IMG/VR virus record: IMGVR_UViG_3300047650_000023
Source: a virus
Strand: one strand, 5' to 3'
Length of the DNA: 64,000 nt
Shown: positions 1 through 64,000 of the stretch, one piece after another
Numbering within the stretch: the stretch's first letter is position 1
Layout: each line of letters begins with the position of its first letter
Program-made: the position numbers and the translations under genes
The notes under the pieces: generated by a model
What the model was told of the DNA's origin: nothing
Seen by the model: the letters and a program-made list of their open reading frames with translations, nothing else
The model's database searches: none

Positions 1-93
1 TCTTTCATCATTTCCGACGGTGTTTTCTCCATAAAAAAACTTCCTTCCATTCTCGTTTTCATTTATCTGAATTCTTGTCTGGAAGAAAGCTCT

Positions 94-327
94 TTATACA
101 CTTTTACACAAAATTTTCCGGAGTCTCATTTTTCTATTTAAACTTCCATCAAAATTTAATATTATCTCACCAAATTCACAACTTAATTCTGAAATAACTT
201 TTTTCGTATTTGTGATTTCTCTTGCAATTTTATCTGCGTCTACAATAATTGCACCAAAAGCACTCAAACGTTTTGCTACTGTGCTTTTACCAGAAGCAAT
301 TCCACCTGTTAATCCTATAATTTTCAA
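94..327 (-). pseudogene. coaE: Truncated dephospho-CoA kinase (N-terminal 77 aa only)
   Basis: N-terminus IIGLTGGIASGKSTV...IIVDADKIARE is the CoaE signature; ORF stops at 77 aa versus about 200 aa for typical CoaE. Confidence 0.75.
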
Positions 328-345
328 TTAGATTTCGTTCCTCCA

Positions 346-1311
346 CTAATTTATATTTTGATTTGTATACTTACTAATAAATTTAATTGCTTCTTCTGTT
401 GGTGTTACTATTAACCAATCTTCTTTATCTTGATCATAAATTGTATCAGCTTTTAAAATAAAATCCCCATTTTTCAATAGAATGCAATAATCATGATTTT
501 GATTATAAAAATGAAGACCGTCCCAATCAGGTCTGGTAGCATAAGAAAACGGTTTATTCTCAATTATTTTGTTTGCTTTATTCCATGAAAAATTTTTCTT
601 AATTACTGTTTTCCAAAACTTCATAAAACAATTTCCTTGTATTAAATTATTTTTAATTTCAGATACATAAATTTTATTTTCAATTGATTTAACAGTTGGA
701 CTATCTTTGTAAATAATCATATAATTATTTAATGCTTTCTTATAATATTTAATAGTTATATCTAGCTTATTTCTGTCAAAATAAACATCACCCATATTAT
801 TATAACAGTTAGCAACATTAAGACTCACTATGCCATCGGTTATTAAAAATATCCGAATTGACTTTCTAAAAGAAATTAATGAATTTCTATATTCATTTAA
901 TTTACTATAAGTTATAATCATGGATTGATAAATATGCGCCTTATCATAATATCCTACACCAGCACATTTAATAGAATCATTTTTATCAAGTTTAAGTGCC
1001 ATCTCAAAATGTTTTAATGCAAACCAATACTGACCAATATTATTATAAATGTTACCCAACAAGACACATATATCAGCTTTAAAATAAACATTTGAACTTT
1101 CTCTTAATGCGTTATTCAATTCAAAAATAGCTAAAACAGGATTATGATCTTCATGATAATACCATAATCCTTGATTCCGATATTGATGTGCTTTTTGGTT
1201 ATTAATTTCTTCTACAGAATCATTATTTATAACTCCTATATTACCACTACACACATCAACAGCATTAGTCCAAGAACTTAAAACATAGGAATCTAAGTAC
1301 ATAAATTGCAC
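346..1311 (-). CDS. Tetratricopeptide-repeat protein
   Basis: Repeated TPR-like helices (LLGNIYNNIGQYWFALKHFEMALKL; YNNMGDVYFDRNKLDITIKYYKKAL). Confidence 0.7.
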   Translation of the reverse strand: MQFMYLDSYVLSSWTNAVDVCSGNIGVINNDSVEEINNQKAHQYRNQGLWYYHEDHNPVLAIFELNNALRESSNVYFKADICVLLGNIYNNIGQYWFALKHFEMALKLDKNDSIKCAGVGYYDKAHIYQSMIITYSKLNEYRNSLISFRKSIRIFLITDGIVSLNVANCYNNMGDVYFDRNKLDITIKYYKKALNNYMIIYKDSPTVKSIENKIYVSEIKNNLIQGNCFMKFWKTVIKKNFSWNKANKIIENKPFSYATRPDWDGLHFYNQNHDYCILLKNGDFILKADTIYDQDKEDWLIVTPTEEAIKFISKYTNQNIN

Positions 1312-1396
1312 CTTCTTATAATTTTAGTAACCTAAAATGGTTGCTTTCTCATTATACAACCTATTTGAGTTGCATTTTAATCCTATCACCAATGTC

Positions 1397-1687
1397 TCAA
1401 TCTATTGGCTTTTTCATATATTTGTTTTGTTGATAATAACCATTAAAAACTTCTTTAGATACACTTCTATAATGAGGATCAATTTTTTCAGAGATAACGT
1501 TATTATTTAGCCAATCAATAGCTTCATCTTCAGTATCAAACTTATATGGTTTATTATTTTTATCAACATAAAAATTATGTTCAATATAATGTCTTTCATC
1601 AAACCATTGCATACATATAACAGTTACGTAATCTTTTGGCTCATAATAATAGATTTTATAATAAACACTTTCATCAAAATCATTCAT
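1397..1687 (-). CDS. Hypothetical phage protein
   Basis: ORF in co-directional early array; GGAGG upstream. Confidence 0.7.
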   Translation of the reverse strand: MNDFDESVYYKIYYYEPKDYVTVICMQWFDERHYIEHNFYVDKNNKPYKFDTEDEAIDWLNNNVISEKIDPHYRSVSKEVFNGYYQQNKYMKKPID

Positions 1688-1732
1688 ATAAATTTCCTCC
1701 TCCCATCAATGACGCATTTTATTTACTTGTAT

Positions 1733-2056
1733 TTAGTGAACACTTTTTGTTACTTCGCCCCATGCAGACATAAAATTATCCCACAATAGTTGTTCAATTT
1801 CATCTCTTTTATAATTCCATATTTTAATATATCCAAAAATATACTTTAAATCATAATCTCTCAATATATTTTCCTCTGATTTTTTAAAAACAAACATACT
1901 TTTATAATGTTTGATACTATAAAATCTTTGTATTTTTTCTTTAAGTTCATTAAATTGGTTTTTATACTTATTATTATTAAATTTCCAACATAAAATTTCA
2001 TATTTTAATTCTTTTTTCTGTAAAATATCATTCATTTTCTCAATTGATATTTGCAA
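1733..2056 (-). CDS. Hypothetical phage protein
   Basis: ORF in co-directional, tightly packed array. Confidence 0.65.
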   Translation of the reverse strand: MQISIEKMNDILQKKELKYEILCWKFNNNKYKNQFNELKEKIQRFYSIKHYKSMFVFKKSEENILRDYDLKYIFGYIKIWNYKRDEIEQLLWDNFMSAWGEVTKSVH

Positions 2057-2062
2057 ATTTAA

Positions 2063-2392
2063 TCATCCCATTTCTTTATAATTTGTTGCACAATATCCTA
2101 TACATTGAGGACATCCGTATTTTTTCATATAGTCTTCCTCGCCTATTCTTTTAACACACACATAATGAGTATCTTTCCACCCAATACGATTATCATTAGT
2201 AGATTCTTTGTTGATAACTATATCATCAACATCAAATAAATCATTTGTAATACCTTTCCATGTATCACGCCATTCTTCAACAATATATTGTTTCATTTCT
2301 AATTCATTGTTAAATTCTTTAGCTTCATCTAAAGATTCATTAAAATGTCCTCTGTGTGGTCTATAAATAATCATAATAAATTCTCCTATCAA
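2063..2392 (-). CDS. Hypothetical phage protein
   Basis: ORF in array; no functional motif recognised. Confidence 0.7.
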   Translation of the reverse strand: MIGEFIMIIYRPHRGHFNESLDEAKEFNNELEMKQYIVEEWRDTWKGITNDLFDVDDIVINKESTNDNRIGWKDTHYVCVKRIGEEDYMKKYGCPQCIGYCATNYKEMG

Positions 2393-2401
2393 AAACGTAT
2401 T

Positions 2402-2743
2402 CTATGCTGTTTTATATATTTCACCTTTTCCAATACAGTCTATTGAAATTTTTATCAATCCACTAAAATCAACATTTACAAAAATACTCTTTTCAGTAAT
2501 ATCTTCTACTTTACCTTCCCATAATGAACAATTGTGATATACAACTACATTATCACCTATTTTAATTTCACTTATATTTTCATATTCGGAACAAAATATA
2601 TCCCAATGATTAATAACAAGTTTACTTATTTCGTGACTATAAAAATTTTTCATAACTTTCTCCTTTTCATCTCCGATAGAAGACATATTTGGTTCACTAT
2701 TTAAACAACTTTTTATTTTTATTAGCGTGATGATTCTTACCAT
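2402..2743 (-). CDS. Hypothetical phage protein (start uncertain)
   Basis: ORF in array; annotated 5' end overlaps the upstream gene. Confidence 0.55.
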   Translation of the reverse strand: MVRIITLIKIKSCLNSEPNMSSIGDEKEKVMKNFYSHEISKLVINHWDIFCSEYENISEIKIGDNVVVYHNCSLWEGKVEDITEKSIFVNVDFSGLIKISIDCIGKGEIYKTA

Positions 2744-3341
2744 AGTCTAATACTTCTTTGATTTTATTCTTATCTTTACCACATGCCCACATAAAACTAT
2801 TCATATAACCTATCATCTGTTCAGTTATGAATTTTTTATAATTTTCCGTACCTTCACCATATATTTTGTTCCACTTTTCCTCAGTTTCCCAACAATTTAA
2901 ATGTGTAGGGATACTATATATTGCTCCTAAACATCCATCTTTATCATTTTGATTTTCAATATCATCACTTGGGTTATAACGTTTACACTCATTACAAGAC
3001 TTATATTTATCTCGGAATTCTTCACATGGCACTTTACCTTCCAATGCAATATCTAAGTCTTTAAAGTCACTTTTAGAAAGCAATTCTTGAATCATTTCAT
3101 TAGCAATTATATATACATCTGTTTCGTTTATATCACAAGGATATGATATAAAATTAGCAACAAATGTATTATTGTCAAATAGCCAAAAATACGTATATTT
3201 ATTATTATAAAATATATCTTCACAATAAACTTCTATAGGTCTATTATATTGTAAAATCTTATGAGGCTTATCTATCCTTGCAATAAGCCTCATATTTTCA
3301 TGCCATGGTTTCATTTTATCTAATGTTATTTCATTAAACAT
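2697..3341 (-). CDS. Hypothetical Cys-containing phage protein
   Basis: 214-aa ORF with CxxC-like clusters. Confidence 0.7.
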   Translation of the reverse strand: MFNEITLDKMKPWHENMRLIARIDKPHKILQYNRPIEVYCEDIFYNNKYTYFWLFDNNTFVANFISYPCDINETDVYIIANEMIQELLSKSDFKDLDIALEGKVPCEEFRDKYKSCNECKRYNPSDDIENQNDKDGCLGAIYSIPTHLNCWETEEKWNKIYGEGTENYKKFITEQMIGYMNSFMWACGKDKNKIKEVLDYGKNHHANKNKKLFK

Positions 3342-3388
3342 TCAATTTCATCCTTCCATATATAAGCATATATTTGGGTAGTATAAAT

Positions 3389-3664
3389 TTATAAATTATA
3401 TTTCTTTTTATGTTCTAATTTTTTATGTTCCTCTGCTTCATCACAAGCTTTTAGAATTTCTTTATAAAACCAATTATTAGATTTAACGTGAATTAATTCT
3501 TTATTTAAATCATCAGTTGGATTACTAATATACAAACCATCTATAGAAGGAAAATTTTCGTAATCCTTTGGATAAATATTATATGAATCATCTCCGCATT
3601 TACTATATTTTGCTTTATACAAAATACCATTTACTTTAATACCATTCCACAAAAACTCAACCAT
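3389..3664 (-). CDS. Hypothetical phage protein
   Basis: ORF in array. Confidence 0.65.
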   Translation of the reverse strand: MVEFLWNGIKVNGILYKAKYSKCGDDSYNIYPKDYENFPSIDGLYISNPTDDLNKELIHVKSNNWFYKEILKACDEAEEHKKLEHKKKYNL

Positions 3665-3709
3665 AAATCTTCACTCCTTATAGATATTTTCCTTTTATAT
3701 ACAAGCAAA

Positions 3710-3862
3710 TTATACTTTTATTAACTTTATACTTTCAATAGCATAACCACTATCTTCTAAGTCCTGTTCAACAAGATATTTTAATGTTTCCTCATCTGAA
3801 TCATCATCGTCAAATTCTGCATTTAAAATAATTTCTAATTTTGATTTTATAATTTTGGACAT
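3710..3862 (-). CDS. Small acidic hypothetical protein
   Basis: Start moved to ATG of MSKII, preceded by GAGGTG. Confidence 0.55.
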   Translation of the reverse strand: MSKIIKSKLEIILNAEFDDDDSDEETLKYLVEQDLEDSGYAIESIKLIKV

Positions 3863-3884
3863 ATAACACACCTCAATGTTAATT

Positions 3885-4169
3885 TTATTGTAACAAATAA
3901 ATATGATCATTATTAATAATTCTTGCATCACCATTTATAATTTTTAATATATAATCTCTACCAAAAGTATTGACTTTAAACTTACCATTGTGCGCTTTTT
4001 CCGAATAACTACCACATGAATAAGTAAATTCACAATCTATTTTTTTATTAAAATTTTCAATTATTTCGTCAATAACGTCTTGTTTAGTATATTCATTATA
4101 CCTTGAAGAATTCCAATGTATTATCTTTGAAAGATTAGATTTATTACATTTAATTATTAATTGTTCCAT
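3885..4169 (-). CDS. Hypothetical phage protein
   Basis: ORF in array; start taken at MEQLI. Confidence 0.55.
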   Translation of the reverse strand: MEQLIIKCNKSNLSKIIHWNSSRYNEYTKQDVIDEIIENFNKKIDCEFTYSCGSYSEKAHNGKFKVNTFGRDYILKIINGDARIINNDHIYLLQ

Positions 4170-4360
4170 GTTATTGCACCAACTATAATTAACATAATAG
4201 CAGTAGCTATTGACCAACTTCCAACAATTTTACAAATGCCAAACGGAAAATCCTTTTCTTTTCTTTCAAAATAATTCATTCCAAATATACAAATTATAAA
4301 TACTATTATAAAAGTTGCAATACCTTTTAACAAACAAAACAATCCCATATCATGCACCAT
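4157..4360 (-). CDS. Small membrane protein
   Basis: Two hydrophobic segments; GAGG upstream. Confidence 0.6.
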   Translation of the reverse strand: MVHDMGLFCLLKGIATFIIVFIICIFGMNYFERKEKDFPFGICKIVGSWSIATAIMLIIVGAITWNN

Positions 4361-4409
4361 TTCATATTCCTCTTTTCTTTATAAATTAAATTATCATTAA
4401 ATTCGACTT

Positions 4410-4652
4410 TTATAAACTGTTTGCGGCATCAATAAGACTATCTGCCATATCGTTTAGTTTGCTTTTAATTTCCATTATAATAGAATCTGAAATAGCAATT
4501 GTGTTATCGCCCTCAAATTCTATATAATATCTTTCTGTGTCATAAGGTAAAAATAATGATAAAGATTTTTCATCCCAGTTCCATTGCTCAATTATAACAC
4601 CAATTTTAGATGTTCTTTCATTAACATGATTTTCGATTTCATTTGTATCCAT
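4410..4652 (-). CDS. Hypothetical phage protein
   Basis: AGGAGG upstream of ATG (MDTNE). Confidence 0.65.
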   Translation of the reverse strand: MDTNEIENHVNERTSKIGVIIEQWNWDEKSLSLFLPYDTERYYIEFEGDNTIAISDSIIMEIKSKLNDMADSLIDAANSL

Positions 4653-5003
4653 AACAATACTCCTCCTTAAAATCCTCACCAAGATACATTTCTATTAACT
4701 TTTTGTTTTATCTTCCAATTCTTTTAATCTTTTATATTCATTCATAATTTCTCTACAGTTTTTTGTCTCAAATTCACGCATTTTTCTTTTTGCTTCCTTG
4801 ATTTCTTCTGCACCATCAGTATCATGTAAATAAATTACTGGCATAATAATCATTCTTTCTTTCATAAAATATGTTCATCAAATCCACCATTGTTGGTATC
4901 TCAATTATATTCCAAATACTTTTTATTGTCAATAGTATTCTTATTAATTATTTAATTTATTTTAGTAACTCATCAAACAATTAAAATACCCAAATATAAC
5001 AAT

Positions 5004-5189
5004 TTAAAACAAATGACTTATTTTCCAAAACCATTTAAATCGTCTATAAATCACTTCGGTCTTATAATCAAATTTATATTTATCTCGTAATTCCTCTATA
5101 TATGTAATCACTTCATCCATAGTGAATCTTTGTTTTTTGTCAAATTTACTCAATGTCATAATAGCAATTTTATTTTTTGTTAGTTTCAT
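5004..5189 (-). CDS. Hypothetical phage protein
   Basis: GGAGG upstream of ATG. Confidence 0.6.
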   Translation of the reverse strand: MKLTKNKIAIMTLSKFDKKQRFTMDEVITYIEELRDKYKFDYKTEVIYRRFKWFWKISHLF

Positions 5190-5597
5190 AAAAACAGCCT
5201 CCCCTATTAATTTTCATTAATTAAAAGTTAACATTATAAAACAAACTTGTCAATGGTTAACTTGTGCTTAAAATAAACAGTATAATCCATTAAAACTGTT
5301 CTACTTAAAATATAATTTATTGATCATTCGTTTCGTCTTTTTATCTGACCAACCTTTACGTTTCTGACAAATAAGCATAGCTTCTTTTACTATATTATAT
5401 TCTTTTTCAAGACGTTCATAAATCACTTGATCAGGATTAAATATTTCTAAAGATTCAGACCACATAATATATACCTCCAATTATTTAATCATAAATTCAG
5501 ATTTTAAAACGGACAATTCTTTTGAATACTTTTCAAAGTCAGATTTATCATATTCGTCTAATGACTTATTTATTAACTGTTCGAGTTCATATATTCG

Positions 5598-5849
5598 TTA
5601 TTCTGCATCAAATTTAGGATGTAAAATAACATTAAATTTATGCTCAAGATCATTAAGAATTGTTTTGTATGAATAATAAGGTGATTCCATTCTATCAAGA
5701 TATTCCAAACATTCAAGTTTATTAAAAATATTTAATTCTTCATTGTTCATAATCAAATCAAATACTTTATCATAAGATAAACTCATTTCGTTATTATAAT
5801 CACTAACTGATTTTACAATATCATTTGAATCATTTTTAGAATTTTTCAT
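5598..5849 (-). CDS. Hypothetical phage protein
   Basis: ORF in array. Confidence 0.55.
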   Translation of the reverse strand: MKNSKNDSNDIVKSVSDYNNEMSLSYDKVFDLIMNNEELNIFNKLECLEYLDRMESPYYSYKTILNDLEHKFNVILHPKFDAE

Positions 5850-5867
5850 ACACTGTACATTTAATTA

Positions 5868-6170
5868 CTATAAATATTTCCTTTCCATATCTTTTAAAAA
5901 TTCTTGATAAGCAGGAGTATTTCTAACTTCTTTCATCTTTTTATTAAATTCATAATAAGATTTTCTACTCTTAAAAATCAAATCTCTACATTTACATGCT
6001 GATGGTTCTTTCTGATTTGTATGAAATTCTCTTGCAAGAATACAACTACTACAGCCTTGACACCTACCATCACAACTATTTGTATAGGGATCATAACAAC
6101 TTTTTTTAATATCTTCATCAGTATATTCTAATTCTGTTTTACATCTTTCAATAAATTTATCTGCTGTCAT
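5868..6170 (-). CDS. Cys-rich hypothetical phage protein
   Basis: CDGRCQGCSSC cluster. Confidence 0.65.
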   Translation of the reverse strand: MTADKFIERCKTELEYTDEDIKKSCYDPYTNSCDGRCQGCSSCILAREFHTNQKEPSACKCRDLIFKSRKSYYEFNKKMKEVRNTPAYQEFLKDMERKYL

Positions 6171-6208
6171 TTTAATTCTTCTTTCTTAACTCTTATAAAT
6201 CCACAGAT

Positions 6209-6481
6209 TCATTCACAATTTACTAAATTAAAAATTTCGTTCCAATCTTGATACTTTTGCAAATCCTCTTGTGGAACAAACAATTCAAATTTGTCTTCAA
6301 TTTCTGCTTGCGTTCCATAACCATTAAAACTAGGACATAACCCAATTTCAAAATCATTATGTTTTTCTATATTACAAAAAACAATAATATTATTCTCCCA
6401 ATTGTTCATGTGGCTTGCAAAGCATTGTATTTGAATCAATTCATTAGTTTTCTTATTTTTATATACATCAAACAATTTCAT
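6209..6481 (-). CDS. Hypothetical phage protein
   Basis: GAAAGG upstream; ORF in array. Confidence 0.65.
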   Translation of the reverse strand: MKLFDVYKNKKTNELIQIQCFASHMNNWENNIIVFCNIEKHNDFEIGLCPSFNGYGTQAEIEDKFELFVPQEDLQKYQDWNEIFNLVNCE

Positions 6482-6652
6482 AATTAATTTTCCTTTCTAA
6501 TTTACAGTAAAATCATGCTTTCATGAACTGTTATATTACTTTGCCAACAAGAATACCACTAAATATAATTGTTGCACATAAAAATCCAACTAAGAATCCT
6601 ATCCAGTAATTTTTATTCATTTATTTATCTCCTTACAAAATTATGTATTGCT

Positions 6653-6907
6653 TCACTTTTTATTATTTGTCATATGCCATTCTGCATAAAGCCATTCAGG
6701 AATATATCTATCTATGGGTTTTCTTCTGTCAAGTTCCATGACACACCATTCACTTGTTTCAATATCAAAACAATTACAACTAAATAAATTACTACGTTCA
6801 CCTCTTACATTTGTACAAGCTGGATCATAAGATAATATTTTTAATTCGTTACCATTTTTGAATTTCATATATACCTTCTCTTCTATTCTGTTAAATATCT
6901 TGTTCAC
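6653..6907 (-). CDS. Hypothetical phage protein
   Basis: ORF in array. Confidence 0.55.
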   Translation of the reverse strand: MNKIFNRIEEKVYMKFKNGNELKILSYDPACTNVRGERSNLFSCNCFDIETSEWCVMELDRRKPIDRYIPEWLYAEWHMTNNKK

Positions 6908-7124
6908 TACTTATAATAATGTCGCTCATATGATCAACAATAGATCGTACTGAATCATTACACATAACTTTATTCATTTCTTTTAAATACCTATAAAATT
7001 CTGTAAATTTATCATTGGCTATCACTTTACATTCTTGAATTTCCGTTTCTCTACAATTAATTTCATCATAAGCATATCTACAAGAACTTTCTTTTGAACA
7101 ATAGTCACAATCATAATCAGCCAT
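6891..7124 (-). CDS. Hypothetical phage protein
   Basis: N-terminal CDYC...C motif. Confidence 0.6.
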   Translation of the reverse strand: MADYDCDYCSKESSCRYAYDEINCRETEIQECKVIANDKFTEFYRYLKEMNKVMCNDSVRSIVDHMSDIIISSEQDI

Positions 7125-7468
7125 TATATATTTTCCTTCTTTCTATTTCGTTAAGTGCTCACAAAACCGCCCTTCTGTTATACCTGAACTAAATCTATTT
7201 CTACAGAAATTTTTCCATTATTATACCTAGCAGTCCCAAAATCCATTTTGACAAACCGTATTTGTCTTTCCTCTTTAATTAATTTATTATTAATATCATA
7301 ATAAAAATAGTCAACCTTATCACCAGTTTTATATTCATTCATTTCAAATAATCCTCTTGATTTTTATATTTCTGTTTTCTTGAATATACCTTATCACTAG
7401 ATTTGATACGAGTTACAGGACTAAACTGCCATGTCCTACGCTTCTTAGACAACTTCGATACATGTACC

Positions 7469-7714
7469 CTAACTGTTATTGCTTTCACTGTTATCACTTC
7501 CTCTACATAGATTACTGTTTACTATATCATTTTCTATTTCTTTGCTGTGTGTTATAACTTCCACATCTATACTACCCTTGTAGAAGGTAGCTATAAATCC
7601 TTCAGACATATCCCAACCATATTGCATTTGAAATAGTTTATATCCTTTTTCAATAATAGCTTGCTTTAAAATCAACCATTTTTCCATTGTCTCAATGCGT
7701 TTAGTGGTAGTCAT
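7469..7714 (-). CDS. Hypothetical phage protein
   Basis: GAGG upstream; ORF in array. Confidence 0.6.
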   Translation of the reverse strand: MTTTKRIETMEKWLILKQAIIEKGYKLFQMQYGWDMSEGFIATFYKGSIDVEVITHSKEIENDIVNSNLCRGSDNSESNNS

Positions 7715-7735
7715 TATTAATCCTCACCAAATATA

Positions 7736-8128
7736 TTATTGATCGGTTTCAAAACCAAATATCCAATATGGATATCCATTTGATACATTACAACCTTCCA
7801 TAATTAAAGTTAATTTAATTGGCTTATCATAATATTTAGAAAGAAATTTTTCGATATCTTCTGGTTGTCTTTGTGAAAAATATTGTCCTTCGTTATGCCA
7901 TACTTCTTTACAACACCTGTTATACTTTTCATAATTCCATTGATGAAGTCTATCTGAATATACTAAGGACGATTTATCTTTATTGTAATTATTTTTCCAC
8001 ACGACAAACTCATCATAGCTATATGGATATTCATACTTAGTTTTTCTCACTGGATTTCCTTTAATATCACAATAATCAAAATTAACAACACAACCATTCA
8101 TATCAAGCATAATTATCTTCCCTTTCAA
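7736..8128 (-). CDS. Hypothetical phage protein
   Basis: 130-aa ORF bounded by junction palindromes. Confidence 0.7.
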   Translation of the reverse strand: MKGKIIMLDMNGCVVNFDYCDIKGNPVRKTKYEYPYSYDEFVVWKNNYNKDKSSLVYSDRLHQWNYEKYNRCCKEVWHNEGQYFSQRQPEDIEKFLSKYYDKPIKLTLIMEGCNVSNGYPYWIFGFETDQ

Positions 8129-8147
8129 TCCATATCAAACAAGTTTT

Positions 8148-8423
8148 CTATAGTACTTTTACAGCTTTTTCAAAATCTACTCTGTCAAGCTTATCTTCAG
8201 CAAATTCACAATTCTTGTCGCAATATTGAAATTGAGTCATATCAGATTTTGCAACAATACAAAATTCTGGTATTTCATCAATAGGGAAATAATTGTTTAA
8301 TCCAAACACTTTAAAAACCCTATCAAGTTGATTATAATCTTTCATATAATAAGTATACCATGTTCCATCTCTTAAAAATTCCGGCTTAAAACCAATTTCC
8401 TTTAAATTTTCAAGTGTATACAT
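8148..8423 (-). CDS. Hypothetical phage protein
   Basis: AAAGGAG upstream. Confidence 0.65.
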   Translation of the reverse strand: MYTLENLKEIGFKPEFLRDGTWYTYYMKDYNQLDRVFKVFGLNNYFPIDEIPEFCIVAKSDMTQFQYCDKNCEFAEDKLDRVDFEKAVKVL

Positions 8424-8456
8424 AAAAATCTCCTTTCAAAATGTGTTTCAAATGAC

Positions 8457-8663
8457 TCATTTATTAACATTCAATATTTCAAGAGCATGGTGTAAGTTAT
8501 TAATTACGGTTACAGGATGTTCCCACACACCACCCACGTTAGTTCCGTCATCTTTTAAATACTTATACTGAATATAATCATCACCTAAAGGATTTATAAT
8601 TCTACACCACATATGAAGACCATTTTCAGTAATACATATTTCAACGAATTCATTATCTTTCAT
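8457..8663 (-). CDS. Hypothetical phage protein
   Basis: Start moved to MKDNE (GAAAGGA upstream). Confidence 0.6.
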   Translation of the reverse strand: MKDNEFVEICITENGLHMWCRIINPLGDDYIQYKYLKDDGTNVGGVWEHPVTVINNLHHALEILNVNK

Positions 8664-8679
8664 ATATATCAATCCTTTC

Positions 8680-8874
8680 TTATACAATTTCAAATCTATT
8701 ATTATAAATTTTCTTTTGAAGTTCAGCTGTGTTATACTTCCATTTACTTTTTTCAAATGTCACTTCATAATAATTATCTGTTATTTTATTTGCATGATAA
8801 ATAGAACCCTTAGTTATTTCATTAATATGTGAAATAAAATTAAACTCATCTGGTATTTTATAATATTGTTTCAT
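8680..8874 (-). CDS. Hypothetical phage protein
   Basis: AAAGGAG upstream. Confidence 0.6.
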   Translation of the reverse strand: MKQYYKIPDEFNFISHINEITKGSIYHANKITDNYYEVTFEKSKWKYNTAELQKKIYNNRFEIV

Positions 8875-8913
8875 GATTAACTCCTTTCGACTACCATAAA
8901 TCTCATAATTGGT

Positions 8914-9055
8914 TCACAGTTTGATATTTGCTTCAAATGGCATATCATTTCCCATAACCATATATGGCTTGAAGCGCCTCGTGTTCATTTTTAAGTATCT
9001 CCATTCCTAAATTAGTAAGTTTAATTTTTACCTCATTATTAATATTATAATCCAT
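8914..9055 (-). pseudogene. Probable frameshifted or internally deleted small phage gene
   Basis: Starts MDYNINNEVKIKLTNLG after GAAAGGA and stops at 36 aa; another frame reads PYMVMGNDMPFEANIKL* to a stop abutting a junction site. Confidence 0.4.
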
Positions 9056-9078
9056 GTCAGACATCCTTTCAAACTATA

Positions 9079-10646
9079 ATAGAATCTGTAATTGCTAGGG
9101 TTTAAGAAACCATATTATTTTCACATAATTTACCAAACTGCCAACCATTATTATGGCAAATAATTTTTGCTTTCTTCATATAAATGGATAAACTATTTTT
9201 ACGTTCAGTCATTTTAATTAAATTACCTTCTGCATTTCTTATTAATGCATCATGACTTCGTTCACCTCCGCAAAAACCATATACCCAACCAGTTTGATTA
9301 TTATACTTAATCATGTCATTCATAAACACACCATTCCTAAAAGGCACATTTTTATTAGCTCTAGTTGCTGTTACATTTTTATGGCTTCTGCCTTTACGTG
9401 GAATTGATTCATGTAAAGAACGTTTCTTTTTACGAAACTGTTTATACATAAAATATTCTTTCGGATTATACTTAATGATTTTAATTCCACTAATAGTTAT
9501 CGCATCATTATAATGTGTTTTATCCAATTCAAGTTCTTTCCTATTTGGAGTAGTTTCATTTCCATAAGTAATTATAGCATTCGGATATTGTTGAAAAGTA
9601 CGTTTTCTTACAATATTCATAAATACACTTTCACGATATTGTTTAACTTTCTTATGCTCTTTCATCCACTTGTATAAAATACTACCTTGTTTATGATTCT
9701 CAGATGTATGACAATCAGAACATACTGTAATTAAATTATCTGCTCTGTTTGTACCACCTTCTGATTTATATAAGATATGATGAGTGTGCAAAATCTTATT
9801 TTTCTTGTGACATACTTGACAAGTATATTCATCTCTTGCAAAAACAAAATATCTCACGGTGTAATAATCTTTGCAATCACCATTTTGATAATCTTTTCCG
9901 CTGATATCTGGATTAATCATTTTTGCAACATCAAACTTACCAACTTCAATATGAAGTTTTGGATTAAAAACTAAGGAACAAAATGTATCAATCCATTTAA
10001 ATGTTGAATTTACTCGACTGTTAATACTAGGAGGCAACCAATTGTCTTTACGCTTACGATTGAGGAATCTATCTTGTCTATATCTAGTTTTCTTGTTACG
10101 TCTGTGCCTTCTAAATGTTTTTCTTACAATCATTAAATTATGAATATCTTGACGTAATTCAATTTCACCTTTTACTAATACTTTATCATCAGATGTAATT
10201 GCTATGCCAATATGTTTTGCTCCAGTATCTACACCAACATTAACTTCCTGTACAGTTTCACCTGTCGGATAAAGCAATTGAATAGTAAAAGGATTATACT
10301 TAACAATCTTTGCTTTATTCTCTTTCAAAAGCAATCTTGCCTTTTTATTAGAACAAGGCATAAGAGGTTGATTTTTTAAATTTTTAACGAATACTCTCAA
10401 GTTTCGTTCTCCTTTCAGAGTTGTTTCCCTTCGGCAATGTTCTAATCGCTTGTCATTCGACCAATTCTAGGTTGACCGCATCGTGTTTTTCAATGCTTTT
10501 ACAGAGCCTACACAGAGCATGGGACTAGGGAATCATCCCAAGGTGTGATAACGATAAGAACGTAGTAATTTAATACTTAGCCTATTGCTTGATACACGTA
10601 AGTGTATGATATTTCTATCAAAAACCCAAGCAAACCTACAATCTAT
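9079..10646 (-). mobile_element. Non-autonomous IscB-omegaRNA unit bounded by inverted 18-bp junction sites
   Basis: ATAGAAtctgtaATTGCTAGGGTTT (9079-9103) is an imperfect inverted repeat of 10622-10646; no tnpA in the window. Confidence 0.6.
9102..10400 (-). CDS. iscB: IscB RNA-guided endonuclease (OMEGA, Cas9 ancestor)
   Basis: PLMP N-terminus (QPLMPC), RuvC-I VGVDTG, Arg-rich bridge (RRHRRNKKTRYR), RuvC-II HIEV, HNH (HTHH...GGTNRADNL...CH), RuvC-III HYNDA; TTG start after AAAGGAG. Confidence 0.95.
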   Translation of the reverse strand: MRVFVKNLKNQPLMPCSNKKARLLLKENKAKIVKYNPFTIQLLYPTGETVQEVNVGVDTGAKHIGIAITSDDKVLVKGEIELRQDIHNLMIVRKTFRRHRRNKKTRYRQDRFLNRKRKDNWLPPSINSRVNSTFKWIDTFCSLVFNPKLHIEVGKFDVAKMINPDISGKDYQNGDCKDYYTVRYFVFARDEYTCQVCHKKNKILHTHHILYKSEGGTNRADNLITVCSDCHTSENHKQGSILYKWMKEHKKVKQYRESVFMNIVRKRTFQQYPNAIITYGNETTPNRKELELDKTHYNDAITISGIKIIKYNPKEYFMYKQFRKKKRSLHESIPRKGRSHKNVTATRANKNVPFRNGVFMNDMIKYNNQTGWVYGFCGGERSHDALIRNAEGNLIKMTERKNSLSIYMKKAKIICHNNGWQFGKLCENNMVS

Positions 10647-10654
10647 TCACTCTT
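10401..10654 (-). ncRNA. omega-RNA (scaffold about 10401-10634, putative 5' guide about 10635-10654)
   Basis: GC-richer structured non-coding segment directly 5' of iscB: 5' stem TTGCTTG/CAAGCAA, then AATAGGCTAAG, ACTACGTT, CCTTGGGATGATTCCCTAGTCCC and CATTGCCGAAGGG, resembling omega-RNA elements. Confidence 0.8.
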
Positions 10655-10834
10655 TACAATTGTTACTTGAAATTCTGAACCATCTTTCATTTTTACAACT
10701 AAACCTTTATTAGATGTTAAAACTCCACTATTCTCAAATGTATTTATTCTTTTTGGAGCTTCTACAAAACCGTTATCTTTATCAATTTCTAATAGTACTT
10801 CTTGTAAATATTCTTCAAAATCCATTGTGGTCAT
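10643..10834 (-). CDS. Hypothetical phage protein
   Basis: GAAAGG upstream; its stop lies in the junction site upstream of the omega-RNA. Confidence 0.7.
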   Translation of the reverse strand: MTTMDFEEYLQEVLLEIDKDNGFVEAPKRINTFENSGVLTSNKGLVVKMKDGSEFQVTIVKSE

Positions 10835-10869
10835 AAATTAATCAACCTTTCTAATTTCAAAATTTTAAA

Positions 10870-11082
10870 TTAACAAACTTTTTCCAAAATCTCTTTATAA
10901 TCCGCTAATGTATCAGTAGCTTTCTTAAATTTGCTACTCATTTCATTTTTTAAAAAAATCTTTTCATGTATTTTAATTGGAATAAATAATAGCTTTTGAT
11001 ATAGTTTACATATAAGTCCGTCATGACCATATTCAGATATTTTATAAAAATAATTTTCTGAATCTAATTCAATTTTATTCAT
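10870..11082 (-). CDS. Hypothetical phage protein
   Basis: ORF in array. Confidence 0.6.
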   Translation of the reverse strand: MNKIELDSENYFYKISEYGHDGLICKLYQKLLFIPIKIHEKIFLKNEMSSKFKKATDTLADYKEILEKVC

Positions 11083-11127
11083 AATAAATCAACCTTTCTA
11101 AATTCAAAAAAATTTATCCTATAAAAT

Positions 11128-11763
11128 TTACCATTTATCATAAAACATTTTAGTAAGACTTTTGTATTCCTGTTCTCCAATAAATGCCTCAGACGTTACA
11201 ATTGCCTTGACTGTATTATCAAAATAATCTGACGAATTTAAAACGCCAACTGATTCAACTTGATCATTAATCCATTCTGAAAATGCTGTAAATTCATCCA
11301 CTGGTTTATATTTGCCAACAGAAGGGCTGGAGCAAATAGTAAGTGACAATATTTTACCTGTCTGTTCTCCAAGAAAAGTTAATACATAAGAAACAAGTTT
11401 TGTTTCTTTCCCGTATAAATGTGTTGGTATATTTGATTCTGTACGATAAATTTCAACAAACCAATCGTCACCACTTTCAGTAGATAAAATATTAATATCA
11501 ATTTCTGGATTTTTACACAATACATCAAAAAGTTTCTTTTCATAGTCTTTGTTATAATCAAGATTAAATTCTAATCCAGAATCAAAAATTGCAATTTCTC
11601 TTTTTTCATGTTCTTGTTTTTTATCTTCATCACAATCATCATATGATTCACAAATCATTTTATTTGTTTTTTCGTTATATCCTATTACACACCAAAATTT
11701 ATTATCTTTACTAAAAGTCTCATTGTTTAACCAATCATACATATTCAACACCAAACCTTTCAA
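11128..11763 (-). CDS. Hypothetical phage protein
   Basis: 211-aa ORF; true start probably MYDWL. Confidence 0.7.
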   Translation of the reverse strand: MKGLVLNMYDWLNNETFSKDNKFWCVIGYNEKTNKMICESYDDCDEDKKQEHEKREIAIFDSGLEFNLDYNKDYEKKLFDVLCKNPEIDINILSTESGDDWFVEIYRTESNIPTHLYGKETKLVSYVLTFLGEQTGKILSLTICSSPSVGKYKPVDEFTAFSEWINDQVESVGVLNSSDYFDNTVKAIVTSEAFIGEQEYKSLTKMFYDKW

Positions 11764-11793
11764 ATTTTATTAATATAATTATACCACAATCTG

Positions 11794-12330
11794 TTATACT
11801 TTTGCACGATTAGATATCAACCAAATTAACATATCTTTATTAACTTTTTGTTTTGCATTATTGATATCATTACTAACAATAAAAATCATTAATGATCTTA
11901 AATGTGCATCTGCCGATGTTCTGTTACCAACAAATCTAACAATTTCATTAACTGTTACTGTAGCAAAATCCTTGCTGCTAAGTTGCTCAAGAAAGTTTCC
12001 TATAGTTGCTTTATACGTTGCCCAACTGGATTTTACTATAGTCTGTTCAAAAGCATCATAATACTGTTGATTATCAGCACTCAGATTAAAATGTTTAATG
12101 TTCTTTTCTGCTGCTTTTGCAAAGTCTTGATTCATTGATCCTTGATATTTAAAATGTGAAATATCAATACCAAGAACATCAATTTGTTTTCTTATATACT
12201 GTCTTGTAGTGCCGACAGTGTTATTAAAACCGAGATTATCACATACTTTTGCAATTGTGTCTGAAGATTGTATCGCCTTAACAAAATCATCTTTAGCTAT
12301 TTGTCTTCTGCCTAATGTCACCATTTCCAT
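11794..12330 (-). CDS. Putative DNA-binding protein: HTH-like N-terminus plus integrase core-binding-like C-terminus, no catalytic domain
   Basis: N-term FVKAIQSSDTIAKVCDNLG...LGIDISHF; C-term SSWATYKATIGNFLEQL...ATVTVNEIVRF resembles integrase SAM-like domains. Confidence 0.45.
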   Translation of the reverse strand: MEMVTLGRRQIAKDDFVKAIQSSDTIAKVCDNLGFNNTVGTTRQYIRKQIDVLGIDISHFKYQGSMNQDFAKAAEKNIKHFNLSADNQQYYDAFEQTIVKSSWATYKATIGNFLEQLSSKDFATVTVNEIVRFVGNRTSADAHLRSLMIFIVSNDINNAKQKVNKDMLIWLISNRAKV

Positions 12331-12370
12331 AATTCAAACCTCCGTCAAACTTATTTTTTATTATATATAT

Positions 12371-12398
12371 ATTATAGCACTTTGAATTGAAAAGTCAA
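12371..12398 (-). promoter_or_regulatory. Sigma-A-type promoter
   Basis: TTGACT-16-TATAAT on minus strand upstream of the 12330 start. Confidence 0.55.
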
Positions 12399-12435
12399 TA
12401 CTATTTTGATAATATTCTTAATTTATTTCGCTTAT

Positions 12436-12705
12436 TTATTCACATTCAGTCATTACAAAATAAGTATATAATTGATCTGCAATATCATCCAAAGTCAAAT
12501 CTTGACCACTATAATTCCAATCATATTTATTAATTGCTTTTGGCATTGAAAGATTTATATTATATGTATTATTATCATTACTTTGAATATCGACCACAAT
12601 GCCATAATTTTGCCCTGTGTACCGATTTTCTTTAGCTATCTCGTTAATTATACCTTCAACCATTTCAGCTATTGTAAGCCCTATAATATTAGTGTTGTTT
12701 ATCAT
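12436..12705 (-). CDS. Hypothetical phage protein
   Basis: AAAGGAG upstream. Confidence 0.65.
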   Translation of the reverse strand: MINNTNIIGLTIAEMVEGIINEIAKENRYTGQNYGIVVDIQSNDNNTYNINLSMPKAINKYDWNYSGQDLTLDDIADQLYTYFVMTECE

Positions 12706-12876
12706 AATTTTAACTCCTTTAATTTATTATAATATTTGGCTAAAATTTAATAATCCGATTTTAAATCCTGCCTAGCTTTAGCTTACGTATCTGCGCTAAA
12801 AAGAAAATGTCCTGATTTATAAACCTCAATATGCTCGTTTACATGTTTGATTGTAATCAAAATAATCAACCTCACA

Positions 12877-13119
12877 TTAATTTATTTTATTAATATTAAC
12901 TAATATATTATGCTTCTGAAGCAAGCATCCTGCCACTAGAAACACAGGTATTGAAGCTACTGGAACGCCAGATATAATTAATATTACACCGATCAGAGCC
13001 ATAATAGCACCATAAATGTGCTGTTTTATGATAGATTTAATATGTCTGCGTGTATTATGTACAACGTGAAAATGAGGCTGTGTAGAGGCTTGTGGTTGAC
13101 TTAATAATGTATTAACCAT
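12877..13119 (-). CDS. Small membrane protein
   Basis: Two hydrophobic segments. Confidence 0.6.
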   Translation of the reverse strand: MVNTLLSQPQASTQPHFHVVHNTRRHIKSIIKQHIYGAIMALIGVILIISGVPVASIPVFLVAGCLLQKHNILVNINKIN

Positions 13120-13162
13120 TCATTTATACTTCCTTTTCGCTCTCGTTTGAAACGTGAGCGGA

Positions 13163-13345
13163 TTAATTAATCTGCTTATAAAATCCAGTCTCTAACATTT
13201 GACTTAATCGGCACTTTGAAACGCTATTTCCATCCACATCATAAACTATGTTCAATCCATTATGATTAGTATCTATACTCACATATCTTATAATATTAAA
13301 CATATTTTCAACTTTAATTGCTTTCTTCAATTGCTCTAATCCCAT
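13163..13345 (-). CDS. Hypothetical phage protein
   Basis: AAAGGAAG upstream. Confidence 0.6.
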   Translation of the reverse strand: MGLEQLKKAIKVENMFNIIRYVSIDTNHNGLNIVYDVDGNSVSKCRLSQMLETGFYKQIN

Positions 13346-13752
13346 ATTTAACTTCCTTTTAACTTGATTAGAATTGATTACAAATTAATTATTACGCATC
13401 ATATAGTTATATAAATTTTGCTGTATTTCGATTTTTACATGAGCTTCCCATATTATAATTCCAAGAAAAATTCCTATTACAATTAATGCAAATAAAACTT
13501 TCCCTTTGCCTGTTGGACTCATTCTATAATTTCTGTGCATCATCATACGGCGCATTCTCATTATTTATTTACCTCCACCAATTAACATAATTTCCACAAT
13601 TGCAATTGCAATACAGATTAAAACTAAGAAGAAGTTTCTAAAAAAATGAGAACGACCTCTATGCCTTGACATACCCATCATACGCATTGCACGCATTTCA
13701 TAATCCAACCTTTCAAAATAAAGTGTGAATGAAAGCATTAATCTATGGTAGT

Positions 13753-14316
13753 TTAAAATTTCTTATATGCTGTTCCACTCCATTTTAATCCTTCAATCAA
13801 ATAACCAGACATACACTCAAGTTTTTCTTTTCCATCTTTAACATGATTCTCAAAATAATTAATCGTTTTCTTCATATCAACTGTCTTGCAAGGTGCATCG
13901 TTAGAAATAGAAACTTTACCACTGTTAAGATCATTCGGTTTATAATCTTCATACTCCGCAAAAGCGCCTATACCTTGGAAGTAATCTGTTGCTTCATAAC
14001 CAGATTTCATATAAATACGTTCACCTTTTGTAAAGATGATTTTGCTAAATCGAGATGGATCACTTACTGAATCCTCATGATTAGTATAATCCCTATTATA
14101 CATGTTATAAATATATTCAGGATCAGCATCATATGCATTAATTTCTTTATCTGCTCCGATTGCAAAAGAAACACCACAATGTGTATCAATTACCAACAAT
14201 TCTTTTTCTGCGTCAATCGCTTCATCAACATCTTTGTTATCAATAAAAAGTACACGACCATCACTCATAAAATAACAACTATATTTTCTTTCCATAATAA
14301 TACCTCTTTCAATCAT
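13753..14316 (-). CDS. Hypothetical protein, paralog of 15653-16156
   Basis: Shared motif GRVLFI...(D/C)xHCGxSFxIGAxKEIN. Confidence 0.75.
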   Translation of the reverse strand: MIERGIIMERKYSCYFMSDGRVLFIDNKDVDEAIDAEKELLVIDTHCGVSFAIGADKEINAYDADPEYIYNMYNRDYTNHEDSVSDPSRFSKIIFTKGERIYMKSGYEATDYFQGIGAFAEYEDYKPNDLNSGKVSISNDAPCKTVDMKKTINYFENHVKDGKEKLECMSGYLIEGLKWSGTAYKKF

Positions 14317-14542
14317 AATTTATTTCTGTTATCTAACTACCATAAAAACACCATTTGCTGAGGATGAATTTAAAAGAACATTAATTCTTTTTCATCATCT
14401 TCTTCATTTATTTCTCTGTCGATATCAAGAATAGCATTAGCCACAAGATTAGCCGTCATTCTATCACAATTGGTAATATTCATTACTGCGTTCTCCATCT
14501 GTGTCATAGCTTTCATTTTAATACACTCCATTTTCTGTTCTG

Positions 14543-14809
14543 TTATAAACCTAATTCAAATACCATCTGACACATACTACTAACAGGCTTATAATAATGT
14601 TTATTAAAATAATTATTGTTATTGCAATATTTGATCATTAATTCATTAACATTATTACATTTTGATTTTATTAACTTGTTCTTAATTTCTTTCACCCATT
14701 GCTGCGGAGATTTACTTATTTTCTGATAATAAAGATAATTTCCTGAGTCTGTTATAATGTATTCAAGTGTTATTCCCATAGCTACACAAGTATGTACTTG
14801 TTCCATCAT
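14543..14809 (-). CDS. Hypothetical phage protein
   Basis: ORF in array. Confidence 0.6.
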   Translation of the reverse strand: MMEQVHTCVAMGITLEYIITDSGNYLYYQKISKSPQQWVKEIKNKLIKSKCNNVNELMIKYCNNNNYFNKHYYKPVSSMCQMVFELGL

Positions 14810-15119
14810 ATAGTGTCCTTTCAGTTAAATAAATATGCTAGTTAATTTTCATAAGTTTCCCACTTTTATCTGTAACTGTGACATTATAAAAATCTTTTGC
14901 CCACATAAGAGAATGAAAGCCAAACCATTTTGATACAGCCTCATTTGCTGTATCAGCAACAATTAAAGAACCATTTACATAATAATCATTCATGATATTT
15001 ACTCCATTCAGTTTATTTCAATACGATAAATGCCTTGATTGATGATACATTTAGATTACCTTAACTAATTTTATGTCGTGAACTTGATGATATTTTTGAT
15101 TGATAAACCGAAATATTAT

Positions 15120-15566
15120 CTAGTTTTCGTCATTATCTTCTTCACTTTCTTTTCTGCATTCTATACATTCTTTCAAACAATCTAGTATCCATTTAAACCA
15201 ATCATCACAATCAAATAAGTCTATATAAAGTTGATTAGCTAATTCTGCTACTGCTTCAGCAAAACTATCTAAATCTAATTTAGGATTCTGATCTTGAATA
15301 TCTCCAGTAAATTTACGATTTTCAAAAATCGTTATCTCTAAATACGTTTCTAAATTTCCAACTAAAATATCGTCATGTTTATAAAGACGTTTTAAATGAA
15401 GTTTTTCTAACATTTTATCAAAAGTTTTTTTATCGTCTATATCTCCATCACGATAAACAAGAAAAGATTTTAAAATATTACTAAATATTATATTATTTTT
15501 ATTATCAAGCTTTTTATGCAAAAGTTTCAATATATCATCATTATTAAAATCTATAACATATAACAT
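15120..15566 (-). CDS. Hypothetical phage protein
   Basis: AAGGAG upstream. Confidence 0.65.
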   Translation of the reverse strand: MLYVIDFNNDDILKLLHKKLDNKNNIIFSNILKSFLVYRDGDIDDKKTFDKMLEKLHLKRLYKHDDILVGNLETYLEITIFENRKFTGDIQDQNPKLDLDSFAEAVAELANQLYIDLFDCDDWFKWILDCLKECIECRKESEEDNDEN

Positions 15567-15652
15567 AATAATTTCTCCTTTAAACTTGCCTGTACTTATG
15601 TATCAGGGCTTACAGTTTATTTACCATCAATGTTTTATTTCATGGTAGTTAA

Positions 15653-16156
15653 TTATTTATTATAATCATGTTCAAATCTTGTACCTGCCCAATGAATATC
15701 TACTCCATAATGACTCATAGCCTCAATCTTATCATCATCGTGAATCCAATTGATAGTGTGCTGTGTATTAACTGTTCTACGTTTCTTATCCCATTCTTCT
15801 TCTGTTATATCATCAGGCTTTTTCGTGTCCCAATCAATAAAACCTTGCCCATGATATGTTGCTTCTCCACCAGTTTCCATCCGAATCATTTCGCCACGAG
15901 TAAAGACAATGCTATCAAAACGATTCATGTTGGTTTCTATTGTATTTTTCATTTCATATGAATACATCATATAACATTCTTTTCCGTCTTCAGAATATGG
16001 ATTAATTTCCTTATTAGCTCCAATTACAAATGAATCACCGCAATGATTACAAACAACTAATACTTCCTTTTCATTTTCTATTGCATGGTCAATTTTATCC
16101 TGTTCAATAAAAAGTACTCTCCCACAATCACAAAACCTTACATCATATTTTTTCAT
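15653..16156 (-). CDS. Putative zinc-binding protein, paralog of 13753-14316
   Basis: CDCG and CNHCG motifs. Confidence 0.75.
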   Translation of the reverse strand: MKKYDVRFCDCGRVLFIEQDKIDHAIENEKEVLVVCNHCGDSFVIGANKEINPYSEDGKECYMMYSYEMKNTIETNMNRFDSIVFTRGEMIRMETGGEATYHGQGFIDWDTKKPDDITEEEWDKKRRTVNTQHTINWIHDDDKIEAMSHYGVDIHWAGTRFEHDYNK

Positions 16157-16230
16157 ATGTAACAGTCACTTTCTAATTATAATTTATTTCTGTTAAGTGT
16201 GAACCAAATCCGAATTCTATAGGGTTTATC

Positions 16231-16521
16231 TTATACATCAACAATGTCATACGTTATAGTTTGATCATTGTTTTGAATAAACTTTTTTATTTTTACATTA
16301 TTATCTTTGAGATTCTGAATTAAATTATAGTATTTCTTTGAAAACTCTCCATCATCACCATTAATATCACCAATGTAATTTTTACTTGTTTGTATAGACT
16401 CTTCATAATAAATCTTTTCACCATCTTTTATAATGTCTACACAAAAATAATCAATTCCTTGTCTTAATTCTGTATGAACATGAATATATGCATGTTCCAT
16501 AATTAGCACCAACCCTTTCAT
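16231..16521 (-). CDS. Hypothetical phage protein
   Basis: Directly downstream of the promoter at 16549-16577. Confidence 0.65.
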   Translation of the reverse strand: MKGLVLIMEHAYIHVHTELRQGIDYFCVDIIKDGEKIYYEESIQTSKNYIGDINGDDGEFSKKYYNLIQNLKDNNVKIKKFIQNNDQTITYDIVDV

Positions 16522-16548
16522 ATTTCAGTATCTGTTTTCCATGATTTT

Positions 16549-16577
16549 ATTATACACTATTTAGTTTGCTTTGTCAA
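16549..16577 (-). promoter_or_regulatory. Consensus sigma-A promoter
   Basis: TTGACA-17-TATAAT on minus strand. Confidence 0.85.
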
Positions 16578-16595
16578 CAATAAATTAAAAATAAT

Positions 16596-16826
16596 TCAGA
16601 ATATTTTATAATTTTCTCCGGTCTTTAATTTAAATTCAATATCTAATTCTGCATCTAAAATATCACTATATTCTTGAAGGTCTTTAATAGTCCAATTATT
16701 ACGTGATAACTTATTATGAATATTCTGTGCGCTAGTCTTTTTAAGTCTTGCAAAATCCGCTATAGACAGTCCACAATGCGCTATAAACATCTTAATTCTA
16801 TCTGATATAGTTATTATAGTAATCAT
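16596..16826 (-). CDS. Xre/Cro-family HTH regulator
   Basis: LSIADFARLKKTSAQNIHNKLSR helix-turn-helix. Confidence 0.85.
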   Translation of the reverse strand: MITIITISDRIKMFIAHCGLSIADFARLKKTSAQNIHNKLSRNNWTIKDLQEYSDILDAELDIEFKLKTGENYKIF

Positions 16827-17299
16827 ATTAATCTCCTTGTAACTAAAATGTGTGGATTTTGGGCATGATAATAGATTGATATTTTATCTATTTATAAGTA
16901 TAATTGTATGCTTCAATATGAGTTTTTGCCCATTGTGCAAATTCAATAAAATCGAATATATTAGTTTTAATAGAATAATTTGCTCTATTTCTATTATGAA
17001 AATAATAATAAATAAACGCCTTAATAAATATAATATACTTTTGCATTATATCACCTTCATAAATATTTTTGTGTATTGATGGGTAAATTTTTTAGCCACT
17101 GATTGTATTAGTAATTAACCCATAAAAATTTGCTTCAAATGTTGTTTGCGCTAAATCTTGTATTTCTTCTTGTGTGGCATTATCTCTTACAAGAACATTG
17201 ACTTTAACTACACCTAAAGGATGTTTTACATAAGTAGGTACTTGCTTCATTTTTTAGCCTCCGTTTCAAGTGTGCATCAATCCACTCTTCTATATGGTA

Positions 17300-17617
17300 T
17301 TAACTAACTCTCATTATAAGTTGCATATTCAATTCTTTATTATAAGATTCATGCCTTGGCTCGTTTTTTAATATAATATATTCATATCTGTTTATTAATT
17401 CAAGTATCATATCTGTAGTTTTTGCCTGAATTGTTTGAATCTTATTAACTGATGATAATACGTCTTTATAATACAAATTATAAATAATATCTGCTTCTTG
17501 TGTATCATAAATGCTATATATAAATTTGTCTGTTTCAATTCTTAAACGTGTCGGAGTATCTATCTTTTTTAATTCTTTCTTGAAATTATTAAACTTTATC
17601 TCATTCATCCTCACCAA
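17300..17617 (-). CDS. Hypothetical phage protein
   Basis: Bounded by junction sites at 17276 and 17613. Confidence 0.6.
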   Translation of the reverse strand: MVRMNEIKFNNFKKELKKIDTPTRLRIETDKFIYSIYDTQEADIIYNLYYKDVLSSVNKIQTIQAKTTDMILELINRYEYIILKNEPRHESYNKELNMQLIMRVS

Positions 17618-17626
17618 ACTCCCTTT

Positions 17627-17833
17627 TCATTGTATATTATTTGACATAACTAAAATTTTATCTTGTATAGTTTTACATGATTTAAGAAATTCTATGCCAG
17701 ATTGCAGATTAGAAATCATTCTATCATAGTCAACAATATTAATTCCTAATTCTTCATTTGGCATTTTATAATTTTCCGATTCTACAAATACATCACCATC
17801 AAATCTTTCCGAAACAATAATATCTTTAAACAT
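17627..17833 (-). CDS. Hypothetical phage protein
   Basis: Bounded by junction sites at 17613 and 17835. Confidence 0.6.
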   Translation of the reverse strand: MFKDIIVSERFDGDVFVESENYKMPNEELGINIVDYDRMISNLQSGIEFLKSCKTIQDKILVMSNNIQ

Positions 17834-18241
17834 TATAAATCCTTCTTTCTAAAATTAATAGTCTCCAATAACGCCATTATCAGAATCCAAAATCGTGTAA
17901 ACTATTTCTTCATCATCATTTTGCTTGAGTATCTCAATCATAGTTACAGCACCTTGAATAGTATCATATTTATAATCATACTCAATATTGTTTTTTTCGG
18001 TCAATAATTTTATACATAAAATTACCTCTTTCTTATTTCTGAATTTATAATCTGTATGATTTAATTATATCGTTGCTTAAATCGTTCTAAATATTCTAAA
18101 GCTTGCTCGTACATACCACTGAATAAAATAATATCATCAATTAAAACATGCCAAATATTATCATTACCTTCTGCTAATCGTAACAATATATTTCACCAAC
18201 CTTTTTATTATTATGTAAAACATATTGTCAATATTATTATA

Positions 18242-18454
18242 TCACATATAGCTATAAATACTAATAAGAGATATTGAATTTTTACACTCGCCTTTTGGAT
18301 TTAAAGTCTCTACAAGATAACTATTAATTCTTTTTGTAATTCTGTCAAACAACATTTCACTCGTAAAAGGTTTATTTACAATTGCCGTTACTTCATCTTT
18401 GATTGCTACGTTATTTTTATATCGTGCTAAAAGTTCTGATTGCCAGCGTTGCAT
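18242..18454 (-). CDS. Hypothetical phage protein
   Basis: GAGGT upstream. Confidence 0.6.
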   Translation of the reverse strand: MQRWQSELLARYKNNVAIKDEVTAIVNKPFTSEMLFDRITKRINSYLVETLNPKGECKNSISLISIYSYM

Positions 18455-18713
18455 TTTGATTACCTCAATTCATTTATTATTAATATCCAAGATAGTTATA
18501 TATACTAATGAATGCGTTTGTTTCCTGTCTCTGTCCACGCTGATTGAATGTTTCGACAAAATAACCGCTTAAATCCTTTGTGATATCCATAAACTTTCCA
18601 TCCGAAATTCATAAGTTCATGAGCTATTCTTACTTTTGCATCTTGCATTGTATAATAATTAGACATAATATATACCACCTTTAATAATTCTAATTTATTT
18701 ATTCGATAGATAT

Positions 18714-18742
18714 ATTATACTACAATAAATTAAGAATATCAA
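18714..18742 (-). promoter_or_regulatory. Sigma-A-type promoter
   Basis: TTGATA-17-TATAAT on minus strand. Confidence 0.7.
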
Positions 18743-18927
18743 TGGTATTTTATGCTTTTGTAAAAATATATTTAAGTTTATTTTTAATGAAATTATTTTA
18801 AATATGAGTATGGTTTAGACTGTTGCTGTACCTATTACAGTGCATTCTGATAGCCTATTATTTTAGGGTTATAATATTACTATTAACATATAAACTAGCT
18901 GTGTTGCTGATTAATTAAAAGCAAAAC

Positions 18928-18958
18928 AAAAGGTATAAGGCTATTGCCCTATACCTTT
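18928..18958 (-). terminator. Intrinsic terminator
   Basis: AAAGGTATA...TATACCTTT stem followed by a T-tract on the minus strand after the 18965 gene. Confidence 0.65.
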
Positions 18959-18964
18959 ATATAG

Positions 18965-19213
18965 TCAGTCAATTTTATTCTGAAATTTTTTATACAATAA
19001 AAATAAAATAATTACAATAACCGAATAAATGTAATAAGTTATTCTTGTATGTGCAATACATACGCCAATAATAATGGCAATAATAGAAATATAAAATATT
19101 ATACGTGTTTTACAAAATTGAATAAAACGATGAATTGTATCATTATCAAACATTAAATTTCTCCTTTTCAGCCGATAAAATAGTAGTTCTATGACATCAA
19201 ATAAACTTGACAT
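18965..19213 (-). CDS. Small membrane protein
   Basis: Two hydrophobic segments. Confidence 0.55.
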   Translation of the reverse strand: MSSLFDVIELLFYRLKRRNLMFDNDTIHRFIQFCKTRIIFYISIIAIIIGVCIAHTRITYYIYSVIVIILFLLYKKFQNKID

Positions 19214-19389
19214 AATTTTCGATTCATATGATCTGCAATAACTTCAATTGAATCTATTTTTCCATCTGCATATCCTATATTAGCACCAAAAATAACACCT
19301 ATATAAAATTCATTTTTACTCCATTCAATTTTAACTTTATCACCAAAAAGTAAAATTGATAAATCATGAATTTGTTTCATTATAAACAC
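19189..19389 (-). CDS. Hypothetical phage protein
   Basis: ORF in array. Confidence 0.55.
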   Translation of the reverse strand: MFIMKQIHDLSILLFGDKVKIEWSKNEFYIGVIFGANIGYADGKIDSIEVIADHMNRKLCQVYLMS

Positions 19390-19459
19390 TTCACTTTCAA
19401 TTTATTGCAGTTTTCTTTTATTCCGTGAAAACTTTTAAATATCGGCTGTAGTGGCTCTA

Positions 19460-20548
19460 TTAGGCTGTCTGCTCGTCTTTTGGTTTAGATTCATACTTTG
19501 TATAGGTTGGGTTTTCTTGCTCTGTGTCTGCTATACCTTTAAGAATACTAGCTATAACATTATAACGCTTTTGAACCTTTGTAGCGTCCCCAGAACCACT
19601 ACCAGTAGTTTCTGAATAATCTTTTATGGCTCTTTTATTTGCAAAAACATTGTTGATAAGTGACACATATTGACCGTCTGTAAACTCTTTATGCTCTGCC
19701 ATAATATATGCCAAAACAGATACAAAATTAGCGTTCATACTGCGGATTGTTTGATCATCTACAATATGTGTATAAATACTTGCTATACGATTAATTAATG
19801 CTGTTGCTTTTTCAATATTTGGGATTATAATTTCCTCTGCATCTGTCAAACGTTTGCATAGCTCTTTTGCTTTTATGTCATCATATCCCAAATTAGATAC
19901 AGCAAGTAAAGCATTCATTGCGATAATTTCATGATGATGTGATTTACTAAAAGTAGCATTTGCTTTGTCTGAAATTGTGCGGAAAAATTCATTACCTGAA
20001 ACTGTCAATAATGCATCGTTAAGTTTTTGGGAAAGTTTAGAACGTTCTTTGACAATTGCCGCTAATGCTGTGCCACCATTTAATTTACGAAAATAGTTTG
20101 TCATTTCCTCGATTGATTGGAAACCTTTGACGATAACAACAGTAATATTATAATTTAAAACTGCTTTTTGCTGATCCACTGTAACTGCTTTATCATTCAA
20201 CAAAAGAATTAAACTTGTCATACGCTGTAAGCCGTCTATAAGGTATTGTATGCCGTTAAATTCAGCTATTGTGATACAATTGCAAGGTAAGCCATGATTA
20301 ATTGAATCAAGCAAAGACAAGCGTTGTTCCTCAGTCCAAACATAAAGCCTTTGACATAAAGGAATTGAAAATTTACCTTCCTTATAACGTTTTATAATGC
20401 TTCTAACAGTTGTACGTTCACTTGACCATTCATAAACAATATCAGTTGTTGCTTGCTCTTGCTCGTCAAGATCATTTGCTGCGTTGGCAAAAGCTGCGAG
20501 TATATCCTGTTGCTCTACCTGTTCATTTCCCTTTATTTCTTCGTTCAT
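19460..20548 (-). CDS. DUF262 (GmrS/ParB-like) domain protein
   Basis: IPLCQRLYVW and LIDGLQR motifs. Confidence 0.8.
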   Translation of the reverse strand: MNEEIKGNEQVEQQDILAAFANAANDLDEQEQATTDIVYEWSSERTTVRSIIKRYKEGKFSIPLCQRLYVWTEEQRLSLLDSINHGLPCNCITIAEFNGIQYLIDGLQRMTSLILLLNDKAVTVDQQKAVLNYNITVVIVKGFQSIEEMTNYFRKLNGGTALAAIVKERSKLSQKLNDALLTVSGNEFFRTISDKANATFSKSHHHEIIAMNALLAVSNLGYDDIKAKELCKRLTDAEEIIIPNIEKATALINRIASIYTHIVDDQTIRSMNANFVSVLAYIMAEHKEFTDGQYVSLINNVFANKRAIKDYSETTGSGSGDATKVQKRYNVIASILKGIADTEQENPTYTKYESKPKDEQTA

Positions 20549-20611
20549 TATATATTACCTCTTTCAATAAAGTTTAATTTGTTGTAATTAGTATAACTAA
20601 TTATATCACGA

Positions 20612-20815
20612 TTATTGCGCCAATACAATAGATTTAGTAAGATTTTTAGCACCAAAATAATTAATTTGTTTCTGCTTGTAAACCTTACGTTGTCTCACCA
20701 TTAATATACCTTTAGCAAATGGGTCTAGCCTGTCATCCTGCTCTATGCGGATCAATGTCTCTAGTGCATCACGATACTCCAACCTTGCCAATTGTGCTAT
20801 TATTTTACTGCTCAT
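20612..20815 (-). CDS. Hypothetical phage protein
   Basis: AAAGGAAG upstream. Confidence 0.6.
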   Translation of the reverse strand: MSSKIIAQLARLEYRDALETLIRIEQDDRLDPFAKGILMVRQRKVYKQKQINYFGAKNLTKSIVLAQ

Positions 20816-20866
20816 TTTATGTACTTCCTTTCAAATTTTAATTAGTTTATTTGATTAAATAAAAAT

Positions 20867-20898
20867 GGTAGTGGGTTTTATTTTATGTCCTCCCACTA
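20867..20898 (-). terminator. Putative intrinsic terminator
   Basis: GTAGTGGG...CCCACTAC stem with downstream T-tract on minus strand. Confidence 0.5.
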
Positions 20899-20911
20899 CT
20901 GGACGAATTCT

Positions 20912-21187
20912 TTAAAACTCAAATGTTTCTTCTTTGCAATCTTTATTTTCATCAAGCACAAAATTATAATCATAACTAATTGTTTCAGGATTTCCGCTTT
21001 TTGTTTGAGTGCTTGACATTTCAAACATACTCATACCAGTTTCAGCTTGTTGTCTTTGCAATTCATCATAAAATACTGATATTGTCTGTTGTGTTAAATT
21101 ATGCTTATAATTGTCTTTTAGCCATTTCTCAAATTTTTCACTGTTAACAAACTTGTTTAATTTATAATCTTCCATCAATAAAACCAC
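20912..21187 (-). CDS. Hypothetical phage protein
   Basis: ORF in array. Confidence 0.6.
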   Translation of the reverse strand: MVLLMEDYKLNKFVNSEKFEKWLKDNYKHNLTQQTISVFYDELQRQQAETGMSMFEMSSTQTKSGNPETISYDYNFVLDENKDCKEETFEF

Positions 21188-21232
21188 CTTTCAAAATATA
21201 ATGTAACCGATAAAATTATTATTTGATGATAA

Positions 21233-21442
21233 TTACATACTGAATCTATCAACTAATGTTTCAACATCTATATTGTCATCGCCTCTTACTGTACATTCAT
21301 TGATAATATTGTCTTTATCAATAACCATTCCACAATCTTTAATTTTTACTACATACTTTTTACCTACTGTTAGAACTGTTTCAACGTCTGTATTATCTAC
21401 GCATTCCATTACTTTATTTGCTATAATTTTTGTCTTTGTCAT
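21233..21442 (-). CDS. Hypothetical phage protein
   Basis: AGGAG upstream. Confidence 0.6.
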   Translation of the reverse strand: MTKTKIIANKVMECVDNTDVETVLTVGKKYVVKIKDCGMVIDKDNIINECTVRGDDNIDVETLVDRFSM

Positions 21443-21497
21443 AATAAACTCCTGTTATAGTCTGCCTGTGTTATTAAACATTCAGGGCTTACGACTG

Positions 21498-21728
21498 TTA
21501 TTGGATATTGTTCTTATCCATAAATTCCGTAACTTCTTTGATATGCTGCTTGATTTCGGTTAATTTCTTTTCATCTTCTTCAATCCATTGCTTAGAATCA
21601 TCATCTTCAAATCTCCGATAGCATTCTTTGCTATCACTAAGTTTTTTCTCTGCCTTTTTTAACTGTTCATCCCATTCCATTAGGGTGATTTCTCTTTTTG
21701 TACCTTTTAATATTTGCATTATTAACAC
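21498..21728 (-). CDS. Hypothetical coiled-coil protein
   Basis: Downstream of the promoter at 21774. Confidence 0.6.
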   Translation of the reverse strand: MLIMQILKGTKREITLMEWDEQLKKAEKKLSDSKECYRRFEDDDSKQWIEEDEKKLTEIKQHIKEVTEFMDKNNIQ

Positions 21729-21773
21729 TCACTTTCAAAACTTATTGTTTGCTTATCTCTTAACCATGATTAC

Positions 21774-21802
21774 ATTATACACTTTATAGTGTCCAGTGTC
21801 AA
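21774..21802 (-). promoter_or_regulatory. Consensus sigma-A promoter
   Basis: TTGACA-17-TATAAT on minus strand. Confidence 0.85.
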
Positions 21803-21831
21803 GCGTTTTATTGAAATAAATTAAAAATATT

Positions 21832-22047
21832 TTAAATAGTTTCTTTGGTATCATTCAATTTAAACTCACCGATAAATTGTGCATCAAGCTTATTAGCTAT
21901 TTCTCGCAGTTCCTTTTCACTGAAATTATCCCTTGAAAACTTGTTGCTTAGATTTTGTCGGCTGATCTGGATGCGGTCTGCAAGCTCCTGCATGGTCATA
22001 TTACGCCGATTTAAAAGTATGCGTATCTTTTCACCCATTGTTATCAT
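21832..22047 (-). CDS. Xre/Cro-family HTH regulator
   Basis: MTMQELADRIQISRQNLSNKFSR HTH; similar to 16596-16826. Confidence 0.88.
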   Translation of the reverse strand: MITMGEKIRILLNRRNMTMQELADRIQISRQNLSNKFSRDNFSEKELREIANKLDAQFIGEFKLNDTKETI

Positions 22048-22083
22048 TGTATCACCTCAATTGATTTCTGACTGTCTAACGAC

Positions 22084-22112
22084 ATTTTAAACGTTATAGT
22101 GTACATTGTCAA
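22084..22112 (-). promoter_or_regulatory. Sigma-A promoter of the Xre gene
   Basis: TTGACA-17-TAAAAT; spacer shares ACACTATAA with the 21774 promoter. Confidence 0.75.
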
Positions 22113-22163
22113 TAAAATTTTTGCGTAAAAAGTGTGAATTGAATTGCTATTTGATCGTGTCTG

Positions 22164-22367
22164 TTAATCTGTTATTATTTCACCTTTATACGTTGTAACC
22201 TTTTGAATTAATTGAATATCATAATTACTATTGACTTTAAAAATAACTTCGTGATGATGCGGATCAATTTTCTTATCTTCCAAAACAAGGGAATTTAATT
22301 GCCGTTTAATTATGCTTTCAATGTAATTGTTTACTGTCATTTTAAGTTTTTTCATGTGATCAAACAC
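22164..22367 (-). CDS. Hypothetical phage protein
   Basis: AAAGGAG upstream. Confidence 0.55.
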   Translation of the reverse strand: MFDHMKKLKMTVNNYIESIIKRQLNSLVLEDKKIDPHHHEVIFKVNSNYDIQLIQKVTTYKGEIITD

Positions 22368-22683
22368 TCCTTTGCTTCACATATTTTTACTATTTTAATA
22401 ATTGCGATTGTTCAAGTATTTTCTCTTGTAATTCTCTGAATGTATCGAAACTTACCCCAGAGTATTCAACATCTGCCATATCATCCATTGTACTATATTT
22501 ATTAAATCGTTTTGCAATCTCTTTAATTAATTCGTCATTGTTGCAAATATTTTCAATATTTTCACCACTTATAAATTCTTCACATTTAAAAATTGCATTT
22601 CAAATTGCATCATTAACTTTAATAAACTGCTTAGTCAAAAATGTTATTTCAGCTTTACTATATTCTTCCATGATATACTCCTT

Positions 22684-23076
22684 TTAAGCCACCATTGATA
22701 ATAATTGTTCTGTTAATGCTGTATGCTTTTTGCCGTGTCTTTGATATTGGATGTGTGCTAGTTCATGACAAATACAACCTTCAAGCGTTTCGCCTAATAT
22801 ATTCATATAAGGACGTTTAATAGATATAAAGCACTCATGTATAAAATAGTTATCAATTGTTATTTCAAACGTGTTATAGTCTTCTGTTCTGCAAATGCCT
22901 AATGCTTCTTTGTGCTTACCATTATATAATTCATGATTGTAATTAGTAATATTACAATTGTTAAAATTAAATTTACTTTTTATATGATTGATTATTGAAT
23001 GAAAATACTGTATTTCTTGATCTGTTAATTCTGTTAGATTATCATAAATATCATAATATTGATTGTTAATTGTCAT
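22684..23076 (-). CDS. SprT/zincin-like metalloprotease-domain protein
   Basis: HExxH (CHELAH) followed by H...H (RHGKKH). Confidence 0.65.
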   Translation of the reverse strand: MTINNQYYDIYDNLTELTDQEIQYFHSIINHIKSKFNFNNCNITNYNHELYNGKHKEALGICRTEDYNTFEITIDNYFIHECFISIKRPYMNILGETLEGCICHELAHIQYQRHGKKHTALTEQLLSMVA

Positions 23077-23131
23077 GTTTACACCTCCTGAATACGTTCT
23101 GTTCTTGTTTTGCTATTTTCTGACGAGTTTG

Positions 23132-23353
23132 TTAATTATTACTTGCATGTTGTACATAATCTATTCTTGTTTCTATATCGTTTCTATCTAGTGGTTGTTT
23201 AATAAACCATAATTCAAAACGTTCTTGTAATTCATTCGCATTATTGCCATAAAATTTTCTAATCGGTGTTAATATTTTACCATAATCTTTATGTTGAGAT
23301 ATTGTATATACATTTAGATATAATGTATAATTTCCTTTTTTCATTTTAACCAC
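23132..23353 (-). CDS. Hypothetical phage protein
   Basis: ORF in array. Confidence 0.55.
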   Translation of the reverse strand: MVKMKKGNYTLYLNVYTISQHKDYGKILTPIRKFYGNNANELQERFELWFIKQPLDRNDIETRIDYVQHASNN

Positions 23354-23434
23354 TTCTTTCTGCTACTCAATTATACCATCAATTGATAGATTGATAATAT
23401 CGGTCACTGTTAAACTGTTAATTACTACTATTAA

Positions 23435-23463
23435 AGTATATCACTAATCTGTTATACTTGCAA
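23435..23463 (-). promoter_or_regulatory. Sigma-A-type promoter with GTATAACAGATT in the spacer
   Basis: TTGCAA-17-TATACT with extended -10 TG. Confidence 0.65.
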
Positions 23464-23543
23464 TACTTTCTACAAACATTTTTAGTTTGTTTTAGTATTG
23501 TGTGCTGTAATGGCTAGTGTTATACTTACGTGTTAATATTTTA

Positions 23544-23897
23544 CTATTTACCTCCTATAAATGATAATATTGCCTTTTTATTGCGATTCTCTGCTCTTTC
23601 ATATGTAGAACATGTTATATCTCTTTGCGTTGCTTCTCCAAAACTATTGACAAATGAATTGTTATTCGGTTCTGTTGTTTTATCGGTATTACTTGATAAC
23701 TCTAACTCTTGTAATTCATTAATCAAACGCTTTATTTTTTCGCTTCCTGCTCTCCATTCTTTTAGAATTGGTTCAGCCTTTTTGTTTAAAGGATCGCCGT
23801 GGCTTGCCACTGGAATTGAATGGAATAGTTCTATATTTAGTTGTCTTTGCTTTGCTATTTCCGTTTTTAAATCTTTTATTGATGTTGTGTTATTCAT
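23544..23897 (-). CDS. Hypothetical phage protein
   Basis: GGAGG upstream. Confidence 0.7.
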   Translation of the reverse strand: MNNTTSIKDLKTEIAKQRQLNIELFHSIPVASHGDPLNKKAEPILKEWRAGSEKIKRLINELQELELSSNTDKTTEPNNNSFVNSFGEATQRDITCSTYERAENRNKKAILSFIGGK

Positions 23898-24003
23898 AAT
23901 AATAATTCCTCCATAATATAATATTTTTGTTTAAAAACTTGTTAAAAGATATAACTTGTCATGCGTTTATTTTTTGCAATCTGTTATACCTTTTAAACAG
24001 TTT

Positions 24004-24981
24004 TTAAGCTGCTTGACTTTCATCTTTATAATCTGCAATTAGTTTATAAGGTAATGATTTTAAAATCTTATTTAAATCAAGTATAATGCTATCGCTTTTA
24101 AACATAAAATCATATTCGGCTCTGGACATTGTACAATATTCTGTTACGTGCTTATTTACTATTAGTTTTTTAATCTTATCAGAATTAGTATTTATAAACT
24201 TTCCTTCTTTACCTTCACCAATTACCCAATACATTTCATAACCAATTGCTATAAAACTGCGAGGCATTTTAAGGATTGTAATATTACTTTTATCAGTTAC
24301 ATACCATGTAAAAAATAATAGTTGTCTTTTCTTTTCAGTCGCTTCATGTTTTGCTTTTTGTTCTGCCATGAAACGATTCTGTTCAACTATAAATGATTCT
24401 TTAACTAATTGTAATTGGTTTATTAATTCGGCTTTATCAATAAAATTATCTTGATAATCTTTGCGGAAAATGAAATTGTTAGAATCAATGTATATTTCAA
24501 AATCTGTAAATACACATCTACCATTTATGGAATGATTTTCGTATTTAATACTGATAAAGTTTTTAATTCTGTTATGATTAGCGCAAATTTCAATTTTAAA
24601 ATCCTTATCTGAAAAATTAGCAAATATAGAATTGACTTCTACTAGTAAACTTTCAAGTATTGGCAGTTCGTTTTCAGCTTGAATTACTTTATTTTCTTGT
24701 GCTTGAATAAAATCAGCATGTAATTTATACAGTTCTGTTAATGTTATCTGATCCAAAAACATTTTAGCTATTTTATTACGTGTGTTGCCGTGAATGTTTT
24801 CACCTTCAAAATCGTAAGGCACATATGAGAAATAACCTTTTGTGTTATCCTCATGAACTGCATAAATAGCCGATTTATCATTTTCTGGAATAAATAAAGA
24901 TATCACTTTTTTACGGTCAAGTTTACAACTATGTTGTGTTATATCCTCGACCATGTTGTTAATAATTGTTTGCTCATTCAT
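24004..24981 (-). CDS. Hypothetical phage protein
   Basis: Start moved to MNEQT after GGAGG. Confidence 0.7.
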   Translation of the reverse strand: MNEQTIINNMVEDITQHSCKLDRKKVISLFIPENDKSAIYAVHEDNTKGYFSYVPYDFEGENIHGNTRNKIAKMFLDQITLTELYKLHADFIQAQENKVIQAENELPILESLLVEVNSIFANFSDKDFKIEICANHNRIKNFISIKYENHSINGRCVFTDFEIYIDSNNFIFRKDYQDNFIDKAELINQLQLVKESFIVEQNRFMAEQKAKHEATEKKRQLLFFTWYVTDKSNITILKMPRSFIAIGYEMYWVIGEGKEGKFINTNSDKIKKLIVNKHVTEYCTMSRAEYDFMFKSDSIILDLNKILKSLPYKLIADYKDESQAA

Positions 24982-24985
24982 TCTG

Positions 24986-25261
24986 TTATGCCTCCACTTC
25001 ATTAATAAGTAATGCAGATAATACTGTAAACTTTGCATACTTTTTGTAAAATACTGCATAATCAATATAATTCTTTGTGTTGTTAAAAAATATTGAAAAA
25101 CGTGTTTGCATATTGTGTCGTGATACAACATCTGTTATATTATATCTGTCTGCAATTTTTTCGTATTCTCTTGCATCACAACTATTGTTTGAGTATTCGC
25201 ATAGCTGTATAGTTTTCTGTAGCTTATCAATTGCAATGTAATAATATTTCTGGTCTTCCAT
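24986..25261 (-). CDS. Hypothetical phage protein
   Basis: GGAGG upstream. Confidence 0.65.
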   Translation of the reverse strand: MEDQKYYYIAIDKLQKTIQLCEYSNNSCDAREYEKIADRYNITDVVSRHNMQTRFSIFFNNTKNYIDYAVFYKKYAKFTVLSALLINEVEA

Positions 25262-25579
25262 AGTGTTATAGCCTCCATATTGTGTTATAGATTAGATTAA
25301 ACATCGTTATAAGCCTATGATTGTTATAGCGTGTATTGATTGTATCATAGGTTTATAACGGCATTCAAGCCGTTAATTAATGGATTATAAAAGGTAATAT
25401 AATTACTATTGCAATGCAAAGCGAAGCAAGGATATCTGTTATATTAATATGTAATTTTATCATTGTATTAATCCTCCATGTATAAATTTTAGGCTGCTGT
25501 TATAGATTTTAAAAGACAATTAAATACTCTATAGAGCGCACAATAATTTGTTATAGTCTGTTATGCGCTCAAACAATAT

Positions 25580-25831
25580 TTAATTAGTTGTTAATTGTTT
25601 TTTAAAATAATACTCTAGTTTATCGCCTTCTGGATTTTTGCTATAATCGTTATTAATCCATGTTTCATATATTACCGGATATTTTTCTTCAATAACTTTG
25701 ATAACTCCATCGCGAATTATAACATTTTCTTTTGATCCTAAAGTGTTTTCTGTGTGATTCCATACTTCTAATAATTGACTGATTTTTAATGCTGATAGTT
25801 TATTAATCATTGCGCTATTAGCTTCTAACAT
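25580..25831 (-). CDS. Hypothetical phage protein
   Basis: AAGGGG upstream. Confidence 0.6.
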   Translation of the reverse strand: MLEANSAMINKLSALKISQLLEVWNHTENTLGSKENVIIRDGVIKVIEEKYPVIYETWINNDYSKNPEGDKLEYYFKKQLTTN

Positions 25832-26201
25832 GATAAATTACCCCTTTTATTAGTTAAATTTTTAAAAACTGTTTAAAACATACTATTTTTTAATAATCCT
25901 GTTATGCTATTGTAATGCCGTGTAGTGCTGTATATTTGCGTTGTATGCCGTGATTTTGTATCGTGTTATAGTCTATAAAGATAAACATTATAACGTGATA
26001 CAGTGCCGATATAGTGCCTTGATTGCTATGGTTGCGACTTGCATAGAGTCTATAAATTGAATTAACATAGCCATTTCGTGATTAAAGTACTTTGGATTAA
26101 TAATTCAAGTTGTTTAACGCTTGCAAGGTGTGTAAGGCTTTTAACCTATGGTGGACGGCATTGACTCGCTCAATGCCCCTAAAGCGTTGCTGTTATAGCT
26201 G

Positions 26202-26543
26202 TTAATAATTATATTGTGCTTTCCATGTATAATTTTCTCTGATTAAAATGTCCATTTCATCTAAACGGCTTTTAGTTGCAGTTTCATTGCCTTGCAAACA
26301 ATATCTATTTTCACGGATTGATTCAGCAATGGTTTTTTCTAAAATGGTTTTTGGTGTATTGACTTTCCCACCAAAAACACGTTTTACAAATTCTTGTTTT
26401 GTCTCATTGATTCCACCATGGTATAAGTGATAATTGTTATCAGATGTGTAAAAATGTTCAATTGTTTGATAAAGTAAACCGCTAATTGTTTGTCTGTCGC
26501 TATTTTCGCGAATTGTTAATTTTTCAAATTCTTCATGCATCAT
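26202..26543 (-). CDS. Hypothetical protein, first gene after the left-arm promoter
   Basis: AAGGTGG upstream. Confidence 0.65.
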   Translation of the reverse strand: MMHEEFEKLTIRENSDRQTISGLLYQTIEHFYTSDNNYHLYHGGINETKQEFVKRVFGGKVNTPKTILEKTIAESIRENRYCLQGNETATKSRLDEMDILIRENYTWKAQYNY

Positions 26544-26619
26544 AATAAAAAAACCACCTTTTAATTATTTGAATTAATTTATATTTAATTTGTATATATC
26601 TTATTTAAGATTATAACTA

Positions 26620-26648
26620 ATTATAGTCTTTTGAAACGCATATGTCAA
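26620..26648 (-). promoter_or_regulatory. Consensus sigma-A promoter driving the left arm
   Basis: TTGACA-17-TATAAT on minus strand. Confidence 0.85.
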
Positions 26649-26980
26649 CACATTTATTTGTATTTCTTAATTTATTGTACCTATTTTGTAGTGAAATATA
26701 CACAAAGTTTTTAATTTGAAATTGTTTATTATTACTAAATAATTTATGATTGATTTATATTGTTTTGATATTTGTATTAATATTATATATGGCTTTATAT
26801 GCTATTGTGTGACTTTGTGGAGAGATTTTATTTTGTGGGTATAATTATGAGGTTTATATTATTTTGGACGTTTTGGATTGAATGTCAAGGGGTGAAGGGT
26901 ATTTGAATAGATTATTTAAAGTTTTAAGCAAAATAAAACCGCCTATTTCTAAGCGGTTTAAAAGTTGGATTTAGTGATTA

Positions 26981-27475
26981 TTAGAGATTGCAGATTAAAA
27001 CATTGTTTTTAATTATTACATTACTGAATATTGATTGCAATATGGTAATATAAAATTTTGTCGTTTCATTTCTTTGGTAACAATCTTTTTTGGATATCGC
27101 ACCGATTCCTGATTTATTTCCCTCATAAACTGTAAAATATGCAATTCCATTTTCATTCAGTAAAGATTTAATTTGCATTAATATTTCAGTAACAATTGTA
27201 TTTTCTGAAATGACATTCAAAACATTATTGCAAGTAATAATATCATATTTTTGAGATAAACTATTTTGGTTATATTCTGAATCTCTATTATATTTATCAT
27301 AACCTTTTGAAATTAAACCGCATAAAGTAAGATGATTTAAAAAATTATCATATTTACCACAACCATAATCAAGAATAGATTTATTTTGATATTGGGCAAA
27401 ATCAATTTTGTTTGCAATAGCAGGAAGTTTATTCTTATTGATACTTGTATTTGCGGATGTAAATTGCTGTGTCAT
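26981..27475 (-). CDS. Class I SAM-dependent methyltransferase
   Basis: Motif I ILDYGCGK; YDIITCNNVLNVI; downstream stem AAACCGC...GCGGTTT (about 26937-26962). Confidence 0.8.
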   Translation of the reverse strand: MTQQFTSANTSINKNKLPAIANKIDFAQYQNKSILDYGCGKYDNFLNHLTLCGLISKGYDKYNRDSEYNQNSLSQKYDIITCNNVLNVISENTIVTEILMQIKSLLNENGIAYFTVYEGNKSGIGAISKKDCYQRNETTKFYITILQSIFSNVIIKNNVLICNL

Positions 27476-28014
27476 AATTAATCAAACCTCATTTCGATAC
27501 TGTCAATATCGTATTTCATTATATTAATAATACTACTTTATAAGATGTTTGTATATAGTATTATGCACAAAGTTTATTTAATTTATTTATGCAATGTAAA
27601 CAAAGTTTACTCTCTATATGTAGTATAGTTTTATTGATCGTTGGGTAATAGTATACTATATATTGTATGAGGTTGTACCCTTGATATTTGACTTGTATGC
27701 GGTTTTATTATTTGGAGTGATATTATAGGTTTAATTCATTTTAAACGATTTGTAACTTTTGGATACATAATATGGTAGTGGATTTATACAGATTGTATTA
27801 ATAGTGATTTTATATATTAGTTAGTTAGTATGATTAATATAGTATAGTGAATTATTGAAGGTTGCTGATTAAGGGTATAAGCAATGTAAGTATACTCTTT
27901 TAGGGTATGATTGATTTTAGGTTAAATGTTGCAGGATTGCAATATTGATTATAAGTATACCTTTATAGTGTTTGTTTATATTTTACTATAAATAAATTAA
28001 GATTGATTAAATAG

Positions 28015-28099
28015 TTTTCAACAGTTTCAACAAAGTTTTCAACAGGTAATATTATAAGTTGTTGAAAGTTATTAACACTTTTCAACAGAGTTTTCAACA
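28015..28099. repeat. Cluster of seven DnaA-box-like 9-mers (putative origin element)
   Basis: TTTTCAACA at 28015, 28036, 28079, 28091; GTTTCAACA 28024; inverted CTTTCAACA 28060; TTATTAACA 28069. Confidence 0.6.
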
Positions 28100-30417
28100 A
28101 TACATTTTTTTGGCTCTCAAAAAATCAATCAAAAGAACGAACTTACTACATTAGTGTAAATACAATAAAATGCCGATTCTATACTGACTTTGACTTTCTT
28201 TGACCTTGATATATGGCTCTACATAGGTTTATTATGCCCACTGTTGGCACTGATCAGCAATGATTACCGGATTTTTAACGCCAATTTAAGCAAACACATA
28301 ATTCCCTTTTATTTGACAAATGCCAACTAATAACAGTAGTTAGCATTCAGCCGATAAACCTTGATGAATAGGCACTTTGTAGCATGTAATATAATGATAA
28401 TATGTATACTTATATTAATATTCAGCATGTATTATTGATAACAATTATTAATAAGGGTATGGGCGTACTTTACAAAAACCAAGTCCATTTTTTGTGCAAT
28501 ATGTCAGCTAGTACATCTATACGACGGTCCCGCACCTCTAAACCGAGCGAATCGACTAAACTTCAAATAAAACTCTCAAAACCCAAATTCAATCCAAATC
28601 ATCACTAATAATCTTCGATAACCCACTTCGGACAAATGCCCTATTTACCTACACATTTGCATAATCTAATACTTAAAATATGCAATTAAAACACCAAAAC
28701 CAACCTAATTTACCTAAAATCCATTTATTAAATCTCTATAAACCCTTATCTCATCTACCTTTTCTCCGAACCCACCTAAAATATAATAATTCATAATAAA
28801 TAATATTGTTAAATCATATTTAATGTAATATAATTGTTTAAGATTGACTAATTAAATTTAACAAATATCATCATTTAGACAATTAAATTTTAACCCAATA
28901 ACAATAGACGAATATAGTAAATTAGCCAGTTTGTGAATATCACTAAATCACAAAATAAAATAACTTTGGATAATTTCTTAAATTAACCTTAACTAAGTTT
29001 ACCGAAGATCATAAAATTTATCTAAGAATTTACCTAACAGAAATATAAATTACATATTTAAATAACATTAGCAATTAAAATTTTAAACAATATAAATATA
29101 ATAAAATCTGCAACCTTACAATCAATTCTATAGTATAATCAATTCTACGGTCAGATATTAAACATTAAATAAACAACCTATCTACCCTATCAAATTATAC
29201 CCCTAATATTTTAGTTTCAGAATCCTTTTAATTATAAAGAGAATCAACAGAAAAACAGCATTAGTATAATATTAGCAATATAAGATCAATTAACTCCAAT
29301 TAATCTGATTAATATATTTTATTTTCAAAACAATAAAACAAAAAATCAATAATTTCACCAGTACATCTAACCTGTAATCACACATCATTTTAACGTCATA
29401 TTTATTTATCTAATCAATAGAATCTCAACACAACATATCTCACCCTCAAATTTATACTCTTAAATAATTGAGTCAGAAACATTAATTTAAATAAAAGAAA
29501 CCTGTTCTAAAAGGACATATAATATTTTAATAGATAAATTAATAAACAAATAACGAGGTGACTATGTTTAACTGTAGGTGGTGTACTTTTACAATTCCTA
29601 AGAGAATAAATATTAACACTACATAATTCTATTTATAACCCAAAGATAAAATTAACATAATAATGTCAAACAAAATCAGATCAAAACACATACCCTCTTT
29701 TACCTCAATTTCCTTAACATTAAACAATAGAATAACAACTAAACTGCTTTACCCTCAAATTATTCAATCAGACATACTTATATCATTAAACCATTGTTTA
29801 AATAAAGAAATATTAACTCAAAACACTATTAGTGAAGTAATCAGACACTTGCACTTAAAATTTTATATTAATACAATATACTCATATAGGGGCTATGTTT
29901 ACAATTCTAGATCACAATAAATTAACCTACCAATAACCTTAAAATATAGACCATTAAAATTATCTCAAATCTATTTATTTAAACAATAAAATAAACACTA
30001 AACTAAATACCTCTATAATTTCGCACTAACACTATTCAAGTTAATAAACTATATATTAGATAAATAAAACTAAACTCAAAACGCTATCCTAACATTAAGG
30101 ATTAACTAATCATATGTAAAACAGAATTATGTAAATATGCTAAAAATAAAATATATAAATTATAAACAACAATCAAGTATATTTATCAGACCTATTACAA
30201 CACTTCACAAGCGATTAATAATCTTACCCTAAATTTATACTATAATGAGATAAAAGTCTGTCAACAAGTCTATATGAAGGTTATATATATCTCAAGTTGA
30301 ATATCTAATATATTAGTAACAAGAATAATATAATAATATACCAAAAAAACAATATCAAAATAAATAAGAAGAAAGCATAAATTATCTAAAATAAATTAAT
30401 AAAACAGTCAAAAACAC

Positions 30418-30446
30418 TTGACATTTATCCTAAAAAGAACTATAAT
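30418..30446 (+). promoter_or_regulatory. Consensus sigma-A promoter of the recombinase
   Basis: TTGACA-17-TATAAT. Confidence 0.85.
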
Positions 30447-30522
30447 TATATTGTTAGGAAAAACAGATTTAGAGCAAGTTCTTAACAAATAAATTAAATA
30501 AATTTTTAAGGAGAGATTTATA

Positions 30523-31377
30523 ATGAATACTAATTCAATATCTTTTACAAGAGCAAATACAATTAATGATAAACCAAATAAAAATAATGTTAATAACAAC
30601 AACGTAACTAGTATTTTTGATTACATGCCTAAAACAAAAATCATTGAATCTGAAGAAATTGAATCAGACAATGATTTAATAGAAGAATTAACAAATAAAA
30701 ATAAATCCAATCATCCAAGTGCTTACACATCAAGAGGAATTATAAAGGCAAAAACAGTTGAACCATTTAGTTCAGAAGATATAACTAAAATGAAAAAGCA
30801 TTTTTTAGATAAAAAAGAATATAGAAATTATATGTTATTTTTATTAGGTGTTTCACTAGGGTTTAGAATTGGGGATTTACTATCTCTTAGGATATCTGAT
30901 GTAATGAATACTAATTCTACTTTTAAAAAACGTGTAGAGATATATGAGCAAAAAACTAAAAAATTTAATAATCCACTATTGATTAAGACATCACAACAAG
31001 CAATAGCTTTATATTTTGAAAATATCAAATCTAAAAATAAAGATTATGAAATTAAGAACCACATGGATGATTATTTATTTATGAGTGCAAAAGGATTTAA
31101 AGAAGTATTAAAAGTTCCATCGGCACATAAGATTTTAAAAACAACAGCAAGAGAACTTAATATTGATAGAAATATTGGTACGCATTCTTTAAGAAAAACT
31201 CATTTTCATATAATGTATGATAATGAAACTAACAAAGGAAATAATGATGCATTAGATTTAGTACAAATAGGATGCAATCATTCTGATAAGAGAACCAGTT
31301 CTAGGTATATTGGTTTAACACAAGAAAGAATTGATGAAGCTAAACAAGGTATATCAGATATACTAGAGAAATTATAA
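30523..31377 (+). CDS. Tyrosine recombinase (integrase family)
   Basis: GFRIGDL (R), HSLRKT (HxxR), NHS (H), RYIG (Y) catalytic set. Confidence 0.9.
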   Translation: MNTNSISFTRANTINDKPNKNNVNNNNVTSIFDYMPKTKIIESEEIESDNDLIEELTNKNKSNHPSAYTSRGIIKAKTVEPFSSEDITKMKKHFLDKKEYRNYMLFLLGVSLGFRIGDLLSLRISDVMNTNSTFKKRVEIYEQKTKKFNNPLLIKTSQQAIALYFENIKSKNKDYEIKNHMDDYLFMSAKGFKEVLKVPSAHKILKTTARELNIDRNIGTHSLRKTHFHIMYDNETNKGNNDALDLVQIGCNHSDKRTSSRYIGLTQERIDEAKQGISDILEKL

Positions 31378-31416
31378 TAATAAATTAACCGTCCGTAAGA
31401 CAACAATATAATAATT

Positions 31417-31457
31417 GGTAAGGATGTAAGTCAAGTAGAGAGATAACCATCCTTACC
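31417..31457 (+). terminator. Inverted repeat downstream of the recombinase
   Basis: GGTAAGGATG / CATCCTTACC perfect 10-bp IR; no clear U-tract. Confidence 0.4.
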
Positions 31458-31544
31458 GAGAAATTATAAATATGATGATTATATTATTTTATATTACAAA
31501 AGAAACAGTAAGTGAAATAAATTAAAAAAACTTAGAAGAAAGTA

Positions 31545-31573
31545 TTGACAAGTAAAATAAATTAAGATATAAT
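31545..31573 (+). promoter_or_regulatory. Consensus sigma-A promoter
   Basis: TTGACA-17-TATAAT. Confidence 0.85.
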
Positions 31574-31610
31574 AGTAAGTACAGAAAGGAGAAATTATAA
31601 ATTTGAATAT

Positions 31611-31682
31611 AAACCAATAAACCAATAAACCAATAAACCAATAAACCAATAAACCAATAAACCAATAAACCAATAAACCAAT
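31611..31682 (+). repeat. Perfect tandem repeat (AAACCAAT)x9
   Basis: Nine exact 8-bp copies read directly. Confidence 0.97.
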
Positions 31683-31945
31683 AAATTAAAACTATAATAA
31701 CTAAACAAAAAATATATAAAAGAAAGAAATGATAATATGATATAGAAATAAAACAAAAAAATAAAAATCGTAATATATATTCTCTATACTAGTATAATAA
31801 TCTTTCTATACGTTGCGTACAACAAAGTACGGTTGAGTAGGATTTTAAAGCTATAGAAACTACTATAAATATTCTACTGCACTGTACTTCCGTGTCTATA
31901 GGGAGCAAATTTAAAAATTAGCAGAAAGGTTGGTTAAATAAAAGT

Positions 31946-32677
31946 TTGAGCAAAGGTAATTTTGTTAGATTTCCAAAAGAATTATTTTTTAATATTGAAG
32001 GTAGTGAAAATAATGTTTCTAAAGATATTATGGTATATTATTATTTAGCAAGAAAACGATGTTTAGATGATACTGTTAACATTTCAATAAAGAATCTAAT
32101 TGAAACTATTGGTTATCAATACAATCCAAGAAAGAACAAATTAAATCTAGGTGTTAAAGATGTTTTATTTAGTTTTCAAAATAAAGATTGGATTGATATA
32201 TTAAATCCTGAAAATCTAATAGGTAATCAATGTTGTACCATTAAGATAAACAATCAATATTGGGATACGCTAAAAGAATTTACTATGGCTTACATAAGTG
32301 ATATTGAGAAAATTACCAAAAGTAAAATAGATACAGATATAACAATAACATTAATTGTTTATATATATTTACGTTATCATCTTAGAAAGAGATATGAAAA
32401 TCAGAGTATTGAATTTAGCCCATCGGTTTGTATTAGGACATTTAATGCAATTGCAGATGATATTGGAATTCACTATCATACAGTTTCTAAAATTATTGAT
32501 AATCTTGTAAAATTAGATTTAATTATGGTTCAAAAGACAGGAAAATATAAATGTGTTGATGGATCATATAAAACAGGAGCTACTATATTTACAAATACAG
32601 ATGAATATGGATATAATCCCAAAGAAGAATTAAAATACGGAATGGAAATACTAAGAAATTTTAAAGGTAATTTATAA
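31946..32677 (+). CDS. Replication-initiator-like winged-helix protein
   Basis: N-term FVRFPKELF...VYYYL; C-term HTH FNAIADDIGIHYHTVSKIIDNLVKLDLI. Confidence 0.5.
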   Translation: MSKGNFVRFPKELFFNIEGSENNVSKDIMVYYYLARKRCLDDTVNISIKNLIETIGYQYNPRKNKLNLGVKDVLFSFQNKDWIDILNPENLIGNQCCTIKINNQYWDTLKEFTMAYISDIEKITKSKIDTDITITLIVYIYLRYHLRKRYENQSIEFSPSVCIRTFNAIADDIGIHYHTVSKIIDNLVKLDLIMVQKTGKYKCVDGSYKTGATIFTNTDEYGYNPKEELKYGMEILRNFKGNL

Positions 32678-32701
32678 TCACAATAAATTAATAAAGGAGA
32701 T

Positions 32702-33604
32702 TTGATATTATTGAATTGTATAGCAGGAATTTATAAAATAATAAATAAACAGAATAATAAGATGTATATTGGTGAAACTGAAGATGTTTCAAGAAGATGG
32801 GTAGAACATTTAACTGATTTAGTATCTAATGAGCATTGTAATAAAAAGCTACAAGATGATTTTAATAAATATGGTATTAAGAATTTTTTGTTTGAAGTTA
32901 TTGAATCTATCATAATAGATAATAATGATAATTCCAATGTATCAGTATTTAAATTGAAAATGACATTACTTTGTAGAGAAACATTTTACATAAGAAAATA
33001 TAATACTATTGAAGACGGATATAATATAGTTGATTCAATAAAAGAAACTTTAACAAATAAATGTGATATATTTTATAGAAATAGAACACAAAGTATAGAA
33101 ACGTCTTTTATGATTAGAAATTTCTTAAAAAATAATTTTAAATTATTAAATAGTGAAAGTGCTATTATAACAAATGAAGATATTTTAATAAAAGAAAAAG
33201 TCAAAAATATAAATGCAAATAAACCAAAAATAAAAGAAACTAAAAAAATCACAGATATAATTATTAAAAAATCTAAAAATAAAAAAGACAAAAATGAATA
33301 TTTTAGAGATATTGGATGCTTAGGAATGAATGAAATTTATACATTAGCAAAAGAAAATAAATTAATTAGTGATATAATGAAAATATCTGAATTTAGAATG
33401 ATACTTCAAGATAATAATATTATTCATTTTGAAAATGGATCATGGCATACTACTCAATCATCCTTAGATAATAAATTAATTTTATTAGGGGATTTAAAAA
33501 ATAATAAAGATAAATTTACATATAATCAATTATGGTTTACGCCTAATGGAATAAAAGTAATTAATAGTATCTTTAATATCAATAAAGGAAGTGATGTAAT
33601 TTGA
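32702..33604 (+). CDS. GIY-YIG endonuclease with KilAC/antirepressor-like C-terminus
   Basis: GIYKI...MYIGET...RRWVEH; C-term WHTTQSSLDNKL...LWFTPNG. Confidence 0.75.
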   Translation: MILLNCIAGIYKIINKQNNKMYIGETEDVSRRWVEHLTDLVSNEHCNKKLQDDFNKYGIKNFLFEVIESIIIDNNDNSNVSVFKLKMTLLCRETFYIRKYNTIEDGYNIVDSIKETLTNKCDIFYRNRTQSIETSFMIRNFLKNNFKLLNSESAIITNEDILIKEKVKNINANKPKIKETKKITDIIIKKSKNKKDKNEYFRDIGCLGMNEIYTLAKENKLISDIMKISEFRMILQDNNIIHFENGSWHTTQSSLDNKLILLGDLKNNKDKFTYNQLWFTPNGIKVINSIFNINKGSDVI

Positions 33605-33724
33605 ATGTTTTGATACATATCTCCCATATCACAAAGTGCATGGACAAGACTTTAATATAAGAGAACGTAATTACACCATAAAAATAAAAATGCCTATACA
33701 ACGGCAGAAAGAGGTTTAATAACA

Positions 33725-34114
33725 ATGCTAAATAGAGAACAACAATTGGAAGTAGCAAGAGCAACAAGTCAACGTGAATCGGAGAGTGATACATTTAAGA
33801 AATTGACTATGGAAGAGAAGGAGACACATTATTTCACTACAGATGTAGATAAAGAGTGGTTTGCAGAATCTTCAATTCCAAAAGATATACATAGATTTGA
33901 GAAATGTAATTGGACTCTTGTAGATACTACAAATTATCCAGATGGTACGGTTATGAAGAAAAGATTTAAAGCACCAAGAAATTGTCTTACACCAAGAACT
34001 TATGTTGTCGATAAACCAAAGAGAGAACGTCCACCAATGACAGAAGAACATAAAGCTAAATTGTTTGCAGCAAGAAATAATAAGAAAAGTGAAAAAGTAA
34101 ATAGTGAGGATTAA
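33725..34114 (+). CDS. Hypothetical phage protein
   Basis: AAAGAGG upstream; basic C-terminus. Confidence 0.75.
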   Translation: MLNREQQLEVARATSQRESESDTFKKLTMEEKETHYFTTDVDKEWFAESSIPKDIHRFEKCNWTLVDTTNYPDGTVMKKRFKAPRNCLTPRTYVVDKPKRERPPMTEEHKAKLFAARNNKKSEKVNSED

Positions 34115-34527
34115 TGACAAATAAGAATATTCGATATTTTGAACTTGCTAAAGAAGTTTCTAAACTTTCGGATTTTCATAGTCATCATATTGGATGCATT
34201 ATTACATACGGGCATCATATTATAAGTACCGCTTATAATACAAACAAGTCTTCACCTCTTCAAGCAAAATATAATAAATATTGTGGACTAGATGAGAATA
34301 ATATTAATCATAAGATGCATGGTGAAATATATGCTCTTTCAAAAATTAAGGATTTAGATAATATTGATTGTAATAAGATAGATATTTATATTTGGCGTGA
34401 ACATAAAGATGGTATTAGAGCATTATCAAGACCATGCAATGCTTGCATGTCAATGATTAAAGATAATGGCATAAAGAATATTTATTACACTGGCGAAGAT
34501 TCTTATATCTATGAAAAATTAGCGTAA
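34114..34527 (+). CDS. Cytidine/dCMP-deaminase-fold zinc enzyme
   Basis: HGE (HxE) and PCNAC (PCxxC) motifs. Confidence 0.85.
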   Translation: MTNKNIRYFELAKEVSKLSDFHSHHIGCIITYGHHIISTAYNTNKSSPLQAKYNKYCGLDENNINHKMHGEIYALSKIKDLDNIDCNKIDIYIWREHKDGIRALSRPCNACMSMIKDNGIKNIYYTGEDSYIYEKLA

Positions 34528-34625
34528 TTACAATAAACTAAATAATAAACAACAAACTTATTTCTAAAAGTAGAAAGGTGTGTTGAAAATTAAAATAATA
34601 ATTAAAATAAGAAAGAGGATTATTA

Positions 34626-34958
34626 ATGATAAACAGAAATATAGGAGATTCAAGAGTTAATGGAGTTAGTAGAAATACATATGGTGAGAATAAAGAATTA
34701 AATTGTAAGGATTGTTTATGGATAGATAGTTGCGAAAAACAACTACGACATGAAGTTAATATAGCTGAAACAGCTAGTGGCGTAGATAGTGAACTAGAAG
34801 ATATGTATGGTTGCGAAGAATTTTTAAATGCAAATTATGATAGTAATTTTTTAGAATTAAAGGATATCAATATAGATGAGTATATTGAGAATAATAGGCA
34901 AGATTATATTAATGATCATAGAAATGATTATTATACATACACAAGGGAGTTTAATTAA
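34626..34958 (+). CDS. Hypothetical phage protein
   Basis: CKDC...C...C motif; AAAGAGG upstream. Confidence 0.7.
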   Translation: MINRNIGDSRVNGVSRNTYGENKELNCKDCLWIDSCEKQLRHEVNIAETASGVDSELEDMYGCEEFLNANYDSNFLELKDINIDEYIENNRQDYINDHRNDYYTYTREFN

Positions 34959-35196
34959 TGTATGGATACTGATAATTTTACAGAAAGTGAATTAATAACT
35001 ATCGTAACATCTTTAGATTTAGGTGAAAGTCAAGTAAAGTTTCAAGAAAGGATGTTTGGAGTAGACTTTAGTAATTATGAAACAGATAGGAAAAATATAA
35101 TAAGAAAGATTAATAATTATAAATGTCAACAAGTGTAAACCAAAGATAGGTTTTATTGGATATTTAGAAATAAAAATAAAAAATTAAGAAAGAGAA

Positions 35197-35520
35197 ATGA
35201 AAGTAATGAGTTATTATTTAACAGTTGATTATGAAGATTTTAAACCTAAGACTTATAACGGCTTAAGTATTTATAAGAGTAATTATAATAGTAAATCAGA
35301 AAAAATAGTTTCAGTAAACACAGGTATTTTAGAAGATGATGAAGATATTGCATTGGATAAACTATACGATTTAGTTGGAGAAGTTCAAGTACAATATTTA
35401 AGTTCTTATGATAATTATCTTGATGATTTATATCCTTGTAAAATTTCTCAAAAAATAAGAAATAAATTAGTATTTACTATTATTAAGATTAAAAATGTAT
35501 TTAAAAGAAAGGTAGTGTAA
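35197..35520 (+). CDS. Hypothetical phage protein
   Basis: ORF co-directional with neighbours. Confidence 0.6.
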   Translation: MKVMSYYLTVDYEDFKPKTYNGLSIYKSNYNSKSEKIVSVNTGILEDDEDIALDKLYDLVGEVQVQYLSSYDNYLDDLYPCKISQKIRNKLVFTIIKIKNVFKRKVV

Positions 35521-35531
35521 ATGAATAATAT

Positions 35532-36599
35532 ATGGGAAAGCAAATTTATAATTTAAAAATTGATGAGGAGCTAAGAGATTTACTTCCATCTCTAGCCGAA
35601 GATGAGTTTAAACAACTTGAAGAAAATTTAATTAAAGATGGTTGTCAAAGTCCTTTATTTGTGTGGAAAGGTTATATCGCAGATGGTCATAATCGTTATA
35701 AAATTTGTACTAAACATAAAATACCTTTTGAAATTGTAAATTTAGGTTATGAAGATAAATCAGATGTTATGCGCTGGATGATTGATACTCAAATAGGTAG
35801 ACGTAATCTTGAACCTATTCAACGTATTCAGATATCTGAAAAATATAGACCTATATTTGAGATGAAAGCAAAAGAAAATAAAGAAAAGGCGATACAAAAA
35901 GCAAGAGAGTATAATCCTAATAATTGTAATGAACAGTTTTCGCAGAAATCTGCGGAATCAGTTAAACCGATAGATACTCGTGATGAAATGGCAAAGTTAG
36001 CTGGGGTATCCCATGATACATATAATAAAGGGCGTACAATTCTTAAATCTGATAATGAAGATGTTAAGAAAAAAGTTTTAAGTGGCGAAATGAGTATTAA
36101 TGCAGGTTATAATGTTATCAAGCCAAAAGAAACTAAGATTTTTCAGAAAGAAGAAAGAAAGCAAGAATCAATTCAAAAGACTAATAAGGTATGTAAGAAG
36201 TGTAGTGTCGAAAAAAATTTATCGGAATTTGAAAACAATAATGATTTTTGTAAAGAATGTGTTTCGCATTTATATGAAATACCAAAGCAACAAAATAATA
36301 AAGAGAAAGAAAATAGTTATTATCAAGATGATATTACTAAAAATCTCAAAACTGAAAAACTCGCAAAAGATTATTTGAATGTAGATGCGGAAGTTAATTG
36401 TGCTTGTGATGAAATATTAAATCAAATTGATTTAAGTATTAATCGTATTTTTGAATCTGATATGGAAGTATCAAGAAATATGACTTTTAATAATAAAGTT
36501 TTTATGTGTAATAAAATTGATGAGATGATTAATAAGTTAAATGGTTTTAAATATAAAATTAAAAATATAAAAATTGAAGGAAAAAATATTAATGAATAA
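35532..36599 (+). CDS. ParB/Srx N-terminal domain protein
   Basis: LPSLAEDEFKQLEENLIKDG...IADGHNRY; central HTH. Confidence 0.8.
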   Translation: MGKQIYNLKIDEELRDLLPSLAEDEFKQLEENLIKDGCQSPLFVWKGYIADGHNRYKICTKHKIPFEIVNLGYEDKSDVMRWMIDTQIGRRNLEPIQRIQISEKYRPIFEMKAKENKEKAIQKAREYNPNNCNEQFSQKSAESVKPIDTRDEMAKLAGVSHDTYNKGRTILKSDNEDVKKKVLSGEMSINAGYNVIKPKETKIFQKEERKQESIQKTNKVCKKCSVEKNLSEFENNNDFCKECVSHLYEIPKQQNNKEKENSYYQDDITKNLKTEKLAKDYLNVDAEVNCACDEILNQIDLSINRIFESDMEVSRNMTFNNKVFMCNKIDEMINKLNGFKYKIKNIKIEGKNINE

Positions 36600-37392
36600 A
36601 AATGTTACTTATACTGATGGAAAATTAAATGTATATACTTTACATTCAGCCCTAAATTGTCAGAGATCAATTGATGAAAAACATGTTAAAGAAATTTATG
36701 ATATTTGGAATGATGGTAGTGTAGAACCAATTAGAATTAGTCAAAGAAATGGAGAAAATAGAATTGTAGATGGACAACATACAGTTAAGGCGTGGATAAA
36801 AAGAATTGAAAATGGGTTATGTGATGATGTTATGATAAAATGCATTATTGCTCATAATATGAATAATGACGATGAAAATGAATGGTTTGCTATTGAGGCA
36901 AAGAAAAGTAAAGGTCAGTCATGTAAAAGTGTATATGAAGCGAGAGTTTTATCTAAAAATGATAATTCTATTAATTCTTTAATTACAGATTTACAGGAAT
37001 CAAATCTTTTCATTAAGGTTTTTGTACCAAGTGGGAATAATGTAATTGAAGCAATTGATACTGTTGAAAAAATTCATAACAATATGAATAAAGATGAATT
37101 TATTAAATGCTTTATCATATTACAGAAAACTTGGTGTGGAGATATAGAGTCATTAAGGGCATCATTTATAAAAGGAATGGTTAAATTTTATAATACATAT
37201 AATTATGCTTTTGATGATAAAAGATTTATTATGGCATTATCAAAAATCTCTGCAAAAACGATTAAAGATGAAGCTGATTCTGATAAAATTACTAAAGATA
37301 TCGGAATTAAGTATGCAAGAATTTTGAATATGTATTATAACAAAAGACTTGGAAAAGGAAGACAATTAAAAATTAGTAAATTGGAAGATTAA
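36592..37392 (+). CDS. ParB-like (DUF6551-type) protein
   Basis: QRSID...EPIRIS...IVDGQHT motif. Confidence 0.7.
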   Translation: MNKNVTYTDGKLNVYTLHSALNCQRSIDEKHVKEIYDIWNDGSVEPIRISQRNGENRIVDGQHTVKAWIKRIENGLCDDVMIKCIIAHNMNNDDENEWFAIEAKKSKGQSCKSVYEARVLSKNDNSINSLITDLQESNLFIKVFVPSGNNVIEAIDTVEKIHNNMNKDEFIKCFIILQKTWCGDIESLRASFIKGMVKFYNTYNYAFDDKRFIMALSKISAKTIKDEADSDKITKDIGIKYARILNMYYNKRLGKGRQLKISKLED

Positions 37393-37400
37393 TTTTTTTG

Positions 37401-37447
37401 TTAATTTATAATCCACTCATCGTAGTGGTGAATGGATTATAAATTAA
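37401..37447. promoter_or_regulatory. Perfect 15-bp inverted repeat upstream of the RNA polymerase RBS
   Basis: TTAATTTATAATCCA (37401-37415) / TGGATTATAAATTAA (37433-37447). Confidence 0.6.
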
Positions 37448-37469
37448 ATAGAATAGGAGGTATAAAGTT

Positions 37470-40220
37470 ATAGCTAAACAATTAATGTGTCAAAAGTTTA
37501 TTTATAAAATACATAGTGCTAGATTAAGAGATAATAAATGGAAATTAACATTACCTATTTATGAAGCAAGAAAAAATGATGAGATAATTGCTTTAGCAGA
37601 TAGTTCTACATTGAGATTTATTGATAAACTGAATAACATTACAGATTCAGAATTTAAATGCAAACAAATAAAAAAGGAATTAAGTGTTATTAAGAATCAA
37701 CCTAAATCAAAATCAAACAGAGATAAGATTCGTAAATTATATTCTGATCTTGATGCAATCCAATTTAAACCAGATTATATGTGTTTAATTATTGATAAAA
37801 ATTCAGATTATAATAGAGCAAAAAAAGGTTTTTATATTAACGGAATTAGATATCATAGATATGTTGGTACTCCTAATGGGGTAAAAAATGAAACTATTGT
37901 ATTTGTAAGTGATAGACATTATTCTGAATTAAGTAAACATATTGAGAACGGTAGAAATCCTAATGTTGAATTAGTACCTGCTAAATTTGAAGCATATAAA
38001 GCATTAGATTGTAGTGCGTCAATTCTAGTATCTAATCCTAAAGGCGTATTAGTTGTTGATGATTGTATTACTCATTTTAAATCCGATACTATACATATTG
38101 ACGATACAAATGATGGAGAACCACAATTATTTACTGTAAAAGATGATGATGTGGAATTATCGGATAGCGATGGATATGGGCTTATACTTCCCTCTTTAAG
38201 TTTACAATGGAATAAAGATATTGGAGAAAAAGAACCATATATAAGTAGTGGTTACTGTGTGAGAAATTCTTTTTGCAAGGGAATGGTTTTTTGCTTTGAC
38301 TTCATAAGGTTTGCGTATGAAGTTGCCGGAACCGATATAGTATGTGATGCTTGGGAAAATTGGCATAACATAAATGATATTGAAATAATTTTAACCACAT
38401 CTATGCTTAAACTTTGGGATAGTTATGATAGTATTGAAGATTATTTGTCTAAGTGTGAAAAGAATGGACATGGTTTTAGTATAACTAAATGCTGTCCCAA
38501 AGAGTTAGAGAATGAACGTAATTTAAACTATCAATTTATTCAAAGTTATAATTTTACCGATCAACAAATTCAAGGATTAATTCAACCGACAATTGATGAA
38601 ATAAAAGATGTTTTAGGTGGAGATTATTATAAAAGTCTTTTATTTTTAAAAGGTATTTATTTAAATGACGATAATGTAAATGCATTAGATTGTGATTTCG
38701 CTAAAGCTCTAATGATTGATAAAAGAATGATTAATGACCCATTCGTAAGAACCAGAATTTATCAAATGATTAAAAAGCGAATTACAGAAGCAAAAGTCGG
38801 CGTTATTAAAGTACATTCAAATTTTTCAATTGTTAGTGGTGATCCTTATTCTTTATGTCAACATATATTTGAATTAGAAGTAACAGGTTTATTAAAATCT
38901 GGTCAGGCATATTCAAAATATTGGTTAGATAAAGAGGTAGATAAAGTTGCTTGTTTTCGTGCGCCGATGACTTGTCATAACAATATCAGAATTTTAAATA
39001 TTACTGCGACAGATGAAATGATAGACTGGTATCAATATATGACTACTTGTACTATATTTAATTCATGGGATACTGTCGCTCATGCCCTTAACGGATTAGA
39101 TAAAGATTCTGATCAAATCTTAACCACAGACAACAAATACATTATAGAAAATGTACGAAATTTGCCAGCAATTATGTGTATTCAACGTAGAGCAAAAAAG
39201 AAAATTGTCACAGAAGATGATTTAGTTAAAGCAAATATTAATAGCTTTGGAGATGAAATTGGCTCAACCACTAATAGGATTACAAGTATGATTGAAGTTC
39301 AATCTCAGTTTTCTGCTGATAGCGAAGAATATAAAGTTTTAGATTATCGTATTAGATGCGGACAATTATTTCAGCAAAACGCTATTGATAAAACGAAGGG
39401 TATAATAGCAAAACCTATGCCTAAAGAATGGTTTAATAGAGATTCTAACAAAATACGTCCAGAAGATAATGAAGAAACTATTAAATTAAAAAAGTTTAAT
39501 CAATCAATTGTTGCAGATAAGAAGCCATATTTTATGTGTTATATATATCCTCAAGATATGACTAAATATAAAAAATACATAGCTAATACTAATCGTAAGG
39601 CTCTTCGTGAATTTAGAATTACAATGCAAGAATTATTTGATAAACCTAACAAAACAAAACGTGAGAAAGAATTTATTAATTATTATTATCAGAGGATGCC
39701 AGTAGGTATTAGTAAATGCGTTGTAAACAGAATTTGTTGGATTTTTGAAAAAGAATTTGATGGATATTTATCTAAAGAATTAGCTAATGTTGATTTTGAT
39801 TATAATATTTTAAAACATAATGTTGGATATAATCAAAAGACTTTTAATGATATAAAAAATATTTATGATTTATATATTAATAAACTTCAAGATTATAGAC
39901 AGTTAGTAAAACGTGAGCATATTGATTCTGACGAAGCTACAGTTGCTCGTGATGTATTAAAACAAGATTTTAAAAAAGAATGCGAAAAGATTTGTTCTAA
40001 ACAATATGAATTATGTGATATTGTTTTAGATATATGTTATCAAGATAATAGATCTAAACAATTTGCTTGGGATGTATGTGGAGATGTGATTATTGAAAAG
40101 TTATTAAAAGAAAATAATAATACAATTATGTATCCTGAGTTAGATGAAAATGGTACAATTGAATATGGTGGTAATTGGTTTACTATGCGTTCAAAACAAA
40201 TAGGAGGTGATTTAGATTGA
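37470..40220 (+). CDS. yonO: YonO-like single-subunit, double-psi-barrel RNA polymerase (eukaryotic RdRP-related fold); probable ATA start
   Basis: SDGYG, VRN..CKGM, GDPY, FRAP and DxDxD (DKDSD) motifs; SPbeta-like position before the late module; GGAGG lies 9 nt before in-frame ATA. Confidence 0.85.
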   Translation: MAKQLMCQKFIYKIHSARLRDNKWKLTLPIYEARKNDEIIALADSSTLRFIDKLNNITDSEFKCKQIKKELSVIKNQPKSKSNRDKIRKLYSDLDAIQFKPDYMCLIIDKNSDYNRAKKGFYINGIRYHRYVGTPNGVKNETIVFVSDRHYSELSKHIENGRNPNVELVPAKFEAYKALDCSASILVSNPKGVLVVDDCITHFKSDTIHIDDTNDGEPQLFTVKDDDVELSDSDGYGLILPSLSLQWNKDIGEKEPYISSGYCVRNSFCKGMVFCFDFIRFAYEVAGTDIVCDAWENWHNINDIEIILTTSMLKLWDSYDSIEDYLSKCEKNGHGFSITKCCPKELENERNLNYQFIQSYNFTDQQIQGLIQPTIDEIKDVLGGDYYKSLLFLKGIYLNDDNVNALDCDFAKALMIDKRMINDPFVRTRIYQMIKKRITEAKVGVIKVHSNFSIVSGDPYSLCQHIFELEVTGLLKSGQAYSKYWLDKEVDKVACFRAPMTCHNNIRILNITATDEMIDWYQYMTTCTIFNSWDTVAHALNGLDKDSDQILTTDNKYIIENVRNLPAIMCIQRRAKKKIVTEDDLVKANINSFGDEIGSTTNRITSMIEVQSQFSADSEEYKVLDYRIRCGQLFQQNAIDKTKGIIAKPMPKEWFNRDSNKIRPEDNEETIKLKKFNQSIVADKKPYFMCYIYPQDMTKYKKYIANTNRKALREFRITMQELFDKPNKTKREKEFINYYYQRMPVGISKCVVNRICWIFEKEFDGYLSKELANVDFDYNILKHNVGYNQKTFNDIKNIYDLYINKLQDYRQLVKREHIDSDEATVARDVLKQDFKKECEKICSKQYELCDIVLDICYQDNRSKQFAWDVCGDVIIEKLLKENNNTIMYPELDENGTIEYGGNWFTMRSKQIGGDLD

Positions 40221-40963
40221 GTATAATTTTAAATGAGCGTGAGTATGCTGAGAATTCAATTAGTACAGGATATATAAATAATAATAAACCTTCAGAAACA
40301 CTTAGTATTTTAGCAAAATATTATTACTCTGAAGGTAGAAATCAAAAGGAAATATATAAGTTACTTGAAGATTTTATGATTAAAAATTATAAAAACTTTA
40401 ATCCTGTCAAATGGAGTATTACAATTAATAAGCAAATTAAACAAGTGGAAAAATATCATTTAATTGAAGTGAATGGTGTTTGGATAACGCAAAATGAATT
40501 AGATACTATATTACAAATTAAGAATAAAATTTTAGAAAAATTGGCGTTTACAATATTATGTTTAGCTAAATTAAGTAATCGAATTAATCCCAATAATAAA
40601 GATTGGGTTAATCGTGAGGATAAAGTAATATTTAAACTTGCTAGAATTGCTTGTACGATTAAAAAGCAGAGTTTATACATAAATGATTTAAAAACTTTAG
40701 GATTGATTGAATATAGTAAAAAAATTGATAATGTAAACACTAATGTTTTATTTGTAGATGAAGATAGTGAAAGAGTTTTATTTATAAATGACTTTAGAGA
40801 ATTGGGTTATGAATATCTATTTTGGAAAGGAGAAAAGTTTTTTAGATGTGGCGAGTGTGGTGTTCTAAGAAGAAAAAATACTAATAATCAAAAGTATTGT
40901 AAGGATTGTGGTGAAGGAATAAATAAATTAAAAAGCCTTGATAAGTATTATCAAAATAAATGA
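40217..40963 (+). CDS. Protein coupled to the RNA polymerase gene, C-terminal zinc finger
   Basis: 4-nt overlap with the RNAP stop; CGECG...YCKDC. Confidence 0.75.
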   Translation: MSIILNEREYAENSISTGYINNNKPSETLSILAKYYYSEGRNQKEIYKLLEDFMIKNYKNFNPVKWSITINKQIKQVEKYHLIEVNGVWITQNELDTILQIKNKILEKLAFTILCLAKLSNRINPNNKDWVNREDKVIFKLARIACTIKKQSLYINDLKTLGLIEYSKKIDNVNTNVLFVDEDSERVLFINDFRELGYEYLFWKGEKFFRCGECGVLRRKNTNNQKYCKDCGEGINKLKSLDKYYQNK

Positions 40964-41099
40964 TTTTTGATTCAGAAAAGTCTCACAAACCTAGACTGTA
41001 TGCGGTCTGAGAGGATGTGTGAAATTCTATCTAATATGTATAGTATAGAGAAATGATTTTTAATTTATTTCAACAAAGAAAGTTTATCATGATGATAGA

Positions 41100-42155
41100 C
41101 TAATAAATAATTTCAAATGTGGGCAGTTCTACAAAACGTAAGTCCCACAATATTAACAAGTCCTTAAATGGATAAATATTATTTTCACTTTGGCTTTACG
41201 CCACGATTAGTTTAATTTCACTTGTGTATGCTGAACCGACAGCGACTCATTAAATGAATTCGGAATTAATCCATTTTGTGTTCACAGCACGTTAGTGACT
41301 GCTAAATAGCGTGATTTATTTTTAATATAATAACACAACAGTAAATCCAATAGATACGGAGCTGTCTTTCTAAGTATGCTTTAAGTGCATATCGTCTATT
41401 GGTAATTGTGTTTTTATATATAAGTGATTTTTTGATTTAGGCATTACGCCAGTGATTTAGTTTATGCTCGAAGCGTAAGGCATGGAGCAGGGATATAGGA
41501 TATACGCTATATCCTCTTATTAATATCATAAAACTGCAATTCTATATCATATGTACTCATCTTTAATTAGAATATAATTAATGCTCATGAGTCAATTATT
41601 ACTTTTCTTATGGAAATGTGTTCGTTTCCACAGATTCTCTTATATTCAAGAGTCTATGTCAGTAGTGGGCAGATAATGCATTACATTTGATACCCTAACA
41701 TAAATAGACTAATTGTGTGACTAATGGGCAATGCACAAATAACTACTATGCTCTTAATTGAGCCAGAGATTTTATATCTCTAAATAAAAATAATGTATCC
41801 AATATTTTCATATGGATAGAGGTATATTTTGCGGAGTATATCGGTGCAACGGAATACGTTCCTATAATGCACAGTCGGAATAGAGACACTAAACCTATTC
41901 CATTGGATGATCCGACATCCTAAAAATCTGAAATACTTATCAGACGAATGTGCTGATGGTTGACAAGCAACAGAAAAACTTGTATTCATGGAGATGGCAG
42001 ACATCTATAAAATCGGATTTACTTTAATTAAGTCCCACAATTTACAGTGGGTACATGCCCATGAGGGCAAATTTTTAACTGACTGGCAGGGTTGTTCAAT
42101 AGGACTTCCCTGCTATTATTCTGATTATTAGGCCGTCTAAATTAAGACGGTCATA
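41100..42155 (+). ncRNA. Candidate large structured non-coding RNA(s)
   Basis: About 1 kb with no plus-strand ORF of 60 aa or more, GC-richer than flanks, more than 15 complementary stems and internally repeated motifs. Confidence 0.55.
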
Positions 42156-42200
42156 ATGATATATAAAAATTTAAAAGAAAAAGGAATGAGTTATTAACTA

Positions 42201-42380
42201 ATGATTGAAGTCAGTCAAGCAGCCGCATTTTACATAAGAAAGCACTCCCCAAGTTCTCACATAAGTATGGCATCAAAAAACAAAAATTCAAATGGAAAAA
42301 CATATTTTGCTATTGAGGAGGCTATTACATTTAAACTCTTGAAAGAATTTCACGAGAAAGAATTAAATGGTCAGTTGTAA
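42201..42380 (+). CDS. Small hypothetical protein (59 aa, MIEVSQAAAF...)
   Basis: Translated by hand; below the ORF-track cutoff. Confidence 0.6.
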   Translation: MIEVSQAAAFYIRKHSPSSHISMASKNKNSNGKTYFAIEEAITFKLLKEFHEKELNGQL

Positions 42381-42446
42381 GTACAGTATAATACAGTAAA
42401 TTGATAAACTAAAAATAAATTTGAAATAAGAAAGAAGAATATATTA

Positions 42447-42674
42447 ATGGCAAAGATCAGTAAAAGTATGTCGTTTAAGGATGCAGAAATTAATTTAGAA
42501 GATTTATCACTTACAGAATTTAAGAAAGATAATACTACTGAATATAATATTATGGATATCCTTAAAGAGTGGAACGGTATTAAGGGTATATCACTTGTAA
42601 TTAAACTTGATAATGATGTAAATACAATTGGCGAAGATGACGAAAGTTCTGACGGAGAGGATGACGAACTCTGA
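42447..42674 (+). CDS. YonK-like protein
   Basis: Resembles SPbeta YonK (INLEDLSLTE...YNIMDILKEWNG...SLVIK) and is syntenic with it. Confidence 0.6.
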   Translation: MAKISKSMSFKDAEINLEDLSLTEFKKDNTTEYNIMDILKEWNGIKGISLVIKLDNDVNTIGEDDESSDGEDDEL

Positions 42675-43897
42675 TAGATGTTAAATCTGAATTAGAGAAA
42701 TATGGACTTACTGAAGAACAGTACGAAAAATGTTTAGATGATGTTGCTAATAAAATAAATGGTATTAGTGATGATGATTGGTCTGAAATTGTTACAAGAA
42801 ATAATTTACATATTCATTATGATACTTTAAGAAAAGCGCAACAAACTATTTTCGGTGGTTATTTTGTAAAAGAATATTATAATCAAAAAAAGATAACATC
42901 TAAAACTCAGTTGTCTCAAGCTAAAGAATTAATTGGAGAACAGTTAGTTCTTAAAAAACAAATTCAATCGGATAAATCGCAAATTACAAAAATTCAAAAT
43001 AGTTTTATTAAATCAATTTCAATTGCAGAAGAATTATCTCAAATTTTTGAAGATAATAATTTTCAAGTAAATGTTCCTGAATATTGTCATGTTGAAATAG
43101 ATGATAGTAGTGAATACAAAATGATTATACACATAACAGATTGGCACATTGGCTATGTGATTGACAACTGTAAAGGGAATTATTATAATTGGGAAATTGC
43201 AAATGAACGTATTAATAAACTTATAAATGAATGTCGTAAATATATAAAAATGTATGACATAAAAAAAGTTTATGTTATAAATACTGGAGACAATATTGAA
43301 CATGTCGCAATGCGTAAAAATCAATCTCAGTTTTGTGAGTTTAATCAGTCAGAACAAATTAATCATGCAATTGATTTAATATTTAGATTTTTAACTGCTT
43401 TATGTAGAGATTGTTATGTTGAATACGATAGTATTTATGGCAACCATGATCGCATGAATGGTGATTTGTCTGCTAATTTAGACGGTGATAATGCAGATAC
43501 AATTATAAAAGAACAAATATCTAAATATAAAGAATTATCCAAAACTGTAAGATTAAATGTAATTCAAAGAAGACATACAGATAAAGAAATTATTGTTGAT
43601 ATTGAAGGATTAAAGTGTAAGTTTTCTCATGGGAATATTGGAATAAAAAATGACAAACTACAATTGAGAAATGAAATGTCTATGAATAATGAATTTTATA
43701 ATTTGTCGTTTCAAGGGCATGAACATAATTTTGGTGTCACATCAGAAAATAATGGTAGATATATTATACATACGGGTTGTCTTTCTGGATTTGATGATTA
43801 TTCGGTTGGATTCGGATGTTCCACAGTTGCTTCTCAAACAATTGTTGTTGTAAGTAATAATAATGTCGAATTAATAAAAGATGTAGTTTTAATTTAA
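42674..43897 (+). CDS. Calcineurin-like metallophosphoesterase (YonJ-like); probable ATA start
   Basis: DWH, GD, GNHD, SHG, GHEH motifs; frame open 79 codons upstream of 42911 to an ATA overlapping the previous TGA. Confidence 0.8.
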   Translation: MDVKSELEKYGLTEEQYEKCLDDVANKINGISDDDWSEIVTRNNLHIHYDTLRKAQQTIFGGYFVKEYYNQKKITSKTQLSQAKELIGEQLVLKKQIQSDKSQITKIQNSFIKSISIAEELSQIFEDNNFQVNVPEYCHVEIDDSSEYKMIIHITDWHIGYVIDNCKGNYYNWEIANERINKLINECRKYIKMYDIKKVYVINTGDNIEHVAMRKNQSQFCEFNQSEQINHAIDLIFRFLTALCRDCYVEYDSIYGNHDRMNGDLSANLDGDNADTIIKEQISKYKELSKTVRLNVIQRRHTDKEIIVDIEGLKCKFSHGNIGIKNDKLQLRNEMSMNNEFYNLSFQGHEHNFGVTSENNGRYIIHTGCLSGFDDYSVGFGCSTVASQTIVVVSNNNVELIKDVVLI

Positions 43898-43952
43898 ATA
43901 TTTGGGTGAGTCATTGTGGGGTATGCTCCCACAACCCTCTTATATACGAATT

Positions 43953-43980
43953 AAGGTGTAACGAAATGTTACACCTTTTA
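43953..43980 (+). terminator. Intrinsic terminator-like hairpin
   Basis: AAGGTGTAAC / GTTACACCTT followed by T-rich tail. Confidence 0.6.
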
Positions 43981-44004
43981 TTTATGTAAAGGAGAGGATG
44001 TAAT

Positions 44005-44769
44005 ATGGCAAAAGAAAAATTGTGTGGAATCTATTGTATTGAAAATTTGGTGAATGGCAAAAAGTATATTGGCTTATCTATTAATATTAAACAGCGTTGG
44101 ACACAACATAAAACTGATTTAAGACATCAATATCATAAAAATTCTTATTTACAAAATGCTTGGAATAAATATGGTGAAGATAATTTTGGATTTAATATTA
44201 TACAGGAGTGTAAAAAAACTGAATTATCTGAATTAGAAAAATTTTATATTGATAAATTTGATACTACAAATGAAAAATATGGATATAACTTAACATTTGG
44301 TGGTGAAGAATGTATTCATACTAAACAATCAAAAGAAAAATTGTCAAAAGCTAGAATAGAACATTCTAATAATAGTCCTAATACTCAAAAGGTTGTACAA
44401 TTAAATATGTTTGGACAAATCGTTAAAGTATTTAACACTGTAAACGAAATTAATAGATTACTAGGATATGACACTAAAGGAATTCGAGGTTGTTTAAATA
44501 AGGAGCCTAAAAGAAAAACAGGTTATAATTGTATATGGATGTATTATCAAGATTTTTTAGATAATGGTTGTAACTTAGATAATTATAAAACTAAATATTG
44601 TAACAAATCAAAAAACATTTTACAATTAAATTTAGATGGTAATGTAATCAATGAATTTAAGAGTATTAATTATGCTGGAAAAATATTAGATATACCAACA
44701 CAAAACATTTCAAGATGTCTATTAAATAGAACTAAAACAGCAGGTGGTTTTATGTGGAAGTATGCTTAA
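44005..44769 (+). CDS. GIY-YIG homing endonuclease with NUMOD-type repeats
   Basis: GIYCIENLVNGKKYIG; GYN motif; two VxQ..L.G..(V/I)..F repeats. Confidence 0.9.
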   Translation: MAKEKLCGIYCIENLVNGKKYIGLSINIKQRWTQHKTDLRHQYHKNSYLQNAWNKYGEDNFGFNIIQECKKTELSELEKFYIDKFDTTNEKYGYNLTFGGEECIHTKQSKEKLSKARIEHSNNSPNTQKVVQLNMFGQIVKVFNTVNEINRLLGYDTKGIRGCLNKEPKRKTGYNCIWMYYQDFLDNGCNLDNYKTKYCNKSKNILQLNLDGNVINEFKSINYAGKILDIPTQNISRCLLNRTKTAGGFMWKYA

Positions 44770-44893
44770 AAAAGAATATATGGAGAGCCACAGCAGTTGA
44801 TTTGTATTTGTACTAAAAATGGAATTAGATGTTCTTACGATATAAACTTTTAAAATAAAAATAATAAATTAAAGTTGAGGTTATACATAATAA

Positions 44894-45649
44894 ATGAATA
44901 AATATTCACATAAAAATAAAGAACCAAACGTTACTAATTTCTGTTGTATTAATCATTTTGTAGAAGAAATTATAGACGAGTTGTTTAATTCAGATGAAGA
45001 ATTTGCAAGCACATCTATAGTTGCAAATAAAGAATTTTCGCAAGATTTAATTAGAGTTTTGCTTTCGTTAAAAGACGAAGATGATGATTTCGTTTTTGAC
45101 ATGGCAATGGTTAGTTTTGATTCGGTTGAATATGATTCAGAATATATAATTTCCATAGGAACAGATTTTGAAGTATGGTGTGAACCTATGTGGAGAGAGA
45201 ATGAATATAGTACAGGATATTTGAATACGGAGTCAGAACACGCATACGTACTTGATGATTCTAATTTTAAAGTTCTTGATAATATTGATTGTGACGATAT
45301 AACGATATTTGGATTTGAAGATAATGAAGATGAAATAGATGATGATTCAGATGAAGATGATTGTGACGGAGACTGTGAGAGTTGTGAATGTGAGTCTCAT
45401 TGTGAAACTGAAACAGATGATGAAGAATTTGAAATAGAAAGTGATGATGAATTGTCAGACGATGTAAGCGAGAGAATTAGAATAATTGTTGAGTGTGCAG
45501 ATAAAATTGTTGATATGTCTTGTCCTCATTGTGTTTGCGAGGAGTTGATTCAATTGGCTAAGACTTTTGAAAAGATAGGGCATGATCAAGCAAAAGATGA
45601 AATGCAGTGTATGCTTGATTGTATGGATGATGAAGACTGTGAAGATTAA
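44894..45649 (+). CDS. Highly acidic, Cys-rich hypothetical protein
   Basis: D/E tracts and CDGDCESCECESHC. Confidence 0.75.
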   Translation: MNKYSHKNKEPNVTNFCCINHFVEEIIDELFNSDEEFASTSIVANKEFSQDLIRVLLSLKDEDDDFVFDMAMVSFDSVEYDSEYIISIGTDFEVWCEPMWRENEYSTGYLNTESEHAYVLDDSNFKVLDNIDCDDITIFGFEDNEDEIDDDSDEDDCDGDCESCECESHCETETDDEEFEIESDDELSDDVSERIRIIVECADKIVDMSCPHCVCEELIQLAKTFEKIGHDQAKDEMQCMLDCMDDEDCED

Positions 45650-45704
45650 GTAATAGTTTTTATTAAGCAAATAAATTATAAAAATAAGTGAGGAATTTTA
45701 ATAA

Positions 45705-45980
45705 ATGAATAAAGTCGGTTTTATAGAACGATACGCAGAAAAAACAGGGAATACAAAAAAAGATTCTGATATTGCTATTACAGCAGTATTTGATGTAATT
45801 ATGGAAACATTGGCTTCAGGTGAGGAAATAAATCTTATTGGTACTGGAAAGTTTAGTGTAACTGAACGTCCAGAGCATAGTGGAATTAATCCAAAAACCA
45901 AAGAACCAATTTTGATTTCTAAGAGTAAGCGAGTGTCTTTTAAAGCAGGAAAAACGTTTAAAGATTTTATTAATAAGTAA
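45705..45980 (+). CDS. hup: HU-family histone-like DNA-binding protein
   Basis: MNKxxFI...GTGKF...GINPKT...VSFKAGK. Confidence 0.92.
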   Translation: MNKVGFIERYAEKTGNTKKDSDIAITAVFDVIMETLASGEEINLIGTGKFSVTERPEHSGINPKTKEPILISKSKRVSFKAGKTFKDFINK

Positions 45981-46028
45981 ATATAACACAAGTTGGGGAA
46001 TTGCCTATAGGCGACTCCCCTTTTATAT

Positions 46029-46118
46029 GGAGAGTTGGCAGAGTTCGGTTTAATGCGTCTGTCTACTAAACAGATAATGGTAAAACATTCGTGAGTTCAA
46101 ATCTCACACTCTCTTCCA
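46029..46118 (+). tRNA. tRNA-Ser with anticodon ACT (long variable arm, encoded CCA)
   Basis: Acceptor GGAGAGT/ACTCTCT, anticodon stem TCTGT/ACAGA, loop CTACTAA, T-arm GTGAG-TTCAAAT-CTCAC. Confidence 0.85.
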
Positions 46119-46182
46119 TAGCAGATTGAATCTGTTAAATTTGATAAGGGTTGTGACCGCACCACAGAAGGAGAAATAAATT

Positions 46183-46632
46183 ATGGAAAATTATTATGAA
46201 GGTATTGTTAAGAATTTAAAAAGAGATGCAGAAAGTTTGTCAAAAGGTTTAAAAAATATTTTAGAAAATAATAGTGGAGATATTAATAAGTATATAGGGA
46301 TGACAAAAGCTTTAAAAGAAACTTTAAGCTTAATTAAAGAATTTGATTGGCAATTGAAATATTCACAATATGAAACAAGTGAATCTGATGGTACAAACAA
46401 ACATTTTGAAGTTGCAATATGGGAACAAAATAGTCAAAATGAAATTCGCAATCATCAACATTTTGAAGTTGTTAAAGATTTAAGTAAGGGGCGTTTAAGT
46501 ATTAATGCATTTATAGATGGTATTACTTCAAGATGGAATAACATGTCTGACGGAGAAAAACATGAGCTGGCTATTAATTTAGTTGGAATAAAAGATGAAA
46601 CTACTTTTATTTCAATGATGAACAAAGATTAA
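46183..46632 (+). CDS. Hypothetical protein between the tRNAs
   Basis: AAGGAG upstream. Confidence 0.75.
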   Translation: MENYYEGIVKNLKRDAESLSKGLKNILENNSGDINKYIGMTKALKETLSLIKEFDWQLKYSQYETSESDGTNKHFEVAIWEQNSQNEIRNHQHFEVVKDLSKGRLSINAFIDGITSRWNNMSDGEKHELAINLVGIKDETTFISMMNKD

Positions 46633-46707
46633 AGGTTAATTAAAGTATAAAAACAATTTGGGAAATTGCTTTTGTGGGAGTTGCCTTATAGGTGACTCCT
46701 TTTATAT

Positions 46708-46782
46708 GCAGATATAGTGTTAATGGTAGCACACGAGTTTTCCAAACTTGGAGTGACGATTCAAATTCGTTTATCTGCTCCA
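46708..46782 (+). tRNA. tRNA-Gly (TCC)
   Basis: Acceptor GCAGATA/TATCTGC, U73, CCA; anticodon loop TTTCCAA; T-loop TTCAAAT. Confidence 0.9.
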
Positions 46783-46833
46783 TAGTAGATTAAATCTACT
46801 AAATATTTTATTAAATTTTTGGAGGTATTTTTT

Positions 46834-47223
46834 ATGGAATTTTTAAATGAAGCTTTTGATGAATTTTTTAGTGGGATGTCTTTGTTTGGGTATAAGCCTA
46901 TGAGACTTGTATTCAATAGCGCAGGTATTAAAGATATGTCTCCGTATAAGTTTATAAAAACTGATAAGGGATATAAATGTCTTGTAAAAACACTGGGGAT
47001 TAATGAAAAGGATATTGAAGTAACAGTTGAGGATTATGGTATTAAAGTTAATGGTAAAAGTGAAGTTGAAGGTGACGAATATAATACTGAAATTCAAATT
47101 GCTATTAATGAAACTGTAATGGATAATCTTAAAGAAATAAACTATCATTCTATTAATGGATTAACAGTAGTAGAAATGATTATTGAGAATCAAAGAAAAA
47201 CGATTTCTATAAATAGAAAATAA
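46834..47223 (+). CDS. Hsp20/alpha-crystallin-like protein
   Basis: TLGINEKDIEVTVED..IKVNG...NGL pattern; GGAGGT upstream. Confidence 0.7.
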   Translation: MEFLNEAFDEFFSGMSLFGYKPMRLVFNSAGIKDMSPYKFIKTDKGYKCLVKTLGINEKDIEVTVEDYGIKVNGKSEVEGDEYNTEIQIAINETVMDNLKEINYHSINGLTVVEMIIENQRKTISINRK

Positions 47224-47449
47224 CATAAAACAGCTATTTTATAGGGTTTAATTAAATAGAAGATAGATCGAGAGCATCAAGAATTAATCTTGGTGCTTTT
47301 TATTGTGTCTTTTTATAAGATACAATTGGATATTTTATGAGGCTTAGTTAGATTTTATATCATAGATTAAGAAAGAAGGATTTACAATTTTATATAGATT
47401 TGAATTAACGGAATATGTATTTAAACATCCTGACGGTCATTATATACCT

Positions 47450-47983
47450 ATGGCGTTTCCAATGTATATTTCGTTAAGTGATATTGATCATATGAATAAA
47501 GAATTTATAAGACAGCAAAAGATTATAGAAGATTTTGTAGATAAATATTCAAAAGAAAAGAATTTTGAAGTTGTTAATTGTACAGGTGGAACTTTTAATA
47601 TTCCAAGAATGTTTTCATACGAAGTTAATTTTAAGAACTTATACAATGAAAACTGGTATGAACATAGATATTCAGATTCTAAAATTAAACAGTATTTAAA
47701 ATATAAATCTTGCAATAAAAAACATAAAGAAGATTTTGTATTTACTAAAGAACATGTTGGCGAATTTGTATGTAGTAATGATATAGATATTAAAAACGAT
47801 GGTTATGATATTGATGTGGTAATTTGTAATAATTGTAATATTGCTTTTAATTTAACTGATATAAATAAAGGGTTTTGGAATGCAATCAAGAATGATTTGA
47901 ATCATATTTTAAGAAATATTAATAGCATGTGGTTTAATATTACAATGCCTATTTATATATTAATGCATAAGAAAATAAATTAA
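47450..47983 (+). CDS. Hypothetical protein (may start further upstream)
   Basis: Frame stays open about 20 codons upstream of the ATG. Confidence 0.6.
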   Translation: MAFPMYISLSDIDHMNKEFIRQQKIIEDFVDKYSKEKNFEVVNCTGGTFNIPRMFSYEVNFKNLYNENWYEHRYSDSKIKQYLKYKSCNKKHKEDFVFTKEHVGEFVCSNDIDIKNDGYDIDVVICNNCNIAFNLTDINKGFWNAIKNDLNHILRNINSMWFNITMPIYILMHKKIN

Positions 47984-48013
47984 ACACATAACGAAAGGAA
48001 GTCATTAATTACA

Positions 48014-49105
48014 GTGAAATCAAATAATCCGAATGCATTAAACTCTAAACGTCCTATAAATAGTGACTCTCCTCCTGTATATCGGTGTACTCGTTGTGGT
48101 AAAACTAAAAGTGACCCAAAAGGATATTTTTTTATATCTAAAGCATCCCCTTTATTTGTAGGAAACGAATTATATTCTTGTATATGTTCTGATTGTGCAA
48201 ATGAATTATTTACGGATATTTCCAATAAACTAAAAGATACTAGAATTGGATTATTGGTAATATGTCATTATTTAGATGTATATTTTAGTGAAAAATTATA
48301 TGAGGATATAAAAGGAAATGCTAATTTTTCACTTGGCGTATATTTATCCAAATTAAATAATGTTCAATATAAAGCTAGAAATTTTACAACCTATTTGTTT
48401 GAAGCACTTGCTACTAATAAATTAATTAAAGGTTCACAAGAAATTCAAACAGATAAAGAAGAAAAATGGAGCAAAGAAGATTTAAAAAATAAAACTAGGG
48501 TTTCACATATACTTCATTATGATCCTTTTGAAGATGAAAATTATACAAACGAAGATAGAAAATTTATGTTTAATTTATGTTCGGATTATTTAGTTGATGA
48601 AACAACAATAGAAGACCCACATAAATTACAAGGTGTTGTCGAATTAGTTAAAACATATGGGCAATTAAATAAAATAAATACTCAATTAAATAGAGAAGTT
48701 GCCACAAATATGGCAAATGAAAGTAAAATAAAAACTTTATCGAGTACTAAAAAAGATTTGATGGATTTAATCAATAAATTTGCAAAAGAAAATGGTATTT
48801 CAGCGTCTTTAAGTAATAAAGGACAAAAAGGCTCTGCTAGTTTTGCTTATCATATTAAAAATTTAGATGAAATAGATTTTACTGAAGCAAAAGTAAATTT
48901 ATTTGACATTGAAACATGTGAATCTATGAGGCAATTTGATGAAATAAGTGATGCAAATATATTAAAACAACTTCATTTAAACGCTGATGAATTAGGAACT
49001 ATGTTGGAAGATCAAACTAAAATGATTTTTAATTATAAGGAACAAATGGACAAATTAAAAGAAGAAAATAGACTTTTAAAAATTAAAAATATTGAGGTGA
49101 ATTAA
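48014..49105 (+). CDS. Putative terminase small subunit / packaging-associated zinc-finger protein
   Basis: CTRC and CSDC pairs; abuts the terminase large subunit. Confidence 0.55.
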   Translation: MKSNNPNALNSKRPINSDSPPVYRCTRCGKTKSDPKGYFFISKASPLFVGNELYSCICSDCANELFTDISNKLKDTRIGLLVICHYLDVYFSEKLYEDIKGNANFSLGVYLSKLNNVQYKARNFTTYLFEALATNKLIKGSQEIQTDKEEKWSKEDLKNKTRVSHILHYDPFEDENYTNEDRKFMFNLCSDYLVDETTIEDPHKLQGVVELVKTYGQLNKINTQLNREVATNMANESKIKTLSSTKKDLMDLINKFAKENGISASLSNKGQKGSASFAYHIKNLDEIDFTEAKVNLFDIETCESMRQFDEISDANILKQLHLNADELGTMLEDQTKMIFNYKEQMDKLKEENRLLKIKNIEVN

Positions 49106-51043
49106 TTGGATTATTTAATTAAATCATCTCAAAAGGATTTATCAGATAGAAAACTTGAAGCATATGCAAAATACGCTAAAATACTTCAGTGGGGTAGGCA
49201 ATGTCCAGTTAGATATTGTGAACGGTTTTATGGGATTGAGTTGTTAGATCATCAAAGATTTGTATTTATGAAATCATGGATTACTCCAAGAAATGTTTGG
49301 TGTCAAAGTCGTGGTTCTGGGAAAACAACACTTTTAGCTCCATTTGTTATGGCAAAATCAAATTTATTTGCAAAACACCAAAGTTATATAATGTCAGGTG
49401 TTGGGAGTCAATCACAAGAATGTTTTTTGAAAATCGAGCGTATAGCAAAAAATGAAATTGCTTCTTTTACAGGGTTGACAGATTTTTTCTTGGGAGAAAT
49501 TGAAGTCAATAATGCTGCAAGTGATGGTTTTATTCATAATCCATCTTCGTTTACATATAAACTATTTAACGATAGTAGAGTTAATTCATTAAATGGTGCT
49601 TTTGACAACAATAGGTCAAAACGCTCAAATTTAAATATATATGATGAGAGTGGATTTGCTCCAGAAGATTTATTTGTTACTTCAATGCCCTTTATTACAC
49701 AAGATAGTAACTTTGCGTTAGGTGGAAATATTGATTTAGAAATAAAACCAAGAAATGTTCCAAATCAGGCTATTTTTGCAAGTTCAGCATCGGATATGAG
49801 TACATATTTTTATAGAAATGCTTATAAAGAATATGCAAAACGAATGTTCTTAGGTGATAAAGATTATTATGTTGCTGATGTAAATGCTGAAATTGTTTTT
49901 AATGCAACTTATAATGGTAAAATTTATCCTGTTTCTCTTTTGTCTAAAAAAGAAGTAGATGATGAAATGAGAAAAAATAAGGAAAAAGCTTTACGAGAGT
50001 ATTACAATAAATTCAGCGTTGATGGTGGTGATCAACAGCCATTTAAACGTTCTGTAATTAGAAAAAATAGTATCGTTCGCTTGCCAGAATTAAGAAATGT
50101 TGATAATAAACGTTATGTTTTTGCTTATGACCCTGCTCGTCAATTTGATAATGCTATGTGTTTAGTTGCTGAAATATATAATGACCCCAAAGTTGGATAT
50201 AAAATGAATATATGTAATGGTGTAGGGTTTATAGACATTCAAAAAAAGACAAAAACTCAAATGCGTTATCCAAAACAACTACAAATAATTAAACAAATGG
50301 TTTTAGATTATAATGGCACTGGAAAGTTGGATTATGAAAATATCGAAAAAATTTTAATAGACTCAGGCAGTGGTGGTGGCGGACGTTTTATTGCCGATGA
50401 TTTAATGGAAGATTGGACAGATAAAAATAATCATCCCCATAAAGGTCTTATTGATAACATTGAACATATTGAATATTTATCTCAATTTCCAAATGCTATA
50501 GATAAATTAAAATTATTAAGTCCTAAAAAATATAAAGTTGAAATGTTTGATTCTTTAGTTGAAATGTTAAACCTTGATTTAATATCTTTTACAGCAGATT
50601 ATGATAATAAAGGTGTTATAATGCTTTACAAAGATAATGAATTTGAATATGAAGACGAAATAGATGGAACTAAGAAAAAAGATATTAATCGAGAAATGTA
50701 TGAGCATATTTTATCTTTTGAGGAAGAAGTAGCTTTAATTCAAATTGATTTAGCAAAAGAAGAATTAGCTAATATATATCGGTATGATACATCTAATGGT
50801 GGTTGCAGATATGATTTATCAACAGAACAATCTAATAAAATGCATGATGATAGAGCATATTGTTTAGCTATGTTGGGATGGTATTTAGCGCAATTAAGAC
50901 ATGGACAAATTACCGATAAAGATAAACCATCTATCAACATGTCCGATTATTTCATATCAACAGGCATATCTCACGCATCGACTTCATCGTCATTCCCCTA
51001 TCAAACCAACACAAATGCTTTCAGCAATATATTCAAAAAATAA
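49106..51043 (+). CDS. terL: Terminase large subunit
   Basis: Walker A SRGSGKT, Walker B NIYDE, nuclease YDPAR and HDDRAY. Confidence 0.9.
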   Translation: MDYLIKSSQKDLSDRKLEAYAKYAKILQWGRQCPVRYCERFYGIELLDHQRFVFMKSWITPRNVWCQSRGSGKTTLLAPFVMAKSNLFAKHQSYIMSGVGSQSQECFLKIERIAKNEIASFTGLTDFFLGEIEVNNAASDGFIHNPSSFTYKLFNDSRVNSLNGAFDNNRSKRSNLNIYDESGFAPEDLFVTSMPFITQDSNFALGGNIDLEIKPRNVPNQAIFASSASDMSTYFYRNAYKEYAKRMFLGDKDYYVADVNAEIVFNATYNGKIYPVSLLSKKEVDDEMRKNKEKALREYYNKFSVDGGDQQPFKRSVIRKNSIVRLPELRNVDNKRYVFAYDPARQFDNAMCLVAEIYNDPKVGYKMNICNGVGFIDIQKKTKTQMRYPKQLQIIKQMVLDYNGTGKLDYENIEKILIDSGSGGGGRFIADDLMEDWTDKNNHPHKGLIDNIEHIEYLSQFPNAIDKLKLLSPKKYKVEMFDSLVEMLNLDLISFTADYDNKGVIMLYKDNEFEYEDEIDGTKKKDINREMYEHILSFEEEVALIQIDLAKEELANIYRYDTSNGGCRYDLSTEQSNKMHDDRAYCLAMLGWYLAQLRHGQITDKDKPSINMSDYFISTGISHASTSSSFPYQTNTNAFSNIFKK

Positions 51044-51089
51044 ACTAAAAATAAAATTTCAATACAGAAAGGAGGCGAGTTCATAATTA

Positions 51090-52850
51090 ATGGGAAGACC
51101 AAAAGGTTCAACAACTAAACCAAAATCAAATAATCAATCCTATAACACACCTATTCAATCTCCACAACAAACTCAAACACCATCACAGTTTGCAGAAGAT
51201 TTTGCGACACGATATTTAAATCAATATGTAAAATTTATAGAAAATTTTGCATCTGTCAATTCAGCTACATCTGGAACAGGATATTACAATCCTATTTATG
51301 CTAATAGTGCAATGAAAAGATTTAATACTTATTCTAATAAGCCTAGTATGCGAGATTTAATATCTTGGTTAGATAATCCTAGATATTTTGAGCAACAATT
51401 AAGAGGACTATCAGATTGGTTAACATTTTCTTGTGAATTTTATACAAGAACTATTTATTATGCGGCAAATATTTTAAATTTTGATTATGAATTAATCCCT
51501 ATAAATCCTCCTGCATCAAATGCAACAGCGAGTGAAATTGATTTATATAAACGACAAAAATATTTAAATAATGATTGGCTTAGAAAATTCAGAGTAAAAG
51601 AACAATGTTCAAATATAATGTTGGATGTAATTAAATCAGGTGGAAAATTCTATTATTTGAGACATAGTGATACGAGTGATTATCTGCAAAATATGCCAGA
51701 TGATTATTTATACATTAATGGTCGAGTTGATACAGTTGGATATACATATAGCATGAACATGTCTTTCTTTTATCAATTTCCAGAAAGTGTTTTTGGATTT
51801 GCTCCAGAATTTGCAGATTGGTATAAAAACTTTCTCACACCAGAAGGTAAATTTGATAACACTTCTAATCCATATAAACGTATGCCTATTGATAGGTCTG
51901 TTGTATTTAAATTTGATGATACAAGACCTGAAAATATACCCCCATTTGCAGGAATATTTAAAAATGCTTTAGAAATTGAAGATTATCAAGATTTGCTTAA
52001 ATTAAAAGCACAACTACAAACATTTCAAATGTTATATCTTGAAATTCCAAAAGACAAAGATGGTAAACCAACTATAACAGCAAATGAAAGTATTAATTAT
52101 GTAGCAGTTGCTCAAACACAAGTTCCCACTGGAACAGGAATAGTATCATCTCCTATGCATTTGGAACAAATTGATTTTGATAATTCACAGAATTTTAATA
52201 ATATAATTGGACTTGGTGCGAGTAATTTTTATCAAAGTTCTGGTTTATGTCCTGCTATATTTGGAGATAGTACAAAATCGGCAGTAGGAATTATAAATAG
52301 TATACAAACAGATTATCTTATGTTTGAACATATGTACAATCAATTTGAGCGTTTTATAAATTATCAACTCACTAAAATTTCTGGTAAATATGATTTTGCA
52401 ATTAAATTTTTAAGACGTTCTAATTATACATTAAGTGATGATATTACTAATGCTTTTAAATTATTAGATCATGGTGGAGCAATAGGAAGAACTTTATCTG
52501 CATTAGGTGCTGAACCGTGGCAACACGAAAATACATTACTTGATAATGTTCTTTGTGGATATACAGATTTATTAAGAGTTCCACAAACTGCTTATACACA
52601 ATCTAGTAGTAGTAGTGATAGTGGAGGAAGACCTACATCAGAGCAAGCAGGAACAGCAATTACTGATTCTAATGATATTACTCGTTCAGCAGGAAGTAAT
52701 CAAGATAAGTTTTCTGCACATAAATGTTTAAATTGCGGTAAAGAACTTGATTCAAATAATTCAAATGGAATGTTTTGTTCAGATGATTGTAAATTAGAAT
52801 GGGCAACGAGTATTGTAGATGAAAACAAAGATGATTTAGGTGGTGAATAA
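51090..52850 (+). CDS. Portal protein
   Basis: 586 aa directly after terL; C-terminal GGRP motif common in portals. Confidence 0.75.
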   Translation: MGRPKGSTTKPKSNNQSYNTPIQSPQQTQTPSQFAEDFATRYLNQYVKFIENFASVNSATSGTGYYNPIYANSAMKRFNTYSNKPSMRDLISWLDNPRYFEQQLRGLSDWLTFSCEFYTRTIYYAANILNFDYELIPINPPASNATASEIDLYKRQKYLNNDWLRKFRVKEQCSNIMLDVIKSGGKFYYLRHSDTSDYLQNMPDDYLYINGRVDTVGYTYSMNMSFFYQFPESVFGFAPEFADWYKNFLTPEGKFDNTSNPYKRMPIDRSVVFKFDDTRPENIPPFAGIFKNALEIEDYQDLLKLKAQLQTFQMLYLEIPKDKDGKPTITANESINYVAVAQTQVPTGTGIVSSPMHLEQIDFDNSQNFNNIIGLGASNFYQSSGLCPAIFGDSTKSAVGIINSIQTDYLMFEHMYNQFERFINYQLTKISGKYDFAIKFLRRSNYTLSDDITNAFKLLDHGGAIGRTLSALGAEPWQHENTLLDNVLCGYTDLLRVPQTAYTQSSSSSDSGGRPTSEQAGTAITDSNDITRSAGSNQDKFSAHKCLNCGKELDSNNSNGMFCSDDCKLEWATSIVDENKDDLGGE

Positions 52851-53363
52851 ATGAAAAATGGACTTATATCAGACGGTTTAAATAATTATCTAAATAGTTT
52901 AGTTGGCGAATGTTTTCTTTTGAATAGAGTTATGGATAGGAATGTTAGTATTTTATCAGTTAAGTTTGTTATGAACAATTCAGTAAAATATTTGCATCAG
53001 AAATTTTCTCACAGATTCCCGATCCTCGGAGATATAATTTCTGATTATCAAGGCTCAAGAAACTGTTTAACTGTATATCCTGCTACTCCTGAAGATGCAA
53101 GTGATTATGCTACACCACTAGATTTATTTAATAAATTGTATGATTATCAAATTACTTTTGAAAATTCAGTTAAAGAAGTTATAGAACAAGCAAAAGATGA
53201 AGGCGATTTAATGACTAAAAAGTTTTTAGAAGATTTTTTATTTGAATTGAGTAAATACACAAATCAAATTATGCTTCTTTGTGATAAAGCCGAATCTTAC
53301 GGAACTGATTATATGAGTTTTGATAGAGACATTAAAAAATTCTTTTTGTTTGGAGACAATTGA
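52851..53363 (+). CDS. Ferritin-like four-helix-bundle protein
   Basis: AKDEGDLMTKKFLEDFL resembles the ferritin helix-D region. Confidence 0.55.
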   Translation: MKNGLISDGLNNYLNSLVGECFLLNRVMDRNVSILSVKFVMNNSVKYLHQKFSHRFPILGDIISDYQGSRNCLTVYPATPEDASDYATPLDLFNKLYDYQITFENSVKEVIEQAKDEGDLMTKKFLEDFLFELSKYTNQIMLLCDKAESYGTDYMSFDRDIKKFFLFGDN

Positions 53364-53386
53364 GGAAATAGAATGGTGAATAATAA

Positions 53387-53587
53387 ATGAAAAAGTATAT
53401 TAAATGTTTTTCACAGGAAAAAGCTGATTCTCTACAAGATATTGGACTTTCATTCCTTTATGATCAACATGGAGTTTGGTATTTTGAAGATAACGCAAAG
53501 GTAACTCAAAATATGAGATTCAGTAAATCTGAAGATGGAAAATTCAGTGAAGATGATATTGAATTTTGTAAAAGTTTAAATTTTTAA
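53387..53587 (+). CDS. Small hypothetical head-module protein
   Basis: ORF between the ferritin-like and protease genes. Confidence 0.7.
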   Translation: MKKYIKCFSQEKADSLQDIGLSFLYDQHGVWYFEDNAKVTQNMRFSKSEDGKFSEDDIEFCKSLNF

Positions 53588-53622
53588 AATTAAGAATAAT
53601 TAAATTGAAGGGAGGTGATAAT

Positions 53623-55830
53623 TTGAAAGAAAGTTTTGCTATTGACAATCAAATTTTTGATTTAACTGAAATTAATCCATTGATTGTAAAATATAAAGTT
53701 GCTATAGCAAGTGCTGATTTCCAAGCCAATGGATTTTATTTTAGTAAAAGTCTTTTATCAACTCTTTTTAATACTATTAAGGGTAGTCCAGTTCTTACTT
53801 ATTATGATGAGAATTCAAATATATTCGCAGGTCATGAAGGGGATGTTTACAGAAGTAAAACTGGATTAAAAAGAACACCAACTACAATTCCTGTTGGCTT
53901 CGCTGCTTATGATGAAGATAGTGTATTTTGGCAAACTTTAAATTTAGATGGTACAGACCGTGAATGGTTATGTGCTTGTGTTTACTTATGGAAAGATAGA
54001 TATCCGTATGTTGATGATTTAACAGGCGAGTCTGTAATTGCTAACCAAAGCATGGAATTAGAAATGGTTTATGAAATGAAAAATGGAGTTAAAGTTGTCA
54101 CAGAAGCAGAATTTAACGCCATCACTATTATTGGTATCACTCCAGCTTTCGCAGGAAGTTGTGTTCTTAATTTTTCCAAACAAGATTTCTCAAAAGATAT
54201 TCTACAAATGAAACAACAATTAACAAACATAACAAAATATTCTTCTATAGATTTTTCTATTCCATCTGAAATAAAAGAATTTTGTAAAACAAACTTATCA
54301 CAAAATAATAATCAAATAGAAAAAATAACAAGTGTTTGTAAAACCAATATTAATTATCTACTTAATAACGATTATATCACATCAAATATGATGTCTTATA
54401 TACAAAAATATTTCTCTAGCATTAAAGACAAAAAAACATTTTCGCTTAATGGTGAAAATGTAGTCGTGGAATGGTGCAATAATCTTATTTCCCAGATGCG
54501 AGAAGTAGACAAGGGTGGTGAGAAGTTAAATATGTCTCAAACAGAGGAATTTTCTAAAGATGAATGGGGTTCAGGAGATTATAAAATAAAAGTTAACAAA
54601 AATAAAAATGCTGTTAGTAATAAAGCATGGGGAGATGTTGATAAAACAGCTTTAATGCACCAAGTAATAAAGGCTACTAATGGAAAATCTGTTGTTAATG
54701 ATATTTACGCTGATGTTGAAGATGGATATGAAGATGCACCATCAAAACATTTAAAATTTCCCATCATGGAAGTTAATTCTGATAACGAAGCAGTTTATAA
54801 TTCAAACGCTCTTTCCAGTGCATTAGCTTATGCAAATAATTCTGATACTGGAAATCCAAAAGTAGCAAAAAAAATAGAAGGGATTCAAAAGGATTTAGAT
54901 CTTTTGAAAGAAGGTGAAAAAAATAATATGACAAAAACAAAAATGACAAAAGCACAGAAAAGTGAATTTTCAGCAAAGTTTAGTCTTAGTGCAAATCAGA
55001 TTATTAGCTTAATGAATGACGCTTGTGATTCTCAAACTTATGATACTGATTATGGTACAAATGATCAATATAATATTTATGATTTTGATGATACTTATAT
55101 GTATGGTTATGATTGTCAGAATAGTTGTACTGTAGCTATTCCTTTTACAATTGCCGATGATGGAACTATTACTCCTGATTTTGATAATGTTCAAGCAGCT
55201 AAAAACGCTTCAATATGGGTTGTTTCAGGCAATGATGATTATGCTAACACTGATGATGATGATACATATTCAATGTTTGCTAACGCAAAATGTGCTAAAG
55301 TTGAATCAAAAATGACAGCGAAGATAACAGAATCAGAAACAAAAATGTCTGAAGTAAATAATAAATTAAGTGAAACAGAAGCAAAACTTACTGACACTGA
55401 AGCAAAATTAGGCAAACAGTTTGCTGCAACTACTTCTCTTGAAACTGCACTTGCTGATGCACAAACAACTTGTGCTGAAAGACAAACTGAAATTGATAAT
55501 TTGTCAGCACAACTAAAAGGTAAAGAAGATAATGAAGTACTTACTGCTGCAAAAGCATTAATGAGTAAGAAAGAATTTAAAGTGTTTACAGAAGATGTTA
55601 AAGCTGAGATTCTAAAATTCGCTGTTGATAAAACACCAGAAGAATTTGAAACTATTGCATTAGCCAAACTGGGTAAATTTGCCGCTGAAAATTTTGAATA
55701 TGATTTAAATACTGGTAAATTTTCTACTATGTTTGTTCCTAATATAAATACTCAAAAGCCAAATAATAACGATTTGGCTGATGATCCTTATGCAGAAGCA
55801 CGTAAAAAATTCGGTATTGAAAACAAATAA
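53623..55830 (+). CDS. Prohead protease/scaffold protein
   Basis: Protease-like N-domain (NQSMELE, ITIIG..PAF), coiled-coil acidic C-terminus; precedes capsid genes; TTG after GGAGGTG. Confidence 0.7.
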   Translation: MKESFAIDNQIFDLTEINPLIVKYKVAIASADFQANGFYFSKSLLSTLFNTIKGSPVLTYYDENSNIFAGHEGDVYRSKTGLKRTPTTIPVGFAAYDEDSVFWQTLNLDGTDREWLCACVYLWKDRYPYVDDLTGESVIANQSMELEMVYEMKNGVKVVTEAEFNAITIIGITPAFAGSCVLNFSKQDFSKDILQMKQQLTNITKYSSIDFSIPSEIKEFCKTNLSQNNNQIEKITSVCKTNINYLLNNDYITSNMMSYIQKYFSSIKDKKTFSLNGENVVVEWCNNLISQMREVDKGGEKLNMSQTEEFSKDEWGSGDYKIKVNKNKNAVSNKAWGDVDKTALMHQVIKATNGKSVVNDIYADVEDGYEDAPSKHLKFPIMEVNSDNEAVYNSNALSSALAYANNSDTGNPKVAKKIEGIQKDLDLLKEGEKNNMTKTKMTKAQKSEFSAKFSLSANQIISLMNDACDSQTYDTDYGTNDQYNIYDFDDTYMYGYDCQNSCTVAIPFTIADDGTITPDFDNVQAAKNASIWVVSGNDDYANTDDDDTYSMFANAKCAKVESKMTAKITESETKMSEVNNKLSETEAKLTDTEAKLGKQFAATTSLETALADAQTTCAERQTEIDNLSAQLKGKEDNEVLTAAKALMSKKEFKVFTEDVKAEILKFAVDKTPEEFETIALAKLGKFAAENFEYDLNTGKFSTMFVPNINTQKPNNNDLADDPYAEARKKFGIENK

Positions 55831-55859
55831 ATTAAAAAAGAAAGAATGGTGATTTTATA

Positions 55860-56402
55860 ATGGCTGGTATTTTTAGACTTTATGATCTTCCTATGTATGA
55901 TAACGAAAATATTGACTTTATTAAAGTTGCTACAGATAACCTTTCAAACGGAATGGCTGTTGTAGCAAAGGATGTTGTAGGTACATTTTTGGATGGACAG
56001 GGCGCACTTTATAATCCTGTACAGCCAGTTACTGTTGGAGATGCTTATGTAGCAATCGTTGCTTCTGAAAGTTATTATCATGACCTACAGGGCAATCGTA
56101 TTTCTATTGATGATCCTACTGTTAAGGTATTTACTACTGGTGACAGAATTAGAGTTATTCGTCCTGCTTTGAATAAAAAATATTTTATGTCTAATGATCT
56201 TATTACAGGTACTCCTGCTGTTGGTGGATATCTTATTCCTACTGCTGGTGCTTATGGTTGGACATATTCAGCAACTGATATTACAACTGGATCACCTAAA
56301 GTCGTTCTTTACATTGAACAAATTAATGTGAATGATACTTTTGTTGGTTTGGCTTCTGTTACTGGTGTAAAAGTTCGTGTTGTCAGAGCTTCTGGCGTAT
56401 AA
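55860..56402 (+). CDS. Putative head decoration protein
   Basis: Beta-rich 180 aa between scaffold and major capsid. Confidence 0.55.
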   Translation: MAGIFRLYDLPMYDNENIDFIKVATDNLSNGMAVVAKDVVGTFLDGQGALYNPVQPVTVGDAYVAIVASESYYHDLQGNRISIDDPTVKVFTTGDRIRVIRPALNKKYFMSNDLITGTPAVGGYLIPTAGAYGWTYSATDITTGSPKVVLYIEQINVNDTFVGLASVTGVKVRVVRASGV

Positions 56403-56432
56403 ATTAATTAAGAAAGGAACGGTGAAATAATA

Positions 56433-57563
56433 ATGAGTAATTTTAAAACAATACATGCAAATTCACATAAATTTTCTTTTAGTAAAAATGATGTAAACGC
56501 TATTGAACTAGGAGTTAGTTTAACAAATCGTAATCTTTATAAAGACAATTCTAAGGCATATGGTCGTTTTTCTAATTTTGGTGGAGAAACATATGAAGGT
56601 CTAAATTATAAACAGCATAATGATAGTTTCTTTGAAGCTGTAAAAACTGCTGCTTATGAGAAAGCTAATCTTATACCGGAAAATACTTCGTTTGCTCTTG
56701 CTTTCAGTTTTGATACTTTTCAGAAATCATTTTTCTCTGTAATTCAGGAAACTATTGATAATGTAAATAGCAAAAATGAAATTGAGGAAATTCTTGGTTT
56801 TGCTGATGTTCGCAGTCTTGCCGAAGGCGACTCAATGAACGTAACTGTAAAGCCTACTAATTCTTATTTCTTCGAGAGATCTGGTCTTGGTAAAACTCAT
56901 GGTACAGCACAGAAATATTACGGTAAGAGTGTTGTTCTTGCACCACAGACAAATGATACAGAAATATCTTTTAATAGAGCAGATATCGTTGCAGGTCGTG
57001 TAGATTGGGGTCGTGAGATTTCTCGTGCAGTTGGAGGACTTCGTTCTGGTTATCTTCAGGATATTGCTAATCTTATTTTCAGTTCAACTGTTACAAGTCC
57101 TATAGGTAATAAAACTATTTCTACTGGTGCATATTCTGAACTAGATTTCCGTACAAAGCTTCAATTGATTCAAGCACAGAATGGTTCTAGTAATACATAT
57201 ATTTATGGTACGGATATTAGTCTTTCTCCTTTGCTTCCTACTAATTCACAGCTTCAGCTAGGTCTTGGTATTGAGTATACTCAGAACGGATTTATCTCTA
57301 CTCCTTTTGGAACTAGAGCTATAGCACTTCCACAGGCGCTTCTTGCCGATAATGCTACACTTATTCTTCCAAACAATTATGTTGTTGGTATGAGTGTTGA
57401 TATTGGTAGTAAGCCTGTTGCAATTGGTGTTTCTGGTGAGACTAGAATTCAGTCACAGGTTGATAGTGAAAACGCTGGTGAAGATTTTGTTTACACTGTC
57501 AAATCTGATTGGGATGTTAAATTTGCAGGTCAAGGTAGGATTCTTCTTTACAAGACAATGTAA
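56433..57563 (+). CDS. Major capsid protein
   Basis: 376 aa, position after scaffold/decoration, low-skew highly expressed codon style. Confidence 0.75.
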   Translation: MSNFKTIHANSHKFSFSKNDVNAIELGVSLTNRNLYKDNSKAYGRFSNFGGETYEGLNYKQHNDSFFEAVKTAAYEKANLIPENTSFALAFSFDTFQKSFFSVIQETIDNVNSKNEIEEILGFADVRSLAEGDSMNVTVKPTNSYFFERSGLGKTHGTAQKYYGKSVVLAPQTNDTEISFNRADIVAGRVDWGREISRAVGGLRSGYLQDIANLIFSSTVTSPIGNKTISTGAYSELDFRTKLQLIQAQNGSSNTYIYGTDISLSPLLPTNSQLQLGLGIEYTQNGFISTPFGTRAIALPQALLADNATLILPNNYVVGMSVDIGSKPVAIGVSGETRIQSQVDSENAGEDFVYTVKSDWDVKFAGQGRILLYKTM

Positions 57564-57588
57564 TTTAAACAAACTAAACAAACTAAAA

Positions 57589-57619
57589 ATATAGAGGTTG
57601 GATTTCCAGCCTCTATATA
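57589..57619 (+). terminator. Hairpin after the capsid gene
   Basis: ATATAGAGGTTGGA / TCCAGCCTCTATAT. Confidence 0.6.
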
Positions 57620-57718
57620 ATTTTGTAATCAAAATATTATTAAAATGAGTATTAGGTATTATAAAACTATATAGAGGCTGGAATAAAATTTTAAATTTGA
57701 AAGGTGAATAATTAATTC

Positions 57719-58426
57719 ATGGCAAACACAAAAAAAATTATAGACACAACTACAGAAAACACAGAACAAAATGTTGAGACTCAAGAAACTAAAATTGAAA
57801 CTAAAGATACTACTTCTATTGATATAGAATCTATTATAAAAAAGGCTGTTTCGGAAACTGCTAAAAATTACGATGATAAAATAACTGACTATGAAAATAA
57901 AATCAAAGAATTAGAAGCAAGATGTAACAACAACAGTAACAATGGTTCTAAATTTGATCCAAATAAACGTATCAAAATTATGTATATGGGTGCAGGGTCT
58001 GCTAACTTTTCAAGAGGTAGGATAAATGTTGATTTTAAACAATTGTTTGATACTCATGATGTAAGATATGATATTTTTGAAGAAATGTATGATATATTTG
58101 GAGATTGGTTTAGAAGTTTTGAACTTATAATTCTTAATAAAGATGTTAGAGAAGAAACTGGGTTAGAATATGGATTTAATACTAGCGGAGCAGATAAAAC
58201 TATATTCTTTGAAATGCTCAAGTTAGATAACGCTGAATGTTTGAATAAACTTAGTGAATTTTCACCACAAGTTGCTATGGGATTTTTGAAATTTTATGTT
58301 GATGAGTATTTAAAATACAATTCAGATGCAATAGCAAAATTTTCTGATATAACTACATATTTTCAAAATCATTTTGGTATAGGACAAATTCAAAATACTA
58401 TTCAAGAAATGATGTCGGGAAGATAA
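57719..58426 (+). CDS. Putative virion morphogenesis protein
   Basis: Position between capsid and neck genes. Confidence 0.6.
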   Translation: MANTKKIIDTTTENTEQNVETQETKIETKDTTSIDIESIIKKAVSETAKNYDDKITDYENKIKELEARCNNNSNNGSKFDPNKRIKIMYMGAGSANFSRGRINVDFKQLFDTHDVRYDIFEEMYDIFGDWFRSFELIILNKDVREETGLEYGFNTSGADKTIFFEMLKLDNAECLNKLSEFSPQVAMGFLKFYVDEYLKYNSDAIAKFSDITTYFQNHFGIGQIQNTIQEMMSGR

Positions 58427-58467
58427 AGTAATAATAAAAACAAATTATGTAAGGAGGTGTTAAATAT

Positions 58468-59139
58468 TTGAGTACGCCATTTTTAAATATTTATAAACAA
58501 AATGAAGTTTTTAAAAACGATTCACGTTTAAAATATAAACCAACTAATCAATTATATGAATTATATTCTACATATCTTGATTTTGCAATTGGTGAATTTG
58601 ATATAGATTGTTATAAAGATTTAGATAATATTTTACCATTTACACAAAATGAATATTACTATAATGCTGATGGTGTGAATAATGTGTTCTCAGTTTCAAC
58701 ACTTCCAGATAATTGTTTATTTTATGTTGGTACAGCACCAGATTCTAACACTTGTTATACTGAAACAACTAATTATACCTTTGATAATATTGCTATGACT
58801 ATTACTATTAATAATGCTATTTTACCACAAGGAACATTCGTATATATTAGTGGATATCAAATCGGTGAATTTTCTGATGATTTAAATAAAATGGAAATTA
58901 ACATCTTAAACGCTGGTATGCTTGTGCCTTGGGATATGGAACATATACATAGGGATTCATTATTAACACAAATGATGGTTAATGGAAACTCGAAAATATA
59001 CTCTCAGGCGCAACATATTTCGTCAGTAGCTGATGTTGCAAATAATCAATATTTTAAAGTATTTCAGAGTATGATTACTTCTTATTCCTATAAATATTCG
59101 CCAAACTCTCTTAGAAATCTAGGAGGTAGAGGATATTGA
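58468..59139 (+). CDS. Putative head-tail adaptor
   Basis: MSTPFxxIY N-terminus; synteny. Confidence 0.5.
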   Translation: MSTPFLNIYKQNEVFKNDSRLKYKPTNQLYELYSTYLDFAIGEFDIDCYKDLDNILPFTQNEYYYNADGVNNVFSVSTLPDNCLFYVGTAPDSNTCYTETTNYTFDNIAMTITINNAILPQGTFVYISGYQIGEFSDDLNKMEINILNAGMLVPWDMEHIHRDSLLTQMMVNGNSKIYSQAQHISSVADVANNQYFKVFQSMITSYSYKYSPNSLRNLGGRGY

Positions 59140-60212
59140 ATATGCCTATCGCTACTCCCTCGCTTTCGAGTAACCAAAATCGTAATAGAATTTTAGGTTA
59201 TACAAATCAACTTTCAGATGAGAAAAATCAATTGATTTATAAAATCAAAGAAAATTTTAAAAACAATCTTGATTATTTTCCTGTAACTAAAGATTTTGAT
59301 ACTTCAACTACATATGATGCTTTAATTTTCGATGGAAACCGTGACCAAAAAGTTTTAGGTTTTAAACAATTTGTAAGTTTTCCCTACGACACGTTACAGT
59401 TCGATATTGGAAATTATGTAAGTTTTCAATACGGTGATGAATACGAAAACTGGCTGATAACTTCATTAGATAAAGCACAACTGTGGAACGTCAATGGTGA
59501 TATTGAAAGATGCGTTAGTATTTTAAAATGGATTGATGATAATGGTGATTTACAATCTTATCCATGTGTGATTAAAGATACATCTGGGCGCATTATGATG
59601 CCTGATTTTAATGGCTTACTTGTTACACAAAATGGATATATTAAAATCGCTATTCAAGAAAATGCAGATACAGATTTAATAAAAAATAATGATAGATTTT
59701 TGTTTGGTATACCAAATAATTATACTGCTTTTAAAGTTGATTTGGCAAATAATTATACTAAAACAAAATCATTAACATTTGATTTATATATTACACAATT
59801 ATCACCAAATGATGATATTATAAACGGTATTGCGTGGAATGATGTGACTGGAAACAAACCACAGCCTGTTCCCTCTCCTACTGGTAAGAGTTATATATTA
59901 ACTTCTGATGGAAATATAACACAAGATAAAGATAATCCAAATTTGTATACTACAACCATTCTTCAAGGTTCAAATCATACACATACATTTCATATTGATA
60001 CTTATAACAACAATGTTCAACAAACTGATATATTTACAGTTACTTCAAGTGGTGTACCAACAAGTAATTATAGTTTAAATATTATTGATGGAAACACATT
60101 TACAATAACTAACAATCAGAAGTACACTGATAATAAATTAAAAGTTATTTGTACTGATACTTCTGATAATACAACAGTTGAATTAGATGTATTATTAGGA
60201 GGTGCTTGGTAA
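59136..60212 (+). CDS. Putative head closure/neck protein with Ig-like C-terminus
   Basis: Synteny; beta-rich C-terminus. Confidence 0.5.
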   Translation: MNMPIATPSLSSNQNRNRILGYTNQLSDEKNQLIYKIKENFKNNLDYFPVTKDFDTSTTYDALIFDGNRDQKVLGFKQFVSFPYDTLQFDIGNYVSFQYGDEYENWLITSLDKAQLWNVNGDIERCVSILKWIDDNGDLQSYPCVIKDTSGRIMMPDFNGLLVTQNGYIKIAIQENADTDLIKNNDRFLFGIPNNYTAFKVDLANNYTKTKSLTFDLYITQLSPNDDIINGIAWNDVTGNKPQPVPSPTGKSYILTSDGNITQDKDNPNLYTTTILQGSNHTHTFHIDTYNNNVQQTDIFTVTSSGVPTSNYSLNIIDGNTFTITNNQKYTDNKLKVICTDTSDNTTVELDVLLGGAW

Positions 60213-60769
60213 TGCCTGATTTTTTAGGAAATGATTATTCTAAATTTACTGGATTAGCTGATATGCCCTACAATATTATTTCTTATTTACTTAATAATAA
60301 TGATAATTTGTGGAAAATGATTTATTATAATGATTCAGATTGTTTATTTAAAGATAATCTTACTATCGACCAAAAAACATCTTTAATTTACAATGGTCAA
60401 ACAGATTCTTCAACATATAGAATGTTTATGATAGACATGGTTGATGATATTGTAAATACAGAATATGCTTTTGTAAAAGTCTTTGAAGCAGTTATTACAC
60501 CAAATAATAGAATTGTTTCTACAATTAATTTTCAAATAGATGTTTTTTGTCATAATAAAATAAATCAAATGAGTAATTATCAACCGAGAACATTAAGGAT
60601 GAAACAAGAGGTTTTGAGTACGTTAAATGGTGCAAATATCGGTGGGTTAGGTTATTTAAGTTTTGACCAAGTTAGTTCAAGGCGTGATATTAGTTTGTTA
60701 AATTTGAGTAATAGTAAAGAATATAGTGGATATAGTATTTTAATGCATACTAATATGGGGAAGGGATAA
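60212..60769 (+). CDS. Putative tail terminator/completion protein
   Basis: Synteny before the tail tube. Confidence 0.45.
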   Translation: MPDFLGNDYSKFTGLADMPYNIISYLLNNNDNLWKMIYYNDSDCLFKDNLTIDQKTSLIYNGQTDSSTYRMFMIDMVDDIVNTEYAFVKVFEAVITPNNRIVSTINFQIDVFCHNKINQMSNYQPRTLRMKQEVLSTLNGANIGGLGYLSFDQVSSRRDISLLNLSNSKEYSGYSILMHTNMGKG

Positions 60770-61639
60770 ATGAATAAAAAAGAATTTGAATTACAATATG
60801 CTTCATATTTATTATTTGATGATCCGATTCCATATAAAGATTTATTGATATATCCGATTCCAATGGAAGATTATATTAAATTTAATACTTGCGTACAGAG
60901 TGTTTCTGTGGATAAAAATAGTATTGACACTAATAATCCTATGATTACTGCAAAAATTATTGGAATGTCTTATTTAGATTTTTTATTTTATATGGTTAAT
61001 CAATCTGAAAATGGAATAATTAACATTTCATATATGCTTAATTTACTTTGTATGTGTTTACATATTAATTCTGATGATATTGGTTTTCCTAATGAAATTC
61101 GACAGAATTATACATTGGATATTAAAACTAATAAAAAAGATAAAGACGGAATAGAAATTATCACAACTACAATTATTGATAGATTTGATTTTGATAATAT
61201 AAGAAAAATAATTTGTTATCAAAATTTAATTGATTTACCAGAAGATGATTTAACACCACCTGCTTTAAAAGAAAAGTTAAAAGAAGCTCAGGATTTCCAA
61301 AACAAAAGTAAAAAGAAAATGGGCAGTCTTGAAGACCAAATTATATGTCTAATGATTTCTACAGAATTAAATTTAGATATGATTAAACATATGAGCATAA
61401 GAAAGTTTGAAAAGGCTCTTTCTCGTATTGATTTCAAAATACATTATGAAATATATAAGGAAGCCGAATGTAGTGGAATGGTTACTTTTAAAAAAGGTGT
61501 AGACCATTGGATGAGTGATTTAACAAATGATGATAAATATTCAGATGTTAAAGTTGGTTTGGAAGATTTTAAAAGTAAAACTGGTTTTCAAAATATTCAA
61601 ACTGTAAACGAATCAGTTTCGTTAGAAAAAATCAGATAA
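60770..61639 (+). CDS. Putative tail assembly protein
   Basis: Synteny. Confidence 0.45.
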   Translation: MNKKEFELQYASYLLFDDPIPYKDLLIYPIPMEDYIKFNTCVQSVSVDKNSIDTNNPMITAKIIGMSYLDFLFYMVNQSENGIINISYMLNLLCMCLHINSDDIGFPNEIRQNYTLDIKTNKKDKDGIEIITTTIIDRFDFDNIRKIICYQNLIDLPEDDLTPPALKEKLKEAQDFQNKSKKKMGSLEDQIICLMISTELNLDMIKHMSIRKFEKALSRIDFKIHYEIYKEAECSGMVTFKKGVDHWMSDLTNDDKYSDVKVGLEDFKSKTGFQNIQTVNESVSLEKIR

Positions 61640-61719
61640 GTTTGATTAATTAATCGTCTTTTATTAGGCGATTTTTTATTTATAACAAAATAAATTAAAA
61701 CAAGGAGGAAATTATAAAT

Positions 61720-62760
61720 ATGGCTTATGTAGATGAATATCTTGTTGGTGTAGGACACGCCTATTACTATGACACATTAGGTAATCTTATTCTCGAAGCA
61801 AAAACACAGATAGAAAATTCATTCACTTCAAGTACAGCTAATACAGAAATACATGGTGGACAAAATGACGAAACTCTTTTTGTATATTATCATACGGCAA
61901 AGCTTGCAGTTGCATTAAAAGATGCACAATTTAACCTTGCATTTTTAGCTGCAAATTTTGGGTCTTCAATTACTACTGGTGTTAATGTTTGGCAGACATC
62001 TAGTGTAACTTTAGCTTCTGGTGGGGTTGGAACTGCTCCTTCAGCGCCATTGCAATCTCCTGATAGTTCTGCAATATACGGATGGGTTACAGATCCAAGC
62101 GGTAATACAACCAAAGTTACTTTTACTGGAAGTACTTTTACTCTTGCTGGTGGTACAACTGGTGAAGTTGTGACGCTTCGTTATTTTACTGCCAATTCTG
62201 CCGCACAGCAGATAGTTATTCCTGCTGGTATTATCCCTGCTATTGGTAGACTTGTTGTTGATGCAACTTTAGCATCATCTACAACTGGAACTGGCATACT
62301 TGGAACTGTTCAAGTAGAAGTCCCTAGATTTCAAATGGATGGCTCAAATACTATTGACCTTAAATCGTCAGGTGTTTATGAGAATGATATTAAAGGTATG
62401 GCTCTTAAATTCACAGATGCAAGTGTTGGTAATATTGATGTTTATGCAAAAGTAACACAGATTATAAACAATGCTAATTGGTATGATAATGTTTCAATGA
62501 TACAGAATTCAGGTGGTGACGCAGTTGTGTTGACTTCTGGAAATTCTACAAGTCAATTGAATATTTATGCAATACCTACTGTCGGTCAAGCATTTATAGC
62601 AAATTCTGCAAATCTTTCATACATAAGTAGCACACCAGCTACATGTACAGTTTCTGCAACAGGACTTATTACGAGAGTAACTACTGGTAGTTCAGTTATA
62701 AGCGTTTCAATAGTTGGAGATACAAATGTAGCTTGTTCTATCAATGTAACCTGTTCATAA
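61720..62760 (+). CDS. Major tail tube protein with C-terminal Ig-like domain
   Basis: Thr/Gly/Ser-rich; C-term YISSTPATCTVSATGLIT...G Big_2-like pattern. Confidence 0.75.
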   Translation: MAYVDEYLVGVGHAYYYDTLGNLILEAKTQIENSFTSSTANTEIHGGQNDETLFVYYHTAKLAVALKDAQFNLAFLAANFGSSITTGVNVWQTSSVTLASGGVGTAPSAPLQSPDSSAIYGWVTDPSGNTTKVTFTGSTFTLAGGTTGEVVTLRYFTANSAAQQIVIPAGIIPAIGRLVVDATLASSTTGTGILGTVQVEVPRFQMDGSNTIDLKSSGVYENDIKGMALKFTDASVGNIDVYAKVTQIINNANWYDNVSMIQNSGGDAVVLTSGNSTSQLNIYAIPTVGQAFIANSANLSYISSTPATCTVSATGLITRVTTGSSVISVSIVGDTNVACSINVTCS

Positions 62761-62904
62761 TAAATTCAACTTAATTCAACTTAATTAAACTAAATAATAT
62801 GGTTTTTTTAATCTGATTCGAAGCGGATTAAGAGTAATAGTAGAGGAGTGTAATTCCTAAATACACTCCTCTTTCCCTATTTTATTCTATAGGAGGAATA
62901 TAAA

Positions 62905-64000
62905 ATGATTAAAAATTGCATCCAATGTGGAAAAGAAATAAATATTAGTAATAGAAATCAAAAATTATGTTTAGAATGTAGGAAAGAACATGAAAGATTA
63001 AATTATCAAAAACAGAATAATAAAAGAACAAACAAAAAGAAAATTGAATACGATAATAATTTTATTAATTGTACAGAAAACAATGGTATATCTTTAACTA
63101 TTAAAGGTTTTGATGAAATTAGTAGATTAAAATATGCTGCTTATAGATTTTTTTATAAAGAATCTTGGTTACAATTAATTATTAAATATAACAAATATGA
63201 CGAATTAATGAAATATTTAAAACAAGAATATTTAGATTATATCAATATAAATGGATATTTAGGAGTTGCAGATTTTGCAAAGAAACATCATAAATATATT
63301 ACATATGAATTAATTAGTGATATTGGTACGGAAATATTTTTGGATTTTTGCGGAGTAAAATACTATAGAAATGATATCGAAGATTATAAAAATAATTTTA
63401 ATGACCTAGTTATGGAATTAGGATACATACCTTTATACTCAGAATTTTTAAAAAACTCCAAAATAATGGTTGGAAATTATAAAAAGAGATTTAATCTAAT
63501 ACCACCTATATATGATAATATAGTTAAAATGTATGTTTCTGATTCTGAATTTGAAGAATATTTGCAAAATAATAAAGATCATAAATATATGGTAACTAAA
63601 GATCAACTTGAGTTAGGAAGAAATACATTATCTTTAGAAGAATTGGAAATCGAATTTAAGCGAGTATTTGATTTGTGTTTTGAACAAACAACTAAATATC
63701 CATCCATGAATTTATTTAACAAATTATCTTCACATGATGAATCTGTATACAGAAATAAATTAAGTTTATCTTGGAATAATGTTTGTAAATATTATGGATA
63801 TGAGTTTGACCATAATCCAAATATATTTGAAAATTATGTATTAAAACAAATTGAATTTATTTTAAAGACTACATGTGAGCCTCAAATGGTTTTTCCTTGG
63901 CTAATTGGAATAAAAAACTTTCCTTTATTTTGTGATGGATTTTATTCAGAGTATGGATTAGTCGTAGAAACTGATGGGATACAACATAAAGTTCCAGTTA
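62905..64000 (+). CDS. Putative homing endonuclease (N-terminal Zn finger, Vsr/EDxHD-like PD-(D/E)xK domain), truncated by window end
   Basis: AGGAGG then ATG; CIQC...YCLEC; C-term LFCDGF...VVETDGIQH; absent from the ORF track because no stop is in the window. Confidence 0.7.
   Translation, partial: MIKNCIQCGKEINISNRNQKLCLECRKEHERLNYQKQNNKRTNKKKIEYDNNFINCTENNGISLTIKGFDEISRLKYAAYRFFYKESWLQLIIKYNKYDELMKYLKQEYLDYININGYLGVADFAKKHHKYITYELISDIGTEIFLDFCGVKYYRNDIEDYKNNFNDLVMELGYIPLYSEFLKNSKIMVGNYKKRFNLIPPIYDNIVKMYVSDSEFEEYLQNNKDHKYMVTKDQLELGRNTLSLEELEIEFKRVFDLCFEQTTKYPSMNLFNKLSSHDESVYRNKLSLSWNNVCKYYGYEFDHNPNIFENYVLKQIEFILKTTCEPQMVFPWLIGIKNFPLFCDGFYSEYGLVVETDGIQHKVPV

Follow-up and report, generated by a model that had tools for sequence, protein, structure and literature searches.

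The window, a 64,000-nucleotide stretch whose left edge lies about 1.7 kb from the end of its contig, comes from a large uncultured Clostridium-type phage and carries an early array of small genes, with a tyrosine recombinase gene divergent from it (Table 1). Between the stop codon that ends a small early gene and the ribosome-binding site (RBS) of the following gene, a two-part motif recurs, often with the stop codon inside its left arm. The sense-strand consensus is AYMRAA-N6-TTYKRT, in which the six central bases are unconserved. The initial annotation had listed 28 such 18-mers as possible recombination sites; all are present where it placed them, and 23 fit its formula ANNRAW-N6-WTYNNT, while those at 4678, 5490, 6507, 17835 and 22586 do not. 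The common register of the stop codon that it described for six ORFs is correct, and the stop at 19189 shares it. Between 1300 and 23600, at least one match is found at 29 of the 59 junctions, for a chance expectation of roughly 12 matches. Most junction matches (26 of 37) have a stop codon no more than 12 nt away, and some sites are 77–189 nt away from any stop. Perfect complementarity between the arms is seen in a single copy, the site at 23378.

Table 1. Early gene array, candidate recombinase and junction sites in the window
Feature	Position	Strand	Sequence and remarks
Early array	300..27475	-	~70 small genes in a few long operons; motif at 29/59 junctions (1300-23600)
Tyrosine recombinase	30523..31377	+	284 aa; divergent from array; Pfam Phage_integrase
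Junction site	1705..1722	-	ATAAAA-tgcgtc-ATTGAT; immediately 5' of RBS
Junction site	2388..2405	-	ATAGAA-tacgtt-TTTGAT; stop TAG is left-arm bases 2-4
Junction site	2676..2693	-	ACCAAA-tatgtc-TTCTAT
Junction site	4396..4413	-	ATAAAA-gtcgaa-TTTAAT; stop codon in left arm
Junction site	6195..6212	-	ATGAAT-ctgtgg-ATTTAT; stop TGA in left arm
Junction site	7161..7178	-	ACAGAA-gggcgg-TTTTGT
Junction site	7726..7743	-	ATCAAT-aatata-TTTGGT; abuts RBS
Junction site	8134..8151	-	ATAGAA-aacttg-TTTGAT; stop codon in left arm
Site	8896..8913	-	ACCAAT-tatgag-ATTTAT; same outer flanks as site 13729, in inverted order
Site	9079..9096	-	AGCAAT-tacaga-TTCTAT; right after IscB-like ORF
Site	10629..10646	-	ATAGAT-tgtagg-TTTGCT; stop in left arm; overlaps HEARO RNA 5' end
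Junction site	11121..11138	-	ATAAAT-ggtaaa-TTTTAT
Junction site	13729..13746	-	ATAGAT-taatgc-TTTCAT; flanks ACTACC and TCACACTT
Junction site	14342..14359	-	AGCAAA-tggtgt-TTTTAT; upstream of paralogue g13753-14295
Site	15026..15043	-	ATCAAT-caaggc-ATTTAT
Junction site	15626..15643	-	ATGAAA-taaaac-ATTGAT; downstream of paralogue g15653-16156
Junction site	16203..16220	-	ATAGAA-ttcgga-TTTGGT; then TCACACTT
Junction site	17276..17293	-	ATAGAA-gagtgg-ATTGAT; then GCACACTT
Junction site	17613..17630	-	ATGAAA-agggag-TTTGGT; stop codon in left arm
Junction site	19175..19192	-	ATAGAA-ctacta-TTTTAT; stop in left arm; absent from initial list
Junction site	21210..21227	-	ATCAAA-taataa-TTTTAT
Junction site	22138..22155	-	ATCAAA-tagcaa-TTCAAT; then TCACACTT; 25 nt upstream of sigma-A-type promoter
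Site	23378..23395	-	ATCAAT-ctatca-ATTGAT; in 199-bp intergenic region; absent from initial list

The formula is loose and, as the initial annotation itself had cautioned, is matched by chance: over the whole window it finds 172 matches compared with 170.5 ± 12.7 in shuffled sequences, which is no excess, and about half of the 68 matches within 1705–22603 are intragenic. From 1300 to 23400 there are 37 matches at junctions and another 37 within genes, or 6.6 and 2.2 per kb, respectively. When the spacer between the arms was varied from 0 to 20 in the minus-strand early array, 37 junction matches were obtained at spacer 6 (36 junction matches with a second gene caller) against 6–23 at all other spacers, and intragenic counts were flat over the same scan. 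Since this control leaves stop codons and RBSs in place, it answers the objection that the initial annotation had raised against its own claim of junction enrichment, that stop-codon and RBS bias might produce it. Neither the window's right arm nor phage c-st shows a peak at spacer 6. Blind motif discovery on the junctions, with the Shine–Dalgarno region removed, recovers the motif with a score of 216 (134–176 in shuffles), and positions left free by the formula carry extra conservation in the junction matches. The junction motif is thus a real, rigid, two-part DNA element.

The same motif occurs at 20 of the 32 junctions of L040/L051, a relative that was not used for the initial annotation and that has almost no genes in common with the window. 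There, 28 junction matches are found at spacer 6 versus 3–12 elsewhere, blind discovery scores 308 versus 95–124 in shuffles, and the next 10 kb of the L040 contig give 14 matches at spacer 6 versus 1–9. Arms trained on L040 alone and applied to the window junctions give 12 matches at spacer 6 and 0–2 at other spacers. The L040 sites all share one orientation, their right arm sits 0–9 nt 5' of the RBS, and their left flank is a stop-codon cluster (TGAgTAGaTAG) that leaves none of the three frames open in 5 of 33 sites compared with 0.2% of control 14-mers, which hints at a translational role. Only three central 6-mers, all AT-only or nearly so, are common to the two phages (74 and 94 loose-pattern matches). 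Three other phages, L036, L044 and L045, carry a sister form, TRAAA-N6-TTTYA, with 8 (versus 0–2), 16 (versus 0–1) and 12 (versus 0–1) matches at spacer 6, respectively, and one degenerate 16-bp core yields a spacer-6 peak in all six loci. The window motif is one member of a site family that several SPbeta/c-st-like phages carry at gene junctions, with 5–6-bp arms that are mirrored in the consensus and vary in sequence by lineage, around a 6-bp centre. L043 has no such array and no spacer-6 peak, despite a homologue of the recombinase.

The sites had been described as imperfect palindromes, and this does not hold for single sites: generic inverted repeats are not enriched at spacer 6, and no arm-to-arm covariation was found within single sites. 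Mirror symmetry exists at the consensus level only, where the alternative bases tolerated in the left arm reappear mirrored in the right arm. RNA stability at the sites does not exceed that of shuffles, and the arms keep a constant spacing from each other but not from the RBS. The fixed arm spacing and mirrored alternatives, together with the lack of covariation and of RNA stability, point to a protein that recognises the sites as double-stranded DNA. Past 6 bp the outer arms show no overall symmetry, so that the conserved part falls short of the 11–13-bp arms of Xer or Cre sites.

Comparison of L044 with L045 shows that the sites coincide with mosaic boundaries and that their centres stay in order. 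Of the 12 L045 centres, ten are found again in L044, in unchanged order (null mean 0.45, null maximum 4), and six of the nine slots between the ten kept sites contain unrelated genes, for which BLASTP finds no similarity. Two sites have identity over 380 and 4557 nt on one flank and over 0 nt on the opposite flank; for seven sites the shared sequence is limited to the site and the RBS. The suggestion that homology breakpoints of related phages would fall at the sites is therefore borne out for this pair, in which homology ends at sites and unrelated genes replace each other there, whereas the gene reordering proposed with it is not, as the conserved order of the centres points to in-register exchange. 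All other copies of the window phage are 100% identical to it. Contigs from three peat runs have gene 13753–14295 and the junction bearing site 13729 in common; from the next start codon (13695) onwards they differ. Sites flank each of the two paralogues, g13753 and g15653. Three further divergence points in metagenomes (13164, 21838 and 18199) fall at junctions devoid of the motif, indicating that genes are also replaced without it. By analogy with L044 and L045, and in view of the one mosaic boundary at the junction of site 13729 in metagenome contigs, a crossover function may be extended to the sites of the window phage.

The recombinase encoded beside the array keeps all six catalytic residues (R115, K144, H221, R224, H253 and Y262, invariant in 23 homologues). 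Its nearest matches are XerA, XerD, XerH and Cre, and the match to IntI4 is far weaker than those to Xer proteins. Its predicted fold comprises the catalytic domain only, with no folded N-terminal DNA-binding domain. Homologues adjoin or lie inside four motif arrays (window, L040, L044 and L045). It is a candidate for the enzyme that acts on the sites, an assignment that we regard as tentative and rather doubtful.

Other explanations of the motif have to be weighed. That a loose, AT-rich pattern was tuned by eye to junctions is almost certainly wrong: the lack of overall excess in the window, the five of 28 listed sites that depart from the formula and the dozen or so junction matches expected by chance speak for it, but it is refuted by the spacer control, the blind discovery, the replication in unseen L040 DNA and the cross-phage scan with L040-trained arms. 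It is also unlikely that the motif is an intercistronic translation signal in the mRNA, in which a multi-frame stop cluster would form the left half and a U-rich leader ahead of the Shine–Dalgarno sequence the right half, the symmetry being accidental. The stop codons within the left arm at seven window sites, the short distance of most matches to a stop, the three-frame closure in L040 and the proximity of its right arms to the RBS agree with such a signal. However, the right arm is held at exactly 6 nt from the left arm and at no set distance from the RBS, some sites are remote from any stop, each arm mirrors the base alternatives of the other, no RNA structure was found, and the window's right arm and c-st share composition and RBS type without showing the peak.

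Mirrored consensus and rigid spacing would also suit a dimeric regulatory or architectural protein acting on the long early operons, such as a prophage roadblock or silencer, with any recombination as a by-product, and sites 4877 and 16203 are in operator-like positions. In SPbeta, a phage of the same broad group, the operators of the repressor MrpR/SroF (SPBRE, about ten, at promoters; PMC10516654; bioRxiv 10.1101/2025.11.27.690993) are likewise repeated intergenic elements to which a protein of tyrosine-recombinase fold binds. These operators are asymmetric, 24–26 bp long and read by a monomer devoid of catalytic tyrosine (bioRxiv 10.1101/2025.11.27.690993), whereas the window has about 30 sites of mirrored consensus inside operons and a local recombinase that is catalytically intact. 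Moreover, no YopR homologue was found in the window or L040, sites are not associated with promoters (2 of 6 promoter junctions versus 27 of 53 others), and ordered centres amid changing genes would be left unexplained, which makes a regulatory role improbable. Finally, the sites could be conserved junction linkers at which a general recombination system of the phage or host makes crossovers through short homology, rather than targets of a site-specific recombinase. The mosaic boundaries of L044 and L045 fit this, the shared block of site and RBS (17–30 bp) is sufficient for some phage annealing proteins, the recombinase is only a candidate enzyme for the sites, and L043 has the recombinase without the motif. 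The PeSL elements of T4-type phages provide a precedent (PMC2839356, PMC4122927): they are conserved elements that recur between the genes of variable early regions in large phages, where gene modules are shuffled, and they act through homology; however, they consist of a strong promoter and a terminator stem-loop, whereas promoter and hairpin are both absent from the present sites, whose centre is variable. Against short homology, mirrored arms and a fixed 6-bp centre would be unnecessary, yet this geometry is kept while arms change between lineages; common arms at dozens of places would promote harmful ectopic exchange; and an identical 17-bp stretch between unrelated DNAs is short for RecA-type recombination. 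We give this explanation a low probability, and infer that the crossovers would be made by a recombinase.

A recombinase-type reading has parallels in known systems. In laboratory cassette exchange with Cre or Flp, lox or FRT sites (13-bp arms, 8-bp centre) with different spacers are used, and only identical centres recombine, which gives in-register swaps without deletion. The present sites similarly have common arms around a short centre, and in L044 and L045 the centres are ordered and slot contents differ; unlike lox and FRT, the system is natural, with dozens of sites, 5–6-bp conserved arms, a 6-bp centre and a candidate enzyme. Integron attC sites are folded single strands of 57–141 bp recognised by structure. 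As in integrons, mostly promoterless small genes are each followed by a recombination-type site, and in the window and L040 a divergent tyrosine recombinase lies beside the array; however, the sites here are 18–24 bp without pairing signal, the enzyme is not IntI-like, and centres are kept in order whereas integron cassettes are inserted at one end. The resemblance to an integron array that was initially proposed does not extend to the mechanism: no IntI-type enzyme, attC-like folded site or attI was found. The pdif sites of Acinetobacter plasmids, used by XerC/XerD, are 28 bp long (11-6-11), resemble host dif and alternate in orientation (PMC6449649, PMC13141974). There too, Xer-type sites with a 6-bp centre are numerous and border small gene modules, which are not the same in related replicons, and the recombinase here is nearest to Xer; in contrast with pdif, conservation is confined to 6 bp of each arm, the L040 sites all point in one direction, and sites are squeezed between stop and RBS within operons. 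The present sites match none of the Firmicute dif sequences given in the PMC3025954 supplement.

In conclusion, the sites are most likely fixed crossover points between early genes. Their recombination-site character, as initially proposed, agrees with the arm–centre–arm geometry, the exact intercistronic position, the L044/L045 boundaries and the adjoining intact recombinase, once the integron-like mechanism and reordering are set aside. That they are simple core sites of tyrosine-recombinase type, with distinct centres permitting slot-wise gene exchange, is plausible if somewhat short of probable. About half of the window junctions have no site. In the core-site model the common arms would bind the recombinase, and the site-specific 6-bp centre would serve as an address, recombination taking place only between identical centres. 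Relatives that infect the same cell, or a phage that meets a related prophage, might then swap the gene or genes of one slot, and as only identical centres would recombine, one slot's genes could be exchanged while the rest of the array remains intact, without deletion or reordering.

The initial annotation had listed 28 strings of 18 bp at the junctions of the minus-strand early array, and all 28 are present where it placed them; 23 fit the formula proposed for them, ANNRAW-N6-WTYNNT, and the remainder do not. This formula is uninformative by itself, with 172 matches across the window for 170.5 +/- 12.7 expected, but the enrichment at junctions on which the proposal rested is borne out: 37 matches lie in junctions and 37 within genes, although junctions account for just one quarter of the positions. 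When the arms were kept and the spacer was varied from 0 to 20, junctions gave 6-23 matches, but 37 at spacer 6, and intragenic matches showed no peak at any spacer. Because stop codons and ribosome-binding sites are left in place, this control models the biases that the annotation had feared. A second gene caller gave the same spacer-6 outcome, and the peak is absent from the window's late arm and from 50 kb of Clostridium phage c-st. In addition, a blind expectation-maximisation search of the junctions, with the Shine-Dalgarno region removed, ranked the motif first (216 versus 134-176 for shuffles). Junction matches are more uniform than the formula demands, position 2 being T in 24/37 of them versus 8/37 intragenic matches and position 17 being A in 25 versus 12; the sense-strand consensus is AYMRAA-N6-TTYKRT. 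A match is present in 29 of 59 junctions; 26 of the 37 junction matches begin at most 12 nt from a stop codon, a band that represents only 24.5% of junction positions, and in seven the stop codon is formed by left-arm bases 2-4. The description of the sites as palindromes did not survive: spacer 6 shows no enrichment of generic inverted repeats, and the two arms of a site pair no better (76.5%) than arms shuffled between sites (78.1 +/- 1.6%), therefore the palindrome is a property of the consensus and not of each copy. The junction motif itself is confirmed, and a chance origin is highly improbable.

Related small-gene arrays were reached through homologues of the 167-aa protein g15653. One of them, L040, which continues as L051 (NCBI assembly GCA_023411975.1, 31% GC), had never been seen by the initial annotator and has, beyond the g15653 family, only one distant match to the window array (22% identity). 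L040 junction matches number 28 at spacer 6 versus 3-12 at other spacers, the next 10 kb give 14 versus 1-9, and blind discovery in L040 scores 308 (shuffles, 95-124) and places the motif at 20 of 32 junctions, in the layout (TGAG)TAG, ATAGAA, N6, TTTGGT, 0-9 nt, GAAAGGA, ATG. A matrix of the 12 arm positions trained on L040 only recovers 12 window junction sites at spacer 6 and 0-2 otherwise; given this replication and this transfer, fitting by eye to the window is no longer a worry. Only the 12 arm positions transfer, as a 34-nt L040 matrix with flanks fails in the window, and a longer X-N6-Y element (ACTACC..., ...TCACACTT) has about five window copies and does not generalise. In three other related arrays, L036, L044 and L045, the stricter initial formula had given nothing, and the sister motif TRAAA-N6-TTTYA peaks at junctions at spacer 6 (8 versus 0-2, 16 versus 0-1 and 12 versus 0-1, respectively). 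TAAAA-N6-TTTTA is a special case of window motif positions 2-17, and one degenerate 16-bp core peaks in six loci (window, L040, L051, L036, L044, L045), with no peak in loci L037, L038 and L043. Exact-pattern scans yielded one viral-contig match and 22 metagenome-contig singletons, which is chance level, with no array among them.

The phages L044 and L045 are related but differ in the genes they carry. For 10 of the 12 sites in L045, a site with an identical 6-bp centre exists in L044, and the order is conserved (null mean 0.45, null maximum 4); of the nine slots bounded by neighbouring shared sites, six contain genes without any BLASTP similarity. At sites 6423/6052 and 11994/11994 the two genomes are identical on one side over 380 and 4557 nt, respectively, and this identity ends at the site; for seven sites the common stretch comprises just the site plus the ribosome-binding site after it, between unrelated DNA on both sides. 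Starting at the site, the shared block reaches approximately as far as the start codon. Judged from these alignments, genes have evidently been exchanged at the sites in these two phages. The junction sites very probably form a recombination-associated family spread among SPbeta/c-st-like phages, which retains one part of the initial proposal; the integron-like mechanism is not retained, and neither is the reordering of genes, since in these relatives exchange is in register, with centres kept in order. In the window phage, contigs from three peat runs share gene g13753 and the junction with site 13729, divergence setting in precisely at the start codon that follows. This breakpoint (13695) was counted as compatible with a crossover in the site because the L044/L045 shared block also reaches about the start codon. 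Three other contig divergence points (13164, 21838 and 18199) are at junctions without a site, which indicates that the motif is not required for every replacement; identity is 100% in every other fetched copy of the window phage. Sites lie on either side of each of the paralogues g13753 and g15653.

Several properties bear on the nature of the element. The distance between the left and right arms is exactly 6 nt, while that from the right arm to the ribosome-binding site and start codon is variable; the arms mirror each other at the consensus level, the left-arm alternatives Y, M and R appearing in the right arm as R, K and Y. We found no arm-to-arm covariation within sites, and 12 junction transcripts fold no better than shuffles (z-scores -1.3 to +2.1). 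On account of this fixed spacing, these mirrored alternatives and the lack of covariation and RNA folding, the sites carry the signature of a double-stranded DNA element read by two copies of a protein, and not that of an RNA structure; a hairpin or cruciform was dropped for want of inverted-repeat enrichment, arm pairing or stable folds. The centre is not conserved and has a GC content of 43% and 36%, versus 16% and 20% for the arms. Past the 6-bp arms the flanks are lineage-specific and not mirrored overall: in the outer 6 bp, L040 has 81/198 mirror matches, no better than permuted partners, and the window 26/138, symmetry of the outer arms being limited to about three L040 sites. The L040 left flank is a cluster of stop codons by which two or all three reading frames are often closed, as in TGAgTAGaTAG (e.g. 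junction 14615-14644), which has stops in all three; all frames are closed at 5/33 L040 sites versus 0.2% of control 14-mers.

The evidence can be read in several ways. We tentatively favour, with somewhat less than even confidence, site-specific core sites with distinct centres. That the sites are linkers at which exchange is driven by homology is unlikely; the short blocks common to L044 and L045, made of site and ribosome-binding site, are to be considered here together with the mirrored arms and fixed spacing of the element. A regulatory binding site, which the mirrored arms would fit, is likewise an unlikely reading: the sites show no association with promoters, only seven strong promoter matches (11-12 of 12) are present on the array's strand in 1-20000, and terminator-like sites number 4 versus 3.1 expected, so that the sites lie inside long operons. 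An operator of a sigma-A promoter was dropped on the same lack of promoter association, and the IHF consensus and a Type I restriction target were also considered and dropped, as was the Bacillus subtilis RTP/Ter B-site, whose consensus was checked: GTACATAG occurs in no more than a few L040 sites, at a different spacing. A translational signal has a similarly low probability; the matches are close to stop codons and precede ribosome-binding sites, the distance to the latter being variable. What is left of our confidence goes to something outside these explanations.

The candidate enzyme is the 284-aa tyrosine recombinase of the window, whose family, with members of 234-300 aa, occurs on large phage-like contigs. 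Residues R115, K144, H221, R224, H253 and Y262 are invariant in 23 family members, and because of these six the family is predicted to be catalytically competent. The AlphaFold2 model is folded only from about residue 80 on, which corresponds to the catalytic domain alone. The family profile best matches XerA (1.5e-16), XerC-like, XerD and XerH, IntI4 reaching only 2.7e-6; in the fold comparison XerH and XerA rank first, and the closest sequences and structures overall are XerA, XerC-like, XerD, XerH and Cre. Xer enzymes and Cre use 6-8-bp centres. Members of the family are encoded next to or within the motif array in the window, L040 (32% identity to the window enzyme), L044 and L045, the gene being divergent from the array in the first two and inside it, on the same strand, in the last two. 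Locus L043 has a homologue and no detectable motif peak, and no recombinase is present within the 20 kb examined of L036. The recombinase is therefore a plausible but unproven enzyme for the sites.

What the window and L040 share with integrons is a row of cassettes lacking their own promoters, next to an integrase gene that points the other way. Integron attC sites, 57-141 bp long, are imperfect palindromes folded in single-stranded form, whereas the junction sites are 18-24 bp long with no signal of arm pairing or folding, and the window enzyme is nearer to Xer than to IntI. The sites resemble Xer/dif cores, including pdif modules, by their two inverted arms around a 6-bp centre in six loci, but differ from them in lacking 11-bp arms with conserved outer parts. 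TAGAA-N6-TT.TGT is the only part shared with B. subtilis dif. Predicted C. botulinum dif sites differ from the junction sites, and a look-alike of the host dif was provisionally set aside on comparison with these dif sequences (supplement of PMC3025954). Sites with differing centres would permit exchange in register; the relatives L044 and L045 keep ten shared centres in order while the genes in six of nine slots are unrelated. The strong sigma-70 promoter and terminator hairpin of PeSL are not found at the junction sites. The SPbeta repressor MrpR/SroF is devoid of the catalytic tyrosine and, as a monomer, recognises an operator of 24-26 bp (PMC10516654; bioRxiv 10.1101/2025.11.27.690993). 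An SPBRE-like operator was dropped, as such operators are long, asymmetric, at promoters and bound by a repressor of recombinase fold that is catalytically dead, whereas the junction consensus is mirrored, the sites are inside operons and none of the catalytic residues R, K, H, R, H and Y is missing from the window recombinase; this enzyme has no similarity to the c-st YopR homologue.

The layout of the window (about 27% GC) is given in the table. The closest named phage is c-st (polymerase identity 44%), and the group was assigned to SPbeta-like phages because relatives carry Pfam families that include YonV_C, YopX, YonJ and YonG. Peat metagenomes contain a 100% identical phage on contigs of up to 188 kb, and left-arm DNA searches of phage and plasmid collections gave no match. 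IMG/VR relatives reached via the RNA polymerase have 37-49% GC, too distant for motif comparison. A Transposase_mut gene at the end of a JGI contig (L049, 11253-12497) lies about 1 kb past the window's left end, therefore the array ends near window base 300. An IscB/omega-RNA element lies within the array, its RNA directly upstream of the ORF, with motif sites 10629 and 9079 on either side. The word TATAACAG, often a stop TAA followed by CAG, is over-represented in window junctions, and the same word is the top blind-search junction motif in L036. In L044/L045 a gene with a domain homologous to the mid-array GmrSD_N/DUF262 gene is directly 3' of the recombinase. The region between array and recombinase looks like an origin or partition region; 27.4-30.6 kb, around the recombinase gene, has iteron-like repeats and no outstanding site copy. 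ARAGORN assigns the two late-arm tRNAs to Ser, with an unusual ACT anticodon, and to Gly (TCC).

Features of the window and their coordinates
Feature	Position	Strand	Remark
Early array	300-27475	minus, all genes	~70 small genes
IscB/omega-RNA element	9102-10633	minus	OMEGA, IS200/605-type
432-aa ORF	9102-10400	minus	RRXRR + HNH domains
HEARO RNA	10420-10633	minus	Rfam RF02033, 84.4 bits
g13753	13753-14295	minus	paralogue of g15653, 39% identity
g15653	15653-16156	minus	paralogue of g13753
Helix-turn-helix gene	16596-16826	minus	small Cro/CI-type; paralogue of 21832-22047, 34% identity; inside array
Helix-turn-helix gene	21832-22047	minus	small Cro/CI-type; paralogue of 16596-16826; inside array
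GmrSD_N/DUF262 nuclease-like gene	19460-20548	minus	mid-array
TATAACAG-rich region	21400-26200		very dense at ~23.0-26.2 kb
Non-coding gap, 3 kb	between array and recombinase
Putative origin or partition region	27500-30500		GC skew sign flips
Iteron-like direct repeats	28010-28100		TTTCAACAG.GTTTTCAACA
Repeats	29720-30087		spacing ~259 bp
Tyrosine recombinase	30523-31377	plus
YonO-type single-subunit RNA polymerase	37485-40220	plus	911 aa; heads plus-strand arm
tRNA gene	46029-46118	plus	late arm
tRNA gene	46708-46782	plus	late arm
Terminase	49106-51043	plus	plus-strand arm
Portal	51090-52850	plus	plus-strand arm

Large temperate phages have accessory-gene arrays that turn over very fast, the window and its relatives sharing almost no array genes. 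Core sites with individual 6-bp centres would partition the arrays into slots, a phage-encoded Xer-like recombinase would swap single slots between related genomes, and gene content would turn over with gene order and operon structure preserved. A natural gene-cassette exchange of this kind, in which an Xer-like phage recombinase reduced to its catalytic domain swaps slots at dozens of own-centre sites in SPbeta/c-st-like phages, is conceivable but, as a whole, doubtful. No account of sites like these came up in the literature searched. If the model is true, fixed crossover points at gene borders, with their own centres, would be a simple turnover mechanism that spares operons; it is testable in the SPbeta/phi3T laboratory system, and a set of mutually exclusive recombination sites of natural origin could be drawn from it.

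Follow-up and report, generated by a model that had tools for sequence, protein, structure and literature searches.

An IscB/omega-RNA element at a gene junction of a large AT-rich phage and a conserved flank hexamer on its guide side

The DNA analysed, 64,000 nucleotides of IMG/VR record IMGVR_UViG_3300047650_000023 (hereafter the window), belongs to a large, AT-rich, c-st/SPbeta-like phage and carries an IscB element in a gene junction. The phage genome measures about 188 kb in all, of which the 64-kb window is the part analysed. The gene upstream of the element encodes 63 aa (10643-10834, minus strand; C-terminus DGSEFQVTIVKSE) and ends with a TAG stop codon at 10645-10643; the C-terminal motif of its product was common only to distant relatives in high-GC phages. 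The small gene downstream was called in L001 at 8945-9064 (minus strand, 39 aa); judged from the sequence, a start at ATG 9055-9053, served by a putative ribosome-binding site GAAAGGA at 9064-9070, appears more likely. A homologue search with the 64-aa downstream protein found no relatives. Genes for other homing-type nucleases were located at 11794-12330 (HNH) and at 32702-33604 and 44005-44769 (both GIY-YIG). A nucleotide search of the phage collection with the window gave no match, and the 5' junction sequence was not found in IMG/VR.

The iscB ORF extends over 9102-10400 on the minus strand (432 aa from TTG 10400), as derived from the ORF list, Pfam and alignment. The TTG start agrees with the N-terminus MRVFVKN of the relatives; the database call (P0001) starts at ATG 10361 and comprises 419 aa. 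Pfam identified an RRXRR domain (9.5e-60) and an HNH domain (2.7e-09) in the product, that is, a RuvC-type RRXRR nuclease with inserted HNH. In a 33-member alignment the protein keeps every invariant column, including D45, E139, H194/H195, H283 and D286 (P0001 numbering), which we take to be the catalytic residues. The iscB gene is thus intact, as had been claimed in an earlier note on this DNA. The last stretch alignable with the relatives is the conserved C-terminal motif CHNNxWQ[YF], whose W-Q-F codons lie at 9135-9143 (minus strand). Matches to solved IscB structures were distant and did not cover the C-terminal part of the protein.

Directly upstream of iscB and on the same strand lies a HEARO-type omega RNA. 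The scaffold (10633-10420, minus strand) matched Rfam model RF02033 over its full length (positions 1-211 of 211) with 84.4 bits, the gathering score being 83. The first stem is formed by UUGCUUGG (10633-10626) and UCAAGCAA (10592-10585), and the HEARO alignment contains the same pairing, which bears out the earlier proposal of an omega RNA whose first stem spans the inner arm of the junction site. Two small hairpins, TGATA-GAAA-TATCA and ACAC-TTAC-GTGT, are found within the RNA.

The predicted guide-encoding flank comprises the 16-20 nt that directly precede the scaffold (10635-10654, minus strand) and was placed by the point at which the copies of relatives diverge. Multi-copy Ectobacillus funiculus elements split exactly before HEARO position 1, and the loci L010 and L044, which hold 98% identical elements in unrelated flanks, likewise diverge at the scaffold start. 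Because copies diverge at the first scaffold base, the guide should be flank DNA; the earlier view that it is set by junction DNA lying 5' of the element is thereby upheld, and its position, given as 10635-10654, was correct within 1 nt, T10634 being assignable to guide or to scaffold. The predicted guide is composed of the upstream stop codon, the arm ATAGAT and the core TGTAGG. The guide-flank 16-mer occurs once in the window.

Two 18-mers are located at the ends of the element, ATAGAATCTGTAATTGCT at 9079 and AGCAAACCTACAATCTAT at 10629, both of which are one-mismatch matches to ATMRAW-N6-WTYKAT. Matches of this quality occurred in the window at chance level (93 seen, 80.8 +/- 8.5 expected), and the looser form proposed in the earlier note, ANNRAW-N6-WTYNNT, was not enriched either (172 seen, 170.5 expected). 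Perfect ATMRAW-N6-WTYKAT sites were found 15 times where 4.7 were expected, 13 of the 15 at gene junctions. The wider form ATVRAW-N6-WTYBAT was enriched at spacer 6 only (20 seen and 9.5 expected in the window), and likewise at no other spacer in two partial phage records that hold close-clade IscB elements (G001, 11 against 5.2; G002, 18 against 6.8). As a direct repeat the hexamer showed no enrichment. The right arm TTCTAT (9079-9084, minus strand) precedes the ATG of the next gene by 23 nt, the usual spacing between right arm and ATG in this phage (sites 2676, 8134, 8447, 8896 and 19175), and the left arm at 8134 holds the stop codon of its upstream gene, as ATAGAT does.

Such a layout raised the reading, favoured in the earlier note, that a site-specific recombinase of the phage uses the junction palindromes as its core sites and that the IscB cassette recombines within the 6-bp core, acquiring a new guide at each junction. 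The 6-6-6 arrangement resembles a tyrosine-recombinase core, the enrichment is spacing-specific and falls on gene junctions, and near-identical elements occupy unrelated junctions, always straight after arm and N6. In the window the ends look hybrid (outer phage arm, core, inner element arm) with the inner arms inverted at 11 of 12 positions. A tyrosine recombinase gene is present at 30523-31377, the sole recombinase found in the window; it is, however, 20 kb distant and nothing ties it to these sites. The cores are unequal, TGTAGG at one end and TACAGA at the other, unlike crossover products within a common core, and L010 and L044 have neither a right arm adjoining the boundary nor a second core copy near the 3' boundary; the same crossover core was thus seen at both junctions neither in the window nor at these two loci. 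All relatives have the 5' arm-N6, but a recognisable second site was found at the 3' end of none. The 5' inner arm (TTTGCT, followed by TGGGTTT) is the start of the omega RNA and, since it covaries with its first-stem partner strand in unrelated contexts, is not a phage site arm. Of the two junction sites said to bound the element, both 18-mers are accordingly present but the 5' inner arm belongs to the omega RNA itself. With the inner repeat confined to the window copy as well, it is very unlikely that cassette machinery moves this IscB.

The terminal inverted repeat reported earlier at about 25 bp was recovered between 9078-9103 and 10622-10647 (26 nt, 73% complementary). Its inner part, TTGCTAGGGTTT (9092-9103, plus strand), overlaps the iscB stop codon and is the inverse, at 11 of 12 positions, of the scaffold start TTGCTTGGGTTT at 10622-10633 on the minus strand. 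Among 50-nt pairs drawn at random from the left arm, some 1% gave an inverted repeat this good (11/12 and 18/25), and TAAACCCTA precedes the junction sites at 16203 and 47225 too. The 12-nt inner repeat had no counterpart at the 3' ends of the relatives and is present in the window copy alone; as a real signal the repeat is suggestive, not compelling.

Past the stop codon lies a tail, ACCCTAGCAATTACAGA (9085-9101, minus strand), whose terminal TTACAGA resembles the corresponding CTACAGA of L062 and TTACATA of L002 and L008 and, by this comparison with relatives, may be the 3' terminus of the element. In the L010/L044 pair the element ends directly after the CHNNxWQ[YF] motif, and between near-identical elements similarity stops at or before the iscB stop codon. 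No hairpin end follows iscB in the window or in the close clade, where the ribosome-binding site of the next gene comes 10-40 nt past iscB with no hairpin between. Standard IS200/IS605 hairpin ends do occur in relatives of 58-64% identity, where omega-RNA hairpin 1 is repeated past the stop codon. The earlier suggestion to look for such ends therefore has a divided outcome: they are missing after iscB in the closest clade but present in these more distant relatives. No target-site duplication was evident at the element.

Comparison of the close clade revealed a motif on the guide side. In 14 of 18 loci the hexamer ATVRAW precedes the scaffold start TTT[GC] by exactly 6 nt (positions -12 to -7), and with at most one mismatch it does so in all 18; at any other offset no more than three exact matches were counted in these loci. 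In the window the hexamer is the left arm ATAGAT (10641-10646, minus strand), which holds the upstream stop codon; the 6-nt core that follows (TGTAGG, 10635-10640, minus strand) varies from locus to locus, near-identical elements included. Two further loci, added later, have the hexamer at the same offset, and the 18 + 2 loci represent about 16-17 contexts without detectable flank homology, homologous flank proteins having been found only within the pairs L010/L079 and L039/L041. Among the listed flanks of other loci, whose scaffolds do not start with TT, ATVRAW at -12 to -7 had no match. The hexamer at its fixed offset in the close clade cannot be chance. A fixed flank motif beside the omega RNA is new, and the tie between this IscB and an arm-N6 motif proved stronger than first stated. 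The lineage seems to lodge in a single class of junction site in phages, one with ATVRAW-N6 on the guide side.

Three simpler identities of the hexamer were considered and rejected. As a -10 promoter box it would have the key second-position A of a sigma-70-type box in only about 7 of the 18 loci, and a start site there leaves no guide. It is not merely the stop codon of the upstream gene, 5 of 18 loci having no stop in it and the real stop of L002 lying outside it. Nor is it part of the element, for hexamer and core both differ between 98% identical elements.

The same hexamer bears on an immobile relic, in which IscB would be inherited vertically and the repeat and 'sites' would be chance in AT-rich DNA. 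One-mismatch sites do occur at chance level, the inverted repeat is a 1% event chosen after the fact, the folding energy of the omega RNA is unexceptional (z = -0.6), and, among the contigs found, this IscB was seen on one other only, identical in sequence and from the same phage. Against this stand the intact gene and RNA, the hexamer at its fixed offset in all close-clade loci and the near-identical elements in unrelated contexts, so a relic is very unlikely.

IscB elements are usually described as passengers of the transposase TnpA, which recognises two end hairpins and a short motif opposite the guide RNA. Ordinary IS200/IS605 (ISC) transposition by a Y1 TnpA acting in trans would make the hexamer a target or TAM motif and the palindromes TAM-rich junction DNA. 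The sequences ATGA, ATCA and ATAA, given as ISC targets for elements of the N|ATGA type (PMC4810608), all fall within ATVRAW, as does the complement of the GstIscB TAM TTCAT (PMC10055086). Seen from the opposite strand, the omega-RNA terminus of the element (AGCAAA or TTGAAA) looks similar to ATVRAW, much as the transposon-end motifs of the family resemble TAMs; the ends are exact between copies, and a neighbouring tnpA accompanies only about 1.5% of iscB genes (PMC10055086). The motif, however, is on the guide side and 6 nt off, whereas the published position adjoins the end far from the omega RNA, and the far end has no hairpin for TnpA to bind. At the 3' boundary a TAM-like hexamer, made up of the final two bases of the W-x-Y codons and the four that follow, is only weakly indicated, with some matches for which coding bias could account. 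Consistent with the earlier report of no tnpA in the window, Pfam detected no Y1 domain in 41 window ORFs (iscB and 40 others of 95-330 aa), and none was present in G001 or G002. We consider transposition of this kind unlikely.

The explanation we favour, with somewhat better than even confidence, is a solo, transposase-less phage IscB/omega-RNA element that sits in a split junction palindrome and spreads by RNA-guided homing. It would stem from a phage-associated sub-clade of ISC elements (IS200/IS605 superfamily) that kept only the omega-RNA end and is missing the hairpin end after iscB. The omega RNA would be read through from the upstream gene, with the 16-20 nt of flank before the scaffold as guide. 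On co-infection IscB would cut the same junction in element-free relatives and repair would copy the element in. Cleavage of the empty site is known for omega-RNA nucleases (PMC10055086), and homing into phages that share a co-infected cell has been discussed as a category (PMC13565253). RNA-guided homing is the most likely activity of the element. The 'two sites' would then be one canonical palindrome, ATAGAT-N6-TTCTAT, split by the element, and the right-arm appearance of the conserved omega RNA start would be fortuitous. The 5' flank, ending in ...ATAGATTGTAGG, would be joined to window DNA between 9137 and 9079. For an element at 9085-10634 the empty joint would read ...GAGTGAATAGATTGTAGG followed by TTCTATTATAG; with the alternative boundary right after the WQF codons (~9134-9137) it would read ...TGTAGG(T) followed by TTGGTAAATT. 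The split palindrome is not general: the own-arm test across loci was without signal, a permuted arm being mirrored in the 3' flank as well as each locus's own left arm (82 for the own arm against 82.2). The 11/12 inner inverted repeat is left by the homing explanation as a coincidence or a lineage-specific quirk.

The arm may serve as TAM. If the right arm has this role, discrimination between self and target would be delicate, since the element's own start TTTGCT is one base from the typical arm TTTGAT. Relatives of the flanking genes yielded no empty allele of this phage, and for the well-sampled L010 phage every contig examined was occupied. These were the longer contigs; as the upstream 41-aa gene of the L010 phage was found in 470 blocks and its IscB in 177, empty or variant alleles may sit on shorter ones.

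Near-identical elements in unrelated junctions mean that homing alone is insufficient as an explanation. A tentative proposal, rather unlikely as it stands, is a phage-specialised IscB lineage that has lost the end to which transposase binds and is now linked to a conserved 6-6-6 junction palindrome common to a group of AT-rich phages. Such a lineage would always land directly after arm and core and take a new guide each time, the arm perhaps being its TAM, and the inserting enzyme would be a hairpin-recognising HUH enzyme, a phage recombinase or IscB itself. Were this reading true, the same junction sites could also shuffle small accessory genes. A sub-clade that is without the distal end yet has exact ends and a strict guide-side motif points to an undescribed rule of target selection or mobilisation, and its loci lend themselves to the study of RNA-guided homing from phage to phage. 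IscB is here linked to a palindrome, specific as to its spacing, that in at least three phages marks the junctions between genes; if the palindrome arm is the TAM, every junction in these phages would be a potential landing site, with a bearing on the reshuffling of accessory-gene arrays in large phages.

Short repeated motifs at phage gene junctions recall the PeSLs, the 'mobile regulatory cassettes' of T4-type phages, which Arbiol et al. reportedly described in 2010 as promoter-plus-stem-loop units that act via homologous recombination. PeSLs are said to be short repeated stem-loops at small accessory gene junctions and have, reportedly, been proposed as drivers of module shuffling; unlike the element studied here, they have no nuclease or guide RNA.

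The ISGst IscB elements of Geobacillus stearothermophilus (IS605 family; Meers et al. 2023, PMC10055086) resemble the window element in several ways: iscB is preceded on its own strand by a HEARO-type omega RNA, the guide comes (in the window element, is predicted to come) from flank DNA past the omega-RNA end, tnpA is usually absent from the element, and the nuclease is expected to cut the element-free site. In ISGst the TAM adjoins the end opposite the omega RNA; in the window element that end is devoid of a subterminal hairpin, and the conserved hexamer lies on the other side, 6 nt beyond the omega-RNA end. The window element also has a phage host and no transposase in view. ISC2 (Kapitonov et al. 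2016, PMC4810608) is similar as a short, non-autonomous, IscB-only element with no target-site duplication evident and with a motif family that overlaps ATVRAW. Its N|ATGA (also ATCA, ATAA), read on the strand of iscB, comes straight after the 3' end, and both ends have hairpins, whereas the window motif stands 6 nt before the 5' end and the 3' hairpin is missing.

In its expected way of life the element comes close to the free-standing homing endonuclease genes of phages, such as SegF of T4, which practise intronless homing (reviewed in PMC13565253). Each is a selfish nuclease inserted among the genes of a phage and is expected to spread in co-infection through cleavage of the rival allele; HNH and GIY-YIG genes of homing type are present in the very phage that carries this IscB. 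In contrast to those genes, the specificity of the IscB element would come from an RNA guide copied from the flank rather than from recognition of DNA by protein, and self and target would differ in whether the insert is present or absent.

The iscB open reading frame (9102–10400, minus strand) encodes RRXRR and HNH domains and contains every residue that is invariant in 33 homologues; its TTG start gives the N-terminus MRVFVKN, as in relatives. The omega RNA (10633–10420, minus strand) covered the full Rfam HEARO model at 84.4 bits (gathering score 83), and its first stem was found as described in the earlier note, with UUGCUUGG (10633–10626) paired to UCAAGCAA (10592–10585). As in the earlier note, no tnpA was seen: no Y1 transposase was detected among the 41 window ORFs scanned. 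In the Ectobacillus funiculus copies of a related element (loci L135, L139, L140 and L144), divergence begins exactly 5′ of GTCAAC (HEARO position 1) and, on the downstream side, past a hairpin end with TGTTAAA next to it. According to Meers et al. (PMC10055086), the transposon right end limits the HEARO region that precedes iscB, and the joint remaining after excision is what the nuclease cuts. On these grounds the guide is predicted to be the 16–20 nt preceding 10633/10634, within 1 nt of the position proposed earlier; within it are the 63-aa gene's stop codon, ATAGAT and TGTAGG, and the 16-mer occurs once in the window.

The anatomy is classic in relatives at 58–64% identity (L014–L016, L023, L026, L027 and the Ectobacillus copies): the iscB stop codon is followed by GCAATTCAT (or a variant) and then by a direct copy of the first omega-RNA hairpin. 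A Y1 transposase is also encoded in one phage record with a classic-type IscB (G004, the record of L017; 145569–145922, PF01797, 4.9e-33); in this 200-kb viral record it lies ~16 kb from the IscB with classic hairpin ends. The close clade (65–74% identity; AT-rich, on contigs of phage or metagenome origin) has no hairpin after iscB, and the ribosome-binding site of the next gene is only 10–40 nt downstream. The constant part of its omega RNA, the scaffold, starts with TTTGCT, TTTCAA, TTTGTT or TTTCCT, followed 3′ by a linker with a terminal T run and a small tetraloop hairpin. Two loci with 98% identity and unrelated flanks, L010 and L044, share the stretch TTTCAAAGG...GGCAGTAT and have no similarity outside it; since nothing is shared past GGCAGTAT, the 3′ boundary of this pair lies within the ORF, directly past the conserved WQY codons, with the final few codons derived from the flank. 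Similarity among L041, L056 and L039 ends at about the stop codon. Because the close-clade ends are delimited by near-identical elements in unrelated flanks, TTGCTTGGGTTTTT in the window (compare TTCCTTGGGTTTTT in L079) is the normal 5′ end of the omega RNA and not, as had been proposed, the inner arm of a phage site. The contig of the closest IscB relative (L002, 69% identity) is phage-like and carries both kinds of omega-RNA nuclease, with a TnpB gene (OrfB_IS605/Cas12f-like, 1–915) ~1.5 kb upstream of IscB.

A new feature is a hexamer that stands exactly 6 nt 5′ of the scaffold start in every close-clade locus. Written as hexamer-core-scaffold start, the flank reads ATAGAT-tgtagg-TTTGCT in the window, ATAGAA-tgcaac-TTTGCT in L062, ATAGAA-taatgt-TTTGCT in L056, ATCAAA-gagaaa-TTTGCT in L048, ATGAAA-cagcaa-TTTGCT in L008, ATAAAA-ctgaga-TTTGCT in L012, ACCAAA-tattta-TTTGCT in L041, TTGAAA-gccgca-TTTCAA in L011 and ATAGAA-cggtag-TTTCAA in L013; the remaining close-clade loci have the same pattern, and two loci added later agree (L208, ATAAAA-gagaaa-TTTGCT; L215, ATGAAA-cgtgta-TTTCAA). 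ATVRAW at offset −12 was exact in 14 of 18 loci and had at most one mismatch in all 18; the other offsets from −40 to −6 gave at most three exact matches each, and the listed flanks of other loci (not TT-starting) gave none at the same offset. Near-identical elements differ in both core and hexamer; both therefore belong to the flank and represent a target-site constraint. In one respect ordinary TnpA transposition has appeal: ATVRAW takes in ATGA, ATCA and ATAA, known as ISC target motifs (PMC4810608), as well as the GstIscB TAM in its complementary form. Against it, the motif flanks the wrong end of the element, at a distance of 6 nt, and the end to which TnpA would bind is missing.

Flank-protein homology between loci was limited to the pairs L010/L079 and L039/L041, so that ~16–17 contexts look independent. 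In L010/L011 and L079, two IscB elements, each with ~83–91% DNA identity to L195, stand behind the same flank gTTGAAAgccgca, and the upstream proteins have only 48% identity; the guide region is more conserved than the adjacent gene, as expected if it were under selection or co-converted. L062 (Ga0172378_10046434) has a small hairpin, GTTGAAATTTCAAC, both ~35 nt upstream and ~35 nt downstream of the IscB element; its 5′ flank TGAATAGAATGCAACT and the window guide TGAATAGATTGTAGGT are alike at 12 of 16 positions, with unrelated upstream genes.

The junction palindrome (left hexamer, N6 core, right hexamer) was counted as ATMRAW-N6-WTYKAT. It occurs 15 times in the window (4.7 expected), 13 of these at gene junctions, and 9 (2.8 expected) and 15 times (3.6 expected) in G001 and G002, two other phage records bearing close-clade IscBs. 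Looser arms (ATVRAW/WTYBAT) were in excess at spacer 6 only, with none at 4, 5, 7 or 8 in these three sequences; direct repeats of the hexamer showed no excess, and the loosest palindrome form of the earlier note was not enriched when counted. The left arm at 8134 contains the upstream stop codon (at least one checked case). Candidate roles for the 18-bp palindrome are those of protein operator, RNA processing site and recombination site.

The terminal inverted repeat described for the window element exists (9078–9103 vs 10622–10647, 26 nt, 73%); ~1% of random 50-nt pairs from the window phage reached equal quality. The two end 18-mers are one-mismatch matches to ATMRAW-N6-WTYKAT, a class that is at chance level in the window (93 observed, 80.8 expected). 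The phase in which ATAGAT contains the upstream stop codon is that of the left arm at 8134, TTCTAT (9084–9079) is 23 nt ahead of the next ATG, the usual right-arm position, and deletion of 9085–10634 would regenerate ATAGAT-TGTAGG-TTCTAT; one junction site split by the element fits the window ends. The tail preceding TTCTAT terminates in TTACAGA, similar to L062 (CTACAGA) and L002/L008 (TTACATA). The split-site reading does not extend to other loci: across loci, the own arm was mirrored in the 3′ flank no better than a permuted one, L010 and L044 have no right arm next to the 3′ boundary, and the 12-nt inner repeat (TTGCTTGGGTTT vs AAACCCTAGCAA) lacks a counterpart in relatives. The 3′ copy of this repeat starts with TAAACCCTA, which is also found ahead of junction sites 16203 and 47225, and may be phage junction DNA. 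Sites 16203–16228, 47225–47250 and 9079–9104 share the outer extension TAAACCCTA (AGGGTTTA on the opposite strand), and 3 of the 9 occurrences of AAACCCT/AGGGTTT in the window are at these sites. The clearest test goes against the proposal that phage cassette machinery moves IscB, with the junction palindromes as recombination sites: the two cores at the element ends differ. The proposal found no support among relatives either. Searches for relatives of the flanking genes yielded no empty (IscB-free) allele. At the L010 locus, the upstream 41-aa gene was indexed in 470 blocks of the collection, IscB in 177 and its downstream neighbour in 183; shorter contigs may include alleles that are variant or lack IscB.

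The window has a G+C content of 26–30%, with small minus-strand genes to ~28 kb, beyond which genes for replication and structure are on the plus strand. A 911-aa protein (37485–40220) has 44% identity to a Clostridium phage c-st protein and has relatives among genes with the annotation YonO-type RNA polymerase. In the database, the window IscB is carried by two contigs (187,759 and 88,124 bp), of which the second is identical to the window across 9.3 kb; a nucleotide search of the phage collection with the window gave no match. Phage tRNA genes for tRNA-Ser, with the unusual anticodon ACT (46029–46118), and tRNA-Gly (TCC; 46708–46782) are on the plus strand, as is a 284-aa tyrosine recombinase (30523–31377; Phage_integrase family, 2.9e-14), which could be an integrase or dimer resolvase; nothing found connects it with the junction sites. 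Selfish nucleases are abundant: besides IscB there are an HNH homing-type gene (11794–12330, minus strand; PHROG 10822) and two GIY-YIG homing-type genes (32702–33604 and 44005–44769, plus strand), one with NUMOD and I-HmuI-like domains.

The best-supported reading, as we infer, is RNA-guided homing, in which the transposase-less IscB would serve as a homing nuclease against the cognate junction in relatives that co-infect; the window phage also bears homing-type genes of the HNH and GIY-YIG kinds. The most interesting point is that near-identical elements are found in unrelated junctions, always directly 3′ of the hexamer plus 6 nt, which homing by itself does not account for. RNA-guided homing into co-infecting phages is a category already named in a review (PMC13565253).

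Follow-up and report, generated by a model that had tools for sequence, protein, structure and literature searches.

Type III toxin-antitoxin loci are defined by a promoter, tandem repeats, a terminator and a toxin (PMC3401426). A phage-borne counterpart of the repeat RNA is found in PhiTE, whose wild type carries 1.5 pseudo-ToxI repeats; these are insufficient for protection and cannot form one full pseudoknot, and escape mutants expand the repeats and neutralise ToxN (PMC3475682). In phage SPbeta, the YonO transcript includes an unannotated non-coding RNA and has its start 1.2 kb or more upstream of yonK (PMC5467207). The ROOL, GOLLD and HEARO RNAs are also phage-borne and non-coding, with a GC content above that of their surroundings and often with tRNA genes nearby.

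Here we describe a non-coding tract of a Clostridia phage that resembles these systems in different respects. With moderate confidence, we read the tract as the patchwork non-coding head of the late block of an SPbeta/c-st-like phage, in which positions 41875-42078 would form a gene for an antitoxin-like decoy RNA.

Results

A non-coding tract follows the phage RNA polymerase module

We analysed a window of 64,000 nucleotides of viral DNA (IMG/VR record IMGVR_UViG_3300047650_000023), in which a YonO-type single-subunit RNA polymerase gene (911 aa, 37485-40220) is overlapped at its 3' end by p248, a 248-aa zinc-finger-like gene at 40217-40963. The next open reading frame, p59 (59 aa, 42201-42380), is followed by a YonK-family gene (42447-42674) and then by a YonJ-type metallophosphoesterase gene, the identities of the flanking genes having been assigned by Pfam and PHROG. 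The window matches a JGI metagenome contig at 100% identity, and an identical p248 protein is found on another contig, of 188 kb. Judged by the polymerase, the nearest named phage is Clostridium phage c-st, at 44%. Between p248 and p59 lies an ORF-free tract of 1.2 kb, 40964-42200 on the plus strand, to which all features described below also belong. The initial annotation had drawn its bounds at 41100-42155 and had sited it between the RNA polymerase module and the late genes; this siting is correct, with the YonO-type gene before and the YonK-like gene after, and it mirrors SPbeta.

The tract is non-coding. Neither strand of 40964-42200 holds an ORF of 80 aa or more, and the longest stop-to-stop frame, at 74 aa, is near the chance level for such a composition. 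Translation with code 4, with TAG read as Gln or with TAA read as Gln opened no gene, and the six longest frames of the tract had no match in Pfam at E up to 5. The absence of a plus-strand ORF, as originally annotated, therefore extends to both strands and four genetic codes. The reported GC excess over the flanks was also confirmed, the coding flanks having 0.22-0.27 and the tract 0.30-0.35.

The same arrangement is seen in SPbeta, SPbetaL1 and BUCT082, where yonO, in some cases a p248-like gene, and the HU gene yonN are followed by a nearly ORF-free gap of 1.5-1.7 kb and then by yonK and yonJ. In both SPbeta and the window, the polymerase of YonO type is thus followed by a small gene for a DNA-binding protein, then by a GC-richer non-coding stretch that exceeds 1 kb, and finally by YonK and the YonJ-type metallophosphoesterase; in the SPbeta-type phages the gap has a GC content of 0.39-0.42, compared with 0.33-0.34 for the locus. 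The published primer-extension primers map to positions 1635-1658 and 1851-1876 of locus L080, which places the SPbeta transcript start 285-476 nt downstream of yonN, with at least 1.2 kb between it and the yonK ATG. The sequences themselves differ: blastn between the SPbeta gap and the tract gave nothing below E 0.3, and neither of the motifs of the SPbeta gap, DUF3800-VIII (in Rfam, above threshold) and skipping-rope (sub-threshold), was matched in the window. The SPbeta gap also holds pieces of 50-100 nt common to unrelated Bacillus and Brevibacillus phages.

No catalogued RNA family is detected in the tract

An Infernal cmscan of the whole window against Rfam 15 at gathering thresholds gave nothing in the tract, and with the cutoff relaxed to E 10 the segment 40700-42600 yielded three chance matches only, all with E above 1. 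None of the families suggested for checking in the initial annotation (ROOL, GOLLD, OLE, raiA, group I and II introns, tmRNA) was matched in the tract, nor were HEARO and drum (Rfam RF02958), the latter being absent also from the bacterial G218 locus discussed below. The likeness of the tract to ROOL, GOLLD and HEARO in composition and setting is thus not accompanied by a covariance-model match even at the most permissive threshold, and there is no evidence for the new ROOL- or GOLLD-like giant RNA that had been proposed. The Rfam search works on this DNA, since in other parts of the window the same run detects a HEARO RNA (10420-10633) and two tRNAs. ARAGORN found neither a tRNA nor a tmRNA in the tract, and a search for degenerate tRNAs gave no tRNA-like match there, although relatives hold tRNA arrays at this place. 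A tRNA flanking cassette, consisting of a hairpin with TTTTATAT and a 22-nt box after the CCA, is also absent from the tract.

A conserved module at 41875-42078 has a predicted pseudoknotted fold

When 400 Clostridia genomes were searched by BLAST, one match was real: window positions 41925-41988 are 81% identical, over 64 nt, to a stretch of genome G218 (E 5e-10). About 800 sampled genomes of the class and phylum of G218 again gave a single real match. Covariance models extended the bacterial set to copies in G218, G296, G322, G410, G091, G124, G061 and G029; a promoter-like box and a terminator accompany every one of them. A pattern scan of IMG/VR for the unit core returned chance matches only, inside a coding gene family.

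Comparison with the bacterial loci puts the putative start of the phage module in 41863-41924. This region has a TATAAT box at 41863-41868, which stands alone with no good -35 and can be called no more than a presumptive promoter, followed by a 5' hairpin (41875-41917) and a GGATG/CATCC hairpin (41908-41923). After the latter comes the linker TAAAAATC. These elements have their counterpart in CTGACACCTAAAATC of the bacterial copies; in all of the bacterial loci a promoter box of sigma-A type stands, together with a conserved linker, ahead of the first unit. BLAST, the covariance models and the unit alignment delimit a full unit 1 at 41925-41979, with hairpin A (41939-41943 / 41953-41957), hairpin B1 (41959-41962 / 41968-41971) and then an A-run. 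From alignment and pair counts, a half unit 2 follows at 41980-42020, which is without hairpin A and has hairpin B2 (41992-41996 / 42002-42006). Two pseudoknots are predicted from an alignment of four sequences. In the first, the 5' tail UCYG (41927-41930) pairs with the hairpin B loop CRGA of unit 2 (41998-42001), and in the second the hairpin B loop of unit 1 (41964-41967) pairs with the first bases of unit 2 (41979-41982). The terminator scan and the fold agree on an intrinsic-terminator-like hairpin at 42056-42078, TGCCC-ATGA-GGGCA followed by AAATTTTT, at a position that matches the terminator site of the bacterial homologues; this is likely to be the 3' end of the small RNA.

Across six aligned units, the two hairpins have 92.6% of cells paired, with compensatory changes in 4 of the 9 pairs, against 22-61% pairing in slid controls. 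When four two-unit RNAs were aligned, 98.4% of 64 cells were paired and 7 of the 16 pairs had compensatory changes, the slid controls giving 27-53%. All four helices (the two B hairpins and the two interlocking pseudoknots) are present in the phage copy, with compensatory changes of its own; the sole missing element is hairpin A of unit 2. We consider the covariation good, though not final, evidence for the predicted helices: the sample is 4-6 sequences and the pseudoknot pairs were picked by eye before counting. The covariance-model scores of the window copy were not counted, as the window is in the model seed. The module RNA can thus be assigned, from its sequence and predicted fold, to an uncatalogued family outside Rfam and distinct from drum. 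The earlier proposal of a structured RNA is upheld here in part. Covariation across homologues, the check that had been suggested for it, supports two hairpins and two pseudoknots in the 3' module; the bulk of the tract (41160-41870) is without homologues in the collections searched, and an RNA running as one molecule through about 1 kb is without support.

Some bacterial homologues have a type III-like layout with a predicted RNase

Three bacterial loci have the same organisation. In G218, two tandem units of about 52 nt and an intrinsic terminator stand directly upstream of a 200-aa gene of PBECR4 (PF18813), a predicted BECR-fold RNase family, and in G124 and G061 two units and a terminator are also followed directly by a PBECR4 gene. 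In G029 there is one unit, with the PBECR4 gene convergent and 214 nt away. The other loci have different surroundings: two units and a terminator upstream of rplU-rpmA in G296 and G322, one unit and a terminator upstream of a sugar nucleotidyltransferase gene in G410, and one unit with no PBECR4 neighbour in G091. No prophage related to the window phage was found in the family of G218.

Seen from the side of the protein, seven PBECR4 genes occur in 5 of 151 sampled genomes, and the RNA lies directly upstream of three, is adjacent to one and is missing from three. The linkage of RNA and PBECR4, seen in three lineages, is old, rather than the result of one recently spread cassette, because the PBECR4 proteins of G218 and G124 are only 29% identical. 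Since PBECR4 is not a neighbour in 4 of the 8 bacterial RNA loci, the RNA may also have a role of its own. The PBECR4 protein had no sequence relative in the PDB and no PADLOC model, and in the literature we found no paper tying PBECR4 to type III systems.

On these sequence features, the bacterial RNA-PBECR4 arrangement has a type III toxin-antitoxin-like layout. Like toxIN, cptIN and tenpIN, the loci of G218, G124 and G061 combine a promoter, two tandem structured repeats of 52-73 nt, a terminator and a predicted RNase of 200-220 aa, with a repeat number and length inside the published type III ranges (PMC3401426). They differ from toxIN, cptIN and tenpIN in that the predicted toxin is PBECR4 and in that the RNA is also found without a toxin; unlike in classical type III loci, the repeats of G124 have diverged enough for Tandem Repeats Finder to miss them.

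The phage copy is a candidate decoy antitoxin

The phage has one full unit and a half unit, compared with two units in G218, G124, G061, G296 and G322. A tblastn search of the 64 kb found no PBECR4 gene, and p59 had no PADLOC match. With p59 and the YonK-like gene downstream and no PBECR4 in the window, the phage copy is an orphan RNA and not a toxin-antitoxin locus.

Possession of the RNA without a PBECR4 gene makes the role of an antitoxin mimic the most likely one. According to this proposal, 41875-42078 would be a self-contained gene with a -10-like box, a 5' hairpin, 1.5 units of about 55 nt and an intrinsic terminator, standing at the head of a late operon that depends on the phage RNA polymerase. 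In the predicted fold of its RNA, two pseudoknots lock two hairpins together; by mimicking the antitoxin, the RNA would keep a putative host PBECR4 toxin inactive during infection. We infer transcription, the identity of the promoter and the decoy function.

The closest parallel is the pseudo-ToxI RNA of PhiTE, which is also a phage-borne, toxin-less, type III-like repeat RNA of about 1.5 repeats in a non-coding stretch. The two RNA families are unrelated, and the predicted partner here is PBECR4, not ToxN. They differ further in that the phage module keeps all of its pseudoknot helices, whereas wild-type PhiTE falls one full pseudoknot short.

Some observations count against a decoy. Hairpin A of unit 2 is missing in the phage copy, and a complement of 1.5 repeats was not enough in PhiTE. 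In bacteria, 3 of 7 PBECR4 genes lack the RNA and 4 of 8 RNA loci lack PBECR4.

The rest of the tract looks like a mosaic at an insertion-prone site

Other parts of the tract have other relatives. In three IMG/VR genomes with polymerase and p248 about 50% identical to those of the window, p248 is followed by tRNA arrays and GIY-YIG genes, or by nearly no gap, and IS elements come after the polymerase gene of phage c-st. The only close relative is L021, a 1.6-kb contig with a p248 gene 73% identical, whose DNA has 75% identity to the window up to 41038 and patchy identity to about 41155, and then continues into an IS1595-type transposase gene. The 5' segment in common with L021, 40964-41160 by alignment and fold, has a TGTGGG...CCCACA hairpin within it and includes a hairpin at 41080-41101 that is also present in L033, where positions 1168-1201 are 91% identical to 41072-41105 (34 nt). 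Relatives found through the late module, by a metallophosphoesterase or exonuclease 60-84% identical, have varied layouts, and have in common with the tract only this 34-nt hairpin and a 13-mer motif; blastn and nhmmer searches of 16 and 25 related loci added nothing beyond these two elements. No DNA similarity to the tract was found in GenBank phages, in PLSDB plasmids or in the rest of the window. This leaves about 700 nt, 41160-41870, as an orphan with no relatives in any collection searched. Because its different pieces have different relatives, the tract looks like a mosaic at an insertion-prone site, not one large RNA.

The 13-mer, TAAGTCCCACAAT, occurs exactly twice in the 64 kb, at 41139-41151 and, within a hairpin at 42032-42054, at 42029-42041, so that its copies bound a block of 890 bp. 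Its consensus, TAAGTCCyAyAATAT, was found only in the window, L021, L032 and L033, in intergenic DNA upstream of late genes, and the family reads TATAAT in two of these four related contigs. A loosely similar box, with 11 of 15 bases, lies in the primer-bracketed YonO start region of SPbeta; we estimate its chance probability in that interval at about 0.13, and the box was defined after seeing the sequence. Given the TATAAT of the relatives, the confinement to DNA upstream of late genes and the SPbeta box, the 13-mer may be the core of a late promoter. Another way to view the pair is as a recombination site: in L021 the IS element follows directly after the same motif, so the two copies may be the scar of the insertion that brought in the 890-bp block.

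In a rival reading, most of the tract (41160-41870) would be functionless filler, left by mobile DNA (IS elements, homing endonucleases, tRNA arrays) that was repeatedly inserted and lost at a hot spot, and carried between the two 13-bp sites; only the small-RNA module would be functional. The exactness of the 13-bp direct repeats, the transposase of L021 beginning where the motif ends, the IS elements of c-st, the GIY-YIG genes and tRNA arrays of relatives and the lack of homologues for the bulk are all in keeping with such an origin. However, no coding or tRNA remnants were detected, the GC content is raised, the plus-strand fold bias described below is consistent, and a repeated 45-nt motif and long hairpins look maintained. 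We therefore regard filler as an unlikely account of these 700 nt.

The repeated motif begins with GGCNTTACGCCA in both copies, continuing to GATTAGTTTA in the first (41192-41225) and to GATTTAGTTTA in the second (41440-41475). The initial annotation had described it as GGC-N5-GCC...GATT(T)AGTTTA occurring twice, and a repeat search found exactly 2 copies in 64 kb, at 41192 and 41440. The likeness between the copies has no significant extension past about 45 nt. We rejected the surrounding regions, 41163-41330 and 41413-41575, as paralogous small RNAs, as their alignment scored only 2.7 standard deviations above shuffles and one shuffle scored higher.

Further boxes are repeated as well (GTGGGCAG, ATAGACTAAT and GGCNTTACGCC, besides TAAGTCCCACAAT). 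ATATAACACAA was tried as a common promoter box and showed no enrichment. That several short boxes occur exactly twice in the 64 kb, and in the tract only, would be expected if the tract acted chiefly as DNA, as a control region of the late operon whose boxes serve as promoters and are bound by the polymerase, by ParB-like proteins or by the zinc-finger protein encoded by p248. The intergenic confinement of the 13-mer family in four related contigs, two of them with TATAAT, and the box in the SPbeta start interval point the same way. Against this, the resemblance of the SPbeta box is of the size expected by chance in about one such interval in eight and was recognised post hoc, 1.2 kb is more than such a region needs, and the covarying RNA helices are left unexplained. 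A role chiefly as DNA thus seems to us quite improbable.

Plus-strand structure is modest outside a stable 3' cluster

All of the stems listed in the initial annotation exist, and were recovered in minimum free energy or centroid folds. Among them is a two-helix hairpin of 95 nt at 41325-41420, found as an inverted repeat of 93% complementarity and in the centroid fold, with the outer helix ATATAATAACACAA / TTGTGTTTTTATAT, the inner helix CCAATAGA / TCTATTGG and a T-rich run after it. A terminator-like hairpin with the core AGGATATA / TATATCCT lies at 41490-41515 (terminator scan and fold), and close upstream of p59 there are two very stable hairpins, 42084-42115 and 42124-42160 (together 42084-42160, with fold z-scores of -6.8 to -8.8).

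We compared 150-nt windows with dinucleotide shuffles. The sole extreme window on the plus strand is 42025-42174, with a z-score of -8.8 (-6.8 for 42010-42180); the remaining plus-strand windows range from +0.2 to -3.5, the last value being that of 41050-41199. Scores are negative in 15 of 16 plus-strand windows across the tract, and the mean is about -1.5 on the plus strand, compared with about -1.1 on the minus strand and about -0.3 in the coding flanks. There is, then, a modest and consistent plus-strand structure bias, together with one very stable 3' hairpin cluster. The dense nested stems originally described are present and in 42025-42174 go beyond chance; for most of the tract an excess over chance was not confirmed.

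This bias bears on a rival reading, akin to the proposal of the initial annotation, in which the whole tract of about 1 kb is a single large ornate RNA that belongs to a new class. It would be the earliest transcript made by the phage RNA polymerase and would be closed by long-range pairing, such as that of TGTGGG at 41117 with CCCACA at 42034. The almost uniformly negative scores, the greater structure of the plus strand than of the minus strand and the raised GC content fit such an RNA, as does the transcription of the SPbeta counterpart as a long non-coding 5' portion. The scores are modest outside the last 150 nt, however, and terminator-like hairpins lie inside the tract. Its segments have different relatives, or none in the case of the bulk; in bacteria the 3' module comes with a promoter and a terminator of its own, and only about 200 nt are demonstrably conserved. 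The SPbeta gap is itself a set of small motifs, so that the parallel with SPbeta, too, argues against a single giant RNA. Taken together, these points leave the single ornate RNA unsupported, and we judge it very unlikely.

Discussion

We thus favour the reading of a patchwork head of the late block with an antitoxin-like decoy RNA gene near its 3' end. The analogy with SPbeta supports the view that the late transcript opens with the tract. In phages as far apart as SPbeta and the Clostridia phage studied here, a structured, non-coding sequence longer than 1 kb separates a YonO-type polymerase gene from yonK; this conserved placement suggests that RNA cargo, such as tRNAs and small RNAs, may preferentially be carried where the late transcript begins.

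An extension of this reading, which we put forward as a speculation with a low probability of being correct, would make the tract an anti-defence RNA island in which several unrelated decoy or regulatory RNAs are made first by the phage single-subunit RNA polymerase. The 3' module would then be a working mimic against an undescribed type III-like abortive infection system based on PBECR4, and further decoys, directed at defences as yet undiscovered, would be encoded in the orphan 700 nt.

The significance of the decoy reading does not depend on such an extension. If the module is a working mimic, it would be the second natural case, after the pseudo-ToxI of PhiTE, of a phage RNA that disarms a toxin-antitoxin defence, and the first such RNA directed at a PBECR4 nuclease.

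Gene boundaries and candidate mobile elements

The listed gene call for the YonJ-type metallophosphoesterase starts at a TTG codon at position 42911 and gives a protein of 328 aa. Its relatives are 397-414 aa in length and align without a break from position 42671, and the gene would then span 42671-43897 on the (+) strand. Because the frame from 42671 is open but contains no ATG, GTG or TTG, we consider that the start is probably CTG at 42671 or ATA at 42674, overlapping the stop of the YonK gene (CTGA).

On the (-) strand, a match to the Rfam HEARO RNA (10420-10633; 84.4 bits against a gathering score of 83) lies immediately upstream of a 432-aa ORF (9102-10400), so that the phage contains a locus laid out like IscB-type RNA-guided nuclease elements. 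Two of the relatives have the YonO-type polymerase gene in two parts. In L014 (6001-9808) the parts flank an ORF resembling GIY-YIG endonucleases, and in phage c-st (L022, 5980-9913) they are separated by an additional ORF, CST178. Both arrangements suggest an intron or intein-like insertion.

The non-coding tract and its counterparts

In the closest relative by p248, the zinc-finger-like gene just 5' of the ORF-free tract, a gene for an IS1595-type transposase that carries a zinc ribbon at its N-terminus (L021 1080-1625; Logan contig, SRR29681754) starts 316 nt past p248, just 3' of the TAAGTTCCACAAT motif. For the IMG/VR relatives of about 50% identity (L004, L006, L010, L014, L002 and L005), the apparent non-coding gap after the p248 homolog consists of tRNA gene arrays, which show internal similarity over ~55-85 nt. 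The position of the phage's non-coding tract is taken by tRNAs in these relatives. The window has tRNA genes of its own, and in the regions of both tRNA-Ser(ACT) (45990-46140) and tRNA-Gly(TCC) (46660-46805) a GC-rich hairpin and TTTTATAT are found 5' of the tRNA, while a 22-nt palindromic box (TAGYAGATTRAATCTRYTAAAT), absent elsewhere in the window, lies directly 3' of each.

The single unit of the PBECR4-associated repeat RNA in G029 (L090 2242-2299, (-) strand) is not upstream of the PBECR4 gene, being convergent to it and 214 nt past its end. In G296 and G322 a two-unit copy of this RNA (L074 / L075 1454-1571), which has a promoter and a terminator of its own, is flanked on one side by a lipoprotein-like gene and on the other by the ribosomal protein operon rplU-rpmA; the neighbourhood contains no PBECR4 gene.

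In SPbeta-type phages, the gap that separates yonN from yonK (SPbeta, L080 1375-3055; BUCT082, L025 7243-8961) shows 77% conservation across 1 kb when SPbetaL1 is compared with BUCT082. DUF3800-VIII is present in it (47.5 bits), as is a skipping-rope match that falls below threshold (29.6 bits), and it has pieces of ~100 nt and ~55 nt in common with unrelated Bacillus and Brevibacillus phages. Small phage RNAs may be clustered in this gap.
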